Sequence record: ON470608.1
DNA length: 46,651 nt
DNA from: Escherichia phage vB_EcoS-733R5
Strand: one strand, 5' to 3'
Positions within the stretch are counted from its first letter, which is position 1; each line of letters starts with the position of its first letter. This document shows, one piece after another, positions 1-46,651 of this stretch. Made by a program: the position numbers and the translations under genes. The notes beneath the pieces were generated by a model. That model saw nothing but the letters and a program-made list of their open reading frames with translations. It ran no database searches and was not told where the DNA came from.

Positions 1-933
1 ATGGACAACGACAAAATTGATCAACACAGCGACGAAATTGAAGTTGAGAGCGAAGAAAAAGAGCGCGGCAAAAAAATAGAAATAGATGAAGACCGACTCC
101 CCTCCCGGGCGATGGCAATTCATGAGCATATCCGCCAGGATGGTGAAAAAGAGCTGGAACGCGACGCAATGGCGCTACTGTGGTCAGCCATTGCGGCGGG
201 TCTGTCGATGGGCGCTTCGTTACTGGCAAAAGGGATATTTCAAGTCGAACTGGAAGGTGTGCCGGGCAGCTTCTTGCTGGAGAATCTCGGTTATACCTTT
301 GGTTTTATTATCGTCATTATGGCCCGCCAGCAATTATTTACCGAAAATACCGTGACTGCGGTACTACCCGTCATGCAAAAACCGACAATGAGCAACGTCG
401 GCTTACTTATGCGATTATGGGGCGTCGTGCTGCTGGGTAATATTCTCGGGACAGGTATTGCTGCATGGGCATTTGAATATATGCCTATCTTCAATGAAGA
501 AACTCGCGATGCATTTGTCAAAATCGGCATGGATGTGATGAAGAACACCCCCAGCGAGATGTTTGCCAACGCGATCATTTCCGGCTGGCTGATCGCCACT
601 ATGGTTTGGATGTTTCCTGCTGCGGGTGCGGCAAAGATTGTGGTGATTATATTGATGACCTGGCTTATTGCACTGGGTGACACCACCCACATCGTTGTCG
701 GTTCTGTTGAAATCCTCTATCTGGTGTTTAACGGCACGCTGCACTGGAGCGATTTCATCTGGCCCTTCGCACTACCTACTTTAGCCGGGAACATCTGCGG
801 CGGCACCTTTATCTTCGCGTTAATGAGTCATGCACAGATTCGTAACGACATGAGCAACAAGCGTAAAGCAGAAGCACGCCAAAAAGCAGAACGTGCGGAA
901 AACATTAAGAAAAATGATAAAAACCCAGCATAA
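1..933 (+). CDS. yfdC: Formate/nitrite transporter (FNT) family inner-membrane protein YfdC
   Basis: 310-aa ORF with multiple hydrophobic helices; recognised from memory as the E. coli YfdC protein that neighbours argW. ATG falls at window position 1. Confidence 0.75.
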   Translation: MDNDKIDQHSDEIEVESEEKERGKKIEIDEDRLPSRAMAIHEHIRQDGEKELERDAMALLWSAIAAGLSMGASLLAKGIFQVELEGVPGSFLLENLGYTFGFIIVIMARQQLFTENTVTAVLPVMQKPTMSNVGLLMRLWGVVLLGNILGTGIAAWAFEYMPIFNEETRDAFVKIGMDVMKNTPSEMFANAIISGWLIATMVWMFPAAGAAKIVVIILMTWLIALGDTTHIVVGSVEILYLVFNGTLHWSDFIWPFALPTLAGNICGGTFIFALMSHAQIRNDMSNKRKAEARQKAERAENIKKNDKNPA

Positions 934-1008
934 ATGGCGAGGGTTTAAGCAATCGAGCGGCAGCGTACTTACCCCGCAGTCCATTAGCGGGTATACTCAT
1001 GCCGCATT

Positions 1009-1035
1009 GTCCTCTTAGTTAAATGGATATAACGA
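1009..1035. repeat. 27-bp direct repeat of the tRNA-Arg 5' end (one mismatch); candidate attL core
   Basis: gtcctcttagttaaatggatataacga here versus gtccccttagttaaatggatataacga at 42243..42269; it lies about 75 bp after the yfdC stop and marks the transition into AT-rich accessory DNA. Confidence 0.7.
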
Positions 1036-1346
1036 CTACAAATATAACCAACTGTTTTAAATGATAAAAAAAATTTCAATAAACTCCACCTGTACACATA
1101 ACTGCACACACTTTTGTTAGGTTGTATCCATATATGTATGGGTATTAAAAGTTGTCGGCATTTCGACTTTTTGAGACTGTGGGCGGTACTCTTTCTATCA
1201 TAAATACTCTATAGTTTGTTCAATGATGTTTCATGTTGTTCGATGGATGCCTACATGCTGTCTGTTACATCTTCCTTGGTTCGAAGATGTTGCTTAAAAA
1301 ATCAGTTCAAGTATGATTCTCATCCATAAAAGGGAAGAACTTCAAA

Positions 1347-1643
1347 ATGACAAACTCAGACAAAAATGTTAAAGCCGCACCGTTTGGCGTAACGAAAATC
1401 GAAAATGCTGAACATTTTCATGACGTTTTCGCAGACATAACTGGTGTTACTGAGTACAACATTGATGGCACTGTTTACGTAAACTTATCTTTCTTAAGTC
1501 ATCGCGTTTTTCCATACGCAGATGAGAGCGGTCATCCGTCAAGTTCAAGAGTCGACATCAAACGAGTTGCATCAGTAACTCTTACGCGTGACAAAGCAAT
1601 AGCCTTACGTAACGCACTTAATGCTAACCTATCAGATGAATAG
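1347..1643 (+). CDS. Hypothetical protein, first gene of an AT-rich three-gene cargo operon
   Basis: 98-aa ORF with a Shine-Dalgarno-like aaggga upstream of the ATG; AT-rich context; no family recognised. Confidence 0.5.
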   Translation: MTNSDKNVKAAPFGVTKIENAEHFHDVFADITGVTEYNIDGTVYVNLSFLSHRVFPYADESGHPSSSRVDIKRVASVTLTRDKAIALRNALNANLSDE

Positions 1644-1663
1644 TAAAATATGGGGCTAAAATA

Positions 1664-1909
1664 ATGACTATCAACACTATGTTTATGGTCTCTACATTTT
1701 CAACACCTACTGGCATAAGCACTGTCAACGCTGTTGATTTCGTAGCCTCTGAAGTCGCAAATGCGACACGAACTAACTTTACTAGCAGAGATACCTTTGC
1801 TGACTATCCCATGGATGAGATCTGTGCTTCTCTTGCTTCTGCTGACATCCTCATCCCGTCTCAACTCGCTACCGCTGATGAGATTGATGCATGGCTAATG
1901 GATCTGTAG
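1664..1909 (+). CDS. Hypothetical protein, second gene of the cargo operon
   Basis: 81-aa ORF starting 21 bp after the first gene; acidic C-terminus; no family recognised. Confidence 0.45.
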   Translation: MTINTMFMVSTFSTPTGISTVNAVDFVASEVANATRTNFTSRDTFADYPMDEICASLASADILIPSQLATADEIDAWLMDL

Positions 1910-2277
1910 ACGTTTCCGTCACTGCACACTTTAGAGCCAGATACAGGCAATTTCCTCCTAAAAGTAGGCAGAGGATTAGTACCTTTATCAACGAAGTCAT
2001 GAAAAACGGGTTTGCAAATCTTGAAGGTAGAAATAAGTTTTCCGATGATGTAAGCCCGGATGATCCTGATTTCAGAGCAAAAGTGCAGTTTGTAAACGAG
2101 CATTGCCTTTGGCACTACCATGTCGGCATTCATGATTATGAAATGGATAAGCCTTATGGTGATAGAACATCAATGTTCGTTTTACATTATAAAAGACATA
2201 ATCCTGCGAGCATTAGTGTGAACCACTTATCGCCGCACCCTCCATTCACGTTGCCTACGTTGGAAATGTTTACTTAA
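1891..2277 (+). CDS. Hypothetical protein, third gene of the cargo operon (start uncertain)
   Basis: 128-aa ORF overlapping the preceding gene by 19 nt, suggesting translational coupling; His-rich stretch WHYHVGIHDYE; ends immediately before a strong terminator. Confidence 0.45.
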   Translation: MANGSVDVSVTAHFRARYRQFPPKSRQRISTFINEVMKNGFANLEGRNKFSDDVSPDDPDFRAKVQFVNEHCLWHYHVGIHDYEMDKPYGDRTSMFVLHYKRHNPASISVNHLSPHPPFTLPTLEMFT

Positions 2278-2307
2278 AAAACCAGCCATTTATGGCTGGT
2301 TTTTTTA
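2276..2307. terminator. Bidirectional rho-independent terminator
   Basis: aaaaaaccagccatttatggctggttttttt: a GC stem flanked by an A-run and a T-run, between the convergent + operon and the - strand gene ending at 2342. Confidence 0.7.
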
Positions 2308-2341
2308 TATTGATTAGGTACTTATACAATTAACTATTGTT

Positions 2342-2668
2342 TTATATAACCGGGCATCCATCATCAGTAGGCCATGCGCGATTGATGTCGAATGTCACCA
2401 CCCCGACAACTGTAACATCATCCAAAGCCTCTCCTTCCAGAGTCTCACCGTCTCTTGTAATAAATGCCCGGCCCATAATTTTTGCAAAATCTGTGCCTCC
2501 GCCGTATTGAATTAAAACGGTATCTCCTTGCTTTGGTTTACCGGAGACATCGACTACGGTGTAACCAGTTTCTGTTTGCACGATCCGAGTATTAGGGCCG
2601 GTACCGCAGAGTTTATCGACGGTAAGCCGTCCTTCCACAAAGTCTGCTGCTGGCGATGGAAAGCCCAC
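2342..2668 (-). CDS. UmuD'-like / peptidase S24-like domain protein, apparently lacking the canonical Ser-Lys dyad
   Basis: N-terminus GFPSPAADFVEGRLTVDKL closely matches the UmuD segment GFPSPAADYVEQRIDLNQL that follows the autocleavage site; the C-terminal VVGVV resembles the S24 beta-core; the SGxSM catalytic motif is not evident. GTG start 2 nt after the upstream stop. Confidence 0.5.
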   Translation of the reverse strand: MGFPSPAADFVEGRLTVDKLCGTGPNTRIVQTETGYTVVDVSGKPKQGDTVLIQYGGGTDFAKIMGRAFITRDGETLEGEALDDVTVVGVVTFDINRAWPTDDGCPVI

Positions 2669-2670
2669 GA

Positions 2671-2910
2671 TTACAGCCCTCCATTTGGGTTGTAAAGCTG
2701 GAACGTGCGATCGTCACCTTCCTGCGTTGAGACGTCGCGGAATGTTGTCACGTAGCCCTCTATCCACTGATTAGCCTGCCGTGGCGACCAGTGCCAGTTA
2801 TATCTCTCCAGTTCCTGCAGAAATCGCCTGGTGGTGAGGATGCGCTTTCCGTTAGGCAGGATATCTATTGCCTTACGGCAGGCCGTCTCGATTTCGTATA
2901 AACGCGGCAT
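2671..2910 (-). CDS. Hypothetical small protein paired upstream of the UmuD'-like gene
   Basis: 79 aa from the ATG preceded by gggggaag; stop is 2 nt before the downstream GTG start; no family recognised. Confidence 0.4.
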   Translation of the reverse strand: MPRLYEIETACRKAIDILPNGKRILTTRRFLQELERYNWHWSPRQANQWIEGYVTTFRDVSTQEGDDRTFQLYNPNGGL

Positions 2911-3048
2911 ACTTCCCCCTGTCAAACTTACTGTATATAAACACAGTAAATGCATGTGTGCAGCAGATCAATATTGGCAGTGGCTATCAATGATCGGCGC
3001 TGACGTAACGCATTGATGCCTCAATTCGACTGGCAACATTGAGCAGGG

Positions 3049-3095
3049 AAATATTTATAAATCGTCTTCACCCCCCTCATATTACATCGGCTACC
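3049..3095. repeat. Copy A of an approximately 45-bp repeat encoding a serine-recombinase C-terminus
   Basis: The minus strand encodes ...GVKTIYKYFP...; direct repeat of the sequences at 3258..3304 and 3838..3882. Confidence 0.6.
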
Positions 3096-3257
3096 GACCC
3101 AATGTTTTAACTGCTCAGACCAGAAATATCTGGAAGCTTTAGGCATCTTCTTGGAAGATAGATGAGCGCAAAGACGCACACAGCAATGATGTTATGTAGT
3201 ATTTTCCCCTTGAGTGTGCCTGCTCAAGGGGATTTTTTATCGCCGTATTGTACTGGC

Positions 3258-3304
3258 AAATATTTGTAAATCGTCTTCACTCCCACGCCTGTCACATAGG
3301 CCAC
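3258..3304. repeat. Copy B of the recombinase 3'-end repeat
   Basis: aaatatttgtaaatcgtcttcactcccacgcctgtcacataggccac; the minus strand encodes ...VTGVGVKTIYKYLPV... Confidence 0.6.
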
Positions 3305-3322
3305 ACGCTACTGGACAGGCGC

Positions 3323-3745
3323 TTAGTCCGGTATGTTTCTCGCGCTACTACTGCTTACGTTAACGTCTGGTAATGCTCTAGCGGCGCGACGTAAAGCGGC
3401 GTTGAAAGCAATTATAGTGACCGGCCGGCGATGGTACTTCACACGGTTAGAATGACTCTGAAATAAATAAACATCTTCTGGATAGCGTTCTCTTCTACGA
3501 GCAATCATCGCCTCCACTGGAGGGGTTGATTTAACACGTAGCTCCTTCAGGTGACCCTGTTTTCGTATCAGTATCAAGTCACCATCAATATCATCATATC
3601 GAATACTCAGCAGCCTTCCAGCGCTTAAACCCGTGTGAAAAATTAACGCCCACAAGTCAGCCCATGTATCTGAGATGGAAACAAGATTGCTGTTAATAGT
3701 TAAAAATTGCTCAAAACTTATTGTTTTCTTACCGTTCACGAACAA
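3323..3745 (-). pseudogene. Tyrosine-recombinase-like fragment, apparently truncated before box II
   Basis: 140-aa ORF containing HTGLSAGRLLSIRYDDID (box-I-like); it terminates before any HxxR...Y region and runs directly into repeat copy B. Confidence 0.4.
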
Positions 3746-3822
3746 CCCAAACTGTTTTCAAAGCTGAATGAATTGATTAAGCCAAACGTAACATATCAGG
3801 AAAAGTAGTGAAATCTTTGTCT

Positions 3823-4054
3823 TCAAGTCGCCGGGAGGTACTTGTAGATTGTTTTCACGTCCACGCCTGTCACATCGGCTACCTGCTGCCGGGTTGCGCC
3901 CGTACCCAACATCCTGCGGCATCGCTCCACAACCTCAGTGGTCATTACCCGGCGCCGTCCACCTACTCTCCCCTGCTCCCTCGCTGCGGCTAAACCGGCG
4001 CGGGTACGCTCGACAATCAGCTCTCGTTCCATCTCTGCCATTATCCACAGTCGG
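3823..4054 (-). pseudogene. Serine recombinase (Hin/Gin/Pin-type DNA invertase) C-terminal fragment
   Basis: AEMERELIVERTRAGLAAAREQGRVGGRRR...QQVADVTGVDVKTIYKYL matches the invertase catalytic-domain end plus HTH; the N-terminal ~120 aa are absent; the 3' end is repeat copy C (3838..3882). Confidence 0.7.
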
Positions 4055-4229
4055 TTTTCGCTGTGATCCAGCGCGCTATCGACGAAATACGATTTTTTCC
4101 CGTGCGATCCAGGAATTCGCCTCCACCTCGGATAAGTGGATGCCGCACCGGCGCAGCGCTGACACAAAATCCTTTGTGTGCAGGTATTGAAAACCTTTGG
4201 AGTTGCGCAATACCGACTCGCGGAATGCC

Positions 4230-6183
4230 TGATTGATATCTGACTGACAGTGCATGATCTGCCCTCTGATAAACGTCGCGGTAGGGATACCCGTTACCGG
4301 GTACCCCCCGCACAGATCCCGGCGTGCGCTATTCACGCACCGGGCTCCTGCCTTGGGTGTCTGGCGGTGAACCGCTCCACAGGCCATGGATGCAGAACCC
4401 GAACCTTCGGCAGCCATACGGCTGCCAGTCTGTTTGCTTTCGTCCATGTCGTATCATCCTGCTGGCTCCTGCGCCTCAGCGCCCGTCGCCAGAGGTCTGT
4501 TACGTATATCCTGAACTTCCGCATCATGGGATAGTTGCCCGGGACTGAGTGGTAGTTCAGGTATCCCTGAACCACTCTCCTGAGCCATTTTCCCTGTTCG
4601 GGGATTGAGTAATGCCAGCGCTTTCGTAGTCCGTCCTTGATCGCTTTCAGTGTCGCCGTCATCCTGTCCCGGCGTGTCTTTCGTATCAGCATGAACCTGC
4701 CACTACGATCTTTCCCACTGATATGCGTGAACCCGAGGAAGTTGAACGTTTCTGGTTTACCTTTTCCCCTGCTGGCGCGGTTTTCGGCTGCGAAGCGGCC
4801 GAACTCCGTCAGTCGGGTTTTCTTCGGATGTACCGTGAGTCCGAACTCCTTCAGTCTGCGCTGCATGGCTATACGAAAGCATTGAGCGTCGATTCGCTTG
4901 TCGAACCCGATGACTATGTCATCTGCGTATCTGACCATGACCACATTGCCTGTGGCATGGCGGCGTCGCCACTGATGCGCCCACAGATCGAAGACATAGT
5001 GGAGGTAGATGTTTGCCAGCAGCGGCGAGATAACCGCACCCTGTGGGGTGCCTTCCTCCGATGCCCGCCATTCTCCTTCCTCTGAGGTCCCGGCTGTGAG
5101 CCACTTTCGTATGAGCCTGATTACCCTCTGGTCGCCGATTCTGTGTTCTATGAACCTGATTAGCCATTCATGGCTTACCTTGTCGAAGAACTGACTGATA
5201 TCGGCATCCAGTACCCAGTTTACATTGGTCCGAACCAGCCCTGTGGCCAGTGCGTCCAGCGCATTGTGCTGGTTTCGCCCGGGTCTGAACCCGTATGAAA
5301 ACCCCATAAAGTCATTTTCGTAGACTGCATTCAGGATCTTAACCAGCGCATACTGGACGATTTTGTCCTCCAGTGAGGCGATGCCGAGCGGGCGCTGTTT
5401 TCCATCCGCTTTCGGGATGTAGTGCCGCCTGCCGGGCTGAGCCCTGTAACTACCCTGATGAAGCCTCCGGTGCAGATCTGCTATGTTGACCTTCAGGTTT
5501 TCGGCGTAGTCCTTCCACCTGACACCATCAACTCCGGCAGCCGCTTTCCTGCTCAGGGAGAGGAATGCGTTCTCCAGTGCCTCTGCTGTCAGGAGGTGGA
5601 ACAATGCGGTAAACCGTTCTTTCTTCCGCTGCTTCGCAGCTTCCCGCACGCGTGACAGCCTCTGTGACATACTTTCCCGGCTCTGCGTCCGGCGCATGTG
5701 TGGCTGTTCCGCGTTTCCCTTGGCCCCGCTCCTTCGCTCCACTGACTCCGCTCCTTGCGGATTGTTCGCCAGATTCGCAGCTACTATGAGCGAGTCCGAC
5801 TTCTCCTCTCCGTACATCACCGGCTTCGGCTCCTCGCCTTCCCGGTGCGGGCCATCTCCGGCACTGGCAGATGGTCAGAGGGGAGATCTCCCGGTTCCCG
5901 CGTAAAGATCGTATTGACATGCCAGGGTCTCAGACCCCGCCGGGTCCATATGGCACTCGCAGTAACGCACCCTATGATGTTGCCTTCCGTAAACAGTACA
6001 ACGTCGGCACCCGGGAATTTAATATACATTTCGTGGCTCAATGGCTGGCCTGTCAACACCCCTGTCAACGCTTCGCCCCATACCTCACGGTATACAACGC
6101 ATGACTCGGGGACCCTGTGGATTGCTGGTCCTTCAATGGTCGGGGACTTTCACCCCTTGATCTTTACCGGTCTCCCGGCGCAC
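4230..6183 (-). mobile_element. Group II intron (3' boundary approximate)
   Basis: The minus strand begins GTGCGCCGGGAGACCGG (5' consensus GUGCG) at 6183, contains the RT/maturase ORF, and has a domain-V-like hairpin with a GTAA tetraloop at about 4278..4311. Confidence 0.7.
4333..5820 (-). CDS. Group II intron-encoded reverse transcriptase/maturase (LtrA-like)
   Basis: 495 aa with RT motifs (FxGxxxGxxxSPLLANIYL, YADD active site) followed by a maturase X-like domain. Confidence 0.85.
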   Translation of the reverse strand: MMYGEEKSDSLIVAANLANNPQGAESVERRSGAKGNAEQPHMRRTQSRESMSQRLSRVREAAKQRKKERFTALFHLLTAEALENAFLSLSRKAAAGVDGVRWKDYAENLKVNIADLHRRLHQGSYRAQPGRRHYIPKADGKQRPLGIASLEDKIVQYALVKILNAVYENDFMGFSYGFRPGRNQHNALDALATGLVRTNVNWVLDADISQFFDKVSHEWLIRFIEHRIGDQRVIRLIRKWLTAGTSEEGEWRASEEGTPQGAVISPLLANIYLHYVFDLWAHQWRRRHATGNVVMVRYADDIVIGFDKRIDAQCFRIAMQRRLKEFGLTVHPKKTRLTEFGRFAAENRASRGKGKPETFNFLGFTHISGKDRSGRFMLIRKTRRDRMTATLKAIKDGLRKRWHYSIPEQGKWLRRVVQGYLNYHSVPGNYPMMRKFRIYVTDLWRRALRRRSQQDDTTWTKANRLAAVWLPKVRVLHPWPVERFTARHPRQEPGA

Positions 6184-6252
6184 ACTGTTTTTATATACAG
6201 TAGTTATCGTCGCGAGATCATTCAAGCATTTTTGCCTTCCATGGCGTCAGTG

Positions 6253-9200
6253 CTACTGGTTGTTATCCAGCCAGTATTGCATCCATGCGTCAGCCATAAT
6301 ATTGCAGGCAAAGGTATATTCTGAGAATGTCGTTGAAATTTCTGAGAAGAAATCCAGATCCCACAGCTTAATCTGCCCATTGGTATTTGACCCACCGTAC
6401 TCATCAAAAGCATCCAGCAGGCGCTCAGCTGCTTCGAGGCAGGAGTTATCACCAGAATGCAGAAGAGGGTACAGCAGGAATCCAACCGTTGTCGGCTGCC
6501 CGCGGCGCGACTCCGCGATGCAGTAGTCCACTTCCTTCAGCCCACCGTAACCCGATACAGCATTTAACGCATAGGTTTCCATGTTTAGGACCGATGCCCG
6601 TCCCGCTGCTTTGCATCCGATCAGGTAGTTGTTCCAGGCATACACCTGATAATGCAGATAGCGACGCTTCGGAACATTCTCAGTGACGTTATCGGTAATA
6701 ATGTTTTTCACCCCGGCAAAATACGTACTGGATGAAAACTGACCGTCAACCATCGTCATCGCCGTAGCGTAGCTCCCGGAGGTATCCAGACCAGCAGCAT
6801 ACGCCATCGCCCAGGAACGGAACGCAGCAGCATAGAAGTTGCTGTTTGCCGAACCGACCGTACCGAATGCTGAATAGCAGTCTGCTGCCAGATTGCCGAT
6901 GGCCACTTTCAGTTCGGTTTGTTTTGCCGTGTCACCATTCAGCACCGCGAGCTTATAGAGCCACCACAGCGGAGGGAGTACCAGGCGGGAGGCAAACTGC
7001 AGCGACTTGGAATCAGCTGCGTTTCCGAGGTGAATGTTGCCGATACTTCCGTACCACGTTGTCGCCCACGCGGAGAACTTCGCATACACCGTCTCAAACG
7101 AGCCGATTTTCAGATGCAGCATGCGCACAATATCGCCGGCAATGGTGTTGAACATCCCGTTGCCGTTGTCGGTACTTGTCGCATCCAGCGTATTCCAGGC
7201 CGCAATACCGCTAATGACATCCCCCAGACGGCTGGCCAGTTTAGCCTGGCGGACGCGTGGGTACACAGATGACAGTGAAGCGAACCCAACAACAGGATTA
7301 AGTTCGACGTTAGACAATGCCGTAGTATCAGAAATGCTCTCGTTAAGGTTCATAGTGAATGAGACAGGCCACGCCCAACCCGCAGGAGCACCAAGGGTCG
7401 TTGTGGTCGATCCATATGTTCCTGCCGTCCACCCACCATCGAAACGTACATAGGATGTGGTTACTGTCAGCCCGGCGACTGGCGGCCTGTTACCAACAGT
7501 AGACGCTTCAGCAGAATCACGAATAGTATCGCCGCCTGCGTTACGGATAGACACAGAACGCAATACTGAATTGTCAGTCCAGATCGCGTTGTACTCGTTA
7601 CGATATGCTTTGGTCGCCGTTGAGTTAAGCTGAATGCGCGTCATACATGCAAACAGGGCATTAGCTGCCAGCGCAGATTGCAGGCGAGCCACAGCATCAA
7701 TCTGTACATACCCGTTTTTGAATACCCGAGTACGGTAGGTATGTTTAATCAACCGCGCCGCAATGGCCACGTTACCGGTAAGAGCGCCATTGTAGAAGAT
7801 AGTTTCTATTTCGGTGAATACCGGACCATCACTGATAATTTTGTACGCGTAGTCCGTATAACCCGCCGCGACCGTCGACCAGGCGGTGCCGGTTACCGTC
7901 GCATACAACTGCTGACAGATATTGGTATAGGTGATGCTGTCCCGCGTCAGTTTGTACGGCAGCCAGCCTACCACGCTGTCAAAACGCACCTGAGTCCCGT
8001 CATCGGCGGTTACCAGCAGACTGGTTGCGGTTTCCCGGTTCGTTCTGGTGTAGGAGGACGCATCCTGCGGTGTCGGGTAGGCCTTCAGCAGGTATTTTTT
8101 GGACGAGTTAGCCGGGATATTATCGAGGATAAGCAAATCCCCGCTGCGCAGGGAGCCATCAGCCCAGTAACTCAGGTTACGCCCCCGGCGCGGGTTAAAG
8201 TCTCCCTCTCCCGCCCACTGGGAGGGATATACCGTTCCGTCCGCATCCGTCACCACAATACAGCGGTCAGTCGGTACCTCACCCGCCTGGAATTTGCATT
8301 TTATCGCTACAGGGCGGCTTCCTGTTGCGTAATCAGTTGTGTTTTTAACCACAACCTCATAGCGGCGATACGTCGTTAAATCGTCAGTTGTCATTTTGGG
8401 CCCGTTGAACGTACCGGTTAATGTTACGTTTCCGTCAGTCGTCAGGGTGACGGCACCGGCGGCGAGTTTAAAAAGGTTGCAGAAGGTTTTTGTTGCGGAT
8501 ACAGATGTGACCTGACTGAACACGTAGCCTGCCAGCTTATCCACCACATACTGAATAATCCCCGCAGTGGTCAGCGCATAGCCTGCTGCCGTGACGTCCG
8601 CATTCAGGACAGCCAGAATCAGCATGCCCGTTGAGGCGTTGTAGGTGATGCCCCGTGTGGTTCCCCCGGCAATCGTGGTGGGAGTGAAGGCGTCAAACAC
8701 TCCTGCGCGGTCACGAATGATGCGGGTGGTGTCAGATGGCAGAGCACCGGGCAGCGTGACCGGGATGTTCATCGTCGTGCGACCGGTGGTCGTGTTGATA
8801 CCCAGGCCGTTGATACCCGCTGGCTGCAGCACAAAATCGACATACGGCGTTGTCAGGACGGCGCCGGCGGTAGATTCGCCTTCCAGCAGAGCTATGCTCT
8901 GTGAAGTACCAAGTCCGTCGGTCATCGTCATGACCAGGCGGCGCACGTTCGTGGAAAGGGACAGCTTATTCAGCGTGAAAATACTGCCGCCGCTCATCGT
9001 GGCACTGTAAGCCACCTGTGACCCATAGTTACCTACGGAGCCGATATTGGTCTGGTAGTCCCGGAGTTCGAGATTCAGCGCCCGCAACCTGTCAGCGGCA
9101 TACGCCTGAGCATTTGCAGCAATATTCACGGCATTGGCGTTTGACTGCATTTTCCCAACATCAAGAGACAGTTTTTTTGTCACCTGAATAGTCGCCGTAC

Positions 9201-10290
9201 AGTTCTGGTCGGTGACCGCTGTCACCGCCCCCGCCTCTGAGAAAAACAGGGTGTATTCAGGCAGCGTCTGAGAAGCGGTGGATTTCTGGCTGAGGATAAT
9301 CCCGCCGTAAGTATCCCAGAAATACTTCTGCGCCCCTTCCGTTGTGTCGGCATACCCAGCTGCAATCATCACCGTACGTGATACAGCGACATATAGCAGA
9401 TCGTTAGCGGCATCAAAAGCAAGCGTATCTACAGTGTAGGTATATGCAGACGATGCTATGCCGATAGGGATTCTGTTTTTACGGTCGCGCAGCACGCGCG
9501 CCTCTGTAGCAGAAAAAGCCCGTGGGAGTTTAATTGACCCTTTCAACACCCAGGTGTTAAACGTACTGGCGGAAACACTATCAACAATGAACTGGCGCAT
9601 TGCCACGTCATAATACAGGGTTGTCAAAACACCATCGGTCAGCGTTTCCCCGTCAAAAAACCCCTGACTGAACAGCGTCCTTCCCGCTCCCGTTAGCGTC
9701 AGCGTACATGCGGCTGTAGCAAAAGATGTGGAGAAAGAGGAAATGGACAGCAACACGCGATCCGCATAAGTCGCCGATCCGTTCAGTGCCGATGATCCGC
9801 CGGAAGAAAACGCATCCAGATACTGGGTAAAGTCTGCAGCCAGCGTACGCCGGTCTGGCATACTCATTCCGTGTAACTGGTTATCACGGACAGAGGAAGC
9901 GGTTGCTACCTGACCAGCTGCAATCAGTGCCTGGTTAACTGAATTCTGCGACGGCATTTTCCGCCCGGTAGGCTGCAGCGTCCCGGCGTTGTTAATGACC
10001 TCGATAGCCAGCGCAGAATCATCAGGGCTACGGTAATACGTGGTCGAGCCTACCGGAATATTCGCGATGTCCGCCTGTGCCGCCGCCAGCGTCGCATACT
10101 GTTTACTGAGCGGGATCAGGTTCTGCCTGACCTCATCGTTTTTCGCCATCATCTGGCGCCACGAATAGAGTGGATCGCCACCACGGTCGGGAACATCAGC
10201 GGCTGGCCCATTGACCAGCTTATCCAGGCGCTCGGCATTATCGAGCAGCACAGCGGGAGACGTGCTCCCCAGCTCCGGGTTAAAGGCCAT
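6253..10290 (-). CDS. Phage tail fibre / tailspike protein (1,345 aa from the SD-supported ATG)
   Basis: Very large Ser/Thr/Gly/Ala-rich ORF last in the tail operon; ggag lies 9 nt upstream of the ATG at 10290; the C-terminal ~300 aa form a distinct domain. Confidence 0.7.
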   Translation of the reverse strand: MAFNPELGSTSPAVLLDNAERLDKLVNGPAADVPDRGGDPLYSWRQMMAKNDEVRQNLIPLSKQYATLAAAQADIANIPVGSTTYYRSPDDSALAIEVINNAGTLQPTGRKMPSQNSVNQALIAAGQVATASSVRDNQLHGMSMPDRRTLAADFTQYLDAFSSGGSSALNGSATYADRVLLSISSFSTSFATAACTLTLTGAGRTLFSQGFFDGETLTDGVLTTLYYDVAMRQFIVDSVSASTFNTWVLKGSIKLPRAFSATEARVLRDRKNRIPIGIASSAYTYTVDTLAFDAANDLLYVAVSRTVMIAAGYADTTEGAQKYFWDTYGGIILSQKSTASQTLPEYTLFFSEAGAVTAVTDQNCTATIQVTKKLSLDVGKMQSNANAVNIAANAQAYAADRLRALNLELRDYQTNIGSVGNYGSQVAYSATMSGGSIFTLNKLSLSTNVRRLVMTMTDGLGTSQSIALLEGESTAGAVLTTPYVDFVLQPAGINGLGINTTTGRTTMNIPVTLPGALPSDTTRIIRDRAGVFDAFTPTTIAGGTTRGITYNASTGMLILAVLNADVTAAGYALTTAGIIQYVVDKLAGYVFSQVTSVSATKTFCNLFKLAAGAVTLTTDGNVTLTGTFNGPKMTTDDLTTYRRYEVVVKNTTDYATGSRPVAIKCKFQAGEVPTDRCIVVTDADGTVYPSQWAGEGDFNPRRGRNLSYWADGSLRSGDLLILDNIPANSSKKYLLKAYPTPQDASSYTRTNRETATSLLVTADDGTQVRFDSVVGWLPYKLTRDSITYTNICQQLYATVTGTAWSTVAAGYTDYAYKIISDGPVFTEIETIFYNGALTGNVAIAARLIKHTYRTRVFKNGYVQIDAVARLQSALAANALFACMTRIQLNSTATKAYRNEYNAIWTDNSVLRSVSIRNAGGDTIRDSAEASTVGNRPPVAGLTVTTSYVRFDGGWTAGTYGSTTTTLGAPAGWAWPVSFTMNLNESISDTTALSNVELNPVVGFASLSSVYPRVRQAKLASRLGDVISGIAAWNTLDATSTDNGNGMFNTIAGDIVRMLHLKIGSFETVYAKFSAWATTWYGSIGNIHLGNAADSKSLQFASRLVLPPLWWLYKLAVLNGDTAKQTELKVAIGNLAADCYSAFGTVGSANSNFYAAAFRSWAMAYAAGLDTSGSYATAMTMVDGQFSSSTYFAGVKNIITDNVTENVPKRRYLHYQVYAWNNYLIGCKAAGRASVLNMETYALNAVSGYGGLKEVDYCIAESRRGQPTTVGFLLYPLLHSGDNSCLEAAERLLDAFDEYGGSNTNGQIKLWDLDFFSEISTTFSEYTFACNIMADAWMQYWLDNNQ

Positions 10291-10365
10291 GTTTTTTGCT
10301 CCAAAACGGTGTTCGCCCAAACGAGGGTTTGAGCGAAAGAAAAGTTGAAAGGGATTTTTTTGGTA

Positions 10366-13300
10366 TTAAGCGACGTCGCCGGGGTATGTGGCGTCGTCGT
10401 ACTGGTAGAACGATTCGAGGTATTCTTTAGCGGTGACCTGACAGGTTCCGTCAGACTGCGGGGCGATCTCCTCTACAATGGCGTCGTAGACATGGCGCGT
10501 TGAGCCGCAGAACACCAGGCGGATCGGCTCAATGGTTGCCGACGACAGGTCAACCTTCATCGGATCATCAAACTCACTCAGGTGCGGGACTGACAGCTGA
10601 AAATCACCCACCCTGCTTGCCACCATCAGCCCGGATGCAGAGCCATCCTGATAGCGGATCAGCGCTCGAGGGTTTTCGAAAGACCAGTCCAGCGGCTCCG
10701 TAACGGTGAACGTTGTCACGCCACCAGCCGTTGTCATCGCCTCCACCAGACAGGAAATCGTGTTGTTACCCGGAATATCATCCGTGAGCACAATGCGATC
10801 GCCCGTGTTGTAGCACAGCGCGTCCAGCTCTGTAGTGGCCTGGAACGTCACCCGCTGCAGCAGGTATTTCATCAGGCGACGCATGCCGATCTGATAGGCG
10901 TGGTCCTGATTGAGTACCCCATCGAGTTTATAATTCTCGATCTTCACTGGCGTCGGATTGTCCGGCGTCCGGCATTTAACGGTCTCCTCTGCCCAGGTAG
11001 TCCCGTTGATGTACGTCACGTCGACGCCATCAAAATCATCGTCGGACGGTACGGTAAATCCGCTCTGCAGCTCCTCCACCATCTCATGCGGAGTGATCAT
11101 GCCAGTCCAGGGCTTAATCCCCTCACGGTTGACCGTCGCCAGGCCATCACTCAGCAGAAAACGTGACTTCCCGGCATTGGCTATCTTCTGCAGCATTTCC
11201 AGCGCTGAGATACTGTCGCCCGTGGCGAAATCGAAATTTTCGCCCCGTGGCGTCCAGTACGCGGATTCCAGCGCGTTGATGGTGTCGACGTCCATCTCCA
11301 GCCCCAGCGAGTTCCCGACATGCAGCAGCGCCCCCGAAATGGTTCTGGCGGTTCCTGAGTCATAGGCGCGCGTGGCCACAACGTTTACGCGGCGGTCCGA
11401 CTGCGCCGCCAATTTGCCCCCCGTCTCAACGGTCACCGCCATCAGCGACACGCCGGGATAGGATGAAGGGCGCGTCAGCAGTCGCCCGCGCAGTGCCTGC
11501 CAGTACATCGTATCTCTGGCATTATCCTGCCCCTGTTCATTTTTCCGGCGACACCGGACCTCAACGAGGCCTGGTGAAGGCAGAGTGATACGCTCAGTAA
11601 ATCCAAGTCCGTTAATATTTTTTAACTTGTAAAATCCGTCGCGCGTTTCCCATCCTCCCCCTGAGCCGTAAATACGGTATTGAATTACCCAGCCAACCCA
11701 CCACGCTTCTTTCTTGCCCTTCTTGTTGAATCCACAGATACCACTCGGGAAAGAGAAATTTACTTCGAAAGCGTCAATCTTTTCGTTCTCAGGGCAGGCA
11801 AGAAATGGTCCCATCCAGGTATCATTATCGTTTATCCCGGTAGCCTCATAGTCGATCATCGTCCTGGCTATGAATCCCGGCCATGACTCATCAATAACAC
11901 CGTTAACCAGACGCGCCACCGTTGCCGTCGCGCCGTCGGCAGAGGCGATCTGGTATTCATTGCCTCGGTGGGCAAGTGAAAGCCGCTGCACCCCCTCCGG
12001 CATCCCGGAGAATGCGGTGCCCGTGGCGCTGTTATAGGCGAGTGTCACATTCGCCGTTACCGCCGGGCTGCCGCCAGTTGATGCCGTGCCGGAGGTGTAA
12101 ACCGGGGCATCACCGAAAACAGCTGCAGGCAGCGAAGAGGACGTGATCGCCCCACCCGCGAACGGACTGGCCGCCTCTGTTATCAGTACAGTGCCGCCGT
12201 TGTCCTGCGCAACCAGGCCGGATCCGGTGAGTTCCTCGGTGATGGCCGCCAGCAGTCCCGACATCGAGACGTAGTTAGCCACCAGCGACACCGGGTAGGT
12301 AACCCCCTGCCAGGTGATCGTGAACGCGCTGGAGCTGGTCGAAAAATCGTAGGTGGTCGGGGCCGCACTGGCCTGGACTTTTGCCGCACTCCCCCCCGTG
12401 CCGGGCACTGCAACCTGACCGGGGGTATATGACGCGATAAACAGATCGTAATCGACAGAGTTAAACCCCAGCGTCACCGGCATACCTACTACCGGCGCGA
12501 TCTCCGTCAGCAGCGGGCTTGCGATAACGCTGTATCCAGCCGCCGTGGTGATCTGGTAGTTCGCCGGGGCTTTAAGTTCGACCACGGCGCCAGCGACCCA
12601 GCTGGGCGGCAGTGCGTTATCGTTCTCGTCATTATCGTCATCATCATCCGTATCCAGCCCCGTAAACGTCACGCTCGATCCGGAGACGGTCATGCTGTCT
12701 GCGATAATGTCGTCTGCGTCCGGCGACGTCTGGGCCATATCCAGCCCGGTGCCGGATGACGTCCCGCCAACTTCGGTGGAGTTGACCCAGTTTTCGCTGC
12801 GCTCATCACCGGAAACGTCCGCGCCTGGCGGGTAATGGGTGCTGCTAAATCCAGGTAGCGTTGAAGCTGGCGTACTGCCAACCCTGATATCGCCATTGGT
12901 ATAAATCAAATCACCGACACCGAGACACAGCAGCATCTGGACGCGCATTTTCGTAGGATCGGCGGCATCAAACCGGGTAACCGGCTGCACCACATAATCA
13001 GGGTAGATACGCACCCGGCCAAATACCTCACGAATGGCATCACCGAGTTTTGCGCTGTTTGCTTTAGCGGGGTTCAGGTCGAGGCTTCGACCTGTGGATG
13101 ATGTATAGCCGCCGGCATCAATGTTACTCATCATGAACAATGAATAAGCCGCAGATGCGACGGCAATGCCCACTCCTATCCAGGCAATTGTCGCGGCCTC
13201 AAGCCCGAAAGGCACCGGATAAAGCCTGACATCACTATCAGGGCGAATCACACACTTAGCCCACTCGACTGGCGGAATTAACAGCCCCTCAACCTCAACG

Positions 13301-13434
13301 GTCAGCGGTGGGACATCCCGATCCTCGTAGCCTTCAACATTTTCCACCAGCCAGCTTCGAATGCTGGTTACACCATGCTCATGCGTTTCGAGTGGTTCAC
13401 CGGGAAGCCGGGACGGGTAAAAACGAATGGTCAT
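10366..13434 (-). CDS. Tail tip / host-specificity protein (J-like or GTA gp15-like)
   Basis: 1,022-aa ORF directly after the NlpC/P60-like tail gene and before the tail fibre; acidic DTDDDDDNDENDN linker. Confidence 0.6.
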   Translation of the reverse strand: MTIRFYPSRLPGEPLETHEHGVTSIRSWLVENVEGYEDRDVPPLTVEVEGLLIPPVEWAKCVIRPDSDVRLYPVPFGLEAATIAWIGVGIAVASAAYSLFMMSNIDAGGYTSSTGRSLDLNPAKANSAKLGDAIREVFGRVRIYPDYVVQPVTRFDAADPTKMRVQMLLCLGVGDLIYTNGDIRVGSTPASTLPGFSSTHYPPGADVSGDERSENWVNSTEVGGTSSGTGLDMAQTSPDADDIIADSMTVSGSSVTFTGLDTDDDDDNDENDNALPPSWVAGAVVELKAPANYQITTAAGYSVIASPLLTEIAPVVGMPVTLGFNSVDYDLFIASYTPGQVAVPGTGGSAAKVQASAAPTTYDFSTSSSAFTITWQGVTYPVSLVANYVSMSGLLAAITEELTGSGLVAQDNGGTVLITEAASPFAGGAITSSSLPAAVFGDAPVYTSGTASTGGSPAVTANVTLAYNSATGTAFSGMPEGVQRLSLAHRGNEYQIASADGATATVARLVNGVIDESWPGFIARTMIDYEATGINDNDTWMGPFLACPENEKIDAFEVNFSFPSGICGFNKKGKKEAWWVGWVIQYRIYGSGGGWETRDGFYKLKNINGLGFTERITLPSPGLVEVRCRRKNEQGQDNARDTMYWQALRGRLLTRPSSYPGVSLMAVTVETGGKLAAQSDRRVNVVATRAYDSGTARTISGALLHVGNSLGLEMDVDTINALESAYWTPRGENFDFATGDSISALEMLQKIANAGKSRFLLSDGLATVNREGIKPWTGMITPHEMVEELQSGFTVPSDDDFDGVDVTYINGTTWAEETVKCRTPDNPTPVKIENYKLDGVLNQDHAYQIGMRRLMKYLLQRVTFQATTELDALCYNTGDRIVLTDDIPGNNTISCLVEAMTTAGGVTTFTVTEPLDWSFENPRALIRYQDGSASGLMVASRVGDFQLSVPHLSEFDDPMKVDLSSATIEPIRLVFCGSTRHVYDAIVEEIAPQSDGTCQVTAKEYLESFYQYDDATYPGDVA

Positions 13435-13811
13435 TGCCAGAACTCCACTTTGACAAATCGCCGCTTAAACCGCGGCAACGGCAGAAAGGTGACGTTCGTT
13501 CCCGGATTGCATTCCGCCACATGCAGCAGACCATCGATACTGACCACGATCCCTACGTGGGTGACAGTCGACCCGGAATAACAGGCCACCCCGGCCCCTT
13601 CGCAGGGTTCGCAGCGCTCAAGGGTAAGCATCATCCTGCGCGCTTCCCGGTCGAGGCCGCCGTCGTCTTTGGTGACCCCTGCAAAATCGGGCCAGACGGG
13701 TAAATTCAGGTCGCGGCGTATCTCGTTCACAATGCCGAAACAGTCGAGTTGCGGGTATACGCGCCCGCCCTTCAGCCAGGTGACTGAACGGTATTTATCA
13801 GGGTTAAACAT
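13431..13811 (-). CDS. NlpC/P60-family tail-associated peptidase (gpK-like)
   Basis: 126 aa with a candidate Cys (DCFGIV) and His (VTHVGIV) pair; position in the tail tip module; aaggaa SD. Confidence 0.5.
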   Translation of the reverse strand: MFNPDKYRSVTWLKGGRVYPQLDCFGIVNEIRRDLNLPVWPDFAGVTKDDGGLDREARRMMLTLERCEPCEGAGVACYSGSTVTHVGIVVSIDGLLHVAECNPGTNVTFLPLPRFKRRFVKVEFWQ

Positions 13812-13820
13812 TGGGATTCC

Positions 13821-14303
13821 TTAGCTGATATAACGCAGTCCGGGGAATACAGGGAGCGTGTAGCGGTATCGCGGCCAGGCGGTATCGAGGATATTCATGT
13901 AGCCCGCAGTGATCTGCACCTCTGTCGCCGTCCAGGAGCCCGACTTGATTTTCAGCGTATACGGCACTTCCGCAGGGGCCGCTAAATCCGTGGAGATATA
14001 ACGCCGGTACGTCAGAAATGCAGACAGACGGTTAGCCAGCGCATTGCGGATCGCCGTGGACACAACACCATCGATATTGCACAGGGCAAATTTGAGGTCC
14101 TGCGTGCCGTCCGCATTGCGCGCCGGAAGAGCAATGTCTATCGCACAGGAGGTAAACGTTACGGTATCGCCGTTCTCCGTCGTTGCCGTAATACCCTCGT
14201 AGCCCTGGCACAGATAATGGACGTCAGAACCAATGGTGATCTGCAGCGTCTCAATGATCACCTCCGGGCCGCTGCTGGCGTAGAGGCGTTTAATCTGCGT
14301 CAT
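13821..14303 (-). CDS. Minor tail protein
   Basis: 160-aa ORF in the tail tip module between the tape measure and the NlpC/P60-like gene. Confidence 0.45.
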   Translation of the reverse strand: MTQIKRLYASSGPEVIIETLQITIGSDVHYLCQGYEGITATTENGDTVTFTSCAIDIALPARNADGTQDLKFALCNIDGVVSTAIRNALANRLSAFLTYRRYISTDLAAPAEVPYTLKIKSGSWTATEVQITAGYMNILDTAWPRYRYTLPVFPGLRYIS

Positions 14304-14769
14304 GCTTCGGCCACTCCTTATTCAGGGCGATATCAAGCAACGAACTTCCGACTATCCATTCCGGGTAATGCCCCCATCCAGACGGCGGCAATGGGCGCTC
14401 CCAGAGTTCTACTGGCGCGGTATATCTCCAGTAAAATCCGCCTTCTGGCGTGGGGCCTTTATAAATATCCGTGAAACGACACACGTAATTTTTCAGCCCT
14501 ACAGGCGTTAATAACGGTATGTTGAACCACGCCGCCCCATCTGATAACTCATCCCGAAACCATGCCTCAAAAGCCTGCGCCTGGGCGTCAGAAAAAATCC
14601 AGGCCAGATCTGTTTGGGTTGGTGTCGAGGTGTAGGCACGCCGCTGCCGTCCCCGGCCAGTTACCATCTGAGTACGTTTCAGAGGAGATACAGGAGTTAA
14701 ACCAAAACCCTCTTTAAGCGGTCCAGGCAGGTATGCGGAGGGGTAATAAAGCGTTGTGGTGATAGCCAT
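14290..14769 (-). CDS. Minor tail protein (distal-tail-like)
   Basis: 159-aa ORF whose start overlaps the tape-measure stop. Confidence 0.45.
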   Translation of the reverse strand: MAITTTLYYPSAYLPGPLKEGFGLTPVSPLKRTQMVTGRGRQRRAYTSTPTQTDLAWIFSDAQAQAFEAWFRDELSDGAAWFNIPLLTPVGLKNYVCRFTDIYKGPTPEGGFYWRYTAPVELWERPLPPSGWGHYPEWIVGSSLLDIALNKEWPKHDAD

Positions 14770-17306
14770 CAGCTAATTTTCCTCCCCGAGGTAGTTTTCC
14801 CCATCAGAGCCTTATGTAAATCACCCTGACCGCTTGCGACTGAGTTAACCGCCTTCCGGTATCCCCTTTCTGCCCCCTCATCTGCAGCTTTACGGACCAG
14901 CGCCAACGTTGCATCGGAAGGGTTACCATTGATGGGGATAGTGATCTTGGGAGAATAAATAGTTCCACCACCGGTTGACTGGTTTGCTACTCGATCCAGA
15001 GTGGCATCAAGTTTGGCGCTGGTCGCTGCGGTGGTCACCCGCTCTCCTTTTTGAAGCAACCAGGTACCTGTTTCAGGAACTGCATCGATCCCATCGTGGG
15101 CCATGCCAGAAAGGGAAGCGGCAGAAATAGCAGCAACCATAGGTTCTGTTATAGCCGCTGCAGCAGCCATCGCGGCTGGAGCTAATCCCGGTCCGACAAT
15201 TGGGATTGCGGCAGTTGATGCGAAAGCAGCAAGTTGAGCCTGTAAGGCTGTAGCCTGAGCATTAGCGATCATTGAAGGAATAGCAGAGGCTTGGGCACTT
15301 TTATTAACCAGCATCTGAACACCTTGATACACGATCCATTGTGCAGCCATATCAACCAGAGCTTTTATCACTGACTTCCCGAGGTCTGAAAAAATTCCCT
15401 TTATTGCTTCACCCATTGATTCAGTACCGCTGATAACATCGTATAAATGTTCAGAAATTGAATCAGTTGCAGAACCTAATATTGATGTCATTGCATCAGC
15501 CGCTTGCTGATAATAATCACTTGAACTATCCGCGAAATCAGATAATGCGCTTGATATGCCCGACTCCCAGTCATTACGTAAACCATCAGACTCATGATAA
15601 TAATCTTCTTGAATCTGCAGGCGCTCTTCAAGTGACGATTTTAACGCATCAGTTTCAGACTCATAAAGTGACTTGGTAATATCACCAGATTGATACTGTT
15701 TTAATAAATCAGCTTGTTTATATTCAAAGTCCTGTTGAATGTTGTTTAATTCACGCATTCGGCTACGGTCTTTTAATCCCAATGATCGACCAGCCAGATC
15801 ATTGTCATACCCTTGCCTTATTATTTTATTCTGCCTATCAAGGCCAGAAACAAATTCAGCTAACTTTGCGTTTTCCTGATTTAGCCGTAACTCTTCTTTT
15901 TTTGAGTCAATGATTTTAGCCGCATACCGGAGCTGCTCTTTTTGCGCTTCTGATAATGCTTTTAAGTTACCACTGGTAATATCAAAGTTTACTTTTTCAA
16001 GCTCTGTTACTTCTGCAGTTTTTTTGCCTGTCGTCTCAATAAGTGCTGCTTGCTTTTGCAGATCAAGAAGCCTGCTTTTAAAAGCATTGTCGGTTGGATT
16101 GCTTTTTGTGGTTATTTTCTGATTTGATTCACCTTTTCCTAATTTATAATTATTATCAGTTGGCGACAATCCCATATCAGAAAGGAGTGATGATAATCCT
16201 TTGGCTCCTCTTTCGACTTCCTCTGGGGTCATACTTGACTTAATCGCCCGAAGAAATTGAAGACGTTTAGATAAAAACTCTAATTCATCCTTTTGTTCCT
16301 TACTTTGGTCACCTCGCTTGTTAAGAAACTCAATGCGCTGTGCAATGTCACTTTCATCAGCAGCATTATAATTGCCAGATACAGCACCTATCCGCGACCG
16401 TGTATAGGTAGCAATAGCCCCCAAACCACCAGCAATACGACCTACGACACCGGCAAGGCTAATAGCCTCGCCTACGAGGTCTGATAACCCCTGAAGAATA
16501 GCAGGGTCGGTGAAAACATCACGAATGTCATCTAACCCATCCTGCAATGGCGAAAGGTCCACCTTAGCCAGCCCAGAGGCAATTTCCATTTTAAGACCAC
16601 GGGCACTAGTCTCTATATCCTGAAAAAATTGATTAACCTTAACGAGGTTATCAATATCTTCTTGCGGCGGTGCGATACCAAAATCCTTTGATAACTGGAT
16701 GAACTGTTTCAGCTTCTCATTGTTATTATCAAACAACGGCAGCATTTTTGACAGGTCATTGCCCAAGCTTTCAAGAATATTTGTTTTACCTGCCTGGGAA
16801 GGTATCTTTTGTAAAGCTGAACTAATAGCCAGTAACTGCTTATCAGGGGATTGCTGGGACAGCTTCTCAGCCGAAAGTCCGAGCGTATCTAATGCCTGAG
16901 CGGCCTCACCTGATTTATTCAGTACCGCATCACCAACTTTATCATTAATGTCTTTAAATATATCTGCAATATTATCGCCGGTTAGCCCAGCTTGTTCAGC
17001 TGCATATTGCCATGCAAGTAAGTCCTGAGTGGACATTTTAAGAGATTTTGCCCAGCGGTCAGCCTCTGTTACCTGCTGTGCTGTATTTTTCACAACTGCT
17101 AAACCTGCGGCACCAATCCCTACAGCTGCAGTGGCAGCTGCTGCACCAATTGCAACAATAGAAGCACCAACTTCTTTGGCGTCTTTTTTTACTTGAGCAC
17201 TCCATTTTTGCGAGGCTCTTTCAGCCTTATCCATTCCCTGAACAAATCCACCAACCTTTGCGATTAGGTCAATTGTTAATGTACCAAGGGACTTGCCAGC
17301 CATCAT
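14769..17306 (-). CDS. Tail tape measure protein
   Basis: 845 aa, Ala/Gln/Lys-rich with predicted coiled-coil and Gly-rich hydrophobic stretches; follows the G/GT chaperone genes. Confidence 0.8.
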   Translation of the reverse strand: MMAGKSLGTLTIDLIAKVGGFVQGMDKAERASQKWSAQVKKDAKEVGASIVAIGAAAATAAVGIGAAGLAVVKNTAQQVTEADRWAKSLKMSTQDLLAWQYAAEQAGLTGDNIADIFKDINDKVGDAVLNKSGEAAQALDTLGLSAEKLSQQSPDKQLLAISSALQKIPSQAGKTNILESLGNDLSKMLPLFDNNNEKLKQFIQLSKDFGIAPPQEDIDNLVKVNQFFQDIETSARGLKMEIASGLAKVDLSPLQDGLDDIRDVFTDPAILQGLSDLVGEAISLAGVVGRIAGGLGAIATYTRSRIGAVSGNYNAADESDIAQRIEFLNKRGDQSKEQKDELEFLSKRLQFLRAIKSSMTPEEVERGAKGLSSLLSDMGLSPTDNNYKLGKGESNQKITTKSNPTDNAFKSRLLDLQKQAALIETTGKKTAEVTELEKVNFDITSGNLKALSEAQKEQLRYAAKIIDSKKEELRLNQENAKLAEFVSGLDRQNKIIRQGYDNDLAGRSLGLKDRSRMRELNNIQQDFEYKQADLLKQYQSGDITKSLYESETDALKSSLEERLQIQEDYYHESDGLRNDWESGISSALSDFADSSSDYYQQAADAMTSILGSATDSISEHLYDVISGTESMGEAIKGIFSDLGKSVIKALVDMAAQWIVYQGVQMLVNKSAQASAIPSMIANAQATALQAQLAAFASTAAIPIVGPGLAPAAMAAAAAITEPMVAAISAASLSGMAHDGIDAVPETGTWLLQKGERVTTAATSAKLDATLDRVANQSTGGGTIYSPKITIPINGNPSDATLALVRKAADEGAERGYRKAVNSVASGQGDLHKALMGKTTSGRKIS

Positions 17307-17321
17307 ATTTCTCCGAGGAAT

Positions 17322-17348
17322 AAAAAACCCGCCTAAGCGGGTTTATAT
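17322..17348. terminator. Rho-independent terminator insulating the moron (bidirectional form)
   Basis: aaaaaacccgcctaagcgggtttatattt: GC stem with flanking A/T runs, between the moron stop and the tape-measure SD. Confidence 0.6.
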
Positions 17349-17351
17349 TTA

Positions 17352-17729
17352 TCAGAACTTATTCTGTTTCGGTGGCTTGCTTATTTTGCAGTCGGAGACT
17401 TCAGAGTGAGTAGTATTACTCATCTCGCTATAAGTAGTTCTCTTCAAAACAAGTGTTGCTCTATCAACTGAATAAGTTTGCTTATATTTTGTCGAATCCT
17501 TACGCCACGTTACCTCAGATGGCCCAAATGCAGCAGGAGCTGTAAAATTTAATCCGCTTCCCATAGATGGCGACTGAAGAGATGCTGACCCATTGTTTTG
17601 GTCAAGCACAACGATAAGATCAGGTGCTCTTTCATCTAAATAAGGACAAGATAAATAAGTAATTTTTGCAGTTGCAAGACTTGAAAAGCCTATTAAAGAA
17701 ATGCACAACCCTAGTAAAAGATTCTTCAT
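17352..17729 (-). CDS. Secreted protein with signal peptide; moron inside the tail operon
   Basis: 125 aa; N-terminal MKNLLLGLCISLIGFSSLATA is signal-peptide-like; AT-rich; its own SD and a candidate promoter upstream; terminator downstream. Confidence 0.6.
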   Translation of the reverse strand: MKNLLLGLCISLIGFSSLATAKITYLSCPYLDERAPDLIVVLDQNNGSASLQSPSMGSGLNFTAPAAFGPSEVTWRKDSTKYKQTYSVDRATLVLKRTTYSEMSNTTHSEVSDCKISKPPKQNKF

Positions 17730-17787
17730 TGAGAGACCTCACAGACTCATTTCCGTTTGAGTGCCCAACAATACAATAAACCTAAGA

Positions 17788-18051
17788 CTAGACCCAACTT
17801 TTCATAGCTTCTTCCAGAGAAAGCGGCGCTTCGTTGATGTGCGGTGCAAAGTCACTAACCTTGAACGGAGGCGTGTTCTTTGCCTTATTGATGTTAGCTA
17901 GGACAGAAGCCACCAGCGAAGCCCCCCACTCGGTTCGCATTATGACATTAAGCTGACCATACTTATTACGGTACTTTACCCACACCTGAAACTCACGAAG
18001 GCTCATTCGCTCCTGAGCCTCCGCTATGGTCCGCCCACCGATGCCGTTCAT
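17788..18051 (-). CDS. Tail assembly chaperone T segment (expressed as a G-T fusion by -1 frameshift)
   Basis: ORF in the -1 frame relative to G; the frame is open back to the slippery site at 18096..18102. Confidence 0.6.
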   Translation of the reverse strand: MNGIGGRTIAEAQERMSLREFQVWVKYRNKYGQLNVIMRTEWGASLVASVLANINKAKNTPPFKVSDFAPHINEAPLSLEEAMKSWV

Positions 18052-18053
18052 GA

Positions 18054-18437
18054 CTAACTCACACCAGAACTCGTCTTCTCCTGTGAGTTCGTAGTCTTTC
18101 CCAGATCGTTGACTTCCTGGATGACGGCCAGCAAAGCAATAACGATCGGCCCATCGAGCGCGCCACGATCTGGGGTAGCAGTTCCAAGAATGTCAGCCGC
18201 GGTAAACACTGGGGCGCCGTCCTGATCGCAAATATGCGCCGCAATGCGCTCAGCAATCGGGTCCGATTTCCCGTTATACGCCAGCAGTTCAGCTTTAGTG
18301 GTGTGGTAGCCCATCGGGCGCACATAGACGGTTGCAATATGCTCTTTCCCGTCACGCCCTTTCCACTTAATTTCTTTTTCCACGGGACGCCCGGTAAAAG
18401 CACCTGTTTCTTTTAACGTATCGAGAGTAAGTTGCAT
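18054..18437 (-). CDS. Tail assembly chaperone G
   Basis: 127-aa ORF between the major tail and tape-measure genes; contains an in-frame G GGA AAG heptamer near its 3' end. Confidence 0.7.
   Translation of the reverse strand: MQLTLDTLKETGAFTGRPVEKEIKWKGRDGKEHIATVYVRPMGYHTTKAELLAYNGKSDPIAERIAAHICDQDGAPVFTAADILGTATPDRGALDGPIVIALLAVIQEVNDLGKTTNSQEKTSSGVS
18096..18102 (-). other. Programmed -1 ribosomal frameshift slippery heptamer GGGAAAG
   Basis: Minus-strand ctg gga aag in the G frame, identical to the lambda G/GT slippery sequence; the -1 frame is open through T. Confidence 0.6.
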
Positions 18438-18451
18438 TTCAGCTCCTGAAT

Positions 18452-18473
18452 AGAAAAGCCCGGATAACCGGGC
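18452..18473 (-). terminator. Partial terminator after the major tail gene
   Basis: Minus strand GCCCGGTTATCCGGGC followed by TTTTCT. Confidence 0.5.
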
Positions 18474-18480
18474 ATATTAA

Positions 18481-18972
18481 TTACGCTGCGGCCTTCGGCA
18501 CCCATACGGAAGAGCCAGACCGCTGGATCGTGGCGGAGGTCGTCACAACAGCGTTACCCTGAAAATCAAACGGGAAATCGGAAACGTAACCCTGGAAAAT
18601 GAACCAGGTGCGGTCCGATGGCAGTACCAGGCCATCAACAGCATCCTCAGCGCCAGAAGCGGCGGCTGTCGGGACACTGGTTCCATCTGACCAGCCAACC
18701 GCAAAAGTTAACGGCGTCTGGTCATTCGCTTCAGCGAGGCCATGCAACATAATGTGGCTGGCGTTCGTCGGATCAGCGTTAAGCCCGACGGTTGCGGCCG
18801 CAGGCGTTTTAAGCCCCTTTTTGTAGGTTCTGGAATCCCGCTCACTCAGACAGGTATCTTCAATCTGATCGGCAGGGTTCCCGCCGGGGTTGAAACTGGT
18901 GATGCATTCAACCTCGCTGACCACGCCAGACTTGAGCACAAAAAACTGCGTGCCTTGCGTTAATACAGACAT
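18481..18972 (-). CDS. Major tail (tube) protein
   Basis: About 163 aa from MSVLTQ; ggaga SD; position upstream of the G/GT chaperones; flanked by hairpins, typical of highly expressed structural genes. Confidence 0.65.
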
Positions 18973-19029
18973 GTTTTGTCTCCATAAAAGAAAAAACCCG
19001 CACAAGGCGGGTCAGTTTGGGGTTGTTGG

Positions 19030-19395
19030 TTATCTGGTCGTTATCCAGTCAACATCGAAGGAATAGCGGTATCGCATTGTTTCAGGATCGCGGCTTTGTT
19101 CACCCCATCGGGTGATATAGGCCTTGCCCTCAATTGAGTCGCGTAAAGCACGGGCAGCAGCGATCACGTCGGTGTCAGTATCGCCATAGACATCAACCTG
19201 CAGAGAATAGTGATCTGCATCTGGCCGCTGGTTTAGATAATTTTCAGGGTTGCCACCTATGTTTTGCCAGACTGCATAGGGGTAAACGATATTATCGTCC
19301 TGCATACCGAACGGATAAAGCCGCACGGGATTAGAACCTAACAAATCCCTGACTGCCTGGCTGGCTGCGCAAACTGCAAATATTGGAGAAATCAT
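19030..19395 (-). CDS. Tail terminator / tail completion protein (gpU/DUF3168-like)
   Basis: 121-aa ORF immediately upstream of the major tail gene. Confidence 0.5.
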   Translation of the reverse strand: MISPIFAVCAASQAVRDLLGSNPVRLYPFGMQDDNIVYPYAVWQNIGGNPENYLNQRPDADHYSLQVDVYGDTDTDVIAAARALRDSIEGKAYITRWGEQSRDPETMRYRYSFDVDWITTR

Positions 19396-19931
19396 ACCGG
19401 CGTTCCTTTTTTAGCCGCCCGTCGCACAGCGCGATCAATGGACTTTTCCAGCTCCAAAGCAAAAACGTTAATCACATCGGCATCGACCCCATTCAGTGCA
19501 GGCCTAATTATTGGCCTCGCTGCAGCATGTTCTGTGCCGAACTCCAGGAATCGCCAGTACCAGGTATCCCCGCCGGGATTACCTTTATCTCCGGCAGTGT
19601 TATAACTTTTACCCGCCCTGCCTTTTCGGACATTGGCCTTTGTATTGGCGTATTGCCTGGCTCCGCCCATCACCCCGACACGAAACGTCGGGTCGCCGGT
19701 TCTGCGAAACGCCTTGCTGCTGAAGCTGACCACAATGTTTTTGTAGATAGCCTCTTTGGTGAGAGGATCATCAACCCGCGCGGCATTATTGCGCGCTCTG
19801 TCCCTGATGACGTTTGCCGCTTTACGCAGCGCTGCACGACCGGATTTATCGCGAGTGACCTGTGAGACGGCATCCAGTTTCCCCAGGACGGAATCGAGGC
19901 CGGTCAGGTTTACTTCTACGCCATCAGCCAT
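19392..19931 (-). CDS. HK97 gp10-family head-tail joining protein
   Basis: 179-aa ORF in the neck module; overlapping start and stop with its neighbours. Confidence 0.55.
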   Translation of the reverse strand: MADGVEVNLTGLDSVLGKLDAVSQVTRDKSGRAALRKAANVIRDRARNNAARVDDPLTKEAIYKNIVVSFSSKAFRRTGDPTFRVGVMGGARQYANTKANVRKGRAGKSYNTAGDKGNPGGDTWYWRFLEFGTEHAAARPIIRPALNGVDADVINVFALELEKSIDRAVRRAAKKGTPV

Positions 19932-20256
19932 CGTTAGCCCCCTCTGAACAAGGCAGTGTCAGGTATTCCCTGCCGCTCCGTGGATCAGGTAAAACGCCCT
20001 CAATGTTGTAGATGCGGCCACGAAACAGGATCCGATGTTTGCGGGTAACACCCTCACGGTAACGAATCGTTATCCGGGTGGTAACTTCGCCCTGAGAGGC
20101 CTGGGCGGCGATAAACTCACGTGCGGATAAAGGAGCGACTTCGGCCCAAAGGGTTGCGACATCGCGCCAGGTATTAATTACGGCTCCCGTTGTCGGGTTC
20201 TGTTCTTTGACCGGTTCCTGCAGGGTGATCCTGTGACGCAATTTTCCGGCCTGCAT
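19924..20256 (-). CDS. Head-tail adaptor / head closure protein
   Basis: 110-aa ORF in the neck module between the connector and gp10-like genes. Confidence 0.55.
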   Translation of the reverse strand: MQAGKLRHRITLQEPVKEQNPTTGAVINTWRDVATLWAEVAPLSAREFIAAQASQGEVTTRITIRYREGVTRKHRILFRGRIYNIEGVLPDPRSGREYLTLPCSEGANDG

Positions 20257-20257
20257 A

Positions 20258-20455
20258 TCACCCCCTGGGTTTCCCGCTCAGATAGGTTTGCTGCTCTGGC
20301 GCCTCATCGAGATCGCCGGCAAGCGACTGGATAATTACATCGGACAGGGCGACGTTAGACTCAGCCAGGCGGTTTATCGCTTCCGTCTGCTCTCGCTGTG
20401 CTGCTGTTTGTTCTCTCAGCGCTGCTATCAGCGCATTTACCAGTTGCTCGTTCAT
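20258..20455 (-). CDS. Hypothetical small protein
   Basis: 65-aa ORF abutting the next gene; weak SD. Confidence 0.3.
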   Translation of the reverse strand: MNEQLVNALIAALREQTAAQREQTEAINRLAESNVALSDVIIQSLAGDLDEAPEQQTYLSGKPRG

Positions 20456-20524
20456 AGGCTATTTTCGTCCACTTTTTTAACCATTCACGCCGACGGAGAC
20501 ACCCTTCACAGGCCATAAATCACC

Positions 20525-20842
20525 TCAAAGTGGGATATATCGGTAGGGTTCAAGCAACGAAGTGAAGCCGAAGGGGATGCTCATTTTATTTACATCGGAA
20601 GCTTCTTCCCTGCTGTTGAACCAATGCCCAACAAGAAGCATCAGCGCCAGGAGGATATCGTCAGCAATTTTTAACCCGTCTGGATCGGTATCAGGCACAG
20701 AGTCTTCATGCAGTTTCCGATTAATGAAGTTCTCTGCGCGACGCCGAGCAGCTGTGAAATACAGCGTCAGCAGTTCATCTTCGGTTGCATCGTCAATATC
20801 GATCCGACACTGCGCCCGCAACATCTCAATCGTTGTGCTCAT
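20525..20842 (-). CDS. gp6-like head-tail connector protein
   Basis: 105-aa ORF directly after the major capsid gene. Confidence 0.6.
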   Translation of the reverse strand: MSTTIEMLRAQCRIDIDDATEDELLTLYFTAARRRAENFINRKLHEDSVPDTDPDGLKIADDILLALMLLVGHWFNSREEASDVNKMSIPFGFTSLLEPYRYIPL

Positions 20843-20919
20843 GTATTTTCCCTGGCCCGCAGCGAACTGCGGGCATAAAAAAACCGCCGGAGCGGTGGAG
20901 GTTGAAGCTGATTATTGCC

Positions 20920-22158
20920 TTAGCCGCCAGATGCCGGTTTACCCACCAGCGCCTTAATCGCGCCGGTATCTTCCAGTACGCAGTCGAAGCGGTGGAAGGC
21001 CAGGAAGCCAGTCTGATCGTACTCTGCGTAACGCTCAACCAGCCGTTTCAGCGTCATGTAAGTGACGCGACGAACGATAAAGCGGTTAAAATCGCCGAAG
21101 TAGGCAAATTTGGCACCAGCCGCGATATCAGGAATAGCTTGGTCAACGACATACGGCACCTGCAGAACAGTAGCAGGTGCGCCACCGATAATGTTCGGTA
21201 ACCAGAGCGGGCGGCCCTGTCCATCCTCCATTTCCTCCACCAGCTGCAACGTTGCATCGTTAAAGGCCCAGCGCACCTTTGGACCGTTACGGTATGCCGG
21301 GTCGACAGAGTGCTTCAGGGCGTTCAGCTCTTTCCAGGTAAAGGTGGTCGCTGCTGCGGTATTTTTGGTGCCAGTTACCGACGCAGCCAGCCCTTTAGGC
21401 TGCAGCGGGGTGCCGGTGCCGGTCCCTAATACCAGATACTTCGCTTCACCACGTCCGATGCGAGTGGCGATACGCGCGGCCAGGAACGCCTCGATATCTA
21501 CGCCGCTGTCCTGGAGCAGTTCATTGGATACGCGAATGATTTTAGAGGACAGTTTTTTAGCCCCCAGCGTTGCACCGCCGAAAGACACGTCTTCTTCACT
21601 GGTTTCAGTGTTTTCGCCCAGCAGTTCACCTTCTTCAGTGGTACCGTCAGAGGTTGCCCAGTCAATGTCCTGGCCGTTGGCGGTATTCAGAATTTGCGCC
21701 ACACTGGCAATTCCACCGTAATCTTTCAGTGCTTCGACGATCTTATTGCGGAACTGGGTTGGTACGGTGTAACCCCCTTTTTCATCCGGCGTCGTGCCCT
21801 GTGCACGCAGCTCCTTTAAAGCCTGGCGTTCTTCAGCGCTCATCTCGCCAAGACCACGGCGCAAAAACGCATTAAACGCCGCAGCACGGCGTTCGTTAGC
21901 CTGTGCTTCCGGGTTTGCTGGATCACGATTCTGCTGCTGGCGCTGTTCCGGCTCGTTTTCGTGGATATAGTCCTGATCCTGGCGGCGCAGTTCCTCTTCG
22001 CGTGCAATACGCTCATCAAGGGCGTCAAGCTCCGATTTTGCAGCGTTCCACTGAGTACGCTGCTCATCGGTCCAGGGTGTATCACCAATTTTGTCATGCA
22101 GGGCACGCATATCTTTGGCGATGATGTTACGTTTTTGCTTCATTTCATGCAGTTTCAT
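20920..22158 (-). CDS. Major capsid protein, HK97 family
   Basis: 412 aa with a charged coiled-coil N-terminal (delta/scaffold-like) region followed by the capsid domain; follows the prohead protease. Confidence 0.8.
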   Translation of the reverse strand: MKLHEMKQKRNIIAKDMRALHDKIGDTPWTDEQRTQWNAAKSELDALDERIAREEELRRQDQDYIHENEPEQRQQQNRDPANPEAQANERRAAAFNAFLRRGLGEMSAEERQALKELRAQGTTPDEKGGYTVPTQFRNKIVEALKDYGGIASVAQILNTANGQDIDWATSDGTTEEGELLGENTETSEEDVSFGGATLGAKKLSSKIIRVSNELLQDSGVDIEAFLAARIATRIGRGEAKYLVLGTGTGTPLQPKGLAASVTGTKNTAAATTFTWKELNALKHSVDPAYRNGPKVRWAFNDATLQLVEEMEDGQGRPLWLPNIIGGAPATVLQVPYVVDQAIPDIAAGAKFAYFGDFNRFIVRRVTYMTLKRLVERYAEYDQTGFLAFHRFDCVLEDTGAIKALVGKPASGG

Positions 22159-22167
22159 GATTTTTCC

Positions 22168-22767
22168 TTACGCGTTAAGAAGGGTCAGCAGGCGCTCACG
22201 CGCCATTCGTTGATTAATGGCGTTCTTTAGCGCACCGCTGTCGCGCGCCTCCTGCCAGGCTTTCATCGATCGGACGCCGGAGTCGGCCTCCTGATATGCG
22301 GGATAAGTCACCGGACTGACATCAAACAGCCGGGAAAACTTCGATATTTCACGAATAACGATCCCTTCATCGTCCTGGTACCAATTTTCACCGTCATGGG
22401 ATACCCGGAAGGCAAAAGATGACTGGTTAATGTCACCGCGCATCATCGGCGCCAGCACCAGATCGCGGATAGTTTGCGTATCCGGAGCTGTAATGTCGTA
22501 ACGCAGGCCGCGCTCATCGACAGACAGGGATAGCGTCCCGGCAGCGCTCCGTCCGAGAATAAAGTTGGGGTCATGGTTAAACAGCCCGCGAACATCATCA
22601 TTCAGCACATCGTCAAATGCTCCGGGCTTGATGATTTCACGGAATCCCCACAGGGGTTCAGAACGGCTGTTGAACACCGAGCCATAGCCCAGAATGCGGG
22701 TAGGTTCATCGGTGCGTTGCTCGGCTCTGACCTCCCCGCTGTAACAGCGCGTTTCACGGTCATTCAT
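22168..22767 (-). CDS. Prohead protease, HK97 family
   Basis: 199-aa ORF between portal and capsid; S78-type context. Confidence 0.75.
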   Translation of the reverse strand: MNDRETRCYSGEVRAEQRTDEPTRILGYGSVFNSRSEPLWGFREIIKPGAFDDVLNDDVRGLFNHDPNFILGRSAAGTLSLSVDERGLRYDITAPDTQTIRDLVLAPMMRGDINQSSFAFRVSHDGENWYQDDEGIVIREISKFSRLFDVSPVTYPAYQEADSGVRSMKAWQEARDSGALKNAINQRMARERLLTLLNA

Positions 22768-23986
22768 TGGGCTTTTCCTCGTCGGTTTTAGGTGCCTTAA
22801 AATCGTCTGCGGGGTTCGCGGCGTTAACGCTCACCAGCATTTCATCCAGGCCATCTACCGGATTCATGTCTTCGAAGGCTCGCGCTTCATTGCGGCTCAT
22901 CCAGCCATCAGTGATCGCAAAGTGGTAGAACTGAGCACGTTCCTGCGGGGTCCCGCGTAGCAGGCCTGTCAGGTTAAACCTGACGTAATATCCGGCGGCC
23001 AGTTCAGCACGGGTGAACAGACGGCGATTGAGTTCCTGTTCCCAGTTCGTTACCCACGGCATGATCGTGTAGCGGACAAACTGAATGGCCTGCTGCGTAA
23101 TATTTGAGAAAGTGGCTTTTTCGAGATCGTTAATCATGTGCGCCGGTACATTAAATATCCCGGCAATCATCGACCGATTCAGCTTCGACATATCAATGAT
23201 CTGGGCATCAACCGGGGAAACGGTGAGCGCTTTGTAATCCAGCTCTGCCGGGAGAAGCATTGTTTTATTCTCCTGGCTGCGCAAAGCAGCTGTAGCTTTT
23301 TGCCACATGCTTTTTAAACGCCCCCAGCTTTCTTCATTCAGCTGGCTTTTCACCGAAATAATGCCAGCGGGTCGCGCATTACCGTTGAAGAATGAACTGG
23401 TATAAGCCTGCCCACTCATCCCCATTCCTATCGTCTCGGCATGCTGCATAATTGGGCTAAGCCCCATTTTCTGGTTGTTACCCAGCGCCCGGATATGCAC
23501 CATATCGTCGGGATTGACGGCAAACGCCCCCTCTTCGTTGTAAACGCCATAGGTATACCGACCACCCGTGTTAAGCAGTGTCGTTTCCCAGGGCATGCAG
23601 CATTCCAGCCCGGAAACTTCACCACGACGGGAACGCTTCACCCAGGTGTAACCATTCCCCCAGCCCAAAATATGACGCTGTTTTAGCTCACGCCACTTAT
23701 AGCTGGTCTGCCACATATTCGGCTCATCGTGAACCAGGTAAAACACAGGGTGATCGCGGGCAGCTTCAACCTTGTTATTGGTTTTCCGCATAACATGCAG
23801 TGGCATCTGAGCGATATTCGAAGAGATAACGTAAATACAGGCATACACCGCAGCCAGCTTCATCGCCGTTTGCGGGCTGACAAATACGTCCTGGGCAAAC
23901 ACGTTATCTGTTTCTGCCGACTCACTCGTGATCGGCGTAGCCGGGTTTTCCAGTGGTTCACTGCGAAAAAGAGCATCAAGCAGCAT
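22760..23986 (-). CDS. Portal protein, HK97 family
   Basis: 408-aa ORF following the large terminase gene. Confidence 0.8.
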   Translation of the reverse strand: MLLDALFRSEPLENPATPITSESAETDNVFAQDVFVSPQTAMKLAAVYACIYVISSNIAQMPLHVMRKTNNKVEAARDHPVFYLVHDEPNMWQTSYKWRELKQRHILGWGNGYTWVKRSRRGEVSGLECCMPWETTLLNTGGRYTYGVYNEEGAFAVNPDDMVHIRALGNNQKMGLSPIMQHAETIGMGMSGQAYTSSFFNGNARPAGIISVKSQLNEESWGRLKSMWQKATAALRSQENKTMLLPAELDYKALTVSPVDAQIIDMSKLNRSMIAGIFNVPAHMINDLEKATFSNITQQAIQFVRYTIMPWVTNWEQELNRRLFTRAELAAGYYVRFNLTGLLRGTPQERAQFYHFAITDGWMSRNEARAFEDMNPVDGLDEMLVSVNAANPADDFKAPKTDEEKPNE

Positions 23987-24137
23987 TATTCCCCCTCATT
24001 GCCGCTAACAGCGCATAAATGAGTAGCAGGGTTCCCGACATCATCAGAGACATCGCCAGCCCGAACTGGAGATACACGCCAGCAGCAAGCGAACCGAACC
24101 CGGTAAGCCCGATAGCATCAGTGATTAAAGTTTTCAT
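23976..24137 (-). CDS. Small hydrophobic protein (not in the ORF track)
   Basis: 53 aa, MKTLITDAIGLTGFGSLAAGVYLQFGLAMSLMMSGTLLLIYALLAAMRGNNAA; start overlaps the TerL stop and end overlaps the portal start. Confidence 0.3.
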   Translation of the reverse strand: MKTLITDAIGLTGFGSLAAGVYLQFGLAMSLMMSGTLLLIYALLAAMRGNNAA

Positions 24138-25885
24138 AGAAGTAAAAGGTCTTCGTCAGGGTCGATAGTGGACAGGAAGTCAACTTCACCACCACCGTTA
24201 ACAAGCAGGCGACTCATCGCAATAAACATCGCGACAGGGCCGTCAATTTTGTTTTCTGGAGTGGCCTTGTTGGGGAAAATATTCTCGTTTTTGTCTGGTT
24301 TGACGGTGACGTTTGACATCATCCAGGTCATTACCGGATTACCGTCGTGATGAAAACGCCCGGCGTAAATCTTGGCCTCGACTTCCTTCATCGCTTCTGA
24401 CAGGTTTTTCACCGTCTGAGGGACTTCAACAATCGGTATTCCTTCAGCTGCTACCGACAAAGCAAACTGAGTGGCACTCCAGGGGTCGTACGCGAATTCA
24501 TTCAGTGATTCACCGCGTGCCCACTCGATCGTTTCCTCTTTAATCACGGCATGGTCAATAACATCCCCATCAGTAAATTCCAGATATCCCGCTTGATTCC
24601 ATTTACGGTAAAGTTCCGCCTGCTGTTTTGTGCAGGCTTCCAGCCGTCCCTCAGGTATCCAGAATCGGGAACGCGCGTAAACATCACCATTTGGGGCAAG
24701 CCATACTTTAACCGCGGCTGAAATATCAATTTTGTTGGAAAGATCAACGCCGAGCCACATTGACCAGCTGGCCGTAGTTGAGTCATCCCAGGTATCGCGG
24801 CATTTTTCCCAGCGCGCCATATCCATCCACGCTTTTTCACCCTGCACCCAGATATTGAGATGCTTGGTAAAAAATCCGACCCGCGCTGCCACCTGCTCTT
24901 TCGCCTTTTTAGCCAGGCGACGCATATCATCCCATCGCTTACAAACACCCAGACCGGGATTTGCTTTCGGCCAGTTTGCCTCGTCGAAAGGATCGTCACC
25001 CTCATCCAGGGTATAAATCAGTGCGAAATAGCTATCATCTTTCGGTGATAGAGGGTCCGGGTTGTCAAAATTTTTCAGCAACTTAATGGCATAATCACGC
25101 TGCTCGTAACAAATACCCTCTTTATTAAATCCCGCAGTAGTGATCGCGAAGATAAGAGACTGTAGTCGGGCGCCGGTTGCCGTTTCGAGAACTTCCCAGA
25201 CATCTCGGGTTTTATGCGCATGGAGCTCATCAACAATCCCGCAGTGAATATTCAGACCGTCGAGGTTGTTCGCATCACTGGCTACAGGTTCAAACTTAGA
25301 GCCTGTCCGCTCCTGGTGAATATTCAGCTTATTGCTGCCAAATAACCGCCCCAGAGTTTTCGGGGCCAGCTTAATCATGCGTTTGGCATCATCAAACACA
25401 ATGCGGGCCTGATCCCGGGTGGTTGCAGCGGAATAAACCTCAGCGCCGCCCTCACCATCAGCGCCAGCCATATAAAGGCCGATTCCAGATGAAAGCGTTG
25501 ATTTTGCATTCTTACGGGCTACTTCGTCATAAGCGGTACGAAACCGCCGTACAAACATGGGTTCGCCGTCGTCATCCAGAACTCCTTCACACGTAATTTC
25601 ATCTATCAGCGGGACGACAAACCCAAAAAGATTTATCAGGATAAAAACGTGCCAGTCCATCAGCTCGATCGGCTTGCCGGTCAAATGCCCCTTCACGTGG
25701 GGAACAAAGTTATAGAAATCGAGAACGTGCTGGGCGCGGCCTTCATCAAAATAAACACCGCGCGCCGGGCCGTGTTCTAAATCATGAAAGAACCGCTGGC
25801 ACGCAAGACGCACCAGCTCGCCAGCAACGATATCGCCAGATACCACGCGCTCGGCGTAGCGAAATCCATCTGCAACGGTTGCCAT
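24134..25885 (-). CDS. Terminase large subunit
   Basis: 583-aa ORF with an N-terminal ATPase region and C-terminal nuclease-type acidic residues; follows TerS. Confidence 0.85.
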   Translation of the reverse strand: MATVADGFRYAERVVSGDIVAGELVRLACQRFFHDLEHGPARGVYFDEGRAQHVLDFYNFVPHVKGHLTGKPIELMDWHVFILINLFGFVVPLIDEITCEGVLDDDGEPMFVRRFRTAYDEVARKNAKSTLSSGIGLYMAGADGEGGAEVYSAATTRDQARIVFDDAKRMIKLAPKTLGRLFGSNKLNIHQERTGSKFEPVASDANNLDGLNIHCGIVDELHAHKTRDVWEVLETATGARLQSLIFAITTAGFNKEGICYEQRDYAIKLLKNFDNPDPLSPKDDSYFALIYTLDEGDDPFDEANWPKANPGLGVCKRWDDMRRLAKKAKEQVAARVGFFTKHLNIWVQGEKAWMDMARWEKCRDTWDDSTTASWSMWLGVDLSNKIDISAAVKVWLAPNGDVYARSRFWIPEGRLEACTKQQAELYRKWNQAGYLEFTDGDVIDHAVIKEETIEWARGESLNEFAYDPWSATQFALSVAAEGIPIVEVPQTVKNLSEAMKEVEAKIYAGRFHHDGNPVMTWMMSNVTVKPDKNENIFPNKATPENKIDGPVAMFIAMSRLLVNGGGEVDFLSTIDPDEDLLLL

Positions 25886-25888
25886 TCA

Positions 25889-26386
25889 TCATTTGCGCTT
25901 TTTAAGAAATTCTTCCAGTGGGTCGGCTTCTGCCGGGACTTTTGCACCAACCTTTGATCGGCTGGCAGGTGTCATGCCGAATTCGCTCAGCATCGCTCTG
26001 ATCCGTTTCCACGCGTCAGCCTTCATGACTGCTGCAGGGTGCGGTTTTATCATTCTGATTTCCCGCTCCCCTCCTTCATCTGAATCATCTTCGCTGTAGA
26101 CGGCATAGGTGTAACCTTCACGTTCAAGCGTGTCGCAGTGATGCCGGTATTCAACATAGGCTTCGATCAACAACTCCAGCGCTTTAGCATCCAGCGTGGT
26201 CAACACGCCGACGGCATCAAGTTCCTCACCAATACGCTTGAACCAGTACTTACCCTGTTTATCGAAATGTTTCGGTATTGGGGGGACCCCTGACGGGGGT
26301 TTTGGCTCGTTCTTATTGATCGGGCGCTTGGATGGGTTCCCCTTCACTAAAGCCAGATGTGTCGGGGTTTTCGGTGGTCCTGGCAT
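25889..26386 (-). CDS. Terminase small subunit (P27 family-like)
   Basis: 165-aa ORF with aggag SD, immediately upstream of TerL and downstream of the HNH gene. Confidence 0.7.
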   Translation of the reverse strand: MPGPPKTPTHLALVKGNPSKRPINKNEPKPPSGVPPIPKHFDKQGKYWFKRIGEELDAVGVLTTLDAKALELLIEAYVEYRHHCDTLEREGYTYAVYSEDDSDEGGEREIRMIKPHPAAVMKADAWKRIRAMLSEFGMTPASRSKVGAKVPAEADPLEEFLKKRK

Positions 26387-26542
26387 AATCGAAAACTCCT
26401 ATTAATCATTGGATGGGGGACCCCAAAAAAAAGTTTTCTAACCTGCGGCGGTGTGAAAAAAGGTTGGGCGGCGGTCCTTTTGGCCTTTGCCGTCAGGGAT
26501 TTGACCCCGCCCCCTCTGCCACGGCTCAAATGAGAATCGATA

Positions 26543-26893
26543 TCACTTGATGCGTTCGCGCCCGGTTTTCGTTCGATGGCAGGGCCAACACAGGCTTTCG
26601 AGGTTCGAATCGTCATCGGTACCCCCATGAGCCTTGGCCTTGATGTGGTCAACCGTCTTTGCTGCGACAGCTCGCCCGCTGCGGAGGCAATTCTGGCACA
26701 AATGGTTGTCGCGTTTCAGGATGCGCGCACGCCTGATATCCCACTGGCTACCGTAGCCACGCTCGTGGCGATTCTTTCCCTGTTGATGCTGTTGCCAGCC
26801 TTCATTGCGGTGCTTCTCGCAGAAGCCTGAGCGGTCTGTGGTAGTTCCAGGGCATCCGCGCTTACGGCAGGCTCGGGGTATTAGCGAGGGCAT
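26543..26893 (-). CDS. HNH endonuclease (terminase-associated)
   Basis: Cys-rich ORF with CxxC...HxxxH (CQNCLRSG...DHIKAKAHGG...CWPCH); canonical position next to the terminase in cos-type HK97-like phages. Confidence 0.8.
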   Translation of the reverse strand: MPSLIPRACRKRGCPGTTTDRSGFCEKHRNEGWQQHQQGKNRHERGYGSQWDIRRARILKRDNHLCQNCLRSGRAVAAKTVDHIKAKAHGGTDDDSNLESLCWPCHRTKTGRERIK

Positions 26894-27114
26894 CGCTCTA
26901 TCCTTACCTGACCTAACAGCGTCTGCCGCTTAACCTCACCGTTCTCGGCAGTGAGATAACCCCGGCTATCAAGCACGGCGGCAATCACCTCGCCTTTATC
27001 ATCGTCAGCAGAAAAAACGTGCTTTACCTCTACGCTATTGAGATAAACCGTAATACGTTCGTGACCGGGTTCGATACGTTCACCCGGATCGTCGTCGAGG
27101 ACTGTCAGGCGCAT
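26881..27114 (-). CDS. Hypothetical phage protein
   Basis: 77-aa ORF with a strong ggagg SD. Confidence 0.45.
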   Translation of the reverse strand: MRLTVLDDDPGERIEPGHERITVYLNSVEVKHVFSADDDKGEVIAAVLDSRGYLTAENGEVKRQTLLGQVRIERCPR

Positions 27115-27168
27115 ATTACCTCCATAAAAAAAACCCCGCCGTAGCGAGGTTTTAAAGAAACTTAACAG

Positions 27169-27366
27169 CTATTTTTTTTCAAGAACAGCCTGTATTGCAT
27201 CTACTGTATCAGCTAATTTGCTTTGAATATGGTTAAGGGAGTTTTGTACTCCGGTATTTACGGCGCCAGAGTTTACAATCTCCAATACAGCAGCGACAAC
27301 AATTTCTCTTTTAATTTCTTCTTTTTGAGCTAAGCCATTTACATCATAGAAATAATTTTTAATCAC
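27169..27366 (-). CDS. Hypothetical small protein (GTG start)
   Basis: aaggagg SD 5 nt upstream of the GTG; about 66 aa. Confidence 0.4.
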   Translation of the reverse strand: MIKNYFYDVNGLAQKEEIKREIVVAAVLEIVNSGAVNTGVQNSLNHIQSKLADTVDAIQAVLEKK

Positions 27367-27463
27367 GATGACCTCCTTTTTTAATGGAGTTATCAGCATA
27401 TTGGTAACGCCAACAAAAATGAAGCATTATCACAGGCACTCAATGAATGCCTGCTGTAATGCC

Positions 27464-27709
27464 TTAGCTCGCCTGCTCTGCACCGGTATCAAACAGCGCA
27501 AGCGCTTCGGTCGCTTCCTGAATCGCTTTACGGGTCTTCGAGACAATCTCGCTTTCCGTGAAAACACGATCAAATGAGTCTGCGAAAAGCTCAGACTTCA
27601 GATAGCTGTCGCCTACCCAGTCAATGGCCAGCTTGGCCGCTGCGGTGTCGTAGTTAACTTTCTTGATGATATCCAGGCGGATTTGCTCGGATGCGGTGAT
27701 CTCTGACAT
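27464..27709 (-). CDS. Hypothetical phage protein
   Basis: 81-aa ORF; agaggtaag SD. Confidence 0.45.
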   Translation of the reverse strand: MSEITASEQIRLDIIKKVNYDTAAAKLAIDWVGDSYLKSELFADSFDRVFTESEIVSKTRKAIQEATEALALFDTGAEQAS

Positions 27710-28043
27710 GTCTTACCTCTGTGCGATGTGGGGAGCATTATCGAAGCCACTCGGCGAATGGCTCCTGTAATGCTTTGCCACTTCCCGGAGTGGCCACGCT
27801 TATGCCCTTGAGTCGCTGTCGCATCATCGCCGCTTATAACCGGTGCGCGTCTGGCACTCGCGCTGCTTTACCGGAGCTTCTTTTGATATAAGAACCTTGA
27901 CCCGTCGCTACACAGGCTCGCTCAATGGCGACTCAGGGGAGCATCACGACTGCTCCATTGCCTTTCAGCTGCGGTCTATCCGCTTATTGCTTCATTGGTT
28001 TATCCTCGACTGGGGATAGTTGGTGATTTATCCCTTGGTGGGG

Positions 28044-28337
28044 TTAACAGTCAGCATCTGGCCGGGCAACTGCGCGGCATGCCCACATACAGGCTTCCTG
28101 CATTTTGGTGCGCGCGAGTGCCTGGCAGCGCATAGCTTCATCAATCTCCCGTGCCTGCTCAGCGCTTAACATTGCCGGTCCATTGCGGACAGCCAACAAT
28201 TCACCTCGCTCTGTATCGAGCAGACTGCAAAAATGCCGGCTGACACCTTTGAGGCGGTTCATCCGCTCAATGTCGCCATCGGTTAATGTGCGGTAGCCTT
28301 TTACAGTGCTGCCATCCTGCGGTTTTGCTTCACTCAT
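28044..28337 (-). CDS. Hypothetical phage protein
   Basis: About 97 aa from the ATG at 28337; Cys-containing C-terminus. Confidence 0.4.
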   Translation of the reverse strand: MSEAKPQDGSTVKGYRTLTDGDIERMNRLKGVSRHFCSLLDTERGELLAVRNGPAMLSAEQAREIDEAMRCQALARTKMQEACMWACRAVARPDADC

Positions 28338-28567
28338 TTCGTAGCCTTTTCGGTTGATTGTGGGCAATTGGCCAGCACAGATTTGTTGTGTGCCAGAATG
28401 TCTCGCTTGGTCTGACGGTCCATCACGTCAATATCGTGGTCGGTCAGGTAGATGACCCTCACCCAGCTGCAGGCCGTATCAACGACTACCGGGGCGGGTA
28501 AATCTTTCGCGCAGCTCGCGATCAACATAGTCATCACCCATACGCTTAACGTCTTCCTGTACATCAC
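28334..28567 (-). CDS. o-spanin (outer-membrane lipoprotein, Rz1-like)
   Basis: MYRKTLSVWVMTMLIASC lipoprotein signal with lipobox IASC; the ORF overlaps the 3' end of the i-spanin gene in a different frame. Confidence 0.55.
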   Translation of the reverse strand: MMYRKTLSVWVMTMLIASCAKDLPAPVVVDTACSWVRVIYLTDHDIDVMDRQTKRDILAHNKSVLANCPQSTEKATK

Positions 28568-28754
28568 TGGCCCCTTTCGTGACTTCAGCACGGCGTTCTG
28601 CCGCGGCGACAGTAGCAGCGGCGTTTTCTTCGGTACGCTGCTGTTCGGCTTTAGCTTCCGCCTTACTTGTTCCGCGAGCATGACCGATGCCAAACGCGCC
28701 AGCGATAGCGCCCAGGATGACGACCACCAGCCCAGCAATAATTTCGAAGCTCAT
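28479..28754 (-). CDS. i-spanin (Rz-like)
   Basis: N-terminal transmembrane helix followed by a charged Ala/Glu/Lys-rich helical region; overlapped by the lipoprotein ORF. Confidence 0.55.
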   Translation of the reverse strand: MSFEIIAGLVVVILGAIAGAFGIGHARGTSKAEAKAEQQRTEENAAATVAAAERRAEVTKGASDVQEDVKRMGDDYVDRELRERFTRPGSR

Positions 28755-29098
28755 TGCTGCGGCTCCTTCAGTTCGTCGGCCTTATCTTTCAATGCTGGCT
28801 GGCGCACGTATTGCGAAAGCACCGCCAGTACCACCAGCGCCGGGCTAATCAGTGCAACGATGTTTGGCGGCAGGAGGTTTTTAATATCCGGCGGCAGCAT
28901 CGCCCAGGCGTGCAGCGCAGCATCCGGGAACGACTGCGCCCATACGCCAATCAGCGCGCCGATAGCTCCCAGCTTTACAGACCATGTTTTCAGCAGCAGG
29001 CTGGCATGGCCAACGAACTCCAGCCGGGTATATTTGCGCAGGAGTAACAGAACGAGCACAGCCACCAGCACGAGCAAAGCGAAAATGATCATCTTCAC
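28751..29098 (-). CDS. Lysis-cassette membrane protein
   Basis: 115 aa with several hydrophobic helices; ATGA overlaps with the endolysin and i-spanin genes. Confidence 0.45.
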   Translation of the reverse strand: MKMIIFALLVLVAVLVLLLLRKYTRLEFVGHASLLLKTWSVKLGAIGALIGVWAQSFPDAALHAWAMLPPDIKNLLPPNIVALISPALVVLAVLSQYVRQPALKDKADELKEPQQ

Positions 29099-29634
29099 AG
29101 GACACGCTCCTTAACCCAGCCGTAGAGAAAATCCTCGTTGGCTTCGCGGCCCTCAGCTAGTTCGAGATATCTGGCACCCTGGCTGCAGTTCAGCGCACGC
29201 AACAGAACCTGTTCACCCTCTTTCCCGCGGGCGGAAAGATATCCCTTAAGCGCAGTGATGGTTCGGGGGCCAATGGCTCCATCCGGGATAAGATCGGGAT
29301 AAAGCTTCCCGCGGACATTCATTGCCGTCAGCCAGCGCTGGAAAAACTTACTGGCAACCGATGGCCCCATGTTCACCCCAGTGTCGCAAAGCTCATCTGC
29401 CAGTAACGTAGACAAACTCGCCACCTGGTCGAACCGGGGGCCAGTCCAGTAATCGCTCAGCAGGATTTGCTTTGCTGTTTCCCTGGGCAGGTTTCGCATA
29501 TCACCGGTGTAGCCATGTGCGCGAGCTGTGGTTTGCGTGATGCCCCAGCGGGTTGGCCCTCCTTTATCAGAGGGGTGATCGACATAACCACCCTCTTTTC
29601 CGAGGATCCCCTCGATAATCTGGTCTGCTGTCAT
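29095..29634 (-). CDS. Endolysin (GH108-like N-terminus with a peptidoglycan-binding region)
   Basis: EGGYVDHPSDKGGPTRWGIT is the characteristic GH108 motif; follows the holin. Confidence 0.75.
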   Translation of the reverse strand: MTADQIIEGILGKEGGYVDHPSDKGGPTRWGITQTTARAHGYTGDMRNLPRETAKQILLSDYWTGPRFDQVASLSTLLADELCDTGVNMGPSVASKFFQRWLTAMNVRGKLYPDLIPDGAIGPRTITALKGYLSARGKEGEQVLLRALNCSQGARYLELAEGREANEDFLYGWVKERVL

Positions 29635-29942
29635 TGTGCTTTCACTCCGGTGATTCGTTCCCAGAAATACGTGAGCGCTACGGAACCCATAGCACCACTA
29701 ATACCGGCAGTAGCCAGTATCATGTAAATACTCAGGCCACCTTCAATGCTGATGAGCCCACCAATAACCCCGGTAAAAGCCGAAACCACAATCTGCGCAA
29801 AAGCATTTATCCAGCTCCATTTTGCTTTGCCCTGCTTCACATCCATCAGGAATCGGACAAGGCCGCCCCAGCCAGCAATGATCAGCAGAGCCAGCCAGGT
29901 GATTCCGGCCATGCTTTCTTTGTCTTGCATATGCTTTGCCAT
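29631..29942 (-). CDS. Holin with a dual-start motif
   Basis: 103 aa with transmembrane helices and an MAKHM N-terminus; first gene of the lysis cassette. Confidence 0.7.
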   Translation of the reverse strand: MAKHMQDKESMAGITWLALLIIAGWGGLVRFLMDVKQGKAKWSWINAFAQIVVSAFTGVIGGLISIEGGLSIYMILATAGISGAMGSVALTYFWERITGVKAQ

Positions 29943-30045
29943 AGGTTCACCTCCGGGTTAACGGGGTGCTGTGTGTTTGAAAGGGTCAGGCCCATCGGGC
30001 TGATTTAACAACGATCTTTATCGATGATGATTCCCGTGAGCCTGA

Positions 30046-30082
30046 AAAAAAGAAAGGCCACCCGTAGGCAGCCTTTGAATGC
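30046..30082 (-). terminator. Candidate late-leader terminator (tR'-like) upstream of the holin
   Basis: Minus strand AAAGGCTGCCTACGGGTGGCCTTT followed by CTTTTTTT. Confidence 0.4.
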
Positions 30083-30185
30083 TGTAAGCCTCTGCAAATT
30101 GAGGCCTAGGTATCGTTTTAAGTCCGTGGCATAGAAACCACTCTTAACATGCTACATAATAAAATGCGGACCGCGCAAAACTTTT

Positions 30186-30220
30186 TTGATAAATTAAAGG
30201 TCCACAGCATATTAAGGTTC
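30186..30220 (+). promoter_or_regulatory. Candidate sigma70 promoter for the cargo cassette
   Basis: ttgata, a 17-bp spacer, then atatta, about 35 bp upstream of the cassette SD. Confidence 0.35.
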
Positions 30221-30252
30221 AATTGTTAACTATTAGTGTACTAAGGAATGTT

Positions 30253-31194
30253 ATGACGAGTGCAGTTGCGGTAAAAAAACCCAAAAAACTACGAATTGGC
30301 TTCTATACGAGTAGTTCTGGAACCATTCGAAGCAACTCTGTTGCCAAAGCTGCGATCGATAGCCTTTACAGCACTTGCGTGAATGTAACTAACAATCATT
30401 TCGATACTACATATAAAAATAAAAAGTTGAAAATTGCGTTTATAAATAAAGACACTAATGCCAAATATTATTTTGGCTATATGTCTTGCTCAAGAGAAGA
30501 GTACCTCCTTCCTTATATTGGCGATGAGCACTGGAAAGAACACAACATCCCATTGGATGATAAAAAATACATTGTCGAGCGTACTTATTTTTTATATTAC
30601 TATGAAAGCGACATTTTGATCCTTACGCAAAACCATCTTGGTCCAAAGGAATCTGATCTCGCTTATCTTCTTTATAGCCAAAGTGGACAGCCTGGAAACA
30701 ATTTTTCTTTCCAAGCCATTTGGAAGAAAGAAAGTATTAAAGAACTTCTCGAAACAGGAAGTACACTTAGAAGCTGCGAACTTATCCTAGCTGCTCCACG
30801 AAACTTCGATGTGACTAATTATCAGTTAGATAGTTCTTTTTCGAAAGAACTATTAAATATGATGATTGGTCTTGGTGGTACGCATTTAAAAATCAATCTT
30901 AGAGGGAGAGCTTCTGGAAGAGTTAAAGTTAAAGGCTACCTTTCGGATGTGGTAAAAGATGGTATTAAAGAATTATTAGAAAAAATACCGAATATTGTCA
31001 AAAAAGCAGCAGTAACACAGCCAAAAAACACTGCTGAGCAGAGTCTGCTTGAACAGGTTCTCATCTCGGAAAAAAATATACATACCGTAAACGGCTATGG
31101 CACAGATAGCGATGTGCTCCAAGCGATGATTTCTGCTAAAATTGATAATAATGGTTACCTTATGCAGTACGACATAAGCATTAAGAAGGTATAG
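30253..31194 (+). CDS. Cargo protein A: soluble ~313-aa protein (possible RexA-like sensor)
   Basis: AT-rich gene antisense to the late operon; aggaa SD; N-terminal GFYTSSSG; Lys-rich; no confident family assignment. Confidence 0.55.
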   Translation: MTSAVAVKKPKKLRIGFYTSSSGTIRSNSVAKAAIDSLYSTCVNVTNNHFDTTYKNKKLKIAFINKDTNAKYYFGYMSCSREEYLLPYIGDEHWKEHNIPLDDKKYIVERTYFLYYYESDILILTQNHLGPKESDLAYLLYSQSGQPGNNFSFQAIWKKESIKELLETGSTLRSCELILAAPRNFDVTNYQLDSSFSKELLNMMIGLGGTHLKINLRGRASGRVKVKGYLSDVVKDGIKELLEKIPNIVKKAAVTQPKNTAEQSLLEQVLISEKNIHTVNGYGTDSDVLQAMISAKIDNNGYLMQYDISIKKV

Positions 31195-31197
31195 TTT

Positions 31198-31641
31198 ATG
31201 TTATTGAGATATATAGCAAATATAATAGGAAGCATTTTTTTGACATACTTGTTATTGAAGTATGTTCCTTTAATGCAACATAATGACATTCTCACATCAG
31301 CAGGGGTCATCTCTACTGTTTCAGGAATCTTGTTTGGTTTTGTGCTTGCTACTATTTCGATTTTCAGTGCAGCTAGCGCCAATTCAAATGGGGTCTTGAA
31401 AGCTTTAAAAAACAACAACATACTTCAAGGTATAGTAACTAATTTATTAGCTGCTGGAGCGACACTAATTACAGCATGCTTAATTTCACTTATTGCCATG
31501 TTTGCCAGCGAGCAATTAATTTACAATGACAAAAAAATAGAGTTCATATTCATCATTCAATCATTATCACTATTGATAGTAGCAATTATAATGTTTGGGT
31601 TTACTTGGCGTAAAATTAATTGGATTTTACCATATATTTAA
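31198..31641 (+). CDS. Cargo protein B: ~147-aa membrane protein with about four TM helices (possible RexB-like effector)
   Basis: Starts 3 nt after gene A with an aagaagg SD; four hydrophobic segments; followed by a terminator. Confidence 0.55.
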   Translation: MLLRYIANIIGSIFLTYLLLKYVPLMQHNDILTSAGVISTVSGILFGFVLATISIFSAASANSNGVLKALKNNNILQGIVTNLLAAGATLITACLISLIAMFASEQLIYNDKKIEFIFIIQSLSLLIVAIIMFGFTWRKINWILPYI

Positions 31642-31664
31642 AAGGGCGTCCGTGCCCTTTTTTT
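31642..31664 (+). terminator. Rho-independent terminator of the cargo cassette
   Basis: aagggcgtccgtgccc followed by ttttttt immediately after the gene B stop; it abuts the Q stop codon on the opposite strand. Confidence 0.7.
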
Positions 31665-32026
31665 CAATCCATATCTAATCGTACGTCTAACATAGACAAA
31701 CAACCATCTATGAAACCTTCAGCCATCTGTATTTCAATACGTATCAGCTTCTCGTCCTTCTTTCGCGCTTTAGCAATTTTCCGTTTCGAGATACCATATA
31801 GATAATGCGCAACCAACAGCGAATGCTCATAGGGCTTACGTTTTTGAAGACGCGCTAAGCATCCCTCAATAATAAGAGCGTCATCGTCAGTACATGATTG
31901 ACGGGATTTGCTTGTTGGGGGAAGAAGTCCTTTGAAACCAGCGGCTATTGATGAGTAATCGACTCCGGAACTATCATTCGCAGCCCATCCACCCCAACGC
32001 TCTAAAACTATCTGAATATCACGCAT
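31664..32026 (-). CDS. Late-gene antiterminator Q (phage 82 Q-like)
   Basis: MRDIQIVLERWGGWAA...SIAAGFKGLL...LLVAHYLYG...AEGFIDGCLSMLDVRLDMD resembles the phage 82/21-type Q proteins as recalled; ggaga SD; the last gene before the lysis region. Confidence 0.7.
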   Translation of the reverse strand: MRDIQIVLERWGGWAANDSSGVDYSSIAAGFKGLLPPTSKSRQSCTDDDALIIEGCLARLQKRKPYEHSLLVAHYLYGISKRKIAKARKKDEKLIRIEIQMAEGFIDGCLSMLDVRLDMD

Positions 32027-32040
32027 GTTTTCTCCACTGT

Positions 32041-33021
32041 TCATGCTAAGACGCCGATTGCCAGCGCACGATCCAGAAATCGAAACAGCAGCTCCAGCTG
32101 TGAGCCGTGCTTCTCCTCAAATGCCACGGTGTCAGCGTGCAACTCGTCGTGATGCGCTCTGCAAAGCGGCAACACAAACAGGTCATGCGCTTTTGTTCCC
32201 ATTCCACCTTGCCCGTGGCCTATCAGGTGATGGGGATCATCTGCTTGTTTGTTACAGCAGACACACGGCTGGGACTTAACCCAGCGCGTCCAGCTCTCGT
32301 TTACCCAGCGGCGGCGCTTTGGTCGCAGCATGAATGATTCCGGCGTTTCAGGATCTACGCGAAGACCGAGAATCTTTTTCTGCACCACTTCGCTCGCCGC
32401 TGGCTCCGGCACAATATCGCTCTCCTTCATCACCGGCTGATGCTTAATTTCCGGCAATCGCAGGGCTTTTCGGGCCAGCGATTCAGGGATGACGTGCGCC
32501 AGATTGTTTATAACCAGCCACCAGCACAACTCGGGGATCGTCAGTTGATGGTCTTCGTTGAACCCCAGCTGTGAGCGGATGACCGTTATCAGCCAGGATA
32601 CCAGGTTCTCACGCGCAATGCCTGCCAGCGTCTCTGTGTACTGATCACGCACCAGGTTATCGCAGGCCCAGCAAAGGCGGATGCTGCCAGGCTCATGCCG
32701 GAACAACGTAAAATTTTCGCTGTGCCATGAGCCGTGGGGATACTGGCATTCAAAACGACGCTCCAGCTCGGCCTCCAGCGAGCTGATACCACCCGCGCGT
32801 AGAATGACGTCTTTGTTTTCGAAGACTGGCTTCAAAACCGGGTCTTCTGCCAGTGGCTGCGTGGCGGGAGGGATGGCTCCGGTTGCGTAGTCGCTGTATT
32901 TTTCCGGTGCAGGCTCAATCAGTACCCGCCCTCTCCTGAACATCGGCATGAGATCAGCACCTGGGCGAAGAAGAACAACGCCCATGCGTGGGGCAATCTC
33001 AGGGGTTAGTAGTGCTCTCAT
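32041..33021 (-). CDS. HNH-motif protein (DUF968-like) in the nin-region position
   Basis: C-terminal CVCCNKQADDPHHL...LCRAHHDELH, a Cys/His-rich HNH-like motif; located between rusA and Q. Confidence 0.5.
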   Translation of the reverse strand: MRALLTPEIAPRMGVVLLRPGADLMPMFRRGRVLIEPAPEKYSDYATGAIPPATQPLAEDPVLKPVFENKDVILRAGGISSLEAELERRFECQYPHGSWHSENFTLFRHEPGSIRLCWACDNLVRDQYTETLAGIARENLVSWLITVIRSQLGFNEDHQLTIPELCWWLVINNLAHVIPESLARKALRLPEIKHQPVMKESDIVPEPAASEVVQKKILGLRVDPETPESFMLRPKRRRWVNESWTRWVKSQPCVCCNKQADDPHHLIGHGQGGMGTKAHDLFVLPLCRAHHDELHADTVAFEEKHGSQLELLFRFLDRALAIGVLA

Positions 33022-33033
33022 ATCATCTCCACG

Positions 33034-33411
33034 TCAGGCAACTGCACGAAAACGTCGGATGGTGATTTCTACTTTCCCTTTCTTCACGATGTTCCCCCAC
33101 TCCACCAGCATGCGCTTAACCTGACTGTCGTCTTCCCAGACGCCTGTTAGAGTCAGGGCATCGAACAGCGCTTTGTTGTAGTTATCGATATCCCGACGGC
33201 GCTGATCCGGCGGATACAACACTATATGAACCTCAGCCAGATCAGTGGATGGCCGGGGAACGGCCCGCAGTTGCTCAATAATCGCCGCTCTCGCTGCCTG
33301 CTGGAACTTGCGCCCTGTCTCGCTTACCAGATGCCTGCCTTTCAGCGGTCCCTTGCTCGGGGCGCGCCAGTAACTATTTACGCTCGGTGGAAATGGTAAA
33401 GTCAGTTTCAT
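33034..33411 (-). CDS. rusA: Holliday-junction resolvase RusA
   Basis: 125 aa; LPFPPSVNSYWR...RRRDIDNYNKALFDALT matches the RusA motifs as recalled. Confidence 0.8.
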   Translation of the reverse strand: MKLTLPFPPSVNSYWRAPSKGPLKGRHLVSETGRKFQQAARAAIIEQLRAVPRPSTDLAEVHIVLYPPDQRRRDIDNYNKALFDALTLTGVWEDDSQVKRMLVEWGNIVKKGKVEITIRRFRAVA

Positions 33412-33420
33412 TTAGCCCCC

Positions 33421-34230
33421 TTAAAGGATCGCTACAACGTCTTTTGCGACTTCCCGCGTACTGCTTTTGCAGGAGATCGAACGGCGCGCGTTGATGAATT
33501 GCAGGTTAAAACCATGTTCCCGGTACAGGTCGAGAACCTTCGGTGCAGATGAGTTTGAAATTACTACCCGAGCCCCACGGTGAAAGGCAGATACACATTG
33601 CTTCGCCAGGTCTACCTGGTTCTCCCAGTTAAAACCACCAGCGGCGTAGGCGGTGAATCCGGTTGTTCCCGGCATCGGTTCGTAAGGCGGATCGCAGTAA
33701 ACCACATCCCCTTTCCCGGCCAGGCTGATTGTCCGGCGGTAATCAGCGGTCATGAATACGCAGTTATGCGCCATATCCGCGAAGGCTTTCATCTCATCCA
33801 TCGGGTAATACGGGGCCTTGTAGCCTCCCCAGCCCACATTAAACTTGTTCGCCTGGTTGTAGCGCATCAGGCCATTGAAGCAATGCCGGTTGAGATACAG
33901 GAATGCAGCTGCGCGTTCAGTAGCATCCAGCGTCTGAGCGTTGAACTCGGAACGGATCAGTTCATAGCCATCTGGTGACCGCATGTGCTCAAACATCCAG
34001 CGGGCCTTTAATTCCACTTCATCCGGCACCACCGCTAACATCTGATACAGATTAATCAGGTCCGGATTAACGTCCGCCAGCAGGTAATCTGCGTGCTTTT
34101 CGCTGTTCAGGAATACCGACCCACCACCAACGAATGGCTCTATCAGGCGTTTGCCTGCCGGGATATGCACGAACAGGTCAGCCAGCTGGGTATACTTTCC
34201 ACCAGCCCATTTGAGAAATGGCTTGCTCAT
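33421..34230 (-). CDS. DNA adenine methyltransferase (Dam-like, N6-A MTase)
   Basis: FLKWAGGK (SAM binding) and DPPY catalytic motif; 269 aa; no adjacent restriction gene. Confidence 0.85.
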   Translation of the reverse strand: MSKPFLKWAGGKYTQLADLFVHIPAGKRLIEPFVGGGSVFLNSEKHADYLLADVNPDLINLYQMLAVVPDEVELKARWMFEHMRSPDGYELIRSEFNAQTLDATERAAAFLYLNRHCFNGLMRYNQANKFNVGWGGYKAPYYPMDEMKAFADMAHNCVFMTADYRRTISLAGKGDVVYCDPPYEPMPGTTGFTAYAAGGFNWENQVDLAKQCVSAFHRGARVVISNSSAPKVLDLYREHGFNLQFINARRSISCKSSTREVAKDVVAIL

Positions 34231-35210
34231 GTGCGGAACCCCGAGTTTTCTGGCAATGAGTAATCAACCCCGTCGAAACTGGCTCGCGAAATGGACGCCT
34301 CCTGGCGGGAGCTATTGAGTGGAGCAGATAGTTTTAACGACAGCTCATCCCATTTTTCCCGAAGCTTCGACGGGCTGAGTACGTTTTTACACCAGAACGA
34401 ATCTTTGTTGGCGCGCTTAAAAAGTGAGCAAATTTGTTTATGAGTTCTCCCGTCCTGCATCACCATCAGGCGAACCTCATTCGCCCATGCGGTCCAGTTT
34501 GGTTCTTTAGGGCGAACTACCTCTCCATCACTTTCAGCAGCCAGTTCGTACATGCTGATAATTTTTCCCCAAATGAACTCGGCGCAGGTTAAATCGTCCT
34601 GGCTGCCCCACTGCCGCTTTGCAGCGCTGTACACCACCGCGTCAGGATGTCGTGACAGAAATTCATCAGCAGAGCCCTGTTCGTCCGGTTGCGAAGCGTC
34701 CGGACAAGAAGGATTTATATCTGATGGATCAGTAGTTGATTTTACTGACGGATCCCCACCAGATTCTGACGGGTCAAAACTGGTTTTTTTGATGGATTCC
34801 GACGCCTCAAATTTTGAGGGGTCAATTTTTGACGCATCAGATTTTGACGCATCAGATTTTGACGTGTCAGATTTTGACGTGTCAGATTTTGATGTGTCAG
34901 AAACTGACAGGTGAGAAAATGCCGCTTTCTGTAGTTTGGAAACGTTGAGCTGGTAGACGTTCGATGCATTACGGTTGCCGTTGCGGCGCTGTGTGCGAGT
35001 GAGCCACCCCTCTTTCTCAAGTGCAGCTATCGCCGTTCTGACAGTACTTTCACCAGCGCCAATCTGACGGGATATGGTCGCAATAGAAGGCCAGCTAACA
35101 CCCTCATCGTTGCTGAAGTCAGCCAGGCGCGCCATGATTGCCACGCTGGATAGCTTCATCCCCGAAGATGCACAAGCGTCCCAGACGTATCCTGTTAATT
35201 TAGTGCTCAT
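34227..35210 (-). CDS. Replication initiation protein with internal iterons
   Basis: N-terminal winged-helix-like region, central SDTSK pentapeptide repeats encoded by 15-bp DNA repeats, and a C-terminal domain; lambda O-like organisation. Confidence 0.65.
   Translation of the reverse strand: MSTKLTGYVWDACASSGMKLSSVAIMARLADFSNDEGVSWPSIATISRQIGAGESTVRTAIAALEKEGWLTRTQRRNGNRNASNVYQLNVSKLQKAAFSHLSVSDTSKSDTSKSDTSKSDASKSDASKIDPSKFEASESIKKTSFDPSESGGDPSVKSTTDPSDINPSCPDASQPDEQGSADEFLSRHPDAVVYSAAKRQWGSQDDLTCAEFIWGKIISMYELAAESDGEVVRPKEPNWTAWANEVRLMVMQDGRTHKQICSLFKRANKDSFWCKNVLSPSKLREKWDELSLKLSAPLNSSRQEASISRASFDGVDYSLPENSGFRT
34801..34905. repeat. Iteron array (about seven tandem 15-bp repeats, gacgtgtcagatttt-type); candidate ori
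   Basis: Directly visible tandem repeats inside the replication initiator gene. Confidence 0.7.
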
Positions 35211-35219
35211 GATCGTCCT

Positions 35220-35555
35220 TTATTTCTCTGAATTTACGTCTGAATTGCTCGAGGGGGCTAAAGCATTCATGCTCGTACCCTTCACGCAGGTATATAACGC
35301 GCTGTGTCTGGGGCTCCCAGCGTATGACCCTGACCGGGACACCGTAGTGATCTCTGAACCATCGGTTGAGCTCTCGCATACTTTCTCCGCCTGGCCGTTA
35401 AAGTCCCCTACCACCCACTGAGCAAACTGGTAGCAGACAGGCTCGAACCCGCCTGGTACTCTTACCCCATACACGAACTGCACCGGTCCTGCTCCACCAG
35501 GAACTGGCCGCGCTACAAGTTGCGACCTGCGGTATTGTGTTGATAAACTGTTCAT
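35220..35555 (-). CDS. Hypothetical protein
   Basis: 111-aa ORF with a ggaga SD between the cII-like and replication genes; unusual composition. Confidence 0.3.
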   Translation of the reverse strand: MNSLSTQYRRSQLVARPVPGGAGPVQFVYGVRVPGGFEPVCYQFAQWVVGDFNGQAEKVCESSTDGSEITTVSRSGSYAGSPRHSALYTCVKGTSMNALAPSSNSDVNSEK

Positions 35556-35579
35556 GCGTTAGTAATCTCCACTGATAAC

Positions 35580-35628
35580 GACACGCCACGACGCCAGGAG
35601 CTGCAACTCGCTGGCGTCACTTCTTTTT
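35580..35628 (+). ncRNA. Candidate oop-like antisense RNA overlapping the 3' end of the cII-like gene
   Basis: Plus-strand hairpin GACGCCAG...CTGGCGTC followed by acttcttttt, with a possible promoter (ttgata/agtaat) about 50 nt upstream. Confidence 0.35.
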
Positions 35629-36078
35629 GCGTGAAAATAACGTGATAATTGCGGCAATCTCTTCTTCCCGAGCTGCCAGGTGGCGGCGGTGATGCACCAT
35701 GATTTCTTCGGCCTCATGCCTTTCAATAACGCCATCTTCAAGTGCCTGTTCGATAATCTGATCAACCTGCCCCCTGGCGGCAGAGGTACGCATTGCCCGG
35801 CTAAACAAGTCCACTCGGTCCAGTTCTTCCAGGTGCGGAACATCCACCAGCAGAGCACCACGGCGGCGAGCGAAGTAATCAGCCAGTAACGACGTATTGG
35901 AAATGTCCTCCATCGCTTCCAGCTCGCTGACTTCGAAGAAACGACAGCCGTTTTTCTCGTAAAGGTTGTTGTTAAACTGCGTCACCGTCATTCCCAGTGC
36001 GCCAGCCATTGCTTCGCGCCCACCTGGATATGCTTTGCACATCGCTTTGACGGCTTCTTTGAGGTTTGGCTCTACCAT
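35617..36078 (-). CDS. CII-like regulatory protein
   Basis: 153-aa ORF immediately downstream of cro in the early-right operon; the family assignment is tentative. Confidence 0.4.
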   Translation of the reverse strand: MVEPNLKEAVKAMCKAYPGGREAMAGALGMTVTQFNNNLYEKNGCRFFEVSELEAMEDISNTSLLADYFARRRGALLVDVPHLEELDRVDLFSRAMRTSAARGQVDQIIEQALEDGVIERHEAEEIMVHHRRHLAAREEEIAAIITLFSRKKK

Positions 36079-36103
36079 ATTGATTTTCCTTTTGTAGTTA
36101 CTT

Positions 36104-36301
36104 TCAAGCAGCTGAATCTGTAGCCTTTTGGTAAAGGCTGGCGTCGTACTTCAGCTTGCCTTTCGTAATTCGTTCGATGACGAATGCTTGTTTTTGAGGG
36201 ATGACTTCACCCCATCGGCAAACTGCCGGGTGGGAAATACCAAGAACACTTGCGGTTTTTGATACGCCTCCGAAGTGTTCGATAACTTCTGATTTACGCA
36301 T
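36104..36301 (-). CDS. Cro-like HTH repressor
   Basis: 65 aa with HTH (VSKTASVLGISHPAVCRW); divergent from the cI-like gene. Confidence 0.7.
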   Translation of the reverse strand: MRKSEVIEHFGGVSKTASVLGISHPAVCRWGEVIPQKQAFVIERITKGKLKYDASLYQKATDSAA

Positions 36302-36330
36302 GGTTCCTCCTGGTTAACTTACGCCTTAAA

Positions 36331-36397
36331 GGTAACAAAAGGTACATTAAATAGCAAACAACAGTTACAAGGATTCCATGTAACATTGGTTACATGA
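36331..36397. promoter_or_regulatory. Immunity operator region (OR-like)
   Basis: A GGTAACAAAAGGTACAT site at 36331..36348 and the perfect palindrome CATGTAACattgGTTACATG at 36378..36397 overlapping the cI start codon. Confidence 0.55.
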
Positions 36398-37053
36398 AAA
36401 CAGAGATGAAAGACCGAATAAGATCCCGTCGAGTCCAGCTCGACATAACACAGCAGACCCTAGCTAAACGCTTGGGGGTAAGCCGTGTTTCCGTAACAAA
36501 ATGGGAGAGCGGCACTACTAAACCTGATGGTGAGAATCTCCATCAGCTGGCGGTGGCGCTGCAGACAACTCCAGAATGGATTCTTTACGGTCGAGGTGAG
36601 GAAACGCCGGATGATACAAAAGTTATTCCGTTCCTTAAGCCACCCACGGCAGTTCCTATTATCTCCGCTGTTCAAGCTGGGATGTGGACTGATACTTATG
36701 CATGCTCAAGGCTTTCTGATGTGATTTCATGGACGCAAACCACTGCAAACGTTTCTAATGAAGCATTCGGACTGGTAGTTCGCGGGGAGTCTATGACTAA
36801 CCCTCATGGTCTGCCATCCATCCCAGAAGGATCGATCGTTATTGTTGAACCGCACTATGGTCAATTGGATGACCTTTACGGAAAAATTGTAGTGGCAATA
36901 CTCGACGGCTCTGCTGAAGCTACCGTTAAAAAGCTGGTATGGGATAGCCCTTTCGCATACTTGATGCCACTTAACCCTGCCTTTAAACCCATCCCGATAG
37001 ATGGTAATTGCCGGATTGTTGGTAAAGTGGTTCAGATTACCCAAAACATTTAA
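36394..37053 (+). CDS. CI-like repressor (HTH-XRE plus S24 LexA-like peptidase domain)
   Basis: N-terminal HTH (QQTLAKRLGVSRVSVTKWESG) and C-terminal S24 domain with Ser (RGESM) and Lys (VKKL). Confidence 0.85.
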   Translation: MKTEMKDRIRSRRVQLDITQQTLAKRLGVSRVSVTKWESGTTKPDGENLHQLAVALQTTPEWILYGRGEETPDDTKVIPFLKPPTAVPIISAVQAGMWTDTYACSRLSDVISWTQTTANVSNEAFGLVVRGESMTNPHGLPSIPEGSIVIVEPHYGQLDDLYGKIVVAILDGSAEATVKKLVWDSPFAYLMPLNPAFKPIPIDGNCRIVGKVVQITQNI

Positions 37054-37066
37054 GTTACTCATTTCT

Positions 37067-37095
37067 AAAGCCAGATCTCCTTCTGGCTTTTTTTT
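37067..37095 (+). terminator. Rho-independent terminator after the cI-like gene
   Basis: agccagatctccttctggct followed by tttttttt. Confidence 0.7.
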
Positions 37096-37102
37096 CAATC
37101 CT

Positions 37103-37156
37103 CAGGTAACAAAAAGTACATAGCTCTCTTGACCATATTGGTAACTAAAGGTACAT
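37103..37156. promoter_or_regulatory. Two further operator-like sites (OL-like)
   Basis: aggtaacaaaaagtacata and ggtaactaaaggtacattt repeat the 17-bp site seen near cro. Confidence 0.5.
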
Positions 37157-37599
37157 TTAAATCACATCACGAGTACCGGTAGTTACATACTCTGGTGTGG
37201 TAGTGAGCATTACGGCATATGGCACATGTGCCGCAGCGGCCTGAGAATCCCTTTATCCATGCCTCTCAGAACAACCGGAATGTGCAAGCTAAGTGTTCAG
37301 GCACGACGTGCGCCCCACCAGCGCGGAGAAAAGGTGTGACACCTCGGAAGAGACGAGGACACAACCAAAAGAGCGCTGGCATGCAAAAAACATCTCGCAG
37401 CCGTTGCGGTACCAAAAGCCAGGATGGAACGGCAGAACGCGGTAGTGCTCTTTTTGTTGTGTGGAGAACTAACGTACCGCCATTGCAGTGGCGGTCCCCT
37501 ATCAGCAAGAAATTTTTACCAGCTATTCACCCACTCTCATGGGTTGGGTTGCTGCACCCTAAATTTACGCGTTGCAGCGCGTCAGATGGAGAACAAAAG

Positions 37600-37899
37600 A
37601 TGGCTAAGACAGCAAAACAACTGATTAAACAGGCGTACGAAATAGCCAAAACTATGCCACCAGAACAGGCAGCAATCATCAAGGAACTGGCTACCGTCCT
37701 CGATGTTTCGAATGTAGCTCTGCGCCAGACGCGCACCGAACGTGACGACCTTCTCGCAGAGGTCAAATCCTGGGCGAAGGAGTGTGATCGTCTGACCGAG
37801 CGACACACCAAGAAGCGCACAAATCTGCATGTCCTCGAAGCAATGCGCGATTTGAAAGCAATTTGCCCCACCAGCTTCCGTAACGTGGAGGCTCTCTGA
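37600..37899 (+). CDS. Hypothetical early protein
   Basis: 99 aa from the ATG preceded by ggaga; predicted helical; the ORF track extends the frame upstream, but that part looks non-coding. Confidence 0.45.
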   Translation: MAKTAKQLIKQAYEIAKTMPPEQAAIIKELATVLDVSNVALRQTRTERDDLLAEVKSWAKECDRLTERHTKKRTNLHVLEAMRDLKAICPTSFRNVEAL

Positions 37900-38684
37900 T
37901 GGCTAAAGACTCAAAGCTGGTATATGGCGCGAGTGGCAAAACGAACGTTTTGACGTTCGAACCTGAAAATCTGCACTTGGTCACCGACAAAACGCACCCG
38001 CTTTACGATGAGCGTATCCACCTGCCTATCAGCGAGGCAATGGTGCTGAACATCATGGACCAGGGCGTTCTTGAGCCGATTATCGTCTGGAAAGACCCGG
38101 AGACAGGGCTGTCTTGTGTAGTCGATGGTCGCCAGCGTGTGCGCCATACACTGGAAGCCAACAAGCGACTGTTGAAAGAGGGTAAAGAACCGTTACTGGT
38201 TCCAGCAGTCGCTAAACGTGGCTCCGCCGTTCGCATGGCGCAGGCGATGGTAAGTGCTAACGAAATCCGCCAGGCAGATACGCCACTGGGCCGAGCAAAG
38301 AAAATGGCTGATGCGCTGGAGCGCGGGCACGACGAGGACGATTTAGCGCTGATGTTTGGCTGCAGCGTTCAGACCGTTCGAGCAACGCTCTCCCTTCTCG
38401 ATGCCACCCAGGCCGTCAGGGAAGCGGTGGAGGCAGGCACAGTTACCGTTACCCAGGCGCGTCAGCTGGCATCTCTTAAACCCGAAGAGCAGCGGGAGAA
38501 GGTCTCTGAAATAGAAGCGGCAACTGCTGGCACAACAGGCCATGAAAAAGCCCGGCGTCAGCGTCAGATCCTCGGTGATGCAAAGCCGCGCCTGAAAACC
38601 CGCAAAGAAATCATCAAAGCCCTGGAATCAGCCGAGGGTGAGTATGCAAGCGCACTTCGTTGGGTACTTGGGGAGGCGGTATGA
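37899..38684 (+). CDS. ParB-like nuclease domain protein
   Basis: 261 aa; the N-terminal region with VVDGRQR resembles the ParB/sulfiredoxin motif; an HTH-like segment follows. Confidence 0.6.
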   Translation: MAKDSKLVYGASGKTNVLTFEPENLHLVTDKTHPLYDERIHLPISEAMVLNIMDQGVLEPIIVWKDPETGLSCVVDGRQRVRHTLEANKRLLKEGKEPLLVPAVAKRGSAVRMAQAMVSANEIRQADTPLGRAKKMADALERGHDEDDLALMFGCSVQTVRATLSLLDATQAVREAVEAGTVTVTQARQLASLKPEEQREKVSEIEAATAGTTGHEKARRQRQILGDAKPRLKTRKEIIKALESAEGEYASALRWVLGEAV

Positions 38685-38815
38685 ATATTGATCCTGAGAA
38701 TTACAGCAAATACACCCTACGTCGGTTCGCCGCCCTGTTAGATGTGATCTGCTGGGTGCTGATTGCCGTAGTAACCGTTGGTATCTGCATGTTTATTGAA
38801 TGGTGGGCAGCATGA
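38681..38815 (+). CDS. Small membrane protein (not in the ORF track)
   Basis: 44 aa with a hydrophobic core (ALLDVICWVLIAVVTVGICMFIEWW); ATGA overlaps on both sides. Confidence 0.35.
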   Translation: MNIDPENYSKYTLRRFAALLDVICWVLIAVVTVGICMFIEWWAA

Positions 38816-39156
38816 GTAAATCACTGAACGCACGTTGCATCCGCCGCTGGGAAGTTGAATTTAAACCATTCTGCGACTCAAAGCGCAATCCGTACTGGCG
38901 CAAGCGTGACCTTCGTGGGTATATCCGCGAAGCGGCGCTTACCACCGCTTACAGCATGGTCGAGAGCATGGCTGAACGTAACGCCAAAGTTGACTTTGAC
39001 GGCTCCCTACAAGGCTGGACTCCTGAGTTCTCAGAATGGTACCGGGAGCGTCGTGAAGTGTATCTCAAAGAAGCCCGCGACCAACTGAATGAAGAAGCTA
39101 CCAACGACGAGATCGACGAAGAAATAGAGAACGAGCTGGAGGCCTGGAATGACTGA
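38812..39156 (+). CDS. Hypothetical phage protein
   Basis: About 114 aa from MSKSL; translationally coupled to its neighbours. Confidence 0.45.
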   Translation: MSKSLNARCIRRWEVEFKPFCDSKRNPYWRKRDLRGYIREAALTTAYSMVESMAERNAKVDFDGSLQGWTPEFSEWYRERREVYLKEARDQLNEEATNDEIDEEIENELEAWND

Positions 39157-39706
39157 TATCGCCACATTCACTAATGAGCAATTAATCGCCGTGTGCCGTG
39201 CTGACGTGGCGGAAATGTCGAAGTTTTTAAAAGAGGGTGAATTCAGCAATCCGTCCCGCGCAGCTATGTATTTTCGTATTACTGAAATCGCATTGGCAGC
39301 GCTGATGGGGGAGTTCTCATTTGCTCGCAATCAGGTTCGCCGTGAACACGCTGAATGGTCACAGGCTACCTTCGGCAATGTGGGCCCGGTTGGCCCGCTG
39401 AAACACCTCAGCAAAGAAGCGCTGGAAGCTGCAGCAGAGCCTGGTGACCTCTCCGAGTGGGCTGATATGCAATTCCTGATGTGGGATGCCCAGCGTCGTG
39501 CCGGTATCACCGACGAACAGATTACCCAGGCGATGATCGAAAAGCTGGCAGTGAACAAACAGCGCGAATGGCCGGAACCAAAAGATGGGGAGCCAAGGCT
39601 GCACATCAAAGAACAACTTCGTAAAAAAGTTGACCGCTGTGATGTTTGTACTGAAGGGGCTCGCGGCGGGTGTGGGACATGTATTTTTAACGGTAATTTT
39701 GAATGA
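39149..39706 (+). CDS. MazG-like / DUF550-type nucleotide pyrophosphohydrolase
   Basis: 185-aa ORF; family recognised by overall resemblance only; C-terminal CxxC...CGxC. Confidence 0.45.
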   Translation: MTDIATFTNEQLIAVCRADVAEMSKFLKEGEFSNPSRAAMYFRITEIALAALMGEFSFARNQVRREHAEWSQATFGNVGPVGPLKHLSKEALEAAAEPGDLSEWADMQFLMWDAQRRAGITDEQITQAMIEKLAVNKQREWPEPKDGEPRLHIKEQLRKKVDRCDVCTEGARGGCGTCIFNGNFE

Positions 39707-39713
39707 GGTGCTT

Positions 39714-39899
39714 ATGACTTCTAAGGATTTTATGGAAGAGAAAGAAGTATTCGAATTGCTGGGGAAGAAAAAAACAGCTGTGTGGCGTTTACGTAAAGAG
39801 CATGGTTTTCCTCAACCTGTTCTCACCTATCCAACACGCTATAGCAGGAAAGCAGTTTCAGAATGGTTGGAGAGAGGTGGAGTTAATAGCCACAGATAA
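39714..39899 (+). CDS. AlpA-family HTH regulator / excisionase-like protein
   Basis: 61 aa; EVFELLGKKKTAVWRLRKEHGFPQPV resembles the AlpA/Xis-type HTH. Confidence 0.55.
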   Translation: MTSKDFMEEKEVFELLGKKKTAVWRLRKEHGFPQPVLTYPTRYSRKAVSEWLERGGVNSHR

Positions 39900-39996
39900 A
39901 TTAACAAAAAGTGAAACACAATGGCTTTAAGTATGTTTAGTTACATTTAAAGCCATACAGAACACTAACCTATTATATTTCAATATATACCCATCA

Positions 39997-40857
39997 CTAT
40001 TCTTCCATCCCACCTTCATTTATTAAGCCCTGAGACAACCCATAGGTTGCTAACAGTTCTTTTATACTACCCTTTGTTTTTTGAAAATCCAAAGCAAGCC
40101 TTTCTGCAGACTTTGTATCATTGATCATATTGTTTTCACCAATCAACTCACTCCTAAGCTTATTTAATACATCGGTATAAAAGTAATTGTGCCAATTATA
40201 AATATAAATCTCACCAAATTTATCAAAACCTTCCTTTGAAGCAGGAATCACCTCAATTATTTTTTTGCTTATCTCTCCTTCATTTAGAATGTTGTGTTTT
40301 CTAGCTAAGGGGATTGACAAAAAACGAAGAGATATTAGAGCAAACAAAGATATTGATTCATATATTTCAAAAGATTTAAGTGTGCTTTCACTCAAATATA
40401 ATTTCATAGTATCCTTATCAAAACCATTATACTCTTCTAACTTTTCATTTATTTTTAATGGCCTTGTGATAGCTTCCATAAAGTCATTAAGTCTTTGGTC
40501 ATCTCCCATTTTCATTATCTCTTTGACATTAAGCATCTGCATATATTGCACCGCCATAGATAAACCAATTAGGTATTTACGAATCTTAATTAAATTCTCA
40601 GCTGATTCGAATCTTTTTGACTGGAGAACAGAATCCCTGCTTGTTCTCACATTGGAAAGATAATTCCTTATTTGCTCCAGTTCTTTCTCGCCCTCTCTCA
40701 CTTCAGATTTAAATTTTTCAAGTTTTGTATCAAACTTGTGTTCAATAGATTTTGTAAGAAATTTTCCAATACTATCTCTAAATAAGTAGCCAACTCCAGA
40801 GATAAATGCTGCTGATGTAACGATACTAACAAGCCATTTTAATAATTCGCTATTCAT
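39997..40857 (-). CDS. AT-rich cargo protein with an N-terminal hydrophobic helix
   Basis: 286-aa ORF between the excisionase-like gene and the integrase; Lys/Glu/Ile-rich; no family recognised. Confidence 0.5.
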   Translation of the reverse strand: MNSELLKWLVSIVTSAAFISGVGYLFRDSIGKFLTKSIEHKFDTKLEKFKSEVREGEKELEQIRNYLSNVRTSRDSVLQSKRFESAENLIKIRKYLIGLSMAVQYMQMLNVKEIMKMGDDQRLNDFMEAITRPLKINEKLEEYNGFDKDTMKLYLSESTLKSFEIYESISLFALISLRFLSIPLARKHNILNEGEISKKIIEVIPASKEGFDKFGEIYIYNWHNYFYTDVLNKLRSELIGENNMINDTKSAERLALDFQKTKGSIKELLATYGLSQGLINEGGMEE

Positions 40858-40887
40858 GATGACCTCGACAAACCTAACAAAAAGAAT

Positions 40888-42056
40888 TTATCTTAACTTA
40901 TTTACTTGCCAAAATATTTTGTCCGCGTACTTTTCGTATGCTTCCTTCTGCTCCACCAGCCAATCGTGTTTGTTATAAACCGCCATCACTCCCCCTAACT
41001 CATGCCCCAGCATCTTTTCAGTGACGTGAGGCATAACCCCTTCCCCTGATAAATTCGTCACCAGCGAACGCCTGAAGTCATGTGTTCGCCACTCTGGTAT
41101 ATCAATTTTATCCCTTAATTTTTTCATATAGAGATTTGCTGACGAGCGATCTATAGGCTTGTCGAGTTCCTGGCCGGGAAACAGAACATCATTTCCAGCA
41201 TTGAGGAGCCTTTCAACAAAAGGTTTCACCTGGTCAAACACCGGGCGACGGATTACGTTACCCATCTTTGAATGTTCTGCTGGAGTCGTCCAGATAAGAT
41301 CATCCATATTGAACTCACTGGCAGTAGCAAGGCGCAGCTCTGATAGCCTGGCTCCCCAAAGCAAAAGCAGCTGATGAAGCACCTTGTTGGAGGTAACGAT
41401 CTTGTTGTTCTCCAGCGCCAGCCAGATTTTAGCCAACTCGGTATACGTGAGAACACGGCTACCCACATCAGGTTTTTTTCCAATGGTCTTAACACTTAGC
41501 TTCAGGACTTCGCACGATGGGATCAACTGGCGACTGATACACCAGTTCATGACGGAACGTAGCTGCAGAAGAAGCACCCTGGCCTTTTTGCTGTTCTTCT
41601 TTTCCTGCTTATCAAAGAAACGCACCCATGCCGAAACAGGAATGTTTACTACCGGAGCGTCCGGGAATTCTGTGTACATCGTGTTGTACACAACTGACTT
41701 GTACAGCGTCTGAGTGTTCGGCTTCAGCGTTTCAACATACTTGCCCCACCACTGATCCAGGCACTCTTTGAGAGTCAGCTCGCCATCTTCTTTGGCAAAA
41801 TAATTTTTCGGGTTTAGCCCCTTGAGGTACAATTCGCGCATCTCACCGACGACAACGCGCGCCTCCTTGAGAGACATAGCGGGATAGCGGCCAATGGAGA
41901 GGCGAACGGGCTTACCGTTCCAGCGATAACGAAACTGGAATGTGATCGTGCCTGTGGGAGTTATGCGTACACTCAGCCCGTCACCATCTGTGACCTCAGC
42001 TGCGCCGCTGTATGGCTTAGCATTGATGCTACGGAGTTTGGTATCACTAAGGGCCA
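40888..42056 (-). CDS. Tyrosine integrase (P4-like family), likely GTG start
   Basis: N-terminal ALSDTKLR...PYSGAAEVTDGDGLSVRITP and C-terminal HDFRRS...VMAVYNKH are integrase hallmarks; there is no ATG near the conserved N-terminus, so the GTG at 42056 is proposed. Confidence 0.75.
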
Positions 42057-42242
42057 CGGCTCTGTATCCTGTACACACTGAAATTCTGCATTCTGTACTC
42101 AATGTGTACGCAATGGCAAGTGAACGAAGTGATTTTCTAAGCGAATCGATGCGAACGGAAAGGAAATAAAAGGAATGAAATGCTTGATGGTACGGGGAAT
42201 GATAGGATAACATGCAACACAAGCTGAACGCTTAAAAATCAG

Positions 42243-42317
42243 TAAGTTCTATGTCCCCTTAGTTAAATGGATATAACGAGCCCCTCCTAAGGGCTAATTG
42301 CAGGTTCGATTCCTGCA
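42243..42317 (+). tRNA. argW: tRNA-Arg (anticodon CCU)
   Basis: 75-nt cloverleaf-compatible sequence with a GTCCCCT/AGGGGAC acceptor stem, CCU in the anticodon loop, a GTTCGATTC T-loop and a 3' CCA. Confidence 0.9.
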
Positions 42318-42768
42318 GGGGACACCAGATACCCTTCAAACGAAATCTACCTTCACCCCGTAAAAGATGGGTTTGGCAGCACACTTGCCTTATATCTACT
42401 CATTTTTACTGCAACAGGTTGAAATCTCAGCACTGTCAGAAAGCGCTGATGACTAAACAGCCCTGGGCCGGGCGATGTAACCATCACACAGAATCCTGAT
42501 AGCGAAATATGGCGTGACTCGATACTTCACTCCGCAATGCATTCCTTGATGAATTCGCAGGACCGTGATACACGGGACAGGTCACTGAATGACGACAATG
42601 TCCTGGAAATCAGCGAACCGCGCATCTGAAGTACATTTGAGCGACTGTACCAGAACATGAATGAGGCGTTTGGATTAGGCGATTATTAGCAGGGCTAAGC
42701 ATTTTACTATTATTATTTTCCGGTTGAGGGATATAGAGCTATCGACAACAACCGGAAAAAGTTTACGT

Positions 42769-44016
42769 CTATATTGCTGAAGGTACAGGCGTTTCCATAA
42801 CTATTTGCTCGCGTTTTTTACTCAAGAAGAAAATGCCAAATAGCAACATCAGGCAGACAATACCCGAAATTGCGAAGAAAACTGTCTGGTAGCCTGCGTG
42901 GTCAAAGAGTATCCCAGTCGGCGTTGAAAGCAGCACAATCCCAAGCGAACTGGCAATTTGAAAACCAATCAGAAAGATCGTCGACGACAGGCGCTTATCA
43001 AAGTTTGCCACGCTGTATTTGAAGACGGATATGACACAAAGTGGAACCTCAATGGCATGTAACAACTTCACTAATGAAATAATCCAGGGGTTAACGAACA
43101 GCGCGCAGGAAAGGATACGCAACGCCATAATCACAACTCCGATAAGTAATGCATTTTTTGGCCCTACCCGATTCACAAAGAAAGGAATAATCGCCATGCA
43201 CAGCGCTTCGAGTACCACCTGGAATGAGTTGAGATAACCATACAGGCGCGTTCCTACATCGTGTGATTCGAATAAACCTGCATAAAAGACAGGAAAAAGT
43301 TGTTGATCAAAAATGTTATAGAAAGACCACGTCCCCACAATAAATATGACGAAAACCCAGAAGTTTCGATCCTTGAAAACTGCGATAAAATCCTCTTTTT
43401 TTACCCCTCCCGCATCTGCCGCTACGCACTGGTGATCCTTATCTTTAAAACGCATGTTGATCATCATAAATACAGCGCCAAATAGCGAGACCAACCAGAA
43501 GTTGATATGGGGACTGATACTAAAAAATATGCCGGCAAAGAACGCGCCAATAGCATAGCCAAAAGATCCCCAGGCGCGCGCTGTTCCATATTCGAAATGA
43601 AAATTTCGCGCCATTTTTTCGGTGAAGCTATCAAGCAAACCGCATCCCGCCAGATACCCCAAGCCAAAAAATAGCGCCCCCAGAATTAGACCTACAGAAA
43701 AATTGCTTTGCAGTAACGGTTCATAAACGTAAATCATAAACGGTCCGGTCAAGACCAGGATGAAACTCATACACCAGATGAGCGGTTTCTTCAGACCGAG
43801 TTTATCCTGAACGATGCCGTAGAACATCATAAATAGAATGCTGGTAAACTGGTTGACCGAATAAAGTGTACCTAATTCCGTCCCTGTCAACCCTAGATGT
43901 CCTTTCAGCCAAATAGCGTATAACGACCACCACAGCGACCAGGAAATAAAAAAGAGAAATGAGTAACTGGATGCAAAACGATAGTACGCATTTCTGAATG
44001 GAATATTCAGTGCCAT
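42769..44016 (-). CDS. cscB: Sucrose:H+ symporter (LacY-like MFS permease)
   Basis: 415 aa with 12 predicted TM helices; LacY-like N-terminus; adjacent to cscK and cscA. Confidence 0.8.
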   Translation of the reverse strand: MALNIPFRNAYYRFASSYSFLFFISWSLWWSLYAIWLKGHLGLTGTELGTLYSVNQFTSILFMMFYGIVQDKLGLKKPLIWCMSFILVLTGPFMIYVYEPLLQSNFSVGLILGALFFGLGYLAGCGLLDSFTEKMARNFHFEYGTARAWGSFGYAIGAFFAGIFFSISPHINFWLVSLFGAVFMMINMRFKDKDHQCVAADAGGVKKEDFIAVFKDRNFWVFVIFIVGTWSFYNIFDQQLFPVFYAGLFESHDVGTRLYGYLNSFQVVLEALCMAIIPFFVNRVGPKNALLIGVVIMALRILSCALFVNPWIISLVKLLHAIEVPLCVISVFKYSVANFDKRLSSTIFLIGFQIASSLGIVLLSTPTGILFDHAGYQTVFFAISGIVCLMLLFGIFFLSKKREQIVMETPVPSAI

Positions 44017-44087
44017 AATTACCTGCCTGTCGTTAAAAAATTCACGTCCTATTTAGAGATAAGAGCGACTTCGCCGTTTACTTCTCA

Positions 44088-45002
44088 CTATTCCAGTTCT
44101 TGTCGACATGGCAGCGCTGTCATTGCCCCTTTCGCCGTTACTGCAAGCGCTCCGCAACGTTGAGCGAGATCGATAATTCGTCGCATTTCTCTCTCATCTG
44201 TAGATAATCCCGTAGAGGACAGACCTGTGAGTAACCCGGCAACGAACGCATCTCCCGCCCCCGTGCTATCGACACAATTCACAGACATTCCAGCAAAATG
44301 GTGAACTTGTCCTCGATAACAGACCACCACACCTTCTGCACCTTTAGTCACCAACAGCATGGCGATCTCATACTCTTTTGCCAGGGCGCATATATCCCGA
44401 TCGTTCTGTGTTTTTCCACTGATAAGTCGCCATTCTTCTTCCGAGAGCTTGACGACATCCGCCAGTTGTAGCGCCTGCCGCAAACACAAGCGGAGCAAAT
44501 GCTCGTCTTGCCATAGATCTTCACGAATATTAGGATCGAAGCTGACAAAACCTCCGGCATGCCGGATCGCCGTCATCGCAGTAAATGCGCTGGTACGCGA
44601 AGGCTCGGCAGACAACGCAATTGAACAGAGATGTAACCATTCGCCATGTCGCCAGCAGGGCAAGTCTGTCGTCTCTAAAAAAAGATCGGCACTGGGGCGG
44701 ACCATAAACGTAAATGAACGTTCCCCTTGATCGTTCAGATCGACAAGCACCGTGGATGTCCGGTGCCATTCATCTTGCTTCAGATACGTGATATCGACTC
44801 CCTCAGTTAGCAGCGTTCTTTGCATTAACGCACCAAAAGGATCATCCCCCACCCGACCTATAAACCCACTTGTTCCGCCTAATCTGGCGATTCCCACCGC
44901 AACGTTAGCTGGCGCGCCGCCAGGACAAGGCAGTAGGCGCCCGTCTGATTCTGGCAAGAGATCTACGACCGCATCCCCTAAAACCCATACTTTGGCTGAC
45001 AT
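44088..45002 (-). CDS. cscK: Fructokinase (ROK/pfkB-like sugar kinase)
   Basis: 304 aa with VLGDAVVD and GAGDAF sugar-kinase motifs. Confidence 0.8.
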   Translation of the reverse strand: MSAKVWVLGDAVVDLLPESDGRLLPCPGGAPANVAVGIARLGGTSGFIGRVGDDPFGALMQRTLLTEGVDITYLKQDEWHRTSTVLVDLNDQGERSFTFMVRPSADLFLETTDLPCWRHGEWLHLCSIALSAEPSRTSAFTAMTAIRHAGGFVSFDPNIREDLWQDEHLLRLCLRQALQLADVVKLSEEEWRLISGKTQNDRDICALAKEYEIAMLLVTKGAEGVVVCYRGQVHHFAGMSVNCVDSTGAGDAFVAGLLTGLSSTGLSTDEREMRRIIDLAQRCGALAVTAKGAMTALPCRQELE

Positions 45003-45107
45003 TTTTTTCCCTTAAATTCATCTGAGTTACGCATAGTGATAAACCTCTTTTTCGCAAAATCGTCATGGATTTACTAAAACATGCATATTCGATCACAAAA
45101 CGTCATA

Positions 45108-45183
45108 GTTAACGTTAACATTTGTGATATTCATCGCATTTATGAAAGTAAGGGACTTTATTTTTATAAAAGTTAACGTTAAC
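45108..45183. promoter_or_regulatory. Divergent csc promoter region with two GTTAACGTTAAC palindromes (candidate CscR operators)
   Basis: Perfect 12-bp palindromes at 45108..45119 and 45172..45183 in the AT-rich cscK/cscA intergenic region. Confidence 0.5.
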
Positions 45184-45217
45184 AATTCACCAAATTTGCT
45201 TAACCAGGATGATTAAA

Positions 45218-46651
45218 ATGACGCAATCTCGATTGCATGCGGCGCAAAACGCCCTAGCAAAACTTCATGAGCACCGGGGTAACACTTTCTATCCCCATTT
45301 TCACCTCGCGCCTCCTGCCGGGTGGATGAACGATCCAAACGGCCTGATCTGGTTTAACGATCGTTATCACGCGTTTTATCAACATCATCCGATGAGCGAA
45401 CACTGGGGGCCAATGCACTGGGGACATGCCACCAGCGACGATATGATCCACTGGCAGCATGAGCCTATTGCGTTAGCGCCAGGAGACGATAATGACAAAG
45501 ACGGGTGTTTTTCAGGTAGTGCTGTCGATGACAATGGTGTCCTCTCACTTATCTACACCGGACACGTCTGGCTCGATGGTGCAGGTAATGACGATGCAAT
45601 TCGCGAAGTACAATGTCTGGCTACCAGTCGGGATGGTATTCATTTCGAGAAACAGGGTGTGATCCTCACTCCACCAGAAGGAATCATGCACTTCCGCGAT
45701 CCTAAAGTGTGGCGTGAAGCCGACACATGGTGGATGGTAGTCGGGGCGAAAGATCCAGGCAACACGGGGCAGATCCTGCTTTATCGCGGCAGTTCGTTGC
45801 GTGAATGGACCTTCGATCGCGTACTGGCCCACGCTGATGCGGGTGAAAGCTATATGTGGGAATGTCCGGACTTTTTCAGCCTTGGCGATCAGCATTATCT
45901 GATGTTTTCCCCGCAGGGAATGAATGCCGAGGGATACAGTTACCGAAATCGCTTTCAAAGTGGCGTAATACCCGGAATGTGGTCGCCAGGACGACTTTTT
46001 GCACAATCCGGGCATTTTACTGAACTTGATAACGGGCATGACTTTTATGCACCACAAAGCTTTTTAGCGAAGGATGGTCGGCGTATTGTTATCGGCTGGA
46101 TGGATATGTGGGAATCGCCAATGCCCTCAAAACGTGAAGGATGGGCAGGCTGCATGACGCTGGCGCGCGAGCTATCAGAGAGCAATGGCAAACTTCTACA
46201 ACGCCCGGTACACGAAGCTGAGTCGTTACGCCAGCAGCATCAATCTGTCTCTCCCCGCACAATCAGCAATAAATATGTTTTGCAGGAAAACGCGCAAGCA
46301 GTTGAGATTCAGTTGCAGTGGGCGCTGAAGAACAGTGATGCCGAACATTACGGATTACAGCTCGGCACTGGAATGCGGCTGTATATTGATAACCAATCTG
46401 AGCGACTTGTTTTGTGGCGGTATTACCCACACGAGAATTTAGACGGCTACCGTAGTATTCCCCTCCCGCAGCGTGACACGCTCGCCCTAAGGATATTTAT
46501 CGATACATCATCCGTGGAAGTATTTATTAACGACGGGGAAGCGGTGATGAGTAGTCGAATCTATCCGCAGCCAGAAGAACGGGAACTGTCGCTTTATGCC
46601 TCCCACGGAGTGGCTGTGCTGCAACATGGAGCACTCTGGCTACTGGGTTAA
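45218..46651 (+). CDS. cscA: Sucrose-6-phosphate hydrolase / invertase (GH32)
   Basis: WMNDPNG and FRDP motifs with an EC catalytic pair (MWECPDF); agga SD 9 nt before the MTQSRL start. Confidence 0.85.
   Translation: MTQSRLHAAQNALAKLHEHRGNTFYPHFHLAPPAGWMNDPNGLIWFNDRYHAFYQHHPMSEHWGPMHWGHATSDDMIHWQHEPIALAPGDDNDKDGCFSGSAVDDNGVLSLIYTGHVWLDGAGNDDAIREVQCLATSRDGIHFEKQGVILTPPEGIMHFRDPKVWREADTWWMVVGAKDPGNTGQILLYRGSSLREWTFDRVLAHADAGESYMWECPDFFSLGDQHYLMFSPQGMNAEGYSYRNRFQSGVIPGMWSPGRLFAQSGHFTELDNGHDFYAPQSFLAKDGRRIVIGWMDMWESPMPSKREGWAGCMTLARELSESNGKLLQRPVHEAESLRQQHQSVSPRTISNKYVLQENAQAVEIQLQWALKNSDAEHYGLQLGTGMRLYIDNQSERLVLWRYYPHENLDGYRSIPLPQRDTLALRIFIDTSSVEVFINDGEAVMSSRIYPQPEERELSLYASHGVAVLQHGALWLLG

Follow-up and report, generated by a model that had tools for sequence, protein, structure and literature searches.

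The 46,651-nt sequence of Escherichia phage vB_EcoS-733R5 (ON470608.1), referred to here as the window, contains one tRNA gene, the tRNA-Arg(CCT) gene argW, which ARAGORN places at 42253-42327 on the plus strand with Rfam in agreement, and not ending at 42317 as the initial annotation had it. A 27-nt direct repeat, GTCCCCTTAGTTAAATGGATATAACGA, occurs as an exact copy at the start of this gene (42253-42279) and as a copy with one mismatch at 1009-1035 (+), and nowhere else in the window; the number of matches expected from 100 shuffles is 0. The repeat search, ARAGORN and Rfam confirm the earlier proposal that the repeat equals nucleotides 1-27 of tRNA-Arg(CCU), i.e., the 5' strand of the acceptor stem, the D arm and the first base of the anticodon stem. 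The left copy (attL core) has a T instead of the C found at tRNA position 5 of the right copy (attR core). A shared T (1008 and 42252) lies just before each copy, and the match between the flanks ends past nucleotide 27. Between the two cores lie the 41,217 bp of the prophage body (1036-42252), delimited with the GenBank annotation of ON470622.1 and by reconstruction of the empty site. According to that annotation, the body carries lambdoid regulatory genes, an HK97-like head and a siphovirus-type tail. The right flank contains cscB, cscK and cscA, so that the csc genes do lie on the other side of argW. ON470622.1 itself matches the window in reverse complement at 99.97% identity and, being the same prophage with host flanks, was rejected as independent evidence although deposited as a phage, as were Klebsiella records that are prophage extracts trimmed at att.

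Prophage boundaries and the empty site

When 600-1035 is joined to 42280-42750, the resulting 907 nt match many E. coli chromosomes at 100% identity; in these the junction is annotated as yfdC followed by tRNA-Arg. The repeat copies are therefore the true ends of the prophage, and both its boundaries and attB are demonstrated. This is the comparison with prophage-free E. coli genomes that the initial annotation had suggested for defining attB, and it bears out that the prophage fills the yfdC-argW interval. It also refutes, together with the shuffles, the idea that the left repeat matches by chance or derives from an unrelated tRNA fragment and that the true ends lie elsewhere. That idea has the shortness of the repeat (27 nt) in its favour and nothing further, while excision of exactly the DNA between the copies rebuilds the chromosomal junction and a laboratory lysogen of a homologous phage has the same junctions; its probability is negligible.

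An ordinary 3'-type integration seen in mirror image, in which the phage brings the tRNA gene, complete or as its 3' part, and the 27-nt piece is left over from a disrupted host gene, would accord with the facts that many phages contain whole tRNA genes and that the full tRNA here directly adjoins phage DNA. However, in the prophage-free genomes the yfdC side runs on directly, at 100% identity, into tRNA nucleotides 28-75 and the downstream flank, which are therefore host DNA. Moreover, the virion and metagenomic genomes of homologous phages hold only nucleotides 1-24 of the tRNA in their attP. This alternative is thus also refuted, and we regard it as very improbable. Integration into the 5' part of argW leaves a host copy of nucleotides 1-27 with the native T5 at attL, and at attR an intact, hybrid argW (42253-42327) whose C5 is derived from the phage.

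The integration module and its attachment site

The integrase gene (40888-42057, minus strand) encodes a P4-like tyrosine integrase of 389 amino acids that most likely starts at the GTG at 42057 and not at the start of the 441-aa product annotated in GenBank. The integrase of E. coli 720632, 95% identical, has its annotated start (MALSDTK) at the equivalent codon. From this start to the first nucleotide of the tRNA there are 195 nt, and the integrase is located just 5' of the intact tRNA gene and transcribed away from it, as had been described. The protein has an N-terminal arm-DNA-binding domain (Pfam Arm-DNA-bind_3, 6.7e-19, 68.3 bits, cut-off 27) and a C-terminal tyrosine-recombinase catalytic domain (Phage_integrase, 3.6e-18, 66.4 bits, cut-off 27.1), matches PHROG 1 (integrase, 2.6e-69) and contains the catalytic R...H-x-x-R...H...Y residues within GARLSEL, THDFRRS, LGHELGG and AVYNK, as read by eye from the translation. 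Its homologue in Stx2 phage 86 is annotated as "bacteriophage P4 like integrase". For the integrase module the closest relatives are Klebsiella prophage integrases (98.5% identity), and the identity to the integrases of Stx2a phages inserted at argW is 85%.

To the left of the integrase on the map, a 61-aa protein encoded at 39714-39899 (+), transcribed towards int, is a probable excisionase. It matches Pfam HTH_17 (E = 1.3e-5, slightly under the gathering score) and the PHROG "excisionase and transcriptional regulator", and is 61% identical to a small DNA-binding protein beside int in phage ArgO145, at the position where other Stx phage records annotate an excisionase (Xis). Between both genes lies a 286-aa cargo ORF (39997-40857, minus strand), rich in AGG/AGA codons and without a match in Pfam, PHROG or PADLOC.

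The 195 nt between int and the core (42058-42252) form the P arm of the phage att site, with three arm-type repeats (TGTACAC at 42070-42076, TGTACTC at 42094-42100 and TGTACGC at 42105-42111) and a candidate int promoter reported by the promoter scan on the minus strand (TTGCCA, 42119-42114; CAGAAT, 42095-42090). This promoter overlaps the arm-type repeats, and int may be autoregulated. The P-arm repeats and the block GGCAAGTGAAC are near-invariant in 16 loci drawn from Enterobacter, Erwinia, Pantoea, Phytobacter, Xenorhabdus and Salmonella, together with the genome of Stx2 phage 86 and one metagenome bin. On the other side of the core, the P' arm (1036-1110, +) contains the repeats TGTACAC (1091-1097) and TGCACAC (1103-1109). 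All of the att variants compared, namely those of Stx2 phage 86, PA2, E. coli 720632, Erwinia typographi and the IMG/VR loci L052, L058 and L059, have a TGTACAC-like pair at about +83 to +103 from the first tRNA nucleotide. L058 itself, with a -35/-10-like pair upstream of its core, was rejected as an attP because there is neither an integrase nor arm repeats upstream, and it more likely represents an attL in another host. A terminator-like hairpin following attL (1154-1175) received no support from folding (z = 0.24); that it insulates the prophage from the argW promoter left at attL is speculation.

Homologous phages show the site in its uninserted form. In the circular genome of Stx2 phage 86, attP is made up of int, a spacer that agrees in length and layout, GTCCTCTTAGTTAAATGGATATAA and the P' arm, so that the virion-genome attP of an argW Stx2a phage contains tRNA nucleotides 1-24. 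The metagenomic viral contig L054 has the same arrangement, and the ArgO145 record annotates a 25-bp att. In the laboratory lysogen WG5::PA2 one end reads int (-), argW (+) and dsdC, and the other yfdC, the native promoter, tRNA nucleotides 1-24 and phage DNA. Exact-pattern scans of IMG/VR and JGI metagenome contigs for the attP junction of the 733R5 prophage (P arm, core and non-tRNA base) gave no match; a scan for the core plus P' arm matched solely L008, another E. coli prophage with host flank, and one for the Klebsiella-type P' arm gave none. Because its excised or virion form was not found, the attP of the 733R5 prophage is inferred from attL, attR and the homologues.

Differences between att copies delimit the crossover. 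The 733R5 prophage has T5 in attL and C5 in attR. E. coli 720632 has T2 and T5 in attL and C2 and C5 in attR, with identity stopping at nucleotide 23, and in PA2 the phage T25 is found in attL and the host C25 in attR. Read from these mismatches, strand exchange is placed between tRNA nucleotides 6 and 23, in the D-arm region. This interval is outside the sublocations of Williams 2002, in which crossover occurs in the anticodon stem-loop, in the T stem-loop or at the 3' end and the element replaces the 3' portion of the gene. A dyad-symmetry scan shows a marginal preference for the D loop (23/35 versus 18-20 elsewhere), and the overlap region would most plausibly be the D loop between the D-stem dyad halves, a placement that we do not extend to an exact overlap.

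Candidate promoters of argW and the hybrid tRNA

Integration separates argW from its native promoter-like region, which is orphaned at attL (960-1008, +). This region, read by eye and not called by the promoter scan, has a -35-like TTACCC (969-974), a 17-nt spacer and the -10 TATACT (992-997), with the GC-rich stretch CATGCCGC between the -10 and the first tRNA nucleotide. It is contiguous with full-length argW in 5,190 of 5,426 E. coli genomes. In the other 236 argW is separated from it, i.e., argW is split at its 5' end in about 4% of complete E. coli genomes, and a PA2-type int-attR junction is present in 206 of the 5,426.

The P arm carries a candidate replacement at 42184-42213 (+), recognised from columns conserved in the 16 loci: a -35 TTGATG (42184-42189), an 18-nt spacer with a G at -14 (42206) and a -10 TAACAT (42208-42213), with a predicted start at about 42220 and a leader of about 33 nt. 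TTG and G.TA..AT are invariant, in constant register to each other, and at a fixed distance from the first tRNA nucleotide in 16/16 loci, and TTG, G.TA..AT and AAC are nearly the sole columns conserved at 90% or more in about 100 nt that are otherwise variable. This conservation suggests that the phage arm promoter probably takes over from the orphaned native one. The candidate scores 8/12, under the scan threshold of 9/12, and the scan did not report it, which is one reason to consider that the phage supplies no working promoter and that argW is silent or poorly expressed in lysogens, with argU tRNA-Arg(UCU), reading AGA/AGG, covering AGG. The C2.A71 mismatch in the sole argW copy of E. coli 720632 also suggests that relaxed selection is possible. 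We nevertheless find this clearly unlikely, given that 16 diverged loci share the -35/-10 bases and their spacing without change while adjacent bases vary, that the phage copy of nucleotides 1-27 retains a perfect cloverleaf in nearly all variants, and that AGG amounts to about 5.7 per 1000 codons in the prophage and 0.66 in the host flanks.

Att arms do carry binding sites, and in some loci the reverse complement of cTTGAt resembles the IHF consensus core ATCAA. The conserved TTG and TA..AT blocks might be sites for recombination proteins (IHF, Xis or integrase core sites), and the tRNA might be transcribed by read-through from another phage promoter. However, TTG alone is invariant, whereas ATCAA is not preserved in the loci of Salmonella, Pantoea septica and Erwinia typographi; TA..AT, preceded by an 18-nt spacer that has a conserved G at -14, agrees with a promoter; and no gene further upstream is directed towards the tRNA, because int is on the opposite strand. 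We consider it unlikely that these blocks are binding sites instead of the promoter favoured here.

The initial annotation had located the single mismatch between the att copies in the acceptor stem, and position 5 indeed pairs with G68. Its assignment of the deviation to the left copy did not hold: T5 is the wild-type base in nearly all of the 5,426 E. coli genomes, and the variant C5 resides in the right, functional copy. The native U5.G68 thus becomes C5-G68 in the lysogen, and the cloverleaf is the minimum-energy fold of the hybrid tRNA, at -29.0 kcal/mol versus -26.0 for the native sequence.

Relation to other elements and implications

According to reviews, elements that enter bacterial tRNA genes do so at the anticodon loop, at the T loop or at the 3' end, and leave the native promoter in place "with very few exceptions" (PMC8371274); these three sites are the sublocation classes of Williams 2002 as summarised in that paper. 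Among 1,273 integrase-tRNA pairs, same-orientation-integrase-first and divergent arrangements together account for less than 8% (PMC2951348). The geometry was initially described as unusual, and by this general rule it is rare, but it is already known at argW, where Stx2a phages share the site: their att, 24-25 bp long, is at the same position, and they are listed as "argW - prophage - yfdC". The layout is thus not new for this locus. Phrase searches of the papers available turned up none that describes the 5' end of argW as the site of Stx phages. New here are the crossover interval, the conserved -35/-10 pair, the mismatch in the functional copy and the distant integrase relatives beside sbcB.

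The 733R5 prophage shares an argW 5'-end module with these Stx2a phages (Stx2-converting phage 86, ArgO145, PA2 and the O157:H7 EC4115 and TW14588 prophages): repeats equal to at least the first 24 nucleotides of tRNA-Arg(CCU) bound an element between yfdC and argW, attB lies in the first nucleotides of argW, integrase and Xis are homologous, the integrase and tRNA genes diverge across a spacer of about 195 nt with TGTACNC arm repeats, and the -35/-10 pair is in the same position. In contrast, the Stx2a phages are short-tailed Sepvirinae with stx, while the 733R5 prophage is non-Stx and has HK97-like head and siphovirus-type tail genes. Its core identity reaches nucleotide 27 instead of 24, and its phage copy has C5 and not the T5 of the Stx2a phages; lysogeny therefore alters the tRNA sequence. 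The IntS-type elements KplE1/CPS-53, Sf6, HK620 and Kapi1 also target argW and rebuild an intact tRNA, but through a 16-17-nt core at the 3' end, CTGCAGGGGACACCAT, with the integrase downstream in the tRNA orientation and the native promoter retained (PMC2951348, PMC8787464). The corresponding site, CTGCAGGGGACACCA, matched to these published cores, is unoccupied in the window (42313-42327, +). In O157:H7 strain TR01, two different integrases occupy the two ends of argW at the same time.

The same integrase-tRNA arrangement is found in close relatives across Enterobacterales. Wherever an integrase relative of at least 77% identity has sufficient sequence upstream and an unbroken junction, a divergent tRNA-Arg(CCT) is found at the same spacing. 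In Gilliamella and Symbiopectobacterium, sbcB is preceded at a distance of about 180 nt by relatives with 51-62% identity, and the wider clade therefore seems to target the 5' ends of genes. As in dusA-associated and sbcB-targeting phage integrases, a tyrosine integrase lies upstream of and divergent from its target, although their targets are protein-coding genes; the dusA elements are documented to supply a new 5' end for dusA together with putative -35/-10 elements (PMC4482086). As described in later reviews, through which we make the comparison, the Mesorhizobium loti element of Zhao & Williams 2002 and archaeal pTN3-like integrases also have attB in the 5' part of a tRNA gene, and the rebuilt gene must use an element-borne promoter, with other hosts and integrase lineages involved (PMC8371274, PMC6563490).

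We consider it highly probable that a lambdoid prophage has recombined site-specifically into the 5' part of argW, the end opposite to that used by most tRNA-targeting elements, in the following way. The attP of the circular phage would comprise the integrase gene, the P arm with its three TGTACNC sites, a rightward σ70-type promoter, a core consisting of the phage copy of nucleotides 1-27 with C5, and a P' arm that bears the two other arm-type sites. The integrase would recombine this attP with the first 27 nucleotides of chromosomal argW, by strand exchange within nucleotides 6-23, most plausibly at the D loop, which the D-stem dyad flanks. This would strand the native promoter with a dead 27-nt tRNA stub at attL and leave at attR, as the sole full argW, a hybrid with a phage-derived 5' end, a presumably phage-derived promoter and the C5-G68 pair. 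Excision, of which the 733R5 prophage may still be capable, would need the integrase and the small HTH protein and restore the native gene.

The current understanding of site-specific recombination is unchanged by these results. A more ambitious reading, which we hold to be possible but doubtful, is that D-loop crossover between D-stem half-sites constitutes a fourth tRNA sublocation class, in which the element must contribute the 5' third of the tRNA as well as the promoter and lysogeny rewires the sole tRNA-Arg(CCU). If so, a promoter with a GC-rich stretch before the start would be swapped for a phage promoter, the acceptor stem would be edited, and AGG decoding could rise for the prophage genes rich in AGG, among them those of O157:H7 Stx2a phages. 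In any case, the locus provides an E. coli example, with exact coordinates, of a tRNA-targeting phage that can take the front and not the back of its target gene. This is relevant for prophage-boundary software that expects displaced 3' tRNA fragments and for curing or deleting such prophages without damage to argW. The same module brings Stx2a phages into argW in the high-virulence O157:H7 and O145 lineages. In strains with a split argW the only tRNA-Arg(CCU) gene probably relies on a phage promoter and its acceptor-stem bases may be specified by the phage, and the layout thus bears on the question of whether lysogeny alters rare-codon decoding.

Prophage ends and gene content

With 14 mismatches and one gap, the window matches GenBank ON470622.1 ('Escherichia phage vB_EcoS-716R3, partial genome') in reverse complement at 99.97% identity; that record consists of a prophage plus host flanks. 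Although labelled as a phage genome, ON470622.1 holds the host genes yfdC, argW, cscB, cscK and cscA, and its ends are not phage ends. In the window, flanking host genes occupy 1-933, which is yfdC, and 42769-46651; on the right side argW is followed by cscB, cscK and cscA. The sole tRNA found by ARAGORN and Rfam is tRNA-Arg(CCU) at 42253-42327 on the plus strand. As the initial annotation had proposed, its nucleotides 1-27 recur at 1009-1035, the single difference being a T in place of C at position 5; no further copy with up to three mismatches occurs in the window, and none is expected from shuffled sequence. An additional shared T precedes each copy, and identity stops after nt 27. In the cloverleaf, which is the minimum-energy fold of this tRNA, the repeat takes in the acceptor stem's 5' strand, the complete D arm and nt 26, and reaches one base into the anticodon stem. 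Comparison with prophage-free E. coli defines attB: 600-1035 joined to 42280-42750 gives 907 nt that are 100% identical to many chromosomes, in which the region is annotated as yfdC followed by tRNA-Arg. Because of this match, attB can be placed within argW nt 1-27, the repeat copies are the true prophage ends (attL beside yfdC, attR inside the intact argW), and the tRNA from nt 28 on, together with all DNA to its right, is host.

The integrase gene lies 5' of the intact tRNA and is transcribed away from it, as also noted initially (minus strand, 40888-42057). Its 389-aa product contains Arm-DNA-bind_3 and Phage_integrase domains, and the R/HxxR/H/Y motifs are visible by eye. The start given in GenBank (441 aa, 40888-42213) is probably 52 codons too long, with an N-terminal extension missing from homologues, which begin MALSDTK... 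at the codon equal to GTG 42057; the shorter protein, and with it a gap of 195 nt to tRNA +1, is adopted here because of this correspondence. GTG 42057 has AGGA 9 nt upstream. A probable excisionase of 61 aa with an HTH_17 domain (39714-39899, read towards the integrase gene) is 61% identical to a small DNA-binding protein encoded beside int in phage ArgO145. Between the two lies a 286-aa ORF (39997-40857, minus strand) that gave no match in family searches with Pfam, PHROG and PADLOC and that may be a cargo or defence gene. This ORF is rich in AGG/AGA codons, and Stx phages have no gene at the equivalent position.

Near the other end, GenBank annotates a 'retron-type RNA-directed DNA polymerase' gene at 4333-6150 (minus strand). 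Its 495-aa ORF (RVT_1, 3.9e-45; 18 AGG codons) gave generic RT, group-II-like and UG17 matches in PADLOC and none to retrons, and a group II intron D1-D4 RNA (RF02005, 184.5 bits, 5925-6150) lies directly upstream. From these matches the gene looks like that of a group II intron protein and not like a retron gene. Just downstream, an annotated 69-aa fragment of a Pin-like serine recombinase (3824-4033, minus strand) may be an invertase remnant near the tail-fibre region.

A 5'-end integration module shared with Stx2a phages

The integrase is 98.5% identical to those of Klebsiella prophages and 85% identical to those of the Stx2-converting phage 86, ArgO145, PA2, P27 and over 100 'Stx2a-converting phage' records. 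The genome of phage 86 is complete and circular, and int is located in the middle of the record. Outward from the int start, a spacer of like length and layout is followed by GTCCTCTTAGTTAAATGGATATAA (tRNA nt 1-24) and then by tGAa and non-tRNA DNA; phage 86 thus carries an intact attP. The metagenomic viral contig L054 has the same order of int, P arm (the att side between int and the tRNA), core and P' arm (the other side). A 25-bp att is annotated in the ArgO145 record, and a 2024 preprint gives '24 bp' for argW prophages. In the laboratory lysogen WG5::PA2, one end reads int (minus), argW (plus) and dsdC, and the other yfdC, the native promoter, tRNA nt 1-24 and phage DNA, while papers on O157:H7 and O121 tabulate such prophages as 'argW - prophage - yfdC'. 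The initial description and its interpretation are correct overall; the window prophage is a further, non-Stx member of an argW 5'-end module that was already known from Stx2a phages.

Bacterial tRNA integration is described as using the anticodon stem-loop, the T stem-loop or the 3' end (PMC8371274; likewise PMC6563490). Among 1,273 integrase-tRNA pairs, 736 are co-oriented, the tRNA leading, and 438 are convergent, the two remaining shapes, including the divergent one, together accounting for less than 8% (PMC2951348). The layout initially called unusual is uncommon in this sense, but it is a recognised minority class, to which the much-used argW locus belongs. Among 5,426 complete E. coli genomes, 5,190 have argW joined to its 49-nt upstream stretch, and in the other 236 (4.3%) the two are separated; the PA2-type int-attR junction occurs in 206 E. 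coli genomes and the window type, at 99% identity or more, in 11. In strain YJ4 (NZ_AP023230.2) the int-attR region is 100% identical to that of the window. Integrase relatives at 77-94% identity, searched in one genome per species, occur in Enterobacter, Erwinia, Pantoea, Phytobacter, Xenorhabdus and Salmonella, and each one with enough upstream flank and an intact junction has a divergent tRNA-Arg(CCT) at equal distance. The bacterial genome contig NZ_JRUQ01000067.1 of Erwinia typographi (L017) holds an unbroken series of int, P arm, tRNA nt 1-23 (T4 among them) and a P' arm that has arm repeats; either the element is excised or episomal there, or the contig spans the inner junction of a tandem array.

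Position of the exchange and origin of base 5

Positions at which phage and host differ can be used to map the exchange, because each variant ends up on one side of it or the other. In the window, T5 is found at attL and C5 at attR. The decayed prophage of E. coli 720632, whose integrase is 95% identical, has T2 and T5 at attL, where the match to the tRNA goes no further than nt 23, and a tRNA that starts GCCCCC at attR. PA2 has the phage base T25 in attL and the host base C25 in attR, and at the attP-like junction of E. typographi tRNA identity likewise stops at nt 23. If close relatives cut at one common place, strand exchange would occur within nt 6-23. The dyad that scores highest across attB and four attP variants places an 8-nt overlap on D-loop nt 14-21, with half-sites at nt 7-13 and 22-28. 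It reaches 23/35 against 18-20 for other placements, a small margin. We take an overlap in the D loop to be likely.

The initial annotation located the mismatch in the left copy. An acceptor-stem mismatch does exist, but the left base is the wild type, because tRNA-only matches in essentially all 5,426 complete genomes have T5 and differ by it from the functional copy of the window; the variant is C5 in the expressed right copy. C5 turns the U5.G68 wobble into C5-G68, with a fold energy of -29.0 compared with -26.0 kcal/mol. In most loci of other genera C5 adjoins the integrase. Two IMG/VR prophage contigs (L052 and L059) have an attL whose native promoter is not that of E. coli, and in one of the two a yfdC homologue lies upstream. 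Since the host-side copy is C5 in both, C5 is native in some other Enterobacterales. The closest relatives of the window's module are Klebsiella prophages, and the module's single difference from E. coli attB falls outside the exchange region. It probably evolved in other Enterobacterales with native C5. A phage-donated 5' end can also alter the tRNA and possibly impair it, because the only argW copy of E. coli 720632 (NZ_CP025842.1; L051, 39368-39442), starting GCCCCC, has a C2.A71 acceptor-stem mismatch. The prophage there belongs to the same family, and its integrase is cut by IS1.

Att arms, candidate promoters and the wider lineage

Three TGTACNC arm repeats lie beside the int start (42070, 42094 and 42105). 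Two more, at 1091 and 1103, lie at about +83 to +101 relative to tRNA +1, and the positions of both sets are conserved in every variant examined. The first set overlaps a promoter-like site on the minus strand (TTGCCA, 18 nt, CAGAAT; 42119-42090). Integrase genes divergent from tRNAs have been proposed to be autoregulated because their promoter overlaps the recombination region (PMC2951348), and by analogy the overlap seen here would fit that proposal.

Integration strands the native argW promoter-like region at attL (TATACT at 992-997, then the GC-rich CATGCCGC). In an alignment of 16 diverse int-tRNA spacers, the 100 nt or so ahead of the tRNA show free variation, apart mainly from three blocks whose distance from tRNA +1 is constant: TTG, G.TA..AT 18 nt later, and AAC. 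In the window these correspond to TTGATG (42184-42189), G42206 and TAACAT (42208-42213), pointing at the tRNA. The blocks fit a σ70 promoter with a partial extended -10 element, a reading that suits them better than an IHF site because only the TTG is invariant. The candidate scores 8/12 and is for this reason not listed by a simple scan. We consider it quite probable that argW in lysogens is driven from a promoter supplied by the phage. The frequency of AGG is 5.7 per 1000 codons in the prophage and 0.66 in the host flanks, which are small. This is in keeping with a phage stake in the supply of tRNA-Arg(CCU), but it is no more than suggestive.

The opposite end of argW serves other phages, as KplE1, Sf6, HK620 and Kapi1 use CTGCAGGGGACACCAT at its 3' end, a site that is unoccupied in the window (42313-42327). 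In O157:H7 TR01 (NZ_CP033605.1; L060, 3001-5759) both ends are occupied, the 75-nt gene lying between two integrase genes. The 5'-type integrase is upstream and divergent, IntS is directly downstream, and neither argW flank is native. Integrases with 51-62% identity in Gilliamella (L022 and L024) and Symbiopectobacterium (L026) lie approximately 180 nt upstream of sbcB (exonuclease I), a known Stx-phage integration site, and are divergent from it; dusA-associated integrases, too, put a new 5' end on their target and supply -35/-10 elements (PMC4482086). In view of these systems, targeting of gene 5' ends may be a trait of the lineage and not an accident of argW. What these comparisons would add to the known module is the crossover interval, a conserved element-borne candidate promoter, the putative origin of base 5 and the sbcB-targeting relatives.

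Follow-up and report, generated by a model that had tools for sequence, protein, structure and literature searches.

The window, by which we mean the whole stretch of 46,651 nucleotides that was analysed, contains a prophage of ~41 kb that is held between yfdC (1-933) and argW (tRNA-Arg CCT, 42253-42327), which belong to the Escherichia coli chromosomal ends of the window. The attachment site attL marks the prophage boundary just 5' of an operon of three small genes (Table 1) and, because this repeat has its counterpart at the argW end, the trio comes first inside the prophage. An earlier note, made from the sequence alone, had described here an AT-rich stretch with three tightly packed genes in a cargo position between attL and recombinase debris, followed by a strong bidirectional terminator, and our analysis agrees with this description. 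Thus, the three ORFs and the overlap between the second and the third are present as described; the GC content is 35% at 1001-1500 and 41-43% at 1501-2500, compared to ~50-60% in most of the prophage; and fragments of integrase and invertase genes, together with a group II intron, are located beyond the trio at 3323-5820.

Table 1. Positions of the three genes, their putative signals and the prophage boundary in the window.
Feature	Position	Strand	Description
attL, duplicated 5' part of argW (tRNA-Arg CCT)	1008..1035	+	28-nt direct repeat with 42252-42279, 96% identical
Upstream block TCTATAGTTTGTTCA	1208..1222	+	largely conserved among aligned trio loci; holds a TATAGT -10-like hexamer
Promoter-like TTGCTT-16 nt-TATGAT	1290..1317	+	~30 nt 5' of the gene 1 start codon; putative
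Gene 1	1347..1643	+	98 aa; candidate accessory component, enterobacterial trio only
Gene 2	1664..1909	+	81 aa, pI 4.05; candidate antitoxin, residues 47-81 form a putative toxin-binding module
Gene 3	1891..2277	+	128 aa; predicted RelE/ParE-fold toxin, uncurated family
Bidirectional intrinsic terminator	2276..2305	.	13-bp stem, 4-nt loop, A-run before and T-run after

All three ORFs are annotated by PGAP as hypothetical proteins. Compared with orthologs in other genomes, the dN/dS values are 0.06-0.16 for gene 1, 0.12-0.22 for gene 2 and 0.06 for gene 3; these values reflect purifying selection and, therefore, the ORFs of the trio are real genes. All orthologous trios that we examined show the same 19-nt overlap between genes 2 and 3 (1891-1909 in the window). 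That gene 3 starts at the ATG of position 1891 follows from its first 36 residues, which are conserved in the family and make up strand 1 and helices 1 and 2 of the fold; the ORF annotated for gene 3 in the GenBank record ON470622.1 (1999-2277) is 36 codons too short. This record ("Escherichia phage vB_EcoS-716R3, partial genome") corresponds to the window in reverse complement, host genes yfdC and argW included, and it labels gene 2 'NACHT, LRR and PYD domains-containing protein 12-like', a label that no result of our analysis supports. Genes 1 and 2 are separated in the window by a spacer of 20 nt, whereas in most orthologs they overlap by 1-4 nt. The spacer exists because gene 1 stops seven codons before its orthologs of 104-107 aa; the same early stop (region 1622-1663) is also found in a cluster that is 99% identical to gene 1 of the window.

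The terminator has a minimum free energy of -17.9 kcal/mol and a folding z-score of -4.0. It is the only terminator after gene 3 and is shared with the UmuD'-like gene that converges on the operon. In the case of Rfam, a search of 900-3200 gave no match at gathering score, and the weak matches all fell on this terminator. Upstream of the trio, a consensus scan did not call any sigma-70 promoter. The promoter-like sequence listed in Table 1, which scores below the threshold of that scan, is largely conserved in six enterobacterial trio loci (alignment A8) and may drive the operon. The upstream block TCTATAGTTTGTTCA could, judging from its sequence, be a distal promoter or an operator; a direct repeat (TTGTTCAATG / TTGTTCGATG) is present at 1216-1245, and the search for operators upstream of the trio yielded just short repeats of weak conservation.

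Based on its predicted structure, gene 3 most likely encodes a RelE-like toxin of a family that is missing from the curated databases checked. As a single sequence it has no match in Pfam, NCBIfam or PADLOC, and it matches only PHROG 5954, which is of unknown function (E 9e-13). When the family was considered, the RelE/ParE-type models of Pfam matched none of 87 members, NCBIfam likewise matched 0 of 87, and a PDB sequence-profile search with the family returned nothing meaningful. The homologs of gene 3 form 24 clusters at 90% identity, and a profile search gave 163 representatives at 50% identity. The AF2 model, which was built on the family alignment (pLDDT 78.5, pTM 0.71), consists of a strand, two helices, a short strand, an inserted helix and three strands, in this order, and shows the fold of the RelE/ParE superfamily, i.e. 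a strand at the N-terminus, two helices and an antiparallel sheet of three strands. It is the fold and the gene neighbourhood, rather than the sequence, that reveal the nature of the operon. The statement in the earlier note that none of the three proteins belongs to a recognisable family is correct at the sequence level; structure prediction, which that note had put forward as a check, gave the RelE/ParE fold for gene 3 and a beta-rich model for gene 1.

The gene 3 family is neutral to basic and rich in histidines, and its motifs are G-L-x-G-R-N-K-x-S, L-W-H-Y-H-I-G, T-S-x-x-V-L-H-Y and H-P-P-F-x-L-P. Among 29-87 diverse members, S51, H75, H77, G79, S94, H99, H116, P118 and P122 are invariant, and K49 is nearly so. 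The catalytic residues of the mRNases RelE, YoeB and YafQ are found in the loop after helix 2, at alternate positions of the sheet and at the end of the last strand. The conserved polar residues of gene 3 presumably fall at these same places, as S51, H75, H77, H99, H116 and K49 occupy positions in the model that are topologically suitable for RelE-type catalytic residues. A histidine-rich stretch, WHYHVGIHDYE, had been noticed in the earlier note as one that could be metal-binding or catalytic. In the model this stretch is the first core strand and bears the invariant H75 and H77, which speaks for a part in catalysis more than for generic metal binding. Alignment by hhalign of the gene 3 family profile with E. 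coli YoeB, YafQ and RelE was not significant.

Evidence bearing on gene 2 came from 64 loci encoding gene 3 relatives that were fetched from GTDB genomes of Moraxella, Pasteurellaceae, Neisseria, Psychrobacter, Acinetobacter, Pseudidiomarina, Marinobacter and others; several Moraxella genomes have three to five copies, some of them decayed. Nearly all of these loci contain a small ORF upstream that overlaps or abuts the toxin gene. The N-termini of these partners vary: some look like RHH domains (MILDLPP...QGI...), as judged by eye, others belong to an LP..VQEQ..NGKV type, and six of 38 partner proteins carry a SocA_Panacea domain (PF13274; best E 2.6e-22), as does the partner encoded by an Enterobacter phage-plasmid. 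All partners have in common a C-terminal module that reads roughly F-N-F-D-L-E-R-M-K-x-A-V-E-x-x-F-V-x-V-P-x-F-x-x-x-E-E-F-x-x-W-L. The C-terminus of gene 2 (47-DYPMDEICASLASADILIPSQLATADEIDAWLMDL-81) aligns with the partner module of the two-gene loci (hhalign probability 93%, E 2.6e-7), and it is because of this alignment that we regard gene 2 as the candidate antitoxin. Gene 2 also aligned with each of four partner subgroups (E 2.7e-5 to 9e-4), whereas gene 1, used as a control, did not (E > 0.18). The middle gene of the corresponding Yersinia phage locus (y2) forms a bridge, since it matches the module HMM (E 1.8e-10) as well as the gene 2 profile (E 1.6e-4), in each case in a three-sequence database.

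Apart from this module, the very acidic gene 2 family (pI 4.05-4.6) resembles little else. Pfam gave nothing significant (only DUF3479, E 0.14), there was no match in NCBIfam, PADLOC or PHROGs, and a PDB sequence-profile search with the family returned nothing meaningful. In its N-terminal half, gene 2 shows no relationship to the corresponding domains of the partner antitoxins; the SocA_Panacea domain is absent according to Pfam, and we recognised no DNA-binding or dimerisation head, i.e. none of the autoregulatory domains of type II antitoxins. Because gene 2 has no recognisable DNA-binding domain, we propose a reading in which the module has three components.

The first of these would be gene 1, whose family is acidic (pI 4.8-6.7) and narrow: it comprises 11 clusters, all from Enterobacterales, and two IMG/VR contigs. 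In the AF2 model (pLDDT 73, pTM 0.49), a C-terminal helix comes after three long strands in antiparallel arrangement. Gene 1 contains no HTH and has no match in Pfam, NCBIfam, PADLOC or PHROGs; a PDB sequence-profile search with the family returned nothing meaningful, and the AlphaFold viral library gave one match, an unnamed protein of 93 aa. Several candidate identities were rejected. Gene 1 is not a detached antitoxin head, given that no homology to the N-terminal domains of fused antitoxins was seen (E > 0.18), nor a SecB-like chaperone of the TAC type, nor, on the evidence of Pfam and PHROGs, a tail-fibre chaperone. Homology to tail-fibre chaperones (Caudo_TAP) or structural proteins, which according to the earlier note would speak against a toxin-antitoxin or defence operon, was likewise absent for genes 1-3 in Pfam, PHROGs, NCBIfam and PADLOC. 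Our hypothesis is that gene 1 replaces the missing N-terminal domain of the antitoxin, providing dimerisation together with operator binding or antitoxin stabilisation, possibly by way of the N-terminal half of gene 2, which is conserved and beta-rich.

The locus is found in 10 of 5,426 complete E. coli genomes; a further copy, which has diverged (76.6% nucleotide identity), is located at another prophage site. This copy belongs to E. coli 98232 (NZ_CP173446), in which the gene 3 ortholog (8580-8966 of the retrieved locus) is intact and was left unannotated by PGAP, and in which an IS3 element is inserted between the trio and the UmuD'-like pair. The 98-aa form of gene 1 is present in 1,324 indexed blocks of the assembly collection, and in eight of eight distinct contexts it is located at the yfdC/argW site and followed by genes 2 and 3. 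The genomes concerned are probably Klebsiella pneumoniae, judging from one source's name for the protein. The trio is a mobile unit that occurs in different temperate phages and at different integration sites: E. coli 98232 and Enterobacter hormaechei carry it at a site on the pphA side, and argW/yfdC is its location in E. coli, Raoultella, probable Klebsiella and a metagenomic host. In many cases a UmuD'-like gene pair, or true umuDC, converges on it. A five-gene unit consisting of the trio and the UmuD'-like pair was rejected, because the trio copies of Pantoea and Yersinia are without this pair. In five independent elements, i.e. the Yersinia phage vB_YenM_30.14, a Pantoea prophage, an Enterobacter phage-plasmid and prophages of Moraxella equi and M. 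lacunata, the module lies directly 3' of a cI-like repressor gene (HTH_3 and Peptidase_S24). This recurrent placement suggests a role in the fitness of the lysogen, by prophage stabilisation or superinfection exclusion. Gene 3 relatives also adjoin rep genes on Acinetobacter plasmids of 4.6 and 6 kb; several copies in one genome, the decay of some copies and residence on plasmids or in prophages are all typical of toxin-antitoxin modules.

Among the known systems, paaR2-paaA2-parE2 of the cryptic prophage CP-933P of E. coli O157:H7 is the closest in its working mode, as it combines an accessory gene, a headless antitoxin and a toxin of the RelE/ParE fold in a prophage (PMC8630535). Its paaA2-parE2 genes are located downstream of a cI-like repressor (PMC8630535), the slot that the module occupies in the five elements mentioned above, whereas the trio of the window is found at the prophage end and not in the immunity region. 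The two systems differ in other respects. Gene 1 is not an HTH-containing cI-like regulator of the PaaR type, considering that it has no Pfam match and a beta-rich model, and gene 3 belongs to another sequence family and has RNase-like conserved residues. The role that we propose for gene 1 parallels that of PaaR2, or that of omega in omega-epsilon-zeta. In fold and conserved residues, gene 3 is closest to the mRNases RelE, YoeB and YafQ, but it is ~35 residues longer than RelE-type toxins, with an inserted helix (61-71) and a loop (80-95). The Pfam and NCBIfam models for RelBE, YefM-YoeB, DinJ-YafQ and HigBA match nothing in the trio; unlike the RelE-type systems, it has an extra first gene, and gene 2 is without an RHH, Phd or HTH domain. 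The TAC system of M. tuberculosis (HigB1-HigA1-SecB-like chaperone) differs in its SecB-like component, which the trio lacks. With PanAT (PMC8832971) there is a partial likeness: in six GTDB loci and one Enterobacter phage-plasmid, the gene 3 relative is preceded by a SocA_Panacea protein that contains the C-terminal module of gene 2, whereas gene 2 itself shares this module only and has no Panacea domain. The survey of Panacea proteins described 88 distinct toxin-domain combinations, many of which are without known domains (PMC8832971); therefore, the gene 3 toxin cluster may already figure there.

Taken together, we consider it likely that the trio is a tripartite type II toxin-antitoxin module, carried by temperate phages as cargo that is expressed in the lysogen. 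A toxin-antitoxin or tripartite module was also among the possibilities raised in the earlier note, and it finds support in the RelE/ParE fold of gene 3 and in the partner-type C-terminal module of gene 2. The layout is that of type II systems, with small co-oriented genes and an antitoxin gene directly upstream of, and coupled to, that of the toxin. Gene structure, purifying selection, conserved pairing with antitoxin-type partners and the prophage and plasmid context were observed, the toxin fold was predicted, and we infer that gene 3 is toxic, that its target is RNA and that gene 2 neutralises it, as well as whatever role gene 1 may have. Gene 3 would then most likely act as a RelE/YoeB/YafQ-type RNase, relying on the conserved His, Lys and Ser residues of its beta-sheet face. 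Gene 2, translationally coupled to gene 3 via the overlap, would wrap around the toxin with its C-terminal ~35 residues and neutralise it. Gene 1 probably provides the function of the dimerisation/DNA-binding domain that is missing from the N-terminus of gene 2; as a dimer it could associate with the N-terminal, beta-rich half of gene 2 and in this way contribute to autoregulation or stabilise the antitoxin. Loss of the prophage, or degradation of the antitoxin, would free the toxin and stop growth, and this release would stabilise the prophage and could abort infection by a superinfecting phage.

Other explanations must be weighed against this tripartite module. One of them keeps the toxin-antitoxin character and supposes that the toxin is ParE-like and poisons DNA gyrase instead of cleaving RNA. 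We regard gyrase poisoning as unlikely. ParE proteins are not known to have conserved polar residues such as those of gene 3. No higher a probability is given to the view that genes 2 and 3 are an ordinary two-gene toxin-antitoxin pair and that gene 1 is unrelated, co-transcribed cargo with its own function. The 20-nt gap between genes 1 and 2 in the window is in line with this view, as is the lack of homology between gene 1 and the N-terminal domains of the partner antitoxins; moreover, no conserved third gene was found in the loci of the two-gene relatives, and in the Yersinia phage vB_YenM_30.14 the first gene (3310-3630 of the retrieved locus) encodes an unrelated 106-aa protein of the type CxxC...CxxC, zinc-ribbon-like by eye, so that the first position of the operon is variable. 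On the other hand, gene 1 always occurred in the company of genes 2 and 3: all three are present in the eight distinct contexts, the plasmid search gave no match for gene 1, and its phage matches are of the trio type only. The short overlap of genes 1 and 2 in most orthologs and the movement of the trio as a unit between phages and integration sites likewise argue against mere cargo. Furthermore, gene 2 lacks the N-terminal domain that is present in all two-gene antitoxins, and a function is therefore left vacant.

The trio might also not be an addiction module at all but a dedicated anti-phage abortive-infection system, or anti-defence cargo whose RelE-fold protein is not a self-toxin, which we judge to be quite improbable. 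The position directly after cI in five elements is, in lambda, that of rexAB, which are exclusion genes expressed in the lysogen, and RelE-like domains are known in proteins outside toxin-antitoxin systems, e.g. Cami1 and Txp40. It also counts for a defence role that many toxin-antitoxin systems function in phage defence (PMC10440598). However, PADLOC models match none of genes 1-3, and the rep-adjacent relatives on plasmids of 4.6-6 kb, the multiple chromosomal copies and the Panacea partners are traits of autonomous toxin-antitoxin systems. Defence and addiction are compatible, so that this rival bears less on the mechanism than on the biological role.

With the tripartite module, three "hypothetical" genes gain a probable function. 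In the trio, a novel first component is joined to a portable antitoxin module and a toxin of an uncurated RelE/ParE-fold family. The toxin family, as defined here, comprises at least 163 sequence clusters that are missed by the current Pfam, NCBIfam and PADLOC models, and the conserved, portable, putative toxin-binding module is joined to several different antitoxin heads. With the split, three-gene version, nature provides a test of the requirements of a type II antitoxin beyond toxin binding. Rare in E. coli, the trio appears to be widespread in argW/yfdC-site prophages of seemingly Klebsiella genomes. These results establish no new principle and should be useful for those who study toxin-antitoxin systems and phage defence. 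More doubtful, though conceivable, is a wider proposal: as a third component, gene 1 would be of a new class, in that it forms a small beta-sheet dimer, pairs with the beta-rich N-terminal half of a headless antitoxin and governs the release of the toxin, e.g. on a phage or SOS cue; the trio would be an abortive-infection switch expressed in the lysogen and not a plain addiction module; and the toxin family and the portable antitoxin module (F-D-L-E-R-M...W-L) would form an undescribed plug-and-play toxin-antitoxin family, in which the module is fused to RHH-like, LP..VQEQ-type or Panacea heads or is split between two proteins.

Regarding the genes that converge on the operon, 2342-2668 (-) encodes a UmuD'-like protein of 108 aa and 2671-2910 (-) a 79-aa protein of PHROG 3893. 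The 108-aa protein matches PHROG 3469 'UmuD-like' (E 4e-46), and NCBIfam HumD covers its residues 1-28 only. We take its start, (M/V)GFPSPAADF, for that of UmuD' after cleavage, and on visual inspection the Ser/Lys active-site region appears to be missing; the protein may be a phage-encoded, pre-activated mimic of UmuD'. The same slot in Enterobacter hormaechei contains a full Peptidase_S24 gene and an IMS (UmuC-like) polymerase gene.

Elsewhere in the prophage, a very AT-rich orphan gene (39997-40857, -; GC content 31-35%) that encodes 286 aa adjoins the integrase gene (40888-42222); its product has no match in Pfam or PADLOC. An AT-rich cargo insert (~36% GC) at 30223-31641 (+) contains two genes, encoding a 323-aa DUF6731 protein (E 8e-11) followed by a hydrophobic protein of 147 aa that looks membrane-spanning by eye; neither is matched by PADLOC. 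Finally, in the region of recombinase debris, the integrase-like gene fragments are located at 3323-3745 (-) and a Pin-type invertase fragment at 3823-4032 (-); amid such fragments, 4333-5820 (-) encodes the 495-aa reverse transcriptase/maturase of the group II intron, and three diverged direct repeats are present at 3038-3075, 3247-3284 and 3825-3862.

Follow-up and report, generated by a model that had tools for sequence, protein, structure and literature searches.

A two-gene cassette with an SOS promoter in an Escherichia prophage encodes a short protein of the HumD/UmuD' type and a predicted winged-helix partner

Introduction

The original HumD paper, that of McLenigan from 1999, is reportedly the source for a pre-activated UmuD that supports SOS mutagenesis. 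HumD of phage P1 is a shorter, already activated form of UmuD which supports SOS mutagenesis, and substitution for UmuD' in UmuC-dependent SOS mutagenesis is known only for this protein (PMC7092418). The way in which UmuD' acts on its polymerase has been addressed with an AlphaFold model of Pol V, in which one UmuD' arm lies beside the UmuC active site and contacts the palm, the little finger and the C-terminus of UmuC (PMC11791011); according to work cited in the same paper, UmuD' without its arm is inactive, and the change of a single N-terminal residue matters. In addition, the C-terminal carboxylate of UmuC is placed in this model on UmuD' residues S36, T71, K73 and E69 (PMC11791011), which by our own conversion (Gly25 taken as residue 1) correspond to S60, T95, K97 and E93 of UmuD.

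Here we describe a cassette of two genes, one of them coding for an orphan protein of this type, in a stretch of 46,651 nucleotides of Escherichia phage vB_EcoS-733R5 (ON470608.1), called the window in the following text. The HumD concept is already known, and so is the label "UmuD-like protein" that PHROGs gives to the family phrog_3469. What is new is a widespread short branch without the Ser loop, together with its conserved SOS promoter and its frequent coupling to a gene for a predicted winged-helix protein of 79 aa, as well as the finding that the same 79-aa family also accompanies full-length HumD-type genes.

Results

Genome setting and organization of the cassette

The window is a prophage with host flanks, with yfdC at positions 1-933 and a tRNA-Arg(CCT) gene and the integrase at the opposite end. 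It is 100% identical to the reverse complement of ON470622.1 (Escherichia phage vB_EcoS-716R3), and coordinates were converted between the two records as window = 46651 minus the ON470622.1 coordinate. Both ORFs of the cassette are labelled "hypothetical protein" in ON470622.1. The cassette is located in an accessory region, between tail genes on one side and the yfdC-side end of the element on the other. It is a two-gene unit, probably repressed by LexA, at the attR-side end of the prophage, which is of the lambdoid type. A plasmid origin was rejected, as a megablast search against PLSDB gave no match.

Both genes are on the minus strand. The first gene (2671..2910, ATG start) encodes a winged-helix-like protein of 79 aa (MPRLYEIE...NPNGGL) belonging to phrog_3893, and the second one (2342..2668, GTG start) encodes the short HumD/UmuD'-like protein of 108 aa, which has a predicted S24 fold and ends in DDGCPVI. 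All 36 aligned homologues of the 79-aa protein begin with MPR, so that 79 aa is the right length; the version of this ORF in ON470622.1, which reaches up to position 2955 and comprises 94 aa, starts from an ATG beyond the operator and is over-extended across the LexA box. The TAA of the 79-aa gene and the GTG of the 108-aa gene are separated by a gap of 2 nt, just as the initial annotation of this DNA had reported. The Shine-Dalgarno sequence GGAGGG of the 108-aa gene (2677-2682, minus strand) lies within the last codons (...NGGL) of the 79-aa gene, 8 nt from the GTG, and the two genes are probably coupled in translation, besides sharing a transcript. Their co-transcription was also proposed in the initial annotation, and our analysis supports it. 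A bidirectional intrinsic terminator (A-run, 13-bp stem and T-run; 2276..2305), located 37 nt beyond the stop codon of the 108-aa gene, ends both the cassette operon and a convergent ORF of 128 aa.

Distribution and conservation of the cassette

The comparison of the cassette covered 80 loci from IMG/VR, where more than 551 matches were confirmed, as well as 62 loci from GTDB genomes and 5 from reference phages, and the ORFs of all these loci were searched with HMMs made from the two family alignments. UmuD'-like genes of the short type (100-112 aa) were present in 115 loci, 90 of which have a 79-aa gene directly upstream; genes of HumD length (120-132 aa) were present in 23 loci, 12 of them with the 79-aa gene in the same position. 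The intergenic gap is -1, 0, +1 or +2 nt in 100 of the 104 pairs. Because the two ORFs are in different frames and their spacing is variable, no fusion of the 79-aa and 108-aa proteins is possible, and a programmed frameshift fusion was rejected, since spacings of -1, 0, +1 and +2 nt change the relative frame. Hundreds of homologues are arranged in the same gene order, which places the cassette far beyond chance.

The family comprises more than 550 IMG/VR matches, 235 protein clusters at 90% identity and 63 GenBank phage records, mostly from Klebsiella, and it can also be found in many prophages of Klebsiella, Enterobacter, Raoultella, Pantoea and Erwinia. Among complete E. coli genomes, a chromosomal cassette is present in 48 of 5426, and its genes are annotated there as "hypothetical protein", "S24/S26 family peptidase" or "DNA polymerase V". 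In the reference phages, HK140 gp27/gp28 form a pair with a second gene of HumD length; P1 and N15 have no partner gene; and mEp390 carries the 79-aa gene unannotated, an ORF on the wrong strand (gp25) having been called in its place. Homologues of dinI were found in about 10 loci, often divergent from a shared LexA box. A tblastn search with UmuC detected no linked umuC in the cassette of the window or beside 142 loci, save for a single one, in which a host umuDC operon happens to lie beside the prophage end. Both genes of the cassette are under purifying selection, with median pairwise dN/dS values of 0.12 (790 pairs of the UmuD'-like gene) and 0.18 (724 pairs of the 79-aa gene).

Promoter and SOS control

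A LexA (SOS) box, TACTGTGTTTATATACAGTA (2929..2948, minus strand), which is not mentioned in the initial annotation, was identified 19 nt upstream of the start codon of the 79-aa gene. It matches the consensus TACTGTATATATATACAGTA in 18 of 20 positions, with CTGT-N8-ACAG at 2931-2946. The left half of the box is at the same time the -10 hexamer TACTGT (2943-2948, minus strand), separated by a 17-nt spacer from the -35 hexamer TTGATC (2966..2971, minus strand); among the related promoters, TTGAYN and TACTGT are 17 nt apart in 71 and 18 nt apart in 15. CTGT-N8-ACAG occurs only twice in the 46.6 kb of the window (0.49 sites expected), and both sites are located ahead of members of the 79-aa family.

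An exact CTGT-N8-ACAG between -20 and -60 relative to the first gene was present in 94 of the 115 short-type loci, where the LexA box lies at -30 to -41, and in 15 of the 23 loci with a gene of HumD length. An equivalent box can also be observed in mEp390, HK140, N15, P1 and an Erwinia phage, and the record of P1 annotates a LexA site at humD that is arranged likewise. In at least four short-type loci without a nearby box, the box was found 1.9 kb upstream, with a group II intron in between. These data suggest that the cassette is under the control of LexA in vivo.

A group II intron was also observed at the second LexA box of the window (6185-6200). The intron is 1909 nt long (4275-6183, minus strand; Rfam RF02005, 184 bits), adjoins the box and contains a reverse transcriptase ORF (4333-5820); it ends just ahead of the leader and the ATG of a gene at 4076-4255, which is a truncated paralogue of the 79-aa gene (phrog_3893, E 1.8e-21). 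Five other loci have the same intron at the identical insertion point (...AAACAGT^GTGCGCC); one of the five carries it reversed, on the other arm of the palindrome. This group II intron appears to home to the SOS box, and a literature search revealed no report of group II introns at SOS boxes.

Further upstream, the promoter of the cassette contains the element TTGATAGC (2983..2990, minus strand), 43-44 nt upstream of the CTGT of the LexA box, which is a candidate operator or UP-like element. Of 94 unique promoters from loci that have the 79-aa gene, 54 contain its general form T[TCA][GA]ATAG[CGT], as against 1 of 35 from loci without the gene; the background frequency of this pattern is 0.03 per 110 nt, and its distance to the LexA CTGT is 43-44 nt in 47 of 50 cases. 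The element may be the operator of the 79-aa protein; alternatively, the co-occurrence of TTGATAGC with the 79-aa gene could reflect a promoter and a gene of common descent.

Start and N-terminal arm of the 108-aa protein

According to the initial annotation, the 108-aa protein begins exactly at the post-cleavage N-terminus of UmuD, and our analysis agrees, since the GTG start is forced and the N-terminal sequence MGFPSPAADF is the equivalent of UmuD 25-GFPSPAADY, beginning at Gly25. Upstream of the GTG, the reading frame is closed by a stop at a distance of 15 codons, and neither ATG nor GTG nor TTG occurs in between, so that an N-terminal extension is impossible. The first residue after Met is Gly, and both an internal Ala/Cys-Gly cleavage site and a preceding N-terminal domain are absent from the protein. 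A Gly at position 2 is the standard context for the removal of the initiator Met, which favours such a removal here, and the mature N-terminus should therefore equal Gly25 of UmuD'. The arm GFPSPAxDYxE.R(I/L) is the best-conserved segment across UmuD, the HumD-type proteins and the short type.

A number of Klebsiella database entries have a length of 122-123 aa, with "MSARSSYTTRTEGYN" preceding the start. These 15 additional residues result from translating the 3' end of the upstream gene (...ERTFQLYNPNGGL) out of its own frame, and the entries are mis-called starts, over-extended into the upstream gene.

The start has a direct bearing on the view, also raised in the initial annotation, that the gene is what is left of a decayed umuD, or else an ordinary umuD whose start was called wrongly. 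Such an origin would agree with the missing Ser and the missing match to the Pfam S24 profile (see below) and with the many database entries of 122-123 aa. Nevertheless, we consider it very improbable: no upstream start codon is possible, the Klebsiella extensions derive from the upstream gene, the dN/dS of 0.12 is not that of a decaying gene, and the same start is kept in more than 100 intact loci from many genera.

Family, fold and catalytic positions of the 108-aa protein

The 108-aa protein is matched by the profile of phrog_3469 with an E-value of 3.7e-46 (residues 1-103 against positions 1-103 of 106), and a phmmer search of the PDB found UmuD' (E 6e-4). When the family profile was aligned with hhalign, a probability of 96% was obtained for UmuD (E 1.6e-9, 64 columns) and of 98.4% for P1 HumD (E 6e-15, residues 1-108 against 1-129). 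Pfam Peptidase_S24 (PF00717) did not match the protein even at E <= 1; the HumD equivalog model NF051876 gave 32.9 bits over residues 1-28 only, below its cut-off of 120 bits, and the UmuD model NF007621 gave 24.5 bits over residues 2-41 only, below its cut-off of 110 bits. The UmuD'-like nature stated in the initial annotation was thus recovered with hhalign and phrog_3469, but not with the Pfam S24 profile.

The AF2 model of the monomer has a moderate pLDDT of 73.8, with values of 80-90 in the core and low values at both termini. In a Foldseek search with this model, the top 20 PDB matches were UmuD' and the C-terminal domains of LexA and lambda CI (probability up to 1.0, TM 0.4-0.58), UmuD' being the best match; the predicted structure is an S24 beta-barrel. 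The C-terminal tail ...INRA...DDGCPVI is common to the 108-aa protein, P1 HumD, N15 gp26 and HK140 gp28, and is not present in UmuD. On the basis of the profile alignments, the match to phrog_3469, the fold matches and this common tail, the 108-aa family is assigned to the phage HumD lineage as a shortened branch, with P1 HumD as the closest member.

In all three alignments (hhalign with UmuD, hhalign with HumD, and MAFFT) the loop around Ser60 carries a deletion of 11-12 residues. The alignment with UmuD places T37 under S60, followed by a 12-residue gap, and the position of T37 is occupied by Ala or Val in most homologues; in the hhalign alignment with HumD and in the MAFFT alignment, the Ser region falls inside the deletion. 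No equivalent of the UmuD S60 nucleophile could be identified in the 108-aa protein by the alignments to UmuD and HumD. It had been suggested that the SGxSM motif is replaced by SGKPK; the Ser nucleophile is indeed missing, but SGKPK (residues 42-46) is aligned by hhalign to UmuD 76-SAITAS-81 and not to SGDSM. K63 is aligned to UmuD K97 and is conserved in at least 90% of the close relatives, and the same position contains Thr, Val or Gly in sister sub-branches. Neither position is fixed in the full-length HumD-type proteins, which have Ser, Thr, Ala, Met, Tyr or Gly in place of the Ser and Lys, Arg, Trp or Cys in place of the Lys; this suggests that the dyad was lost throughout the lineage because its members are born "cleaved". 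Judged from its sequence, the 108-aa protein is catalytically dead.

The 79-aa partner

The function of phrog_3893, to which the 79-aa protein belongs, is given as unknown in PHROGs. Searches of Pfam and NCBIfam, the DinI family included, gave no match for the 79-aa protein at E <= 1, and PADLOC gave no match for this protein, the 108-aa protein or their neighbours. A phmmer search of the PDB yielded designed WD40 repeats only, and these were rejected as spurious summed matches through the 15-residue string DDRTFQLYNPNGG. A profile search with the 79-aa alignment against 1.84 billion representatives found about 190 relatives, all of them small and stand-alone, but no domain fusion that would be informative; the one match of 912 aa is a repetitive, unrelated protein and was rejected. 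Many members of the family are named "DNA polymerase V" in RefSeq, which is a mislabel that nothing in our results supports. Two C-terminal variants of the 79-aa protein, ...TTFRDVSTQEGDDRTFQLYNPNGGL and ...PDFADKTTDGSDNRYWILRNMGRVF, pair with the same UmuD'-like variants.

The AF2 model of the 79-aa monomer (pLDDT 82.6) has the topology H-E-E-H-H-E-E, and the elements of a winged-helix fold (H1-S1-H2-H3-S2-S3) can be recognized in it; sequence similarity to the N-terminal domain of LexA was not detected. The co-occurrence of the gene with TTGATAGC gives an indirect hint of sequence-specific DNA binding. The 79-aa protein is a facultative partner, and its most likely role is that of a DNA-binding or adaptor accessory.

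These features could also be read as those of a split LexA-like regulator, in which the winged-helix binder and the S24 protein as a dimerization module would associate non-covalently and act on late-SOS transcription, for example at TTGATAGC. The predicted fold of the 79-aa protein, the tight coupling of the two genes in 100 of 104 pairs and the almost complete restriction of the conserved upstream element to loci with the 79-aa gene all point in this direction; taken as a whole, we regard this explanation as unlikely.

Discussion

Proposed mechanism

We propose that the cassette provides an SOS-induced, orphan and pre-activated subunit of the UmuD' (HumD) type that acts on the host UmuC (Pol V), and we assign to this reading a probability of roughly 0.5. 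Upon DNA damage, the inactivation of LexA would free the promoter whose -10 element lies inside the SOS box, and a single transcript would give rise, by coupled translation, to the 79-aa winged-helix protein and the 108-aa orphan UmuD' analogue. After the removal of its Met, the 108-aa protein would present the same GFPSPAxD(Y/F) arm that is exposed in UmuD by RecA*-mediated self-cleavage, and it would be pre-activated in the sense that neither RecA* nor a protease site of its own would be needed. Such a pre-activation would make the protease site needless, which could account for the deletion of the Ser loop and for the merely partial conservation of the Lys. The most likely target would be the host UmuC-type Y-family polymerase, with the arm docking beside the UmuC active site. 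During the replication of its own damaged genome after induction, the phage might in this way take control of Pol V-type translesion synthesis, speed it up or modulate it. The 79-aa partner could possibly act at TTGATAGC in its own promoter.

UmuC as the target is suggested by the conserved arm, the Pol V model and the precedent of HumD; the binding of UmuC by the 108-aa protein would follow from these analogies, and its effect may be activation or inhibition. The UmuC-subunit reading assigns no necessary role to the 79-aa partner. Moreover, the deletion of the S60 loop and the replacement of the Lys by Thr or Val in some sub-branches make a productive assembly of the mutasome doubtful. The scores below the cut-offs of the curated HumD and UmuD models, the lack of a match to Pfam S24 and the moderate confidence of the AF2 model also weigh against this reading.

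The same deletion leads to the idea of a dominant-negative decoy, which would bind the host UmuC or UmuD/UmuD' through its arm and dimer surface and leave the mutasome incomplete. By suppressing Pol V mutagenesis or the UmuD2C checkpoint at induction, it would contribute to the fidelity of phage replication or to its speed. The residues that hold the C-terminus of UmuC in the Pol V model (PMC11791011) include those affected here, as the Ser60 loop is gone and the Lys97 equivalent is variable; the core of the 108-aa protein is about 21 residues shorter than that of HumD, and in several relatives the LexA box also drives a divergent dinI, another SOS damper. On the other hand, HumD, the closest characterized relative, activates mutagenesis (PMC7092418), and the same slot of the genome can be filled by a full-length HumD-type gene next to the same partner, which points to a common function. 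A decoy or inhibitor is the main alternative to our reading, but we consider it doubtful.

A further explanation would be an SOS-controlled antirepressor, or a modulator of CI or LexA that forms heterodimers with their S24 domains. Antirepressor modules under LexA control are known from 186 (Tum), from Gifsy phages and from N15 (AntC), and the LexA control, the location at the prophage end and the S24 fold of the 108-aa protein would be in accordance with this function. However, the prophage has its own CI (36394-37053), which keeps an intact Ala-Gly site (VQAG) as well as GESM and TVKKL and looks self-cleavable, so that no antirepressor should be needed and the interference with the prophage CI envisaged in the initial annotation loses its basis; besides, the same cassette is present in phages with differing immunity regions, and homology to known antirepressors is absent. 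We therefore regard an antirepressor as quite improbable.

Finally, a reading that gives both proteins a part can be put forward tentatively. The 108-aa protein retains the arm for docking on UmuC but lacks the cleft of the Ser60 loop in which the model places the C-terminus of UmuC; instead of a HumD-like activator, it might be an SOS-timed decoy or re-targeting factor for the host Y-family polymerase, with the winged-helix partner binding TTGATAGC or damaged DNA. The cassette would then be a phage module for anti-mutagenesis or TLS hijacking, with the architecture of a LexA that was split at its cleavage site.

With pre-activated UmuD' analogues, a mobile element would skip the RecA*-dependent delay that times error-prone synthesis. 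If the short forms activate or block the host Pol V, lysogeny would alter damage- and antibiotic-induced mutagenesis in clinically important Enterobacterales. The short branch can also be seen as a natural experiment that tells which parts of UmuD' matter when self-cleavage is no longer required: the family has retained the arm, the terminal strand and the acidic tail but not the Ser loop.

Comparison with known systems

The impCAB-type operons and phage dinI resemble the cassette in that a small gene under LexA control directly precedes a UmuD-like gene or diverges from it, and a true dinI with a common LexA box is present in mEp390, HK140 and about 10 loci. In contrast to these systems, the 79-aa protein has no DinI match and is a predicted winged helix, and no polymerase gene follows the cassette.

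Taken together, the two products of the cassette correspond to the winged-helix module and the S24 module of LexA or lambda CI, split at the Gly of the cleavage site; unlike in LexA and CI, they are separate polypeptides and the catalytic dyad is absent.

With E. coli UmuD', the subunit of Pol V, the 108-aa protein shares the N-terminal arm, the S24 beta-barrel and the terminal V.GVV strand, and one of its Lys residues is aligned to K97. It differs in that it is not made by self-cleavage, has no Ser60, is not encoded in a umuC operon and carries an extra acidic Cys-Pro tail. Since it has no counterpart of the N-terminal domain of 24 residues, the beta-clamp and ClpXP degron motifs are also missing.

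The closest similarity is to the HumD type, represented by P1 HumD and also by N15 gp26, phiKO2 gp23 and HK140 gp28 (NF051876). Like the 108-aa protein, these are orphans that begin with MGFPSPAxDY and end in the tail ...IN.A...DD.CPV[IM], with a LexA box about 35 nt upstream and no linked umuC. In lambdoid and N15-like phages, their genes occupy the same slot, after a tail-fibre gene and by attP or the end of the element, and in HK140 a member of the same 79-aa family lies ahead of gp28. The protein of the window comprises 108 aa, whereas HumD has about 129 aa; it differs by the deletion of 11-12 residues over the Ser60-loop region and by a shorter and different segment ahead of the last strand (ITRDGEAIEGEALDD).

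A group II intron at a second LexA box

In addition to the cassette of the 79-aa winged-helix-like gene and the UmuD'-like gene, a second LexA box was found at 6185-6200, and it adjoins a group II intron of 1909 nt (4275-6183, minus strand; Rfam group-II-D1D4-6, 184 bits) that carries its own reverse transcriptase ORF (4333-5820). The insertion point lies directly past base 19 of the LexA box (...TACTGTATATAAAAACAGT^GTGCGCC), which places the intron within the 5' UTR of a transcript under SOS control. An identical insertion point was identified in five further loci of the comparison (L059, L073, L080, L081 and L082); in L073 the intron is inverted and occupies the opposite palindrome arm. These insertions look like those of an intron lineage whose homing target is the SOS box; such an intron would be induced by the SOS response as well. 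No publication on group II intron insertions at an SOS box turned up in a literature search.

The sequence 3' of the intron (3823-4255, minus strand) is a leftover of a second cassette. The leader GTTTATCAGAGGGCAGATCATG comes next after the intron and is followed by a truncated paralogue of the 79-aa gene (59 codons, MHCQSDINQAF..., 4076-4255, minus strand; phrog_3893, E 1.8e-21). This paralogue runs out into what is left of a Pin/resolvase-type serine recombinase, a C-terminal fragment at 3823-4032 (minus strand) inside an ORF reaching 4167. No second UmuD'-like gene remains in this remnant.

A conserved element upstream of the cassette promoter

A conserved TTGATAGC-like element is present at 2983-2990 (minus strand) and at equivalent positions in related loci, 43-44 nt 5' of the CTGT of the LexA box and approximately 21 nt 5' of the -35 sequence TTGATC. 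Among promoters driving the 79-aa gene, 54 of 94 contain the element, whereas among those driving the UmuD'-like gene alone it is present in only 1 of 35. The winged-helix (79-aa) protein may use it as an operator.

Neighbouring genes, prophage ends and annotation

Three small ORFs on the plus strand, of 98, 81 and 128 aa, are situated within 1347-2277, between the cassette terminator and the host gene yfdC, and are convergent with the cassette on a bidirectional terminator (2276-2305). None of them has a match in Pfam, NCBIfam or PADLOC, and the sole PHROG match among the three is that of the 128-aa ORF to phrog_5954 (function not assigned; E 9e-13). Just upstream of the cassette, a 140-aa ORF (3323-3745, minus strand), with a PHROG of its own (phrog_19751), is similar to tyrosine integrases in their C-terminal catalytic part only (phrog_1, E 7e-9); its match to Pfam Phage_integrase is under threshold (E 0.05). 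It is an integrase-like gene, truncated or miniaturised.

Host DNA is found on both flanks of this "phage genome" record, on the yfdC side at 1-933 and at 42253-46651 with tRNA-Arg(CCT) and the sucrose (csc) genes. The window is therefore a prophage integrated at the argW-type tRNA site rather than a packaged genome.

Several annotation errors were also detected, some of them in protein database entries (P0001, P0004, P0039 and others). In ON470622, the 79-aa gene is annotated as 94 aa (43696-43980), with the start placed beyond the LexA box. In mEp390 (NC_019721), the gene is left unannotated at 2762-3001, and a wrong-strand 42-aa ORF (gp25) is annotated in its place. Many Klebsiella UmuD'-like entries are 15 residues too long, reaching into the upstream gene. 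The 79-aa family is labelled "DNA polymerase V" in RefSeq, a label for which no basis could be detected.

Variation of the LexA box and divergent dinI genes

In two IMG/VR loci (L012 and L015), the LexA box has unrelated sequence in place of its left half (...GGGAAGACCC^ATATAAAAACAGTA), approximately 30-40 nt 5' of the start of the 79-aa gene, which suggests a further insertion or rearrangement breakpoint within the SOS box.

A dinI homologue is absent from the window itself. In phages mEp390 (2409-2675) and HK140 (1907-2173), and in about eight other loci, a dinI homologue is divergent from the cassette on a common LexA box, and a single operator thus controls a modulator of the RecA* filament together with a pre-cleaved UmuD' analogue.

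Follow-up and report, generated by a model that had tools for sequence, protein, structure and literature searches.

The three serine-invertase 3′ ends that lie in the window (the whole 46,651-bp stretch of DNA analyzed) are probably the layered scars of three successive, unequal illegitimate recombinations between related phages or prophages. The codon pattern of V-K-T-I-Y-K-Y, GTGAARACNATYTAYAARTAY, occurs exactly three times in the 46,651 bp, always on the minus strand (3051-3071, 3260-3280, and 3838-3858), and in none of 100 shuffles. The repeat finder groups 3038-3075 with 3247-3284 and 3825-3862, 3261-3314 with 3839-3892, and 3073-3095 with 3861-3883, the spans being 3038-3095 for copy 1, 3247-3314 for copy 2, and 3825-3892 for copy 3. 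The repeats are direct, 44-58 bp long and 63-84% identical, with identical blocks of 14-21 nt; identity is 84% over 38 nt between copies 1 and 2, 78% over 54 nt between copies 2 and 3, and 78% over 23 nt between copies 1 and 3. With an intact 183-aa relative as tblastn query, copy 3 matches residues 111-180 at 4041-3832 (E = 3e-36, 86% identity), copy 2 residues 163-181 at 3307-3251 (E = 2e-4), and copy 1 residues 171-180 at 3074-3045 (E = 0.005), and no further invertase homology was detected within the window. The sequence-only reading had reported three such copies, and they are indeed present on the minus strand, near the coordinates it gave. We found no description of this invertase-end array in the literature searched.

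The array occupies an accessory region with the tail-spike gene (6253-10320, minus strand) on one side and the attachment site on the other. The prophage occupies the argW site, with yfdC at 1-933, a 27-nt piece of argW, from its 5′ side, at 1008-1034, and the full tRNA-Arg(CCU) gene (argW) at 42253-42327. On the minus strand, the order is a LexA box (6202-6184), a group II intron, the SOS gene g1, the junction 4040/4041, and invertase residues 111-183 ending in copy 3, followed by a spacer of ~80 nt, a tyrosine-recombinase-like (Tyr-like) ORF, copy 2, an element of ~150 nt, and copy 1, and then by a second LexA box (2947-2929), a second g1 homologue, and a UmuD′/HumD-like gene. The right-hand anchor of the array is the SOS operon at 2342..2955 (minus strand), which comprises the LexA box at 2929-2947, g1′ (phrog_3893), and a UmuD′/HumD-like protein of 108 aa, and which is 78-87% identical in L001, L002, and L031. 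The second copy of the SOS gene, g1 (4076..4254, minus strand), is the left partner of the newest junction and, owing to a +1 frameshift in an A-run, now encodes only 66 aa; the group II intron (6183 to 4275) stands between this gene and its LexA box at 6184-6202. This intron has a GTGCG 5′ end, a D1-D4 match of 184 bits in Rfam and D5/D6 at 4349-4275, and an intron-free allele in strain 184/2aE agrees with the predicted splice junction. The group II intron is the sole known RNA family detected in 2900-6300, and no description of an intron targeting LexA boxes was found in the literature searched.

Copy 3 forms the last ~68 nt (3825-3892, core 3838-3858) of an open frame at 3823..4040 (minus strand) that encodes residues ~111-183, the C-terminal part of a Gin/Pin-type serine invertase. 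No other copy is attached to an invertase body, as had been read from the letters, and this body carries the C-terminal end of the Pfam Resolvase domain and an HTH_7 domain (PF02796, E = 1.9e-6, above the gathering score) and matches PHROG 125, DNA invertase (E = 1e-23). Homology to intact invertase alleles stops at 4040, and the N-terminal catalytic domain with its serine nucleophile (around residue 9-10) is absent, the fragment beginning at residue ~111. At this point (4028..4041, minus strand) the 3′ end of g1 runs in frame into the invertase at codon ~110, and the junction 4040/4041 falls within a 13-nt imperfect microhomology, TGGCnAnnATGG. Set against both g1 parents (L154, L155) and invertase parents (L001, L030, L031), with CTGGCGAACATGG for parent X and CTGGCAGAAATGG for parent Y, the window changes over inside the patch: the g1 3′ end reads ...CTGTGGATGCTGGCGAACATGG... 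in other prophages, intact invertases read ...AGCGCCCTGGCAGAAATGGAGCG... at this position, and the window reads ...CTGTGGATAATGGCAGAGATGGAACG.... A join within microhomology for which both parental types are available is as expected for illegitimate joining. This N-terminal truncation is the sole feature of the array that is specific to the prophage lineage of the window; an analogous structure with another breakpoint occurs in L063, in which an invertase end and SOS genes are followed by a truncated invertase and then by cassettes A and B and copy 1.

Copy 2 (3247..3314, minus strand) covers invertase residues ~158-181 together with a few nucleotides of its native 3′ flank. It is in frame with the Tyr-like ORF (3745-3323) that precedes it, from which two stop codons separate it, and itself contains two in-frame stop codons. 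In the state-1 genomes L030, L033, and L034, the invertase gene itself has this end and flank, and copy 2 would accordingly be the 3′ end of an invertase allele that once stood directly before cassette B. Copy 1 (3038..3095, minus strand) is the most decayed and presumably the oldest remnant, covering residues ~163-181 with a frameshift, and its downstream flank runs into the LexA-regulated operon as in single-copy genomes. A 52-aa ORF over copy 1 (3021-3179) was considered as a gene and rejected, as it has no family match and its frame is lost in L033. Each of the three copies comes from a different invertase allele and bears a flank found 3′ of an intact invertase elsewhere, that of copy 1 resembling L031 and that of copy 2 resembling L030, L033, and L034. 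These flank matches suggest that each copy is the tail of an invertase that once lay directly before the unit to its right.

The degree of decay is graded along the array, from an open frame of 73 codons in copy 3 through the interrupted copy 2 to the frameshifted copy 1, which parallels the age order of the copies, an order itself inferred from this gradient. Nucleotide diversity over 31 distinct arrays is highest in copy 1 (0.106), followed by the third codon positions of the Tyr-like gene (0.065), copy 3 (0.054), copy 2 (0.040), codon positions 1+2 of the Tyr-like gene (0.032), the unique part of cassette B (0.025), and the spacer upstream of the Tyr-like gene (0.006).

Genomes with one, two, three, and four copies all occur, and every extra copy closes one cassette. 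In the single-copy E. coli p10A (L031), at the same yfdC/argW site, an intact invertase lies directly before the SOS operon, and copies 1 and 3 of the window are both counterparts of its 3′ end with flank. Two copies, arranged as invertase end, cassette B, and copy 1, are found in L030, L033, and L034; three in the window and in L001, L002, L009, L010, and L044; and four in L057, L063, and L148. A scan of IMG/VR for arrays listed at least 120 phage contigs, among which the dominant spacings are 577-581 bp (cassette A) and 206-210 bp (cassette B); in the window, cassette A is 578 bp long and holds the Tyr-like gene, and cassette B is 208 bp long and holds a conserved hairpin element. Rarer cassettes among the listed contigs measure 347, 422, 604, 816, 976, and 1933 bp, including a colicin-immunity-like gene in the 422-bp cassette of L008, SOS genes in the 976-bp cassette, and, as judged by eye, a sugar transferase and a PIG-L-type deacetylase in the 1933-bp cassette. 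The three-copy array occurs widely in prophages of Escherichia, Klebsiella, and Raoultella, and its blocks are 94-100% identical between phages with unrelated tails, namely the TipJ type (L001), the baseplate-J type (L002), and the tail-spike type of the window.

In at least 27 of the at least 120 IMG/VR contigs listed, the three-copy array follows a full-length invertase, with spacings of 577-590 bp and then 207-210 bp. An array present behind a full-length invertase is not a product of switch decay, and the suggestion that these copies are the wreckage of a tail-fibre inversion switch is therefore set aside. The length of invertase homology retained upstream of the core is ~25 nt in copy 1 and 36-42 nt in copy 2, and 54, 78, 132, 168, 198, and 234 nt in other cassette types; proximal (first) copies are likewise truncated at many lengths in different phages. 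With remnants of ~25 to 234 nt, the breakpoints are scattered and a fixed crossover point common to all cassettes is absent. Of the alternative suggestion of repeated recombination at a hotspot at the invertase end, the repeated recombination is borne out by these comparative data and the fixed point is not.

A Hin/Gin/Pin-type origin of the fragments agrees with what is seen in Klebsiella relatives, where this invertase flips tail-spike genes. L004, L005, L007, and L008 have tail spike A, a small gene, an opposed small gene, an opposed tail spike B, the invertase (a 183-aa Resolvase+HTH_7 protein), and an adjoining Tyr-like gene of 138-141 aa, and in L004 and L008 inverted 26-bp gix-like sites, TTCGCTCAAACCTGGGTTCAGGCGAA, lie within the tail-spike gene and immediately before the invertase. 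The window holds no working inversion switch. The relatives' gix-like site is absent from the window at ≤3 mismatches; there are no gix/hix-like sites in or near the repeats, and the single AAACCNNGGTTT-like match in the window is within chance expectation. No second opposed tail-spike gene lies near the array, this neighbourhood having a single tail-spike gene where the relatives have two in opposition. The sequence-only reading, which had proposed to look for such sites, was right that neither an intact invertase nor an alternative tail-fibre end remains.

Cassette A carries a 140-aa tyrosine-recombinase-derived protein (3323..3745, minus strand) that matches phrog_19751 (E = 6e-46), the profile of which is 140 positions long. 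It was placed by PHROGs, profile search, and fold comparison only, with no match in Pfam or NCBIfam and nothing meaningful in a sequence search of the PDB. Its 158 homologues are ~135-150 aa long, down to 59% identity, with relatives at 38-46% identity in Kluyvera, Yokenella, Scandinavium, and Pseudocitrobacter; the loci occur in ~8 genera, including Escherichia, Klebsiella, Raoultella, and Kluyvera, and nearly all stop just after 'SSxSAR'. A full scan of 1.84 billion representatives returned 23 clusters at E < 1e-30, mostly of 130-150 aa, and only more distant relatives reach 182-192 aa. The AF2 model (pLDDT 84) has the catalytic-core fold, with the catalytic domains of lambda Int, XerA, XerH, and Cre as top Foldseek matches (TM 0.6-0.78) and a TM of 0.75 to the lambda Int/Xer catalytic core. 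On alignment with relatives of 183-187 aa, Arg-I is replaced by S/G/V and the box-II His by S, and the ORF stops just after the box-II Arg, leaving out the His/Trp and the Tyr nucleophile; the closest relative of 175-188 aa has K/Q/W at the Arg-I, His-II, and Tyr positions. With these losses, canonical DNA cleavage chemistry would be impossible for the family. In Franconibacter, a relative of 175-188 aa that has also lost the catalytic residues is located at a prophage end beside gtrA, a GT2 glycosyltransferase, and a UmuD-like gene.

The gene is intact in 80 of 82 copies in the clade (38 synonymous and 53 nonsynonymous variants), and moderately to highly diverged members give a dN/dS of 0.10-0.24. 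The protein is therefore a maintained non-catalytic derivative under purifying selection and not wreckage. The sequence-only reading placed copy 2 correctly behind this ORF, and its description of the ORF as truncated does not hold for a conserved family of ~135-150 aa. The spacer that runs from the invertase stop codon to the Tyr-like gene (3746..3824, minus strand) is presumably the promoter or leader of that gene, because it is the best conserved piece of the array. The unique part of cassette B (3096..3246) is a conserved non-coding element known from 69 copies, which represent 51 alleles and share long invariant runs; it has no match in Rfam, and a terminator scan predicts a strong plus-strand intrinsic terminator at 3205-3240.

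The proposed origin would start from the order of the end region in these phages: tail fibre or spike, invertase, variable accessory region, SOS operon, and attachment site. In each event, the left genome would break just after an accessory unit and the right genome within its invertase gene, the recombinant retaining the right-hand invertase tail as a dead fragment. The first event would have joined an invertase and cassette B to an invertase tail (from residue ~163 on) and the SOS operon, producing copy 1, and the second would have joined an invertase and the Tyr-like gene to an invertase tail (from residue ~158 on), B, and copy 1, producing copy 2. In the third event, in the lineage of the window, the tail spike, LexA box, and g1 would have been joined to an invertase tail (from residue 111 on), A, copy 2, B, and copy 1, leaving the truncated invertase that bears copy 3. 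The blocks would later have spread among enterobacterial prophages by homologous recombination, the invertase gene and the SOS operon providing the flanking homology, with the invertase fragments now functionless and the cassette A gene and cassette B kept by selection. Partial-gene remnants at module boundaries are an expected by-product under the Hendrix/Juhala model of phage mosaicism. Left-hand parents were not found for the junctions A|copy 2 and B|copy 1, so that microhomology can be checked at the newest junction only. We also noticed that copy 1, copy 2, and the additional copy of L008, the shortest remnants of all, start within invertase residues ~158-163; this clustering is not predicted by random breakpoints and could reflect trimming or selection for short scars.

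The presence/absence variants differ by exactly one cassette and one repeat, a pattern that would equally result from homologous deletion between repeats or from site-specific insertion and excision. The former would make the three-copy state ancestral, with a single old event expanded in tandem by unequal crossing-over; RecA- or Red-type homologous deletion between the repeats, which would matter chiefly as substrates for it, would then have produced the one- and two-copy states. Direct repeats of this length with identical blocks of this size are adequate substrates for phage recombinases, and four-copy arrays could come from unequal exchange between repeats. The single copy of L032, in which a window-like invertase allele upstream switches to an L031-like end downstream within GGTAGCCGATGTGA, fits such a deletion and was considered as proof of it; it is ambiguous, however, since plain allelic recombination could equally have produced this mosaic. 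An ancestral three-copy state leaves unexplained both the origin of the first partial copies and the separate junction position of each cassette, and the three distinct alleles, each intact elsewhere with its matching flank, fit building-up better than breaking-down. We consider this origin unlikely, although repeat-mediated deletion is compatible with serial illegitimate recombination as a secondary process.

In the latter case, the last ~60 bp of the invertase gene would be an attachment site at which circular cassettes are inserted and excised by a site-specific recombinase, in the manner of an integron or of elements that enter a gene 3′ end and bring a replacement end, with the Tyr-like gene as a relic of the recombinase. 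Arrays of one to four repeats with cargo as varied as the Tyr-like gene, the hairpin element, the colicin-immunity-like gene, the sugar transferase with the PIG-L deacetylase, and SOS genes would suit such a site, as would the one repeat per cassette, the invertase ORF that is always regenerated, the common start of the three short remnants, and the presence of a tyrosine-recombinase-derived gene within the array. The remnant length, however, varies almost tenfold among cassette types, the repeats come from different alleles and share at most 84% identity, and they have no dyad-symmetric core, gix-like site, or dif-like site, the best dif/Xer-like candidate in the repeat core being a 7/11 match to one arm only, as judged by eye. 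The Tyr-like protein and its closest longer relative lack the Arg-I, His-II, and Tyr nucleophile, and no candidate active recombinase was found within the array. A circle of cassette A, as read from the sequence, would not rebuild a full tyrosine recombinase gene either, since reading via copy 2 past copy 3 meets stops and no C-terminal domain, and the sole junction with known parents is a microhomology join. A dedicated acquisition site is thus quite improbable, and slightly less probable still is a true capture site at the invertase 3′ end, where cassettes with O-antigen modification, immunity, SOS, and other cargo would come, go, and change order through recombination at the ~60-bp repeat and the dead Tyr-like protein would act as a DNA-binding accessory factor or regulator. 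Chance similarity or an assembly artefact deserves next to no credence, since the codon pattern is missing from all 100 shuffles, the array recurs in dozens of phage contigs, and 10 independent complete E. coli genomes as well as GenBank ON470622.1 match 2900-4200 at 100% identity, an agreement that excludes misassembly.

Under serial illegitimate recombination, one stretch of 850 bp would be a clean worked example in which three recombination events are recorded, with a fourth in some relatives; it illustrates the accumulation of accessory cassettes in temperate enterobacterial phages, in the interval from the tail-fibre invertase to the attachment site. As regards annotation, what is called a 'helix-turn-helix domain-containing protein' or a 'site-specific recombinase' at the array is a dead fragment, and the ORF called 'hypothetical protein' or 'site-specific integrase' is a conserved non-catalytic protein. 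The array opens no new mechanism.

Comparison with known systems places the window fragments in the same serine invertase family as the Gin/Pin/Cin/Hin switches of the Mu G, e14 P, and P1 C segments, with the HTH_7 end and the terminal ...GVxVKTIYKYxP, and the relatives carry the full gene of 183-189 aa, two opposed tail-spike genes, and sites of the 26-bp AAACC-NN-GGTT(T/C) type. In contrast to these switches, the window has no catalytic domain, crossover sites, or alternative tail-spike gene, and its repeats are direct and not inverted and occupy the gene's 3′ end, opposite to the side on which the relatives have their crossover sites. Integron cassette arrays also have serial small cassettes, one repeat closing each, beside a recombinase gene, but the array in the window has no IntI-type integrase, attI, or attC-like imperfect palindromes, and its repeat is a coding remnant of variable length. 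Phages that integrate into tRNA genes, and e14, which integrates into icd and leaves the icdC pseudo-end, duplicate the end of their target; the likeness lies in a functional gene with an intact end and a displaced pseudo-end beyond the inserted DNA, and a genuine case is found at the window's own attachment site, where the argW fragment faces the full tRNA gene. The displaced invertase ends differ in being of variable length and in lacking an active integrase and an att core. The catalytic-domain-only tyrosine recombinases of FimB/FimE size (~185-190 aa) share the fold of the 140-aa protein, and the distant 182-192-aa relatives of the latter retain R...HxxR...H...Y, whereas the Tyr-like family itself ends after the box-II arginine, without Arg-I and the box-II histidine.

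The mosaic-boundary remnants and morons of lambdoid and other temperate phages arise, under the Hendrix/Juhala model, by illegitimate recombination followed by selection. The window shares with them the partial gene copies at its joints, the microhomology junction, and accessory cargo that varies in the interval from a conserved late gene to the attachment site, and it differs in having three nested scars of one gene within 850 bp, from which the order of events can be read. The blocks are ordinary phage mosaicism in an unusually legible and widespread form.

The left end of the prophage carries a 27-nt fragment of the argW 5' part (1008-1034) with one mismatch, and the full tRNA-Arg(CCU) gene lies at its right end (42253-42327), so that integration of the phage swaps in the 5' part of the tRNA. 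Within this left region, the 81-aa ORF at 1664-1909 is named in GenBank as a 'NACHT, LRR and PYD domains-containing protein 12-like' product. This name looks like an annotation artefact, because the ORF has no match in Pfam, PHROGs or NCBIfam.

Among the cassettes lying between the copies of the invertase 3' end, the 208-bp cassette B has a non-coding unique part (3096-3246) with a strong plus-strand terminator at its end. It occurs as 51 alleles with long invariant runs and is better conserved than adjoining synonymous sites, with a diversity of 0.025 vs 0.065. The terminator suggests that cassette B is a small RNA or a regulatory element; a search against Rfam gave no match to it, and no convincing promoter was seen in the cassette. 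In two related loci, L001 and L002, the distance between the LexA box and the first invertase-end copy is 345 bp vs ~95 in the window. The ~250 extra bases hold a small hydrophobic ORF (MSQTDLLIVVFTLGILAFGYSIWFISNRILC...) on the plus strand (L001 ~6770-6900, read by eye from the alignment), which faces the cassette-B terminator and could encode an SOS-linked membrane peptide. The 80-nt spacer upstream of the tyrosine-recombinase-derived gene (3746-3824) is almost invariant, with a diversity of 0.006 across 31 distinct arrays, and is probably the promoter or leader of that gene.

Other cassettes are found at the same array position in relatives. The one in L057 (~8640-10560) encodes a sugar transferase and a PIG-L-like deacetylase, both named by eye without a family search and probably involved in O-antigen modification, and the one in L008 (5262-5528) encodes a colicin-immunity-like protein.

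The LexA-box-controlled operon start with the small SOS gene g1 (phrog_3893) is present twice in the window, at 2342-2955 and at 4076-4254 with 6184-6202, and a gene for a 108-aa UmuD'/HumD-like protein follows one of the two g1 copies. At the junction 4040/4041, g1 was joined in frame to the DNA-binding domain of the invertase (4028-4254), and an extra A in a run at ~4095-4100 now divides this chimera in two: g1, which is 66 aa long, and an open frame separate from it. The pair of g1 and UmuD-like genes also adjoins attachment sites at the ends of many unrelated prophages and is carried by plasmids.

The second copy of the operon start is interrupted by a group II intron on the minus strand (4275-6183), and the LexA operator (6184-6202) directly precedes its 5' boundary (...TACTGTATATAAAAACAGT/GTGCGCC, the stroke marking the boundary). 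An allele free of the intron occurs in strain 184/2aE, its junction being exactly as predicted. Besides this one, copies of the intron occupy 266 places in E. coli genomes (220 on plasmids). Most of them have the same 17-19 nt directly before the intron, namely the SOS-box sequence, and their surroundings are unrelated to each other. The homing target of the intron appears to be umuD-type LexA boxes; we found no description of such homing in the literature. The loci bearing on this comparison are L156, L157 and L158. One copy adjoins, in opposite orientation, an operon of a 240-nt gene and HumD on a plasmid. Another is found on the chromosome in the vicinity of hlyE, and the box at which it lies has what we take to be the umuDC operator sequence.

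What the first reader, a model, noticed from the sequence alone, without database searches (positions are those of the whole stretch)
4230..6253. Group II intron inserted about 70 bp downstream of the tail-fibre gene, facing the recombinase debris
The minus strand starts with GTGCGCC at 6183 and carries a 495-aa RT/maturase with a YADD motif and a domain-V-like hairpin with a GNRA loop after the ORF. The intron lies immediately after the tail-fibre stop and before a truncated DNA invertase, so it has invaded the region where invertible tail-fibre switches normally live. The 3' boundary (about 4230, possibly as far as 4050) and whether the element is still splicing-competent cannot be decided by eye.
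Basis: partly seen in the sequence, partly recalled or inferred. Interest (0 to 1): 0.6.

Follow-up and report, generated by a model that had tools for sequence, protein, structure and literature searches.

The report
Group II intron homing to LexA boxes
The feature is a real, complete and already catalogued mobile group II intron, and it sits here because it is inserted at the edge of a LexA (SOS) operator, as its relatives are in dozens of unrelated plasmid, phage and chromosomal sites.

Summary
A complete 1,909-nt group II intron lies on the minus strand at 6183..4275. Support comes from Rfam D1-D4 (184.5 bits), domains V/VI, an intact 495-aa RT/maturase, and an intron-less allele that is 100% identical in E. 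coli 184/2aE.

The element is not new. RefSeq annotates it as ltrA, and it is about 92% identical to the intron that the literature calls Kl.pn.I5/Se.ma.I1. It occurs in 4,287 PLSDB plasmids.

The 5' exon ends TACTGTATATAAAAACAGT|, which is a LexA operator identical to the E. coli umuDC operator.

Across 71 distinct insertion sites of this intron, 65 have a perfect CTG-N10-CAG-[T/C] at the junction. Four more differ by one base. The genes next to occupied boxes include umuD, dinI-like, sbmC/gyrI-like and colicin-type genes.

EBS1 (ACUGUU) pairs with the right arm of the box and covaries with the 5' exon across lineages. A prediction held: at least 12 E. coli chromosomes carry the intron exactly at the chromosomal umuDC operator.

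I found no paper that links group II intron homing to LexA boxes. SOS-coupled expression and mobility is inferred, not shown.

The parts
4275..6183 (-). Complete group II intron (1,909 nt), Kl.pn.I5/Se.ma.I1-like
   Evidence: Full-length 1-1909 megablast matches in 274 places in E. coli genomes. The intron-less allele is 100% identical across the joined exons.
5925..6150 (-). Ribozyme domains I-IV core (Rfam group-II-D1D4-6)
   Evidence: 184.5 bits, E=3.8e-54, full model 1-225.
5992..5997 (-). EBS1 (ACUGUU) in a terminal loop. It pairs with the last 6 nt of the 5' exon (AACAGU), which is the right arm of the LexA box.
   Evidence: Loop position comes from the Rfam alignment. The loop sequence covaries with the 5' exon in six lineages. 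Coordinates, corrected by hand.
6022..6026 (-). Tentative EBS2 (UAUAU) in the internal loop 6031..6015. It would pair with the TA-rich centre of the box (-13..-9).
   Evidence: The same loop in relative L026 gives 7 bp, AGAUGUC/GACAUCU. The register in the window is ambiguous because the target is a TA repeat.
4333..5820 (-). Intron-encoded RT/maturase, 495 aa. YADD at 4929..4918. No endonuclease domain detected.
   Evidence: The frame is uninterrupted. The copy is 2 nt from its subgroup consensus.
4314..4347 (-). Domain V (AGC triad at its 5' end, GAAUA loop)
4275..4313 (-). Domain VI with GUAA loop, bulged branch-point A at 4282, and 3' end ...GAC
   Evidence: The branch A is 7 nt from the 3' splice site.
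6184..6202 (-). Occupied homing site: LexA operator TACTGTATATAAAAACAGT| (core CTG-N10-CAG at 6200..6185)
   Evidence: It is identical to the E. coli umuDC operator.
6197..6225 (-). Candidate SOS promoter read by eye: TTGAAT (6225..6220), 17 nt, TACTGT (6202..6197), overlapping the box
   Evidence: Read directly from the sequence. The same architecture, TTGATC-17-TACTGT, stands in front of chromosomal umuD and the Klebsiella phage cassette. The consensus scan did not call it.
4076..4274 (-). 3' exon: RBS plus a frameshifted, truncated copy of the 79-aa phrog_3893-type gene
   Evidence: PGAP: frameshifted, incomplete; intact homologue in phage RCIP0114.
3823..4050 (-). C-terminal fragment of a serine invertase, fused to the pseudogene
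   Evidence: Resolvase 119-144/145 plus HTH_7. One search shows three decayed copies of this 3' end.
6253..10320 (-). 1,355-aa tail-fibre-like gene upstream. No terminator is predicted between it and the intron.
   Evidence: N-terminal tail-fibre PHROGs. (it follows a TipJ-family gene)..
2931..2946 (.). Second LexA box, unoccupied, in front of an intact phrog_3893 gene (2910..2671) and UmuD'-like gene (2668..2342)
   Evidence: The homologous box is occupied by the intron in L170 and L091.

Best explanation
This is an intact bacterial group II intron of the Kl.pn.I5/Se.ma.I1 family, with an RT/maturase that lacks an endonuclease domain. It arrived by retrohoming, that is, reverse splicing of intron RNA into DNA followed by reverse transcription.

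Its homing site is the LexA (SOS) operator itself. The intron inserts between positions 19 and 20 of the 20-bp consensus, TACTG(TA)5CAGT|A.

- Shown: EBS1 pairs with the right arm of the box.
- Tentative: an EBS2 loop pairs with the TA-rich centre.
- Inferred: the left arm (TACTG, -19..-15) lies outside any RNA pairing I could identify and is probably read by the intron protein.

In the window the occupied box belongs to a decayed SOS-regulated cassette just after the tail-fibre gene. The 16-bp core of the box stays intact on the 5' side.

Inferred consequences: the intron is transcribed from the LexA-controlled promoter, from late-operon read-through, or both. It would then be expressed when LexA is cleaved, which is also when other LexA boxes are vacated.
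For: Identity and integrity.

Exact boundaries and clean insertion: the empty allele is 100% identical.

Recent mobility:
- One identical intron sequence sits at three different sites in Klebsiella michiganensis.
- 55 of 59 full-length copies keep the long ORF.

LexA-box homing:
- 76 of 78 distinct 5' flanks have the box, and 39 of 41 upstream-context clusters.
- 65 of 71 are perfect after metagenome loci were added and flanks were redefined as 25 nt.
- The logo at -19..+1 equals the LexA consensus.

Genes beside occupied boxes are Pfam GyrI-like, DinI, a colicin/cloacin and Peptidase_S24/UmuD.

EBS1/IBS1 covaries in six lineages.

A lineage with 69% protein identity also sits in LexA boxes at 5 of 8 sites. 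There both the junction and EBS1 are shifted by 1 nt.

Prediction test: the E. coli umuDC operator is identical to the window's site. It is occupied in at least 12 E. coli chromosomes.
Against: - RF00029 scores 36.9 bits, just below its gathering score of 40.
- The window copy has a private S183N change in the FRPGRS motif of the RT. That position varies in relatives.
- The E. coli strain 164 chromosome holds one intron copy. At least one matching box in the same prophage is empty (2931-2946). The chromosomal umuDC box is probably empty too, but I did not look at it directly.
- The gene after the intron is a pseudogene, so splicing has no evident benefit here.
- The promoter scan did not call a promoter at the box. 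The transcription start is unknown, so SOS control of the intron is an inference.
- About 12 of 40 characterised sites are antisense to the SOS gene. That does not fit a simple 'ride the SOS transcript' model.
- Loci were collected because they contain the intron, so the occupancy comparison is biased.
Confidence: 0.85

Rival explanations
1. The intron needs only its RNA-pairing motif, an AT-rich stretch plus ACAGT. LexA boxes would simply be the commonest carriers of that motif, and the operator as such would not be recognised.
For: EBS1 and the tentative EBS2 cover only -13..-1. Tandem re-insertion at box|intron junctions shows that the 3' exon matters little.
Against: The left arm TACTG (-19..-15) carries 1.4-2.0 bits, as much as IBS1, although it is unpaired. 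In 1.45 Mb of loci, 7 sites with the right arm only were all unoccupied, while 41 of 43 occupied contexts have CTG. That sample is small and biased.
Confidence: 0.15
2. The window copy is a stranded, no longer mobile or splicing copy: a relic in front of a pseudogene.
For: Private S183N change in an RT motif. A single copy in the strain 164 chromosome although a matching box is empty 1.3 kb away. The downstream gene is frameshifted.
Against: The ORF is uninterrupted. The copy differs by only 2 nt from a subgroup that is demonstrably mobile. All ribozyme motifs are present. Residue 183 varies (S/G/K/R/N) among relatives. The empty allele in a sister strain implies a recent arrival.
Confidence: 0.25
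3. It is a retron-type reverse transcriptase, as annotated in GenBank record ON470622, and not an intron.
For: Annotation in ON470622. Weak NCBIfam hits to retron and DRT models, all far below their cut-offs.
Against: TIGR04416 scores above its cut-off. Rfam D1-D4 and DV/DVI flank the ORF. A precise empty site exists. EBS/IBS pairing is present.
Confidence: 0.01
4. All occupied sites descend from one ancestral insertion that spread with its host cassette by recombination, so there was no repeated homing.
For: Many prophage sites share the same phrog_3893 cassette.
Against: There are 41 different upstream contexts, at least six unrelated flanking gene families and both orientations. Identical introns occur at different sites in one genome. 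Empty alleles exist. There are separate insertions at chromosomal umuDC.
Confidence: 0.02

Closest known systems
Kl.pn.I5 / Se.ma.I1 (Zimmerly database names, as used in PMC3522654 and PMC6764390)
   Same: Same family. The window intron is about 92% identical over its full 1,909 nt to the copy on 11.97-kb ColE1-type Klebsiella plasmids (H50). A plasmid of that type is labelled Se.ma.I1/Kl.pn.I5 in PMC6764390. PMC3522654 already noted conserved -25..+10 flanks and intergenic insertion.
   Different: The window carries a variant about 8% divergent. I could not compare it with the pK245 reference, which is not in PLSDB under DQ449578. None of the papers I could search relate its homing site to LexA or SOS.
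RmInt1 of Sinorhizobium meliloti (an endonuclease-lacking group II intron)
   Same: The RT/maturase has no endonuclease domain. Homing is to a site of about 20 bp. From established knowledge and PMC8914252, such introns reverse-splice into transiently single-stranded DNA at replication forks, and the protein reads distal 5'-exon positions.
   Different: RmInt1 targets one insertion sequence (ISRm2011-2). This intron targets a transcription-factor operator shared by many unrelated genes. I did not determine its class relationship to RmInt1.
Class C (IIC) introns that insert after terminators or at integron attC sites
   Same: The target is a generic, recurring DNA motif (an inverted repeat) rather than one gene, so many unrelated loci are available.
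   Different: IIC introns have only EBS1/EBS3 and read a DNA stem-loop upstream of IBS1. Here IBS1 is itself part of the palindrome, an EBS2 loop exists, and the ribozyme matches Rfam D1D4-6. The review PMC4424553 lists only three target specificities: homing sites, terminators and attC.
Intergenic group II introns listed in the 2025 phage survey (PMC12350094: ON470608, MK448228)
   Same: A sibling record from the same phage series (ON470608) and a Klebsiella prophage (MK448228). MK448228 holds a homologue of the window's target cassette (H117).
   Different: That paper only calls them intergenic. It contains no mention of LexA or SOS. I did not compare those introns with the window's directly.

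Membership tests
Bacterial mobile group II intron | 5' end GUGYG and 3' end AY | tested here: met
   GUGCG at 6183..6179 and ...GAC at 4277..4275.
Bacterial mobile group II intron | Domain I-IV ribozyme architecture | tested here: met
   RF02005 at 184.5 bits against a gathering score of 49, full-length model.
Bacterial mobile group II intron | Catalytic domain V, and domain VI with a bulged branch-point A | tested here: met
   RF00029 scores 36.9 bits, E=6e-5, just under its gathering score of 40. The match is at the expected place. The fold gives DV plus DVI with a bulge at A4282, z=-4.9. The region is conserved in relatives.
Bacterial mobile group II intron | RT/maturase ORF in domain IV | tested here: met
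   TIGR04416 at 372.9 bits against a cut-off of 300. RVT_1. Closest solved structures are group II RTs.
Bacterial mobile group II intron | EBS1-IBS1 pairing with the 5' exon | tested here: met
   ACUGUU pairs with AACAGU over 6 bp. Covariation is seen in six lineages.
Bacterial mobile group II intron | Precise insertion without target duplication (an empty allele exists) | tested here: met
   H71: 339/339 identical joined exons.
Bacterial mobile group II intron | Splicing and retrohoming activity of this copy | not testable with these tools
   Only indirect evidence: an intact ORF, 2 nt from a mobile subgroup.
Endonuclease-lacking (En-minus) group II introns | No HNH/En domain after the maturase domain | tested here: met
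   No HNH or endonuclease family in Pfam or NCBIfam. The protein ends 44 aa after the TIGR04416 match.
LexA operator (gamma/beta-proteobacterial SOS box) | CTG-N10-CAG palindrome with an AT-rich spacer, close to TACTG(TA)5CAGTA | tested here: met
   The window box is TACTGTATATAAAAACAGT. 65 of 71 sites are perfect, the spacer is 84% A+T, and most sites are 1-3 mismatches from the consensus.
LexA operator (gamma/beta-proteobacterial SOS box) | [quoted passage not shown] | tested here: met
   Flanking genes are umuD, dinI-like, GyrI-like/SbmC-like and a colicin/cloacin. Chromosomal umuDC is one of the sites. That these families are LexA-regulated in E. coli is established knowledge.
LexA operator (gamma/beta-proteobacterial SOS box) | Bound by LexA, before and after intron insertion | not testable with these tools
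   This needs EMSA or ChIP.

The most novel reading that the evidence does not exclude
A lineage of group II introns, in gamma-proteobacteria and in a 69%-identical relative from betaproteobacterium-labelled assemblies, uses a transcription-factor operator, the LexA box, as its homing site.

This would be a fourth kind of target specificity beside gene-specific homing sites, terminators and attC sites. It would make every SOS promoter on plasmids, phages and chromosomes a potential target.

It would also couple the intron to the SOS response. The intron would be transcribed from LexA-repressed promoters. Its targets would be cleared of LexA, and replication forks perturbed, exactly when it is made. 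Insertions would rewire SOS genes such as umuDC on resistance plasmids.
Probability: 0.45. Interest if true: 0.75.

Novelty: new variant of a known kind. Interest (0 to 1): 0.55.

Why it matters
The element itself is ordinary and already annotated. What is notable is the rule behind where it lands.

A ribozyme-retroelement that homes to the LexA operator would add a target strategy to the three that the 2015 review (PMC4424553) lists. It would explain why this one intron is in about 6% of PLSDB plasmids (4,287 of 72,556, mostly Klebsiella) and in many prophages.

It also bears on the SOS control of mutagenic polymerase (umuDC), dinI, sbmC and bacteriocin genes on clinically important replicons. 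The intron separates the operator from the gene in sense insertions. In antisense insertions it may separate the upstream promoter elements from the operator and gene.

It gives a directly testable link between DNA damage, including antibiotic-induced SOS, and retroelement mobility.

The intron has also been mis-annotated, as 'retron-type' in ON470622. In the record where I fetched the annotation around an occupied chromosomal umuDC site (L254), the operator is not annotated as a feature.

Tried and rejected
- Retron reading (GenBank annotation): rejected.
- 'Invertible tail-fibre switch' as the determinant of position: rejected. The empty allele has the same invertase debris, and other sites lack invertase.
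- DNA hairpin recognition in the style of class C introns: considered unlikely, because IBS1 is itself one arm of the palindrome.
- Consensus promoter/terminator scan of 4000-6400: no promoter called at the box and no terminator between the tail-fibre gene and the intron. The promoter proposal therefore rests on reading the sequence and on its similarity to the umuDC upstream region.
- Exact-pattern scan of metagenome contigs for the 69%-identity lineage's 5' end: no hits. A protein-seeded scan replaced it.
- Fetching the Kl.pn.I5 reference plasmid pK245 (DQ449578): not in the collection.
- Position-weight scan for sites with the right arm only: suggestive, but biased by how the loci were chosen.
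- Six literature searches (plus the Kl.pn.I5/Se.ma.I1 name searches): no paper links group II intron homing with LexA/SOS boxes. The library lacks most subscription journals, so prior description cannot be excluded.
- Not determined: EBS3 or delta pairing for position +1, and the intron's ORF class.
Full report
**1. What is there**

The minus strand between 6183 and 4275 is a complete group II intron.
- It starts GUGCGCC at 6183.
- Positions 6150..5925 match Rfam group-II-D1D4-6 over the whole model at 184.5 bits, E=3.8e-54.
- Positions 4349..4275 match the domain V/VI model RF00029 at 36.9 bits, E=6e-5. This is just under the curated 40 bits, but it lies exactly where it should.
- That stretch folds into two hairpins at -48.3 kcal/mol, z=-4.9. 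Domain V is 4347..4314. Domain VI is 4313..4275, with a bulged A at 4282, 7 nt before the 3' end.
- The domain V loop is a GAAUA pentaloop. The GNRA loop (GUAA) is in domain VI.
- The 495-aa ORF (5820..4333) is an RT/maturase: RVT_1 and TIGR04416 at 372.9 bits against a cut-off of 300. Group II RTs are its nearest solved structures. YADD is at 4929..4918. No endonuclease domain was detected.

**2. Boundaries and insertion**

Megablast of 6183..4275 against complete E. coli genomes gives 274 places in 219 genomes. Matches run exactly 1-1909 in different replicons.

The joined flanks occur uninterrupted and 100% identical (339/339) in E. coli 184/2aE, in the same prophage next to yfdC. The intron is therefore a clean 1,909-nt insertion without target duplication.

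The window is the prophage of E. coli strain 164 (100% match). It is almost the same as the reverse complement of GenBank ON470622, 'Escherichia phage vB_EcoS-716R3', where the IEP is mislabelled 'retron-type'.

**3. It is a known element**

RefSeq calls the ORF ltrA.

The intron or a variant about 92% identical is present in 4,287 of 72,556 PLSDB plasmids, 3,778 of them from Klebsiella. The 92% variant sits on 11.97-kb ColE1-type Klebsiella plasmids. A plasmid of that type is labelled Se.ma.I1/Kl.pn.I5 in PMC6764390.

Leclercq and Cordaux (PMC3522654) noted that Kl.pn.I5 copies lie in intergenic regions with conserved -25..+10 flanks. A 2025 survey of phage introns lists sibling records as 'intergenic' (PMC12350094).

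**4. Why it is at this spot**

The 5' exon ends ...AACTACTGTATATAAAAACAGT|. This is a LexA operator (CTG-N10-CAG at 6200..6185).

On plasmids the same intron sits 42 bp upstream of umuD, after TTTACTGGTTATATATACAGT|.

I collected loci from three sources:
- one genome per species;
- IMG/VR viral contigs;
- metagenomes.

Results:
- Of 78 distinct 40-nt 5' flanks in the genome and viral sets, falling into 41 upstream-context clusters, 76 have CTG-N10-CAG-[T/C] ending at the junction.
- After adding the metagenome loci and counting distinct 25-nt flanks, 65 of 71 are perfect. Four have one mismatch in the left arm. In two the left arm was replaced by the end of an ISKox3-like element.
- The logo from -19 to +1 reads TACTGTATATA(A/T)A(A/T)ACAGT|A, which is the 20-bp LexA consensus.
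- The chance frequency of CTG-N10-CAG at a fixed position is about 2.4e-4.

Genes next to occupied boxes are Pfam GyrI-like (SbmC-like), DinI, a colicin/cloacin, Peptidase_S24/UmuD, a phage UmuD'-like protein (phrog_3469) and a 79-aa phrog_3893 protein. The first four are textbook LexA-regulon families (established knowledge).

About 25 of 40 characterised sites have the intron in sense orientation, between the box and the ribosome-binding site. About 12 have it antisense, with the box between the intron's 5' end and a divergent SOS gene.

**5. How the site is read**

The terminal loop at 5997..5992 (ACUGUU) pairs with the last six exon bases (AACAGU). In relatives with other targets the same loop changes in step with the exon:

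| Lineage | EBS1 loop | 5' exon |
|---|---|---|
| L023 | UACUGUG | CACAGUA |
| L026 | GUUUCC | GGAGAC |
| L038 | UGUCAC | GUGACA |
| L031 | CUGUUG | CAACAG |
| L030 | UUACUCA | UGAGUAG |

An internal loop (6031..6015) holds a probable EBS2. The evidence is 7 bp in L026. In the window it offers UAUAU against the TA-rich centre of the box, and the register is ambiguous.

The left arm TACTG (-19..-15) is as conserved as IBS1 (1.4-2.0 bits) but lies outside these pairings. By analogy with other group II introns, whose proteins read distal 5'-exon positions (stated in PMC3522654), I infer protein recognition. This is not shown.

A scan with a matrix for -13..-1 found seven sites with the right arm only in 1.45 Mb. 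None is occupied. This is suggestive, but the sample is biased.

**6. Depth and a prediction**

A lineage with 69% IEP identity also sits in LexA boxes at 5 of 8 distinct sites. It comes from assemblies labelled as a betaproteobacterium, Pelomonas and a Gemmatimonadales bin, plus environmental metagenome contigs. There the junction is one base further on (CAGTA|) and EBS1 is shifted to match. Lineages at about 63% identity target other sequences.

The E. coli chromosomal umuDC operator (ACTACTGTATATAAAAACAGT|ATAAC, verified at 100% in K-12) is identical to the window's site. I therefore predicted that it should be a target.

A chimeric junction query found at least 12 E. coli chromosomes with the 92% variant inserted exactly there. 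The layout is hlyE - box|intron|ATAACTTCAGG...ATG umuD.

**7. State of this copy**

It differs at two positions from the consensus of its subgroup. Both changes are non-synonymous.
- S183N lies in the FRPGRS motif. Among the copies compared it was seen only in the window and its source genome, strain 164 (L001). That residue varies (S/G/K/R/N) in relatives.
- M338T is shared with ON470622.

One identical subgroup sequence occupies three different boxes in Klebsiella michiganensis, so the subgroup is or recently was mobile.

In the window the gene behind the intron is a frameshifted, truncated phrog_3893 copy fused to invertase debris. A second LexA box (2931-2946) in front of an intact cassette is empty. 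Its homologue is occupied in other prophages. Competence of this particular copy cannot be decided in silico.

**8. Mechanism beyond the site (inferred)**

The 16-bp core of the box stays intact 5' of the intron.

By eye the box overlaps a promoter: TTGAAT-17-TACTGT in the window, and TTGATC-17-TACTGT at umuDC and in phage RCIP0114. This would start transcription a few bases before the intron. The scan tool did not call it.

No terminator is predicted between the tail-fibre gene and the intron, so late-operon read-through is a second route.

If either holds, the intron RNP is made during SOS or prophage induction. That is when LexA leaves other boxes and replication is perturbed. An endonuclease-lacking intron depends on replication forks for priming (PMC4424553, PMC8914252).

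The antisense insertions and the unknown start site are the main weaknesses of this part.

**9. Novelty**

The element is known. The operator-homing rule was not found in any searchable paper. The 2015 review lists only three target specificities. Prior description in a journal outside the library cannot be excluded.

Noticed in passing
window 2931-2946 (box); 2910..2671 and 2668..2342 (-): A second LexA box, unoccupied, precedes an intact two-gene cassette: a 79-aa phrog_3893 protein and a UmuD'-like protein, phrog_3469. The pair is a paralogue of the decayed cassette that carries the intron. The homologous box is occupied by the intron in other prophages (L170, L091).
   Followed up: partly
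L083 (E. coli 184/2aE) about 6400-7800; also L198 and L233: An ISL3-family element (ISKox3) is inserted in the TA-rich centre of the second LexA box in the intron-less strain. Two metagenome loci have the left arm of an intron-occupied box replaced by the same IS end (GAAGACCC...). LexA boxes may therefore be a hotspot for a second, unrelated mobile element.
   Followed up: partly
L104 (IMG/VR 2880021599_000003) 6088-11865; L142: Head-to-tail tandem arrays of the intron, spaced exactly 1,909 nt, with at least 4 copies in L104. The copy next to the box differs from the others by 6 SNPs. This suggests repeated insertion at the same box|intron junction. It fits with G being tolerated at +1, as in the window.
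   Followed up: partly
window 3038-3075, 3247-3314, 3825-3892: Three decaying direct copies of the 3' end of a serine-invertase gene (the ...VKTIYKYLP... coding region). This suggests repeated recombination or cassette turnover in this region.
   Followed up: no
window 6253-10320 (-): The 1,355-aa tail-fibre-like ORF has N-terminal tail-fibre PHROG hits and phrog_20877 over the rest. RefSeq does not annotate it as a gene in strain 164; only a 354-nt partial pseudogene is called.
   Followed up: no
window 1-933 (+) and 42253-42327 (+): The first ORF of the window (1..933, +) is yfdC. A tRNA-Arg (CCU) gene lies near the other end. The prophage therefore appears to lie between these two host genes.
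   Followed up: no
window 3323-3745 (-): A 140-aa ORF (phrog_19751) with weak similarity to the C-terminal part of tyrosine integrases. It looks like another recombinase remnant in the moron region.
   Followed up: no
L002/L003 (pKpQIL-like plasmids) 3958-4001: On FIB-type plasmids the intron is antisense, 42 bp upstream of umuD, and replaces whatever lay upstream of the box. It may have removed the -35 element of the plasmid umuDC promoter. In L002 umuC is also a pseudogene.
   Followed up: no

Follow-up and report, generated by a model that had tools for sequence, protein, structure and literature searches.

[quoted passage not shown] The arrangement and the slot are already textbook, and the family to which the moron protein belongs is previously undescribed. 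Two further observations are new. In a common Klebsiella/E. coli prophage group, this slot is always filled, with five envelope cargos swapping in it, and the type of cargo is associated with the allele of the neighboring TMP, not uniformly across types. By analogy and linkage, superinfection exclusion would be the most likely function and is our best guess; taken whole, an explanation combining the cassette, the export and the exclusion function is the best that we can offer, and we hold it at slightly less than even confidence.

A one-gene cassette between the chaperone and tape measure genes

The whole stretch of DNA analyzed here, called the window (46,651 nt; ON470608.1), is a predicted prophage, that of a temperate lambdoid siphovirus. 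Besides an HK97-type head-tail module, it contains CI/Cro, O, RusA and lysis genes, and the record also contains host flanks, namely the csc sucrose genes, a tRNA-Arg beside the integrase, and yfdC. Of 5,426 complete E. coli genomes, 14 contain the 701 nt around the moron at 99-100% identity, every copy being chromosomal. A tblastn search with the moron protein in 50,697 phage records gave no copy besides the source record, and the same search in plasmids gave no copy.

The tail genes of the prophage are on the minus strand. The upstream neighbor of the cassette is the tail assembly chaperone G (18054..18437, minus strand; PF16459, E = 4.9e-31; phrog_1749), followed by the T segment of the G-T frameshift chaperone (17788..18051, minus strand; PF06223, phrog_337), with a lambda-type slippery heptamer GGGAAAG at about 18102-18096 and the T frame open from 18192. 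The downstream neighbor is the TMP gene (14769..17306, minus strand; phrog_2854, E = 7e-301; PF09718), whose start signals, as read from the sequence, are a Shine-Dalgarno GGAG at 17314-17311 and the ATG at 17306; Pfam detected no lysozyme domain in the TMP. Between the two we located the 125-aa ORF described in an earlier note on this DNA (17352..17729, minus strand), whose product starts with MKNLLLGLCISLIGFSSLATA followed by KITYLSC. The ORF has its own Shine-Dalgarno, also as noted earlier, GAGG at 17740-17737, 7 nt 5' of the ATG on the minus strand, and the stretch TGAGGTCTC at this position is invariant among relatives of 75-81% identity.

On its other side, the ORF is closed by an intrinsic terminator (17344-17319, minus strand), composed of an 8-bp G+C-rich stem with a 4-nt loop, AAACCCGC-TTAG-GCGGGTTT, and a U-run. 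The hairpin begins 7 nt past the ORF stop and is directly followed by the Shine-Dalgarno and ATG of the TMP gene, so that the terminator lies where it had been claimed. As RNA it folds with -18.1 kcal/mol (z = -4.5), which none of 200 shuffled sequences equaled. Rfam gave only sub-threshold matches, all riding on this terminator. The terminator is present 3' of all cargo types found in the slot (see below), is homologous across types A, C and D, and is absent at the empty site of HK022. Further terminator-like hairpins of the window, at 19013-18995 and 18473-18458, are in places equivalent to those of the terminators that are annotated in HK97 3' of the tail terminator gene and of the major tail gene. 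In lambdoid phages, a Q-antiterminated late transcript would pass all three terminators of the tail operon. The prophage encodes a Q antiterminator (PF06530, E = 8e-54), which would account for the ability of its tail operon to tolerate three internal terminators.

The low G+C content ascribed to the insert was found, with 38.6% GC in the ORF against 51-53% in T and G and 50.2% in the window. However, it is not peculiar to the insert, considering that the first 2 kb of the adjacent TMP gene are also AT-rich (41.8% GC; GC3 of 0.33, compared with 0.30 for the ORF).

Comparison with related phages gave good support to the insertion of the moron in the tail operon. The tail module has about 67% DNA identity to the HK022/mEpX2/mEp235 group, and in HK022 only 19 nt, with no hairpin, separate the T stop from the TMP start, representing the empty site. 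The TMP N-termini of the window and HK022 are homologous (MASKSLGTLTID versus MMAGKSLGTLTID). The cassette is extra DNA between genes that are adjacent in a related phage and it has its own terminator, both of which characterize a moron in the sense of Juhala and Hendrix, as summarized in PMC3594210. A moron in this sense would also be expected to have its own promoter and a base composition differing from the genes beside it, and to be expressed while the prophage is repressed. At the same junction, HK97 carries gene 15, followed by an annotated terminator, and close relatives of the prophage carry unrelated cargos. HK97 gene 15 was the first element to be called a moron; its product gp15 is expressed from the prophage, inserts in the inner membrane and prevents genome injection, and a swap of tail regions between HK97 and HK022 relieves this inhibition, mapping sensitivity to the tail region (PMC3594210).

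The moron resembles HK97 gene 15 in occupying the same slot of a homologous tail operon (frameshift chaperone, moron, terminator, TMP), and also in the similar length of the leader, the AT-rich insert and the envelope-targeted product, HK022 being the empty site for both. The two proteins, on the contrary, are different, as BLASTP gave no alignment at E ≤ 100. HK97 gp15 has 62 aa and one helix, resides in the inner membrane and is related to YebO, whereas the moron product would be a 104-aa exported beta-barrel made with a cleavable signal peptide. Moreover, the function of gp15 is proven, while an exclusion role of the moron protein is predicted.

The promoter proposed earlier, TTGGGT at 17797-17792 and TATTGT at 17773-17768 with a spacer of 18 (17768..17797, minus strand), is positioned exactly as described. 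It matches 7 of 12 consensus positions and outscores any other site in the 100-154 nt upstream, and the block TTTATTGTAT at this site is conserved in the related loci L021 and L024. As a promoter, however, it is weak: with a weight-matrix score of 6.3 it does no better than chance, 29-46% of other same-strand windows scoring that high, and a consensus promoter scan did not list it. As this site is not above background in the window or in L021, the nearest relative, expression of the moron, which the earlier note took to be independent of Q, could be purely late. The gene would then have no promoter of its own and be transcribed only on the Q-antiterminated late transcript, its product having a periplasmic role in lytic growth, such as preventing the loss of progeny on debris or modulating lysis. 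The good Shine-Dalgarno, the presence of Q, and the fact that the moron, like the five cargo types of 79 relatives, is co-oriented with the operon are all compatible with such a late helper.

We nevertheless consider this improbable, based on the other occupants of the slot and on the family. In the 100 nt upstream of 11 slot cassettes, including HK97 gp15, the promoter-like sites have a median background fraction of 0.05, and their position is consistent, the -10 element usually ending 24-38 nt before the ATG. The window (background fraction 0.29) and L021 (0.45) are the weakest of the 11; the other cassettes have sites scoring 7.3-11.5 at the same distance from the ATG. A Sphingobium homologue (see below) must have its own promoter, because it is antisense to the tail operon, and other members of the family stand beside repressor or integrase regions. 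In addition, independent units have this layout, with a terminator directly 3' of the gene, and for the HK97 protein encoded in the slot, expression from the prophage is on record (PMC3594210).

The predicted export and family of the moron protein

The signal peptide recognized in the earlier note was supported by several features. Codons 1-21 (17667..17729, minus strand) encode a putative Sec signal peptide with a lysine at position 2, a Kyte-Doolittle mean of up to 2.6 over 11 residues, and A-T-A at -3/-1, after which signal peptidase I is predicted to cleave, and this layout is common to all 34 aligned family members. The mature part (104 aa and the stop codon, 17352..17666, minus strand) is hydrophilic (GRAVY -0.62, pI 8.9), contains Cys28 and Cys114, and ends in NKF. 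An AlphaFold2 model, built from only 13 sequences, predicted a small beta-barrel with a mean pLDDT of 84.5, the values exceeding 90 over most of the mature domain and falling to around 50 in the signal peptide, and DSSP assigned nine short strands to it. This structure is unlikely to be a transmembrane beta-barrel, with strands of 5-8 residues and a hydrophilic mature protein.

The gene is real and under strong purifying selection. We measured a dN/dS of 0.06 against a homologue of 89% identity (dS 0.89) and 0.08 against one of 76% identity, with 0.05-0.06 in the mature part, and a decaying ORF is excluded by the value of 0.06. Non-synonymous change in the signal region is about twice that of the mature region, and signal peptides usually change faster than the mature protein. 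Therefore, export of the product has support in silico from the features of the signal peptide, the faster-evolving N-terminus, the two invariant cysteines and the confident model of a soluble barrel. The protein would be exported by Sec, cleaved after Ala21 and folded in the periplasm as a soluble beta-barrel of about 11.5 kDa; a conserved pair of cysteines in a protein bearing a signal peptide points to a periplasmic disulfide, and the barrel is probably stapled by a Cys28-Cys114 bond.

The position inside the tail gene block could also suggest a component of the virion or of tail assembly, or an ORF devoid of function. A cleavable signal peptide, however, removes the protein from the cytoplasm, where tails are assembled; relatives of the HK022 type make tails without it, and close relatives carry unrelated genes instead. 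Together with the purifying selection, which argues against a non-functional ORF, these data make such readings extremely unlikely. We also considered the tail-assembly blocker Tab as a comparator and rejected it, Tab being cytoplasmic and encoded between the terminase genes.

We then looked for known relatives of the protein. Scans of the ORF with Pfam (E ≤ 1), PHROGs and NCBIfam gave nothing usable, Pfam matched none of the 34 family members, PADLOC defense models gave no family at E ≤ 1, and PDB searches, either with the single sequence or with a profile, returned only noise. The product name "obscurin" in the record is an annotation artefact, the same ORF being hypothetical according to PGAP. 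As a statement on family, the suggestion that the protein could be Cor- or Bor-like found no support: Pfam gave no match at E ≤ 1, a lipobox is lacking, and the protein is not similar to HK97 gp15. The only candidate lipobox, L-G-L-C, does not fit the pattern [LVI][ASTVI][GAS]C, having L at -1 and lying only 8 residues in, and its C9 is unconserved; moreover, no lipoprotein matched the moron protein in Pfam or NCBIfam. Therefore, lacking both a lipobox and a membrane anchor, the protein has no obvious route to the outer membrane. The lambda genes bor and lom are accessory envelope-protein genes in or beside the late or tail operons of lambdoid prophages; the product of the first is a lipoprotein, that of the second an Ail-family barrel of the outer membrane. 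The moron protein differs from both, with no Pfam match and with strands too short and polar for a transmembrane barrel.

Homologues were found in larger collections. A word-indexed search of 5.8 billion proteins gave 14 homologous clusters of 53-99% identity, from Klebsiella, Cronobacter and E. coli, and one chimera. When 1.84 billion cluster representatives were searched with a profile, about 25 further, distant relatives of 110-144 aa (one of 180 aa) were obtained from Achromobacter, Sphingobium, Sphingomonas and metagenomes, all with an N-terminal signal-like segment. The family is characterized by the motifs YLxC directly after the signal segment, LDExNGT, F(G/T/S)Pxx(V/I)TW and IDRxTL, and most members end in GxC...KF; over 34 sequences, the invariant columns are C28, R90, L93 and C114.

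All enterobacterial homologues (53-99% identity) are located between T and the TMP gene. The more distant loci carrying this gene are collinear with the window and evenly diverged over head, tail, moron and TMP, with 81% identity over 10 kb in K. michiganensis, 75% in K. aerogenes, and about 65% in Cronobacter and two metagenomic contigs, which shows that the moron has long resided in the slot and did not enter it recently. These loci include phages with lambda-like tail-tip genes instead of those of the DUF1833 type.

Among the distant relatives, a homologue of a Sphingobium prophage (hhalign probability 97.3%, E = 2e-11, 32% identity) is found between a tail chaperone (PF23812, a weak match) and a 1,647-aa TMP (phrog_7740, E = 7e-59), on the strand opposite to the tail operon and convergent with the chaperone gene. 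An Achromobacter homologue is at the edge of a prophage, beside genes of the host and close to one for an endolysin (Glyco_hydro_108), another distant homologue adjoins a Cro-like gene and an integrase, and two more occur in early regions amid small genes, in one case close to RecT. No core bacterial locus was met with in the contexts examined. Such a distribution is the one expected for an accessory gene of prophages and not for a structural one.

It also bears on whether the protein might be a lysogenic-conversion factor unrelated to phages, that is, a periplasmic ligand-binding or stress-protective barrel (of the avidin, lipocalin or lysozyme-inhibitor type) raising the fitness or the virulence of the host. 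All matches in this direction were weak and generic, without any Pfam family, and the MliC/PliC lysozyme inhibitors gave neither a family-profile match nor a close structural match to the moron protein. The occurrence of the family in prophages of Klebsiella, Cronobacter, Achromobacter and Sphingobium argues against a virulence role specific to one host niche, and a conversion factor would leave the repeated placement beside the TMP gene unexplained. We thus regard this possibility as unlikely.

Exchange of cargos and the tape measure alleles

Alignments to phages with another cargo defined the limits of the swapped unit. Compared with Klebsiella phage KpF5 and E. coli 5CRE51, the window has 95-96% identity from 17794 upward, zero identity over 17345/17353-17793, and 80-82% identity from the terminator into the TMP gene. 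As identity vanishes only there, the swapped unit corresponds to the leader and the ORF. On the upstream side, identity breaks off in the last two codons of T; on the other side, these cargo types have homologous terminators and TMP starts.

We extended the comparison to 80 IMG/VR contigs with a T protein of at least 87% identity, in 79 of which the TMP start could be placed. Results showed that the slot was filled in all 79 (481-575 nt), always with a single ORF in the orientation of the operon, and that these ORFs belong to five types: the lipoprotein A1 (130 aa, 22 contigs), the related lipoprotein A2 (123 aa, 17 contigs), the membrane protein B with two hydrophobic helices (155 aa, 25 contigs), the lipoprotein C with a BamE domain (PF04355, 28.6 bits; 125-129 aa, 8 contigs), and D, which is the secreted protein studied here (125 aa, 7 contigs). 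Each of them is followed by a hairpin, a U-run and GGAG, and all five cargo products are envelope-targeted.

For the linkage between cargo and TMP, we aligned non-identical locus pairs with MAFFT and compared the 694 nt of G/T upstream with the first 900 nt of the TMP gene. Pairs with different cargos reach 98.7-99.4% identity on the T/G side, whereas on the TMP side they are at most 86.7% identical, A1/A2 excepted. On the TMP side, type B is at about 64% from all other types, and pairs of type D, the seven IMG/VR loci of which form one close lineage, are 96.7-100% identical, compared with at most 85.6% for pairs of D with other types. For A2 and for C, identity is no higher on the TMP side than on the T side, and the TMP alleles beside A2 share only 81-100% identity among themselves. 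Over the last 350 nt or so of the TMP gene and beyond, identity is high again (88-93%), and the AT-rich first 2 kb of the TMP gene travel with the cargo. The difference in identity across the junction therefore indicates that the border between T and the cargo is the visible recombination point and that the cargo travels with most of the TMP gene. This linkage could nevertheless be passive, considering that cargo and TMP gene are only 45 nt apart and that diverged TMP alleles offer little homology for crossover.

The association with the TMP allele is relevant to the possibility that the protein masks a receptor. An exported protein could bind an outer-membrane receptor or another envelope protein, as Cor of phi80/N15 does or T5 Llp on FhuA, and block adsorption or triggering instead of TMP-dependent entry. 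This would be in agreement with the predicted envelope location, with the lipoproteins among the alternative cargos of the slot, with the mEpimmI lipoproteins of structural clusters, which exclude phages according to the receptor used (PMC11893012), and with the precedents of Cor and Llp (PMC3594210; PMC9586334). On the contrary, the moron protein is neither a lipoprotein nor membrane-anchored, Pfam showed no similarity to the Cor or Bor families, and the cargo type tracks the TMP allele, so that we find receptor masking quite unlikely.

A broader proposal is that, in this HK97-like prophage lineage of Klebsiella and E. coli, the slot would be an obligatory swapping locus of envelope effectors, each matched to its own TMP allele, defining five "exclusion groups" through a lock-and-key relation between excluder and TMP. 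The D protein would then be the founder of a widespread family of periplasmic beta-barrel excluders in proteobacterial prophages, and the recurrence beside the TMP gene in Sphingobium would reflect functional coupling. We regard this broader proposal as rather doubtful.

Superinfection exclusion as a possible function

The reading that we prefer is an exclusion factor acting at genome entry, by analogy with the systems discussed here, and we propose it tentatively, at somewhat below an even chance. The short leader with its own Shine-Dalgarno, the single gene and the intrinsic terminator constitute the cassette, in a chaperone/TMP slot of the HK97/HK022 type. We infer that the protein would be produced in the lysogen, and a second time when Q-antiterminated transcription reads through the cassette late in the lytic cycle, and that in the periplasm the barrel, probably with its disulfide, may meet the tail tip or the ejected TMP of an incoming related siphovirus, whose genome entry would be stopped.

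Several considerations favor exclusion. The only characterized occupant of the slot, HK97 gp15, is an excluder whose action is tail- or TMP-dependent, and every alternative occupant is an envelope protein. In addition, the cargo type goes with the TMP allele and the family recurs beside the TMP gene in an unrelated phage, while excluders that are soluble and periplasmic, that target a TMP, or that are swappable lipoproteins exist elsewhere.

For the soluble type, the closest model is Spackle (Sp), the exclusion protein of T4 that in the periplasm acts as an inhibitor of gp5, the tail lysozyme (PMC7677548). Like Spackle, which acts on the incoming tail tip, the moron protein is small and predicted to be Sec-exported and soluble in the periplasm; the likeness drawn here is one of description, and Spackle, unlike the moron, is an early gene of a virulent phage. 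The targeting of a TMP has been attributed to Ltp of TP-J34 in a reference cited by PMC3952083. As for swappable lipoproteins, the Lpp genes of mEpimmI phages are inside structural clusters, occur in several exchangeable sequence types, and exclude cognate phages (PMC11893012). Ltp, T5 Llp, Cor and mEpimmI Lpp are all prophage-encoded envelope proteins that block the entry of cognate phages, and the sister cargos of the slot are also lipoproteins; the moron protein differs from them in having no lipobox and no family match.

In conclusion, morons of the chaperone/TMP slot are textbook add-on genes of prophages, and HK97 gp15, which blocks injection in a tail-dependent manner, is the sole example studied. 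To this, the present locus adds an unrelated cargo, predicted to be soluble and periplasmic, from an unannotated family. If the cargos are not excluders, this moron would be one more hypothetical gene of lysogenic conversion. If they are indeed matched excluders, they may help to predict which temperate or therapeutic phages a lysogen resists and would also provide a handle on how the TMP crosses the periplasm.

Tape measure gene and the tail genes around it

[quoted passage not shown] Its 5' 2 kb are AT-rich, with a GC content of 41.8% versus 53.6% at the 3' end, and for a central stretch at approximately 15103-15650 a nucleotide match is absent in close relatives. The final 350 nt or so of the gene and the genes downstream share 88-93% identity with those relatives. 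In the related prophage of K. michiganensis (CP085764), a TMP gene is not called at 5427-7960 of the locus, 3' of the homologous moron, although the DNA there is collinear and 81% identical. The TMP of this prophage may be disrupted by a frameshift.

Inside the tail operon, two further terminator-like hairpins were found on the minus strand 3' of the tail tube gene (18458-18473) and 3' of the tail completion gene (18995-19013); the corresponding sites in HK97 are annotated as terminators. As for the product names in the GenBank record, those of the tail genes at 13339-14303 and 10367-13435 (minus strand) are implausible ("obscurin", "kinase", "nitrite transporter", "ArsR family regulator"). 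In RefSeq genomes the same genes are named DUF1833 or hypothetical tail proteins, and the names given in this record were considered unreliable.

Reverse transcriptase gene and an ORF next to Q

Close to the prophage end, past the tail fibre genes, a reverse transcriptase of 494 aa is encoded at 4333-5817 on the minus strand (PF00078, E 4e-45). The GenBank record labels it "retron-type", and in PADLOC it matched generic RT and DRT-type models; it may be a defence or a group II intron-like element. In addition, a highly hydrophobic ORF of 147 aa with several predicted membrane helices lies directly downstream of the antiterminator gene Q, on the opposite strand to it (31198-31641, plus strand), and this site could be another accessory position.

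Cargos of the T/TMP slot and a chimeric cargo gene

Among the alternative cargos of the slot between the chaperone T segment and TMP at L029 and related loci, one lipoprotein carries a BamE domain (PF04355, score over the gathering threshold). The two other lipoprotein types have in common a DPYSA...NAKNSYGGY motif, and neither these nor the two-helix membrane cargo (type B) gave a family match.

At another related locus (L106, GCA_042607655.1), in an E. coli/Klebsiella-type prophage, the cargo gene at 3940-4368 is chimeric. Residues 1-31 of its product, P0015, are the same as in the secreted protein of the window (signal peptide plus KITYLSCPYL); the remainder, fused in frame, comes from the membrane protein of type B and covers its C-terminal two thirds. 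The TMP located 3' of this gene is apparently truncated, with 582 aa. The chimera provides direct evidence that cargo types recombine with one another inside the slot.
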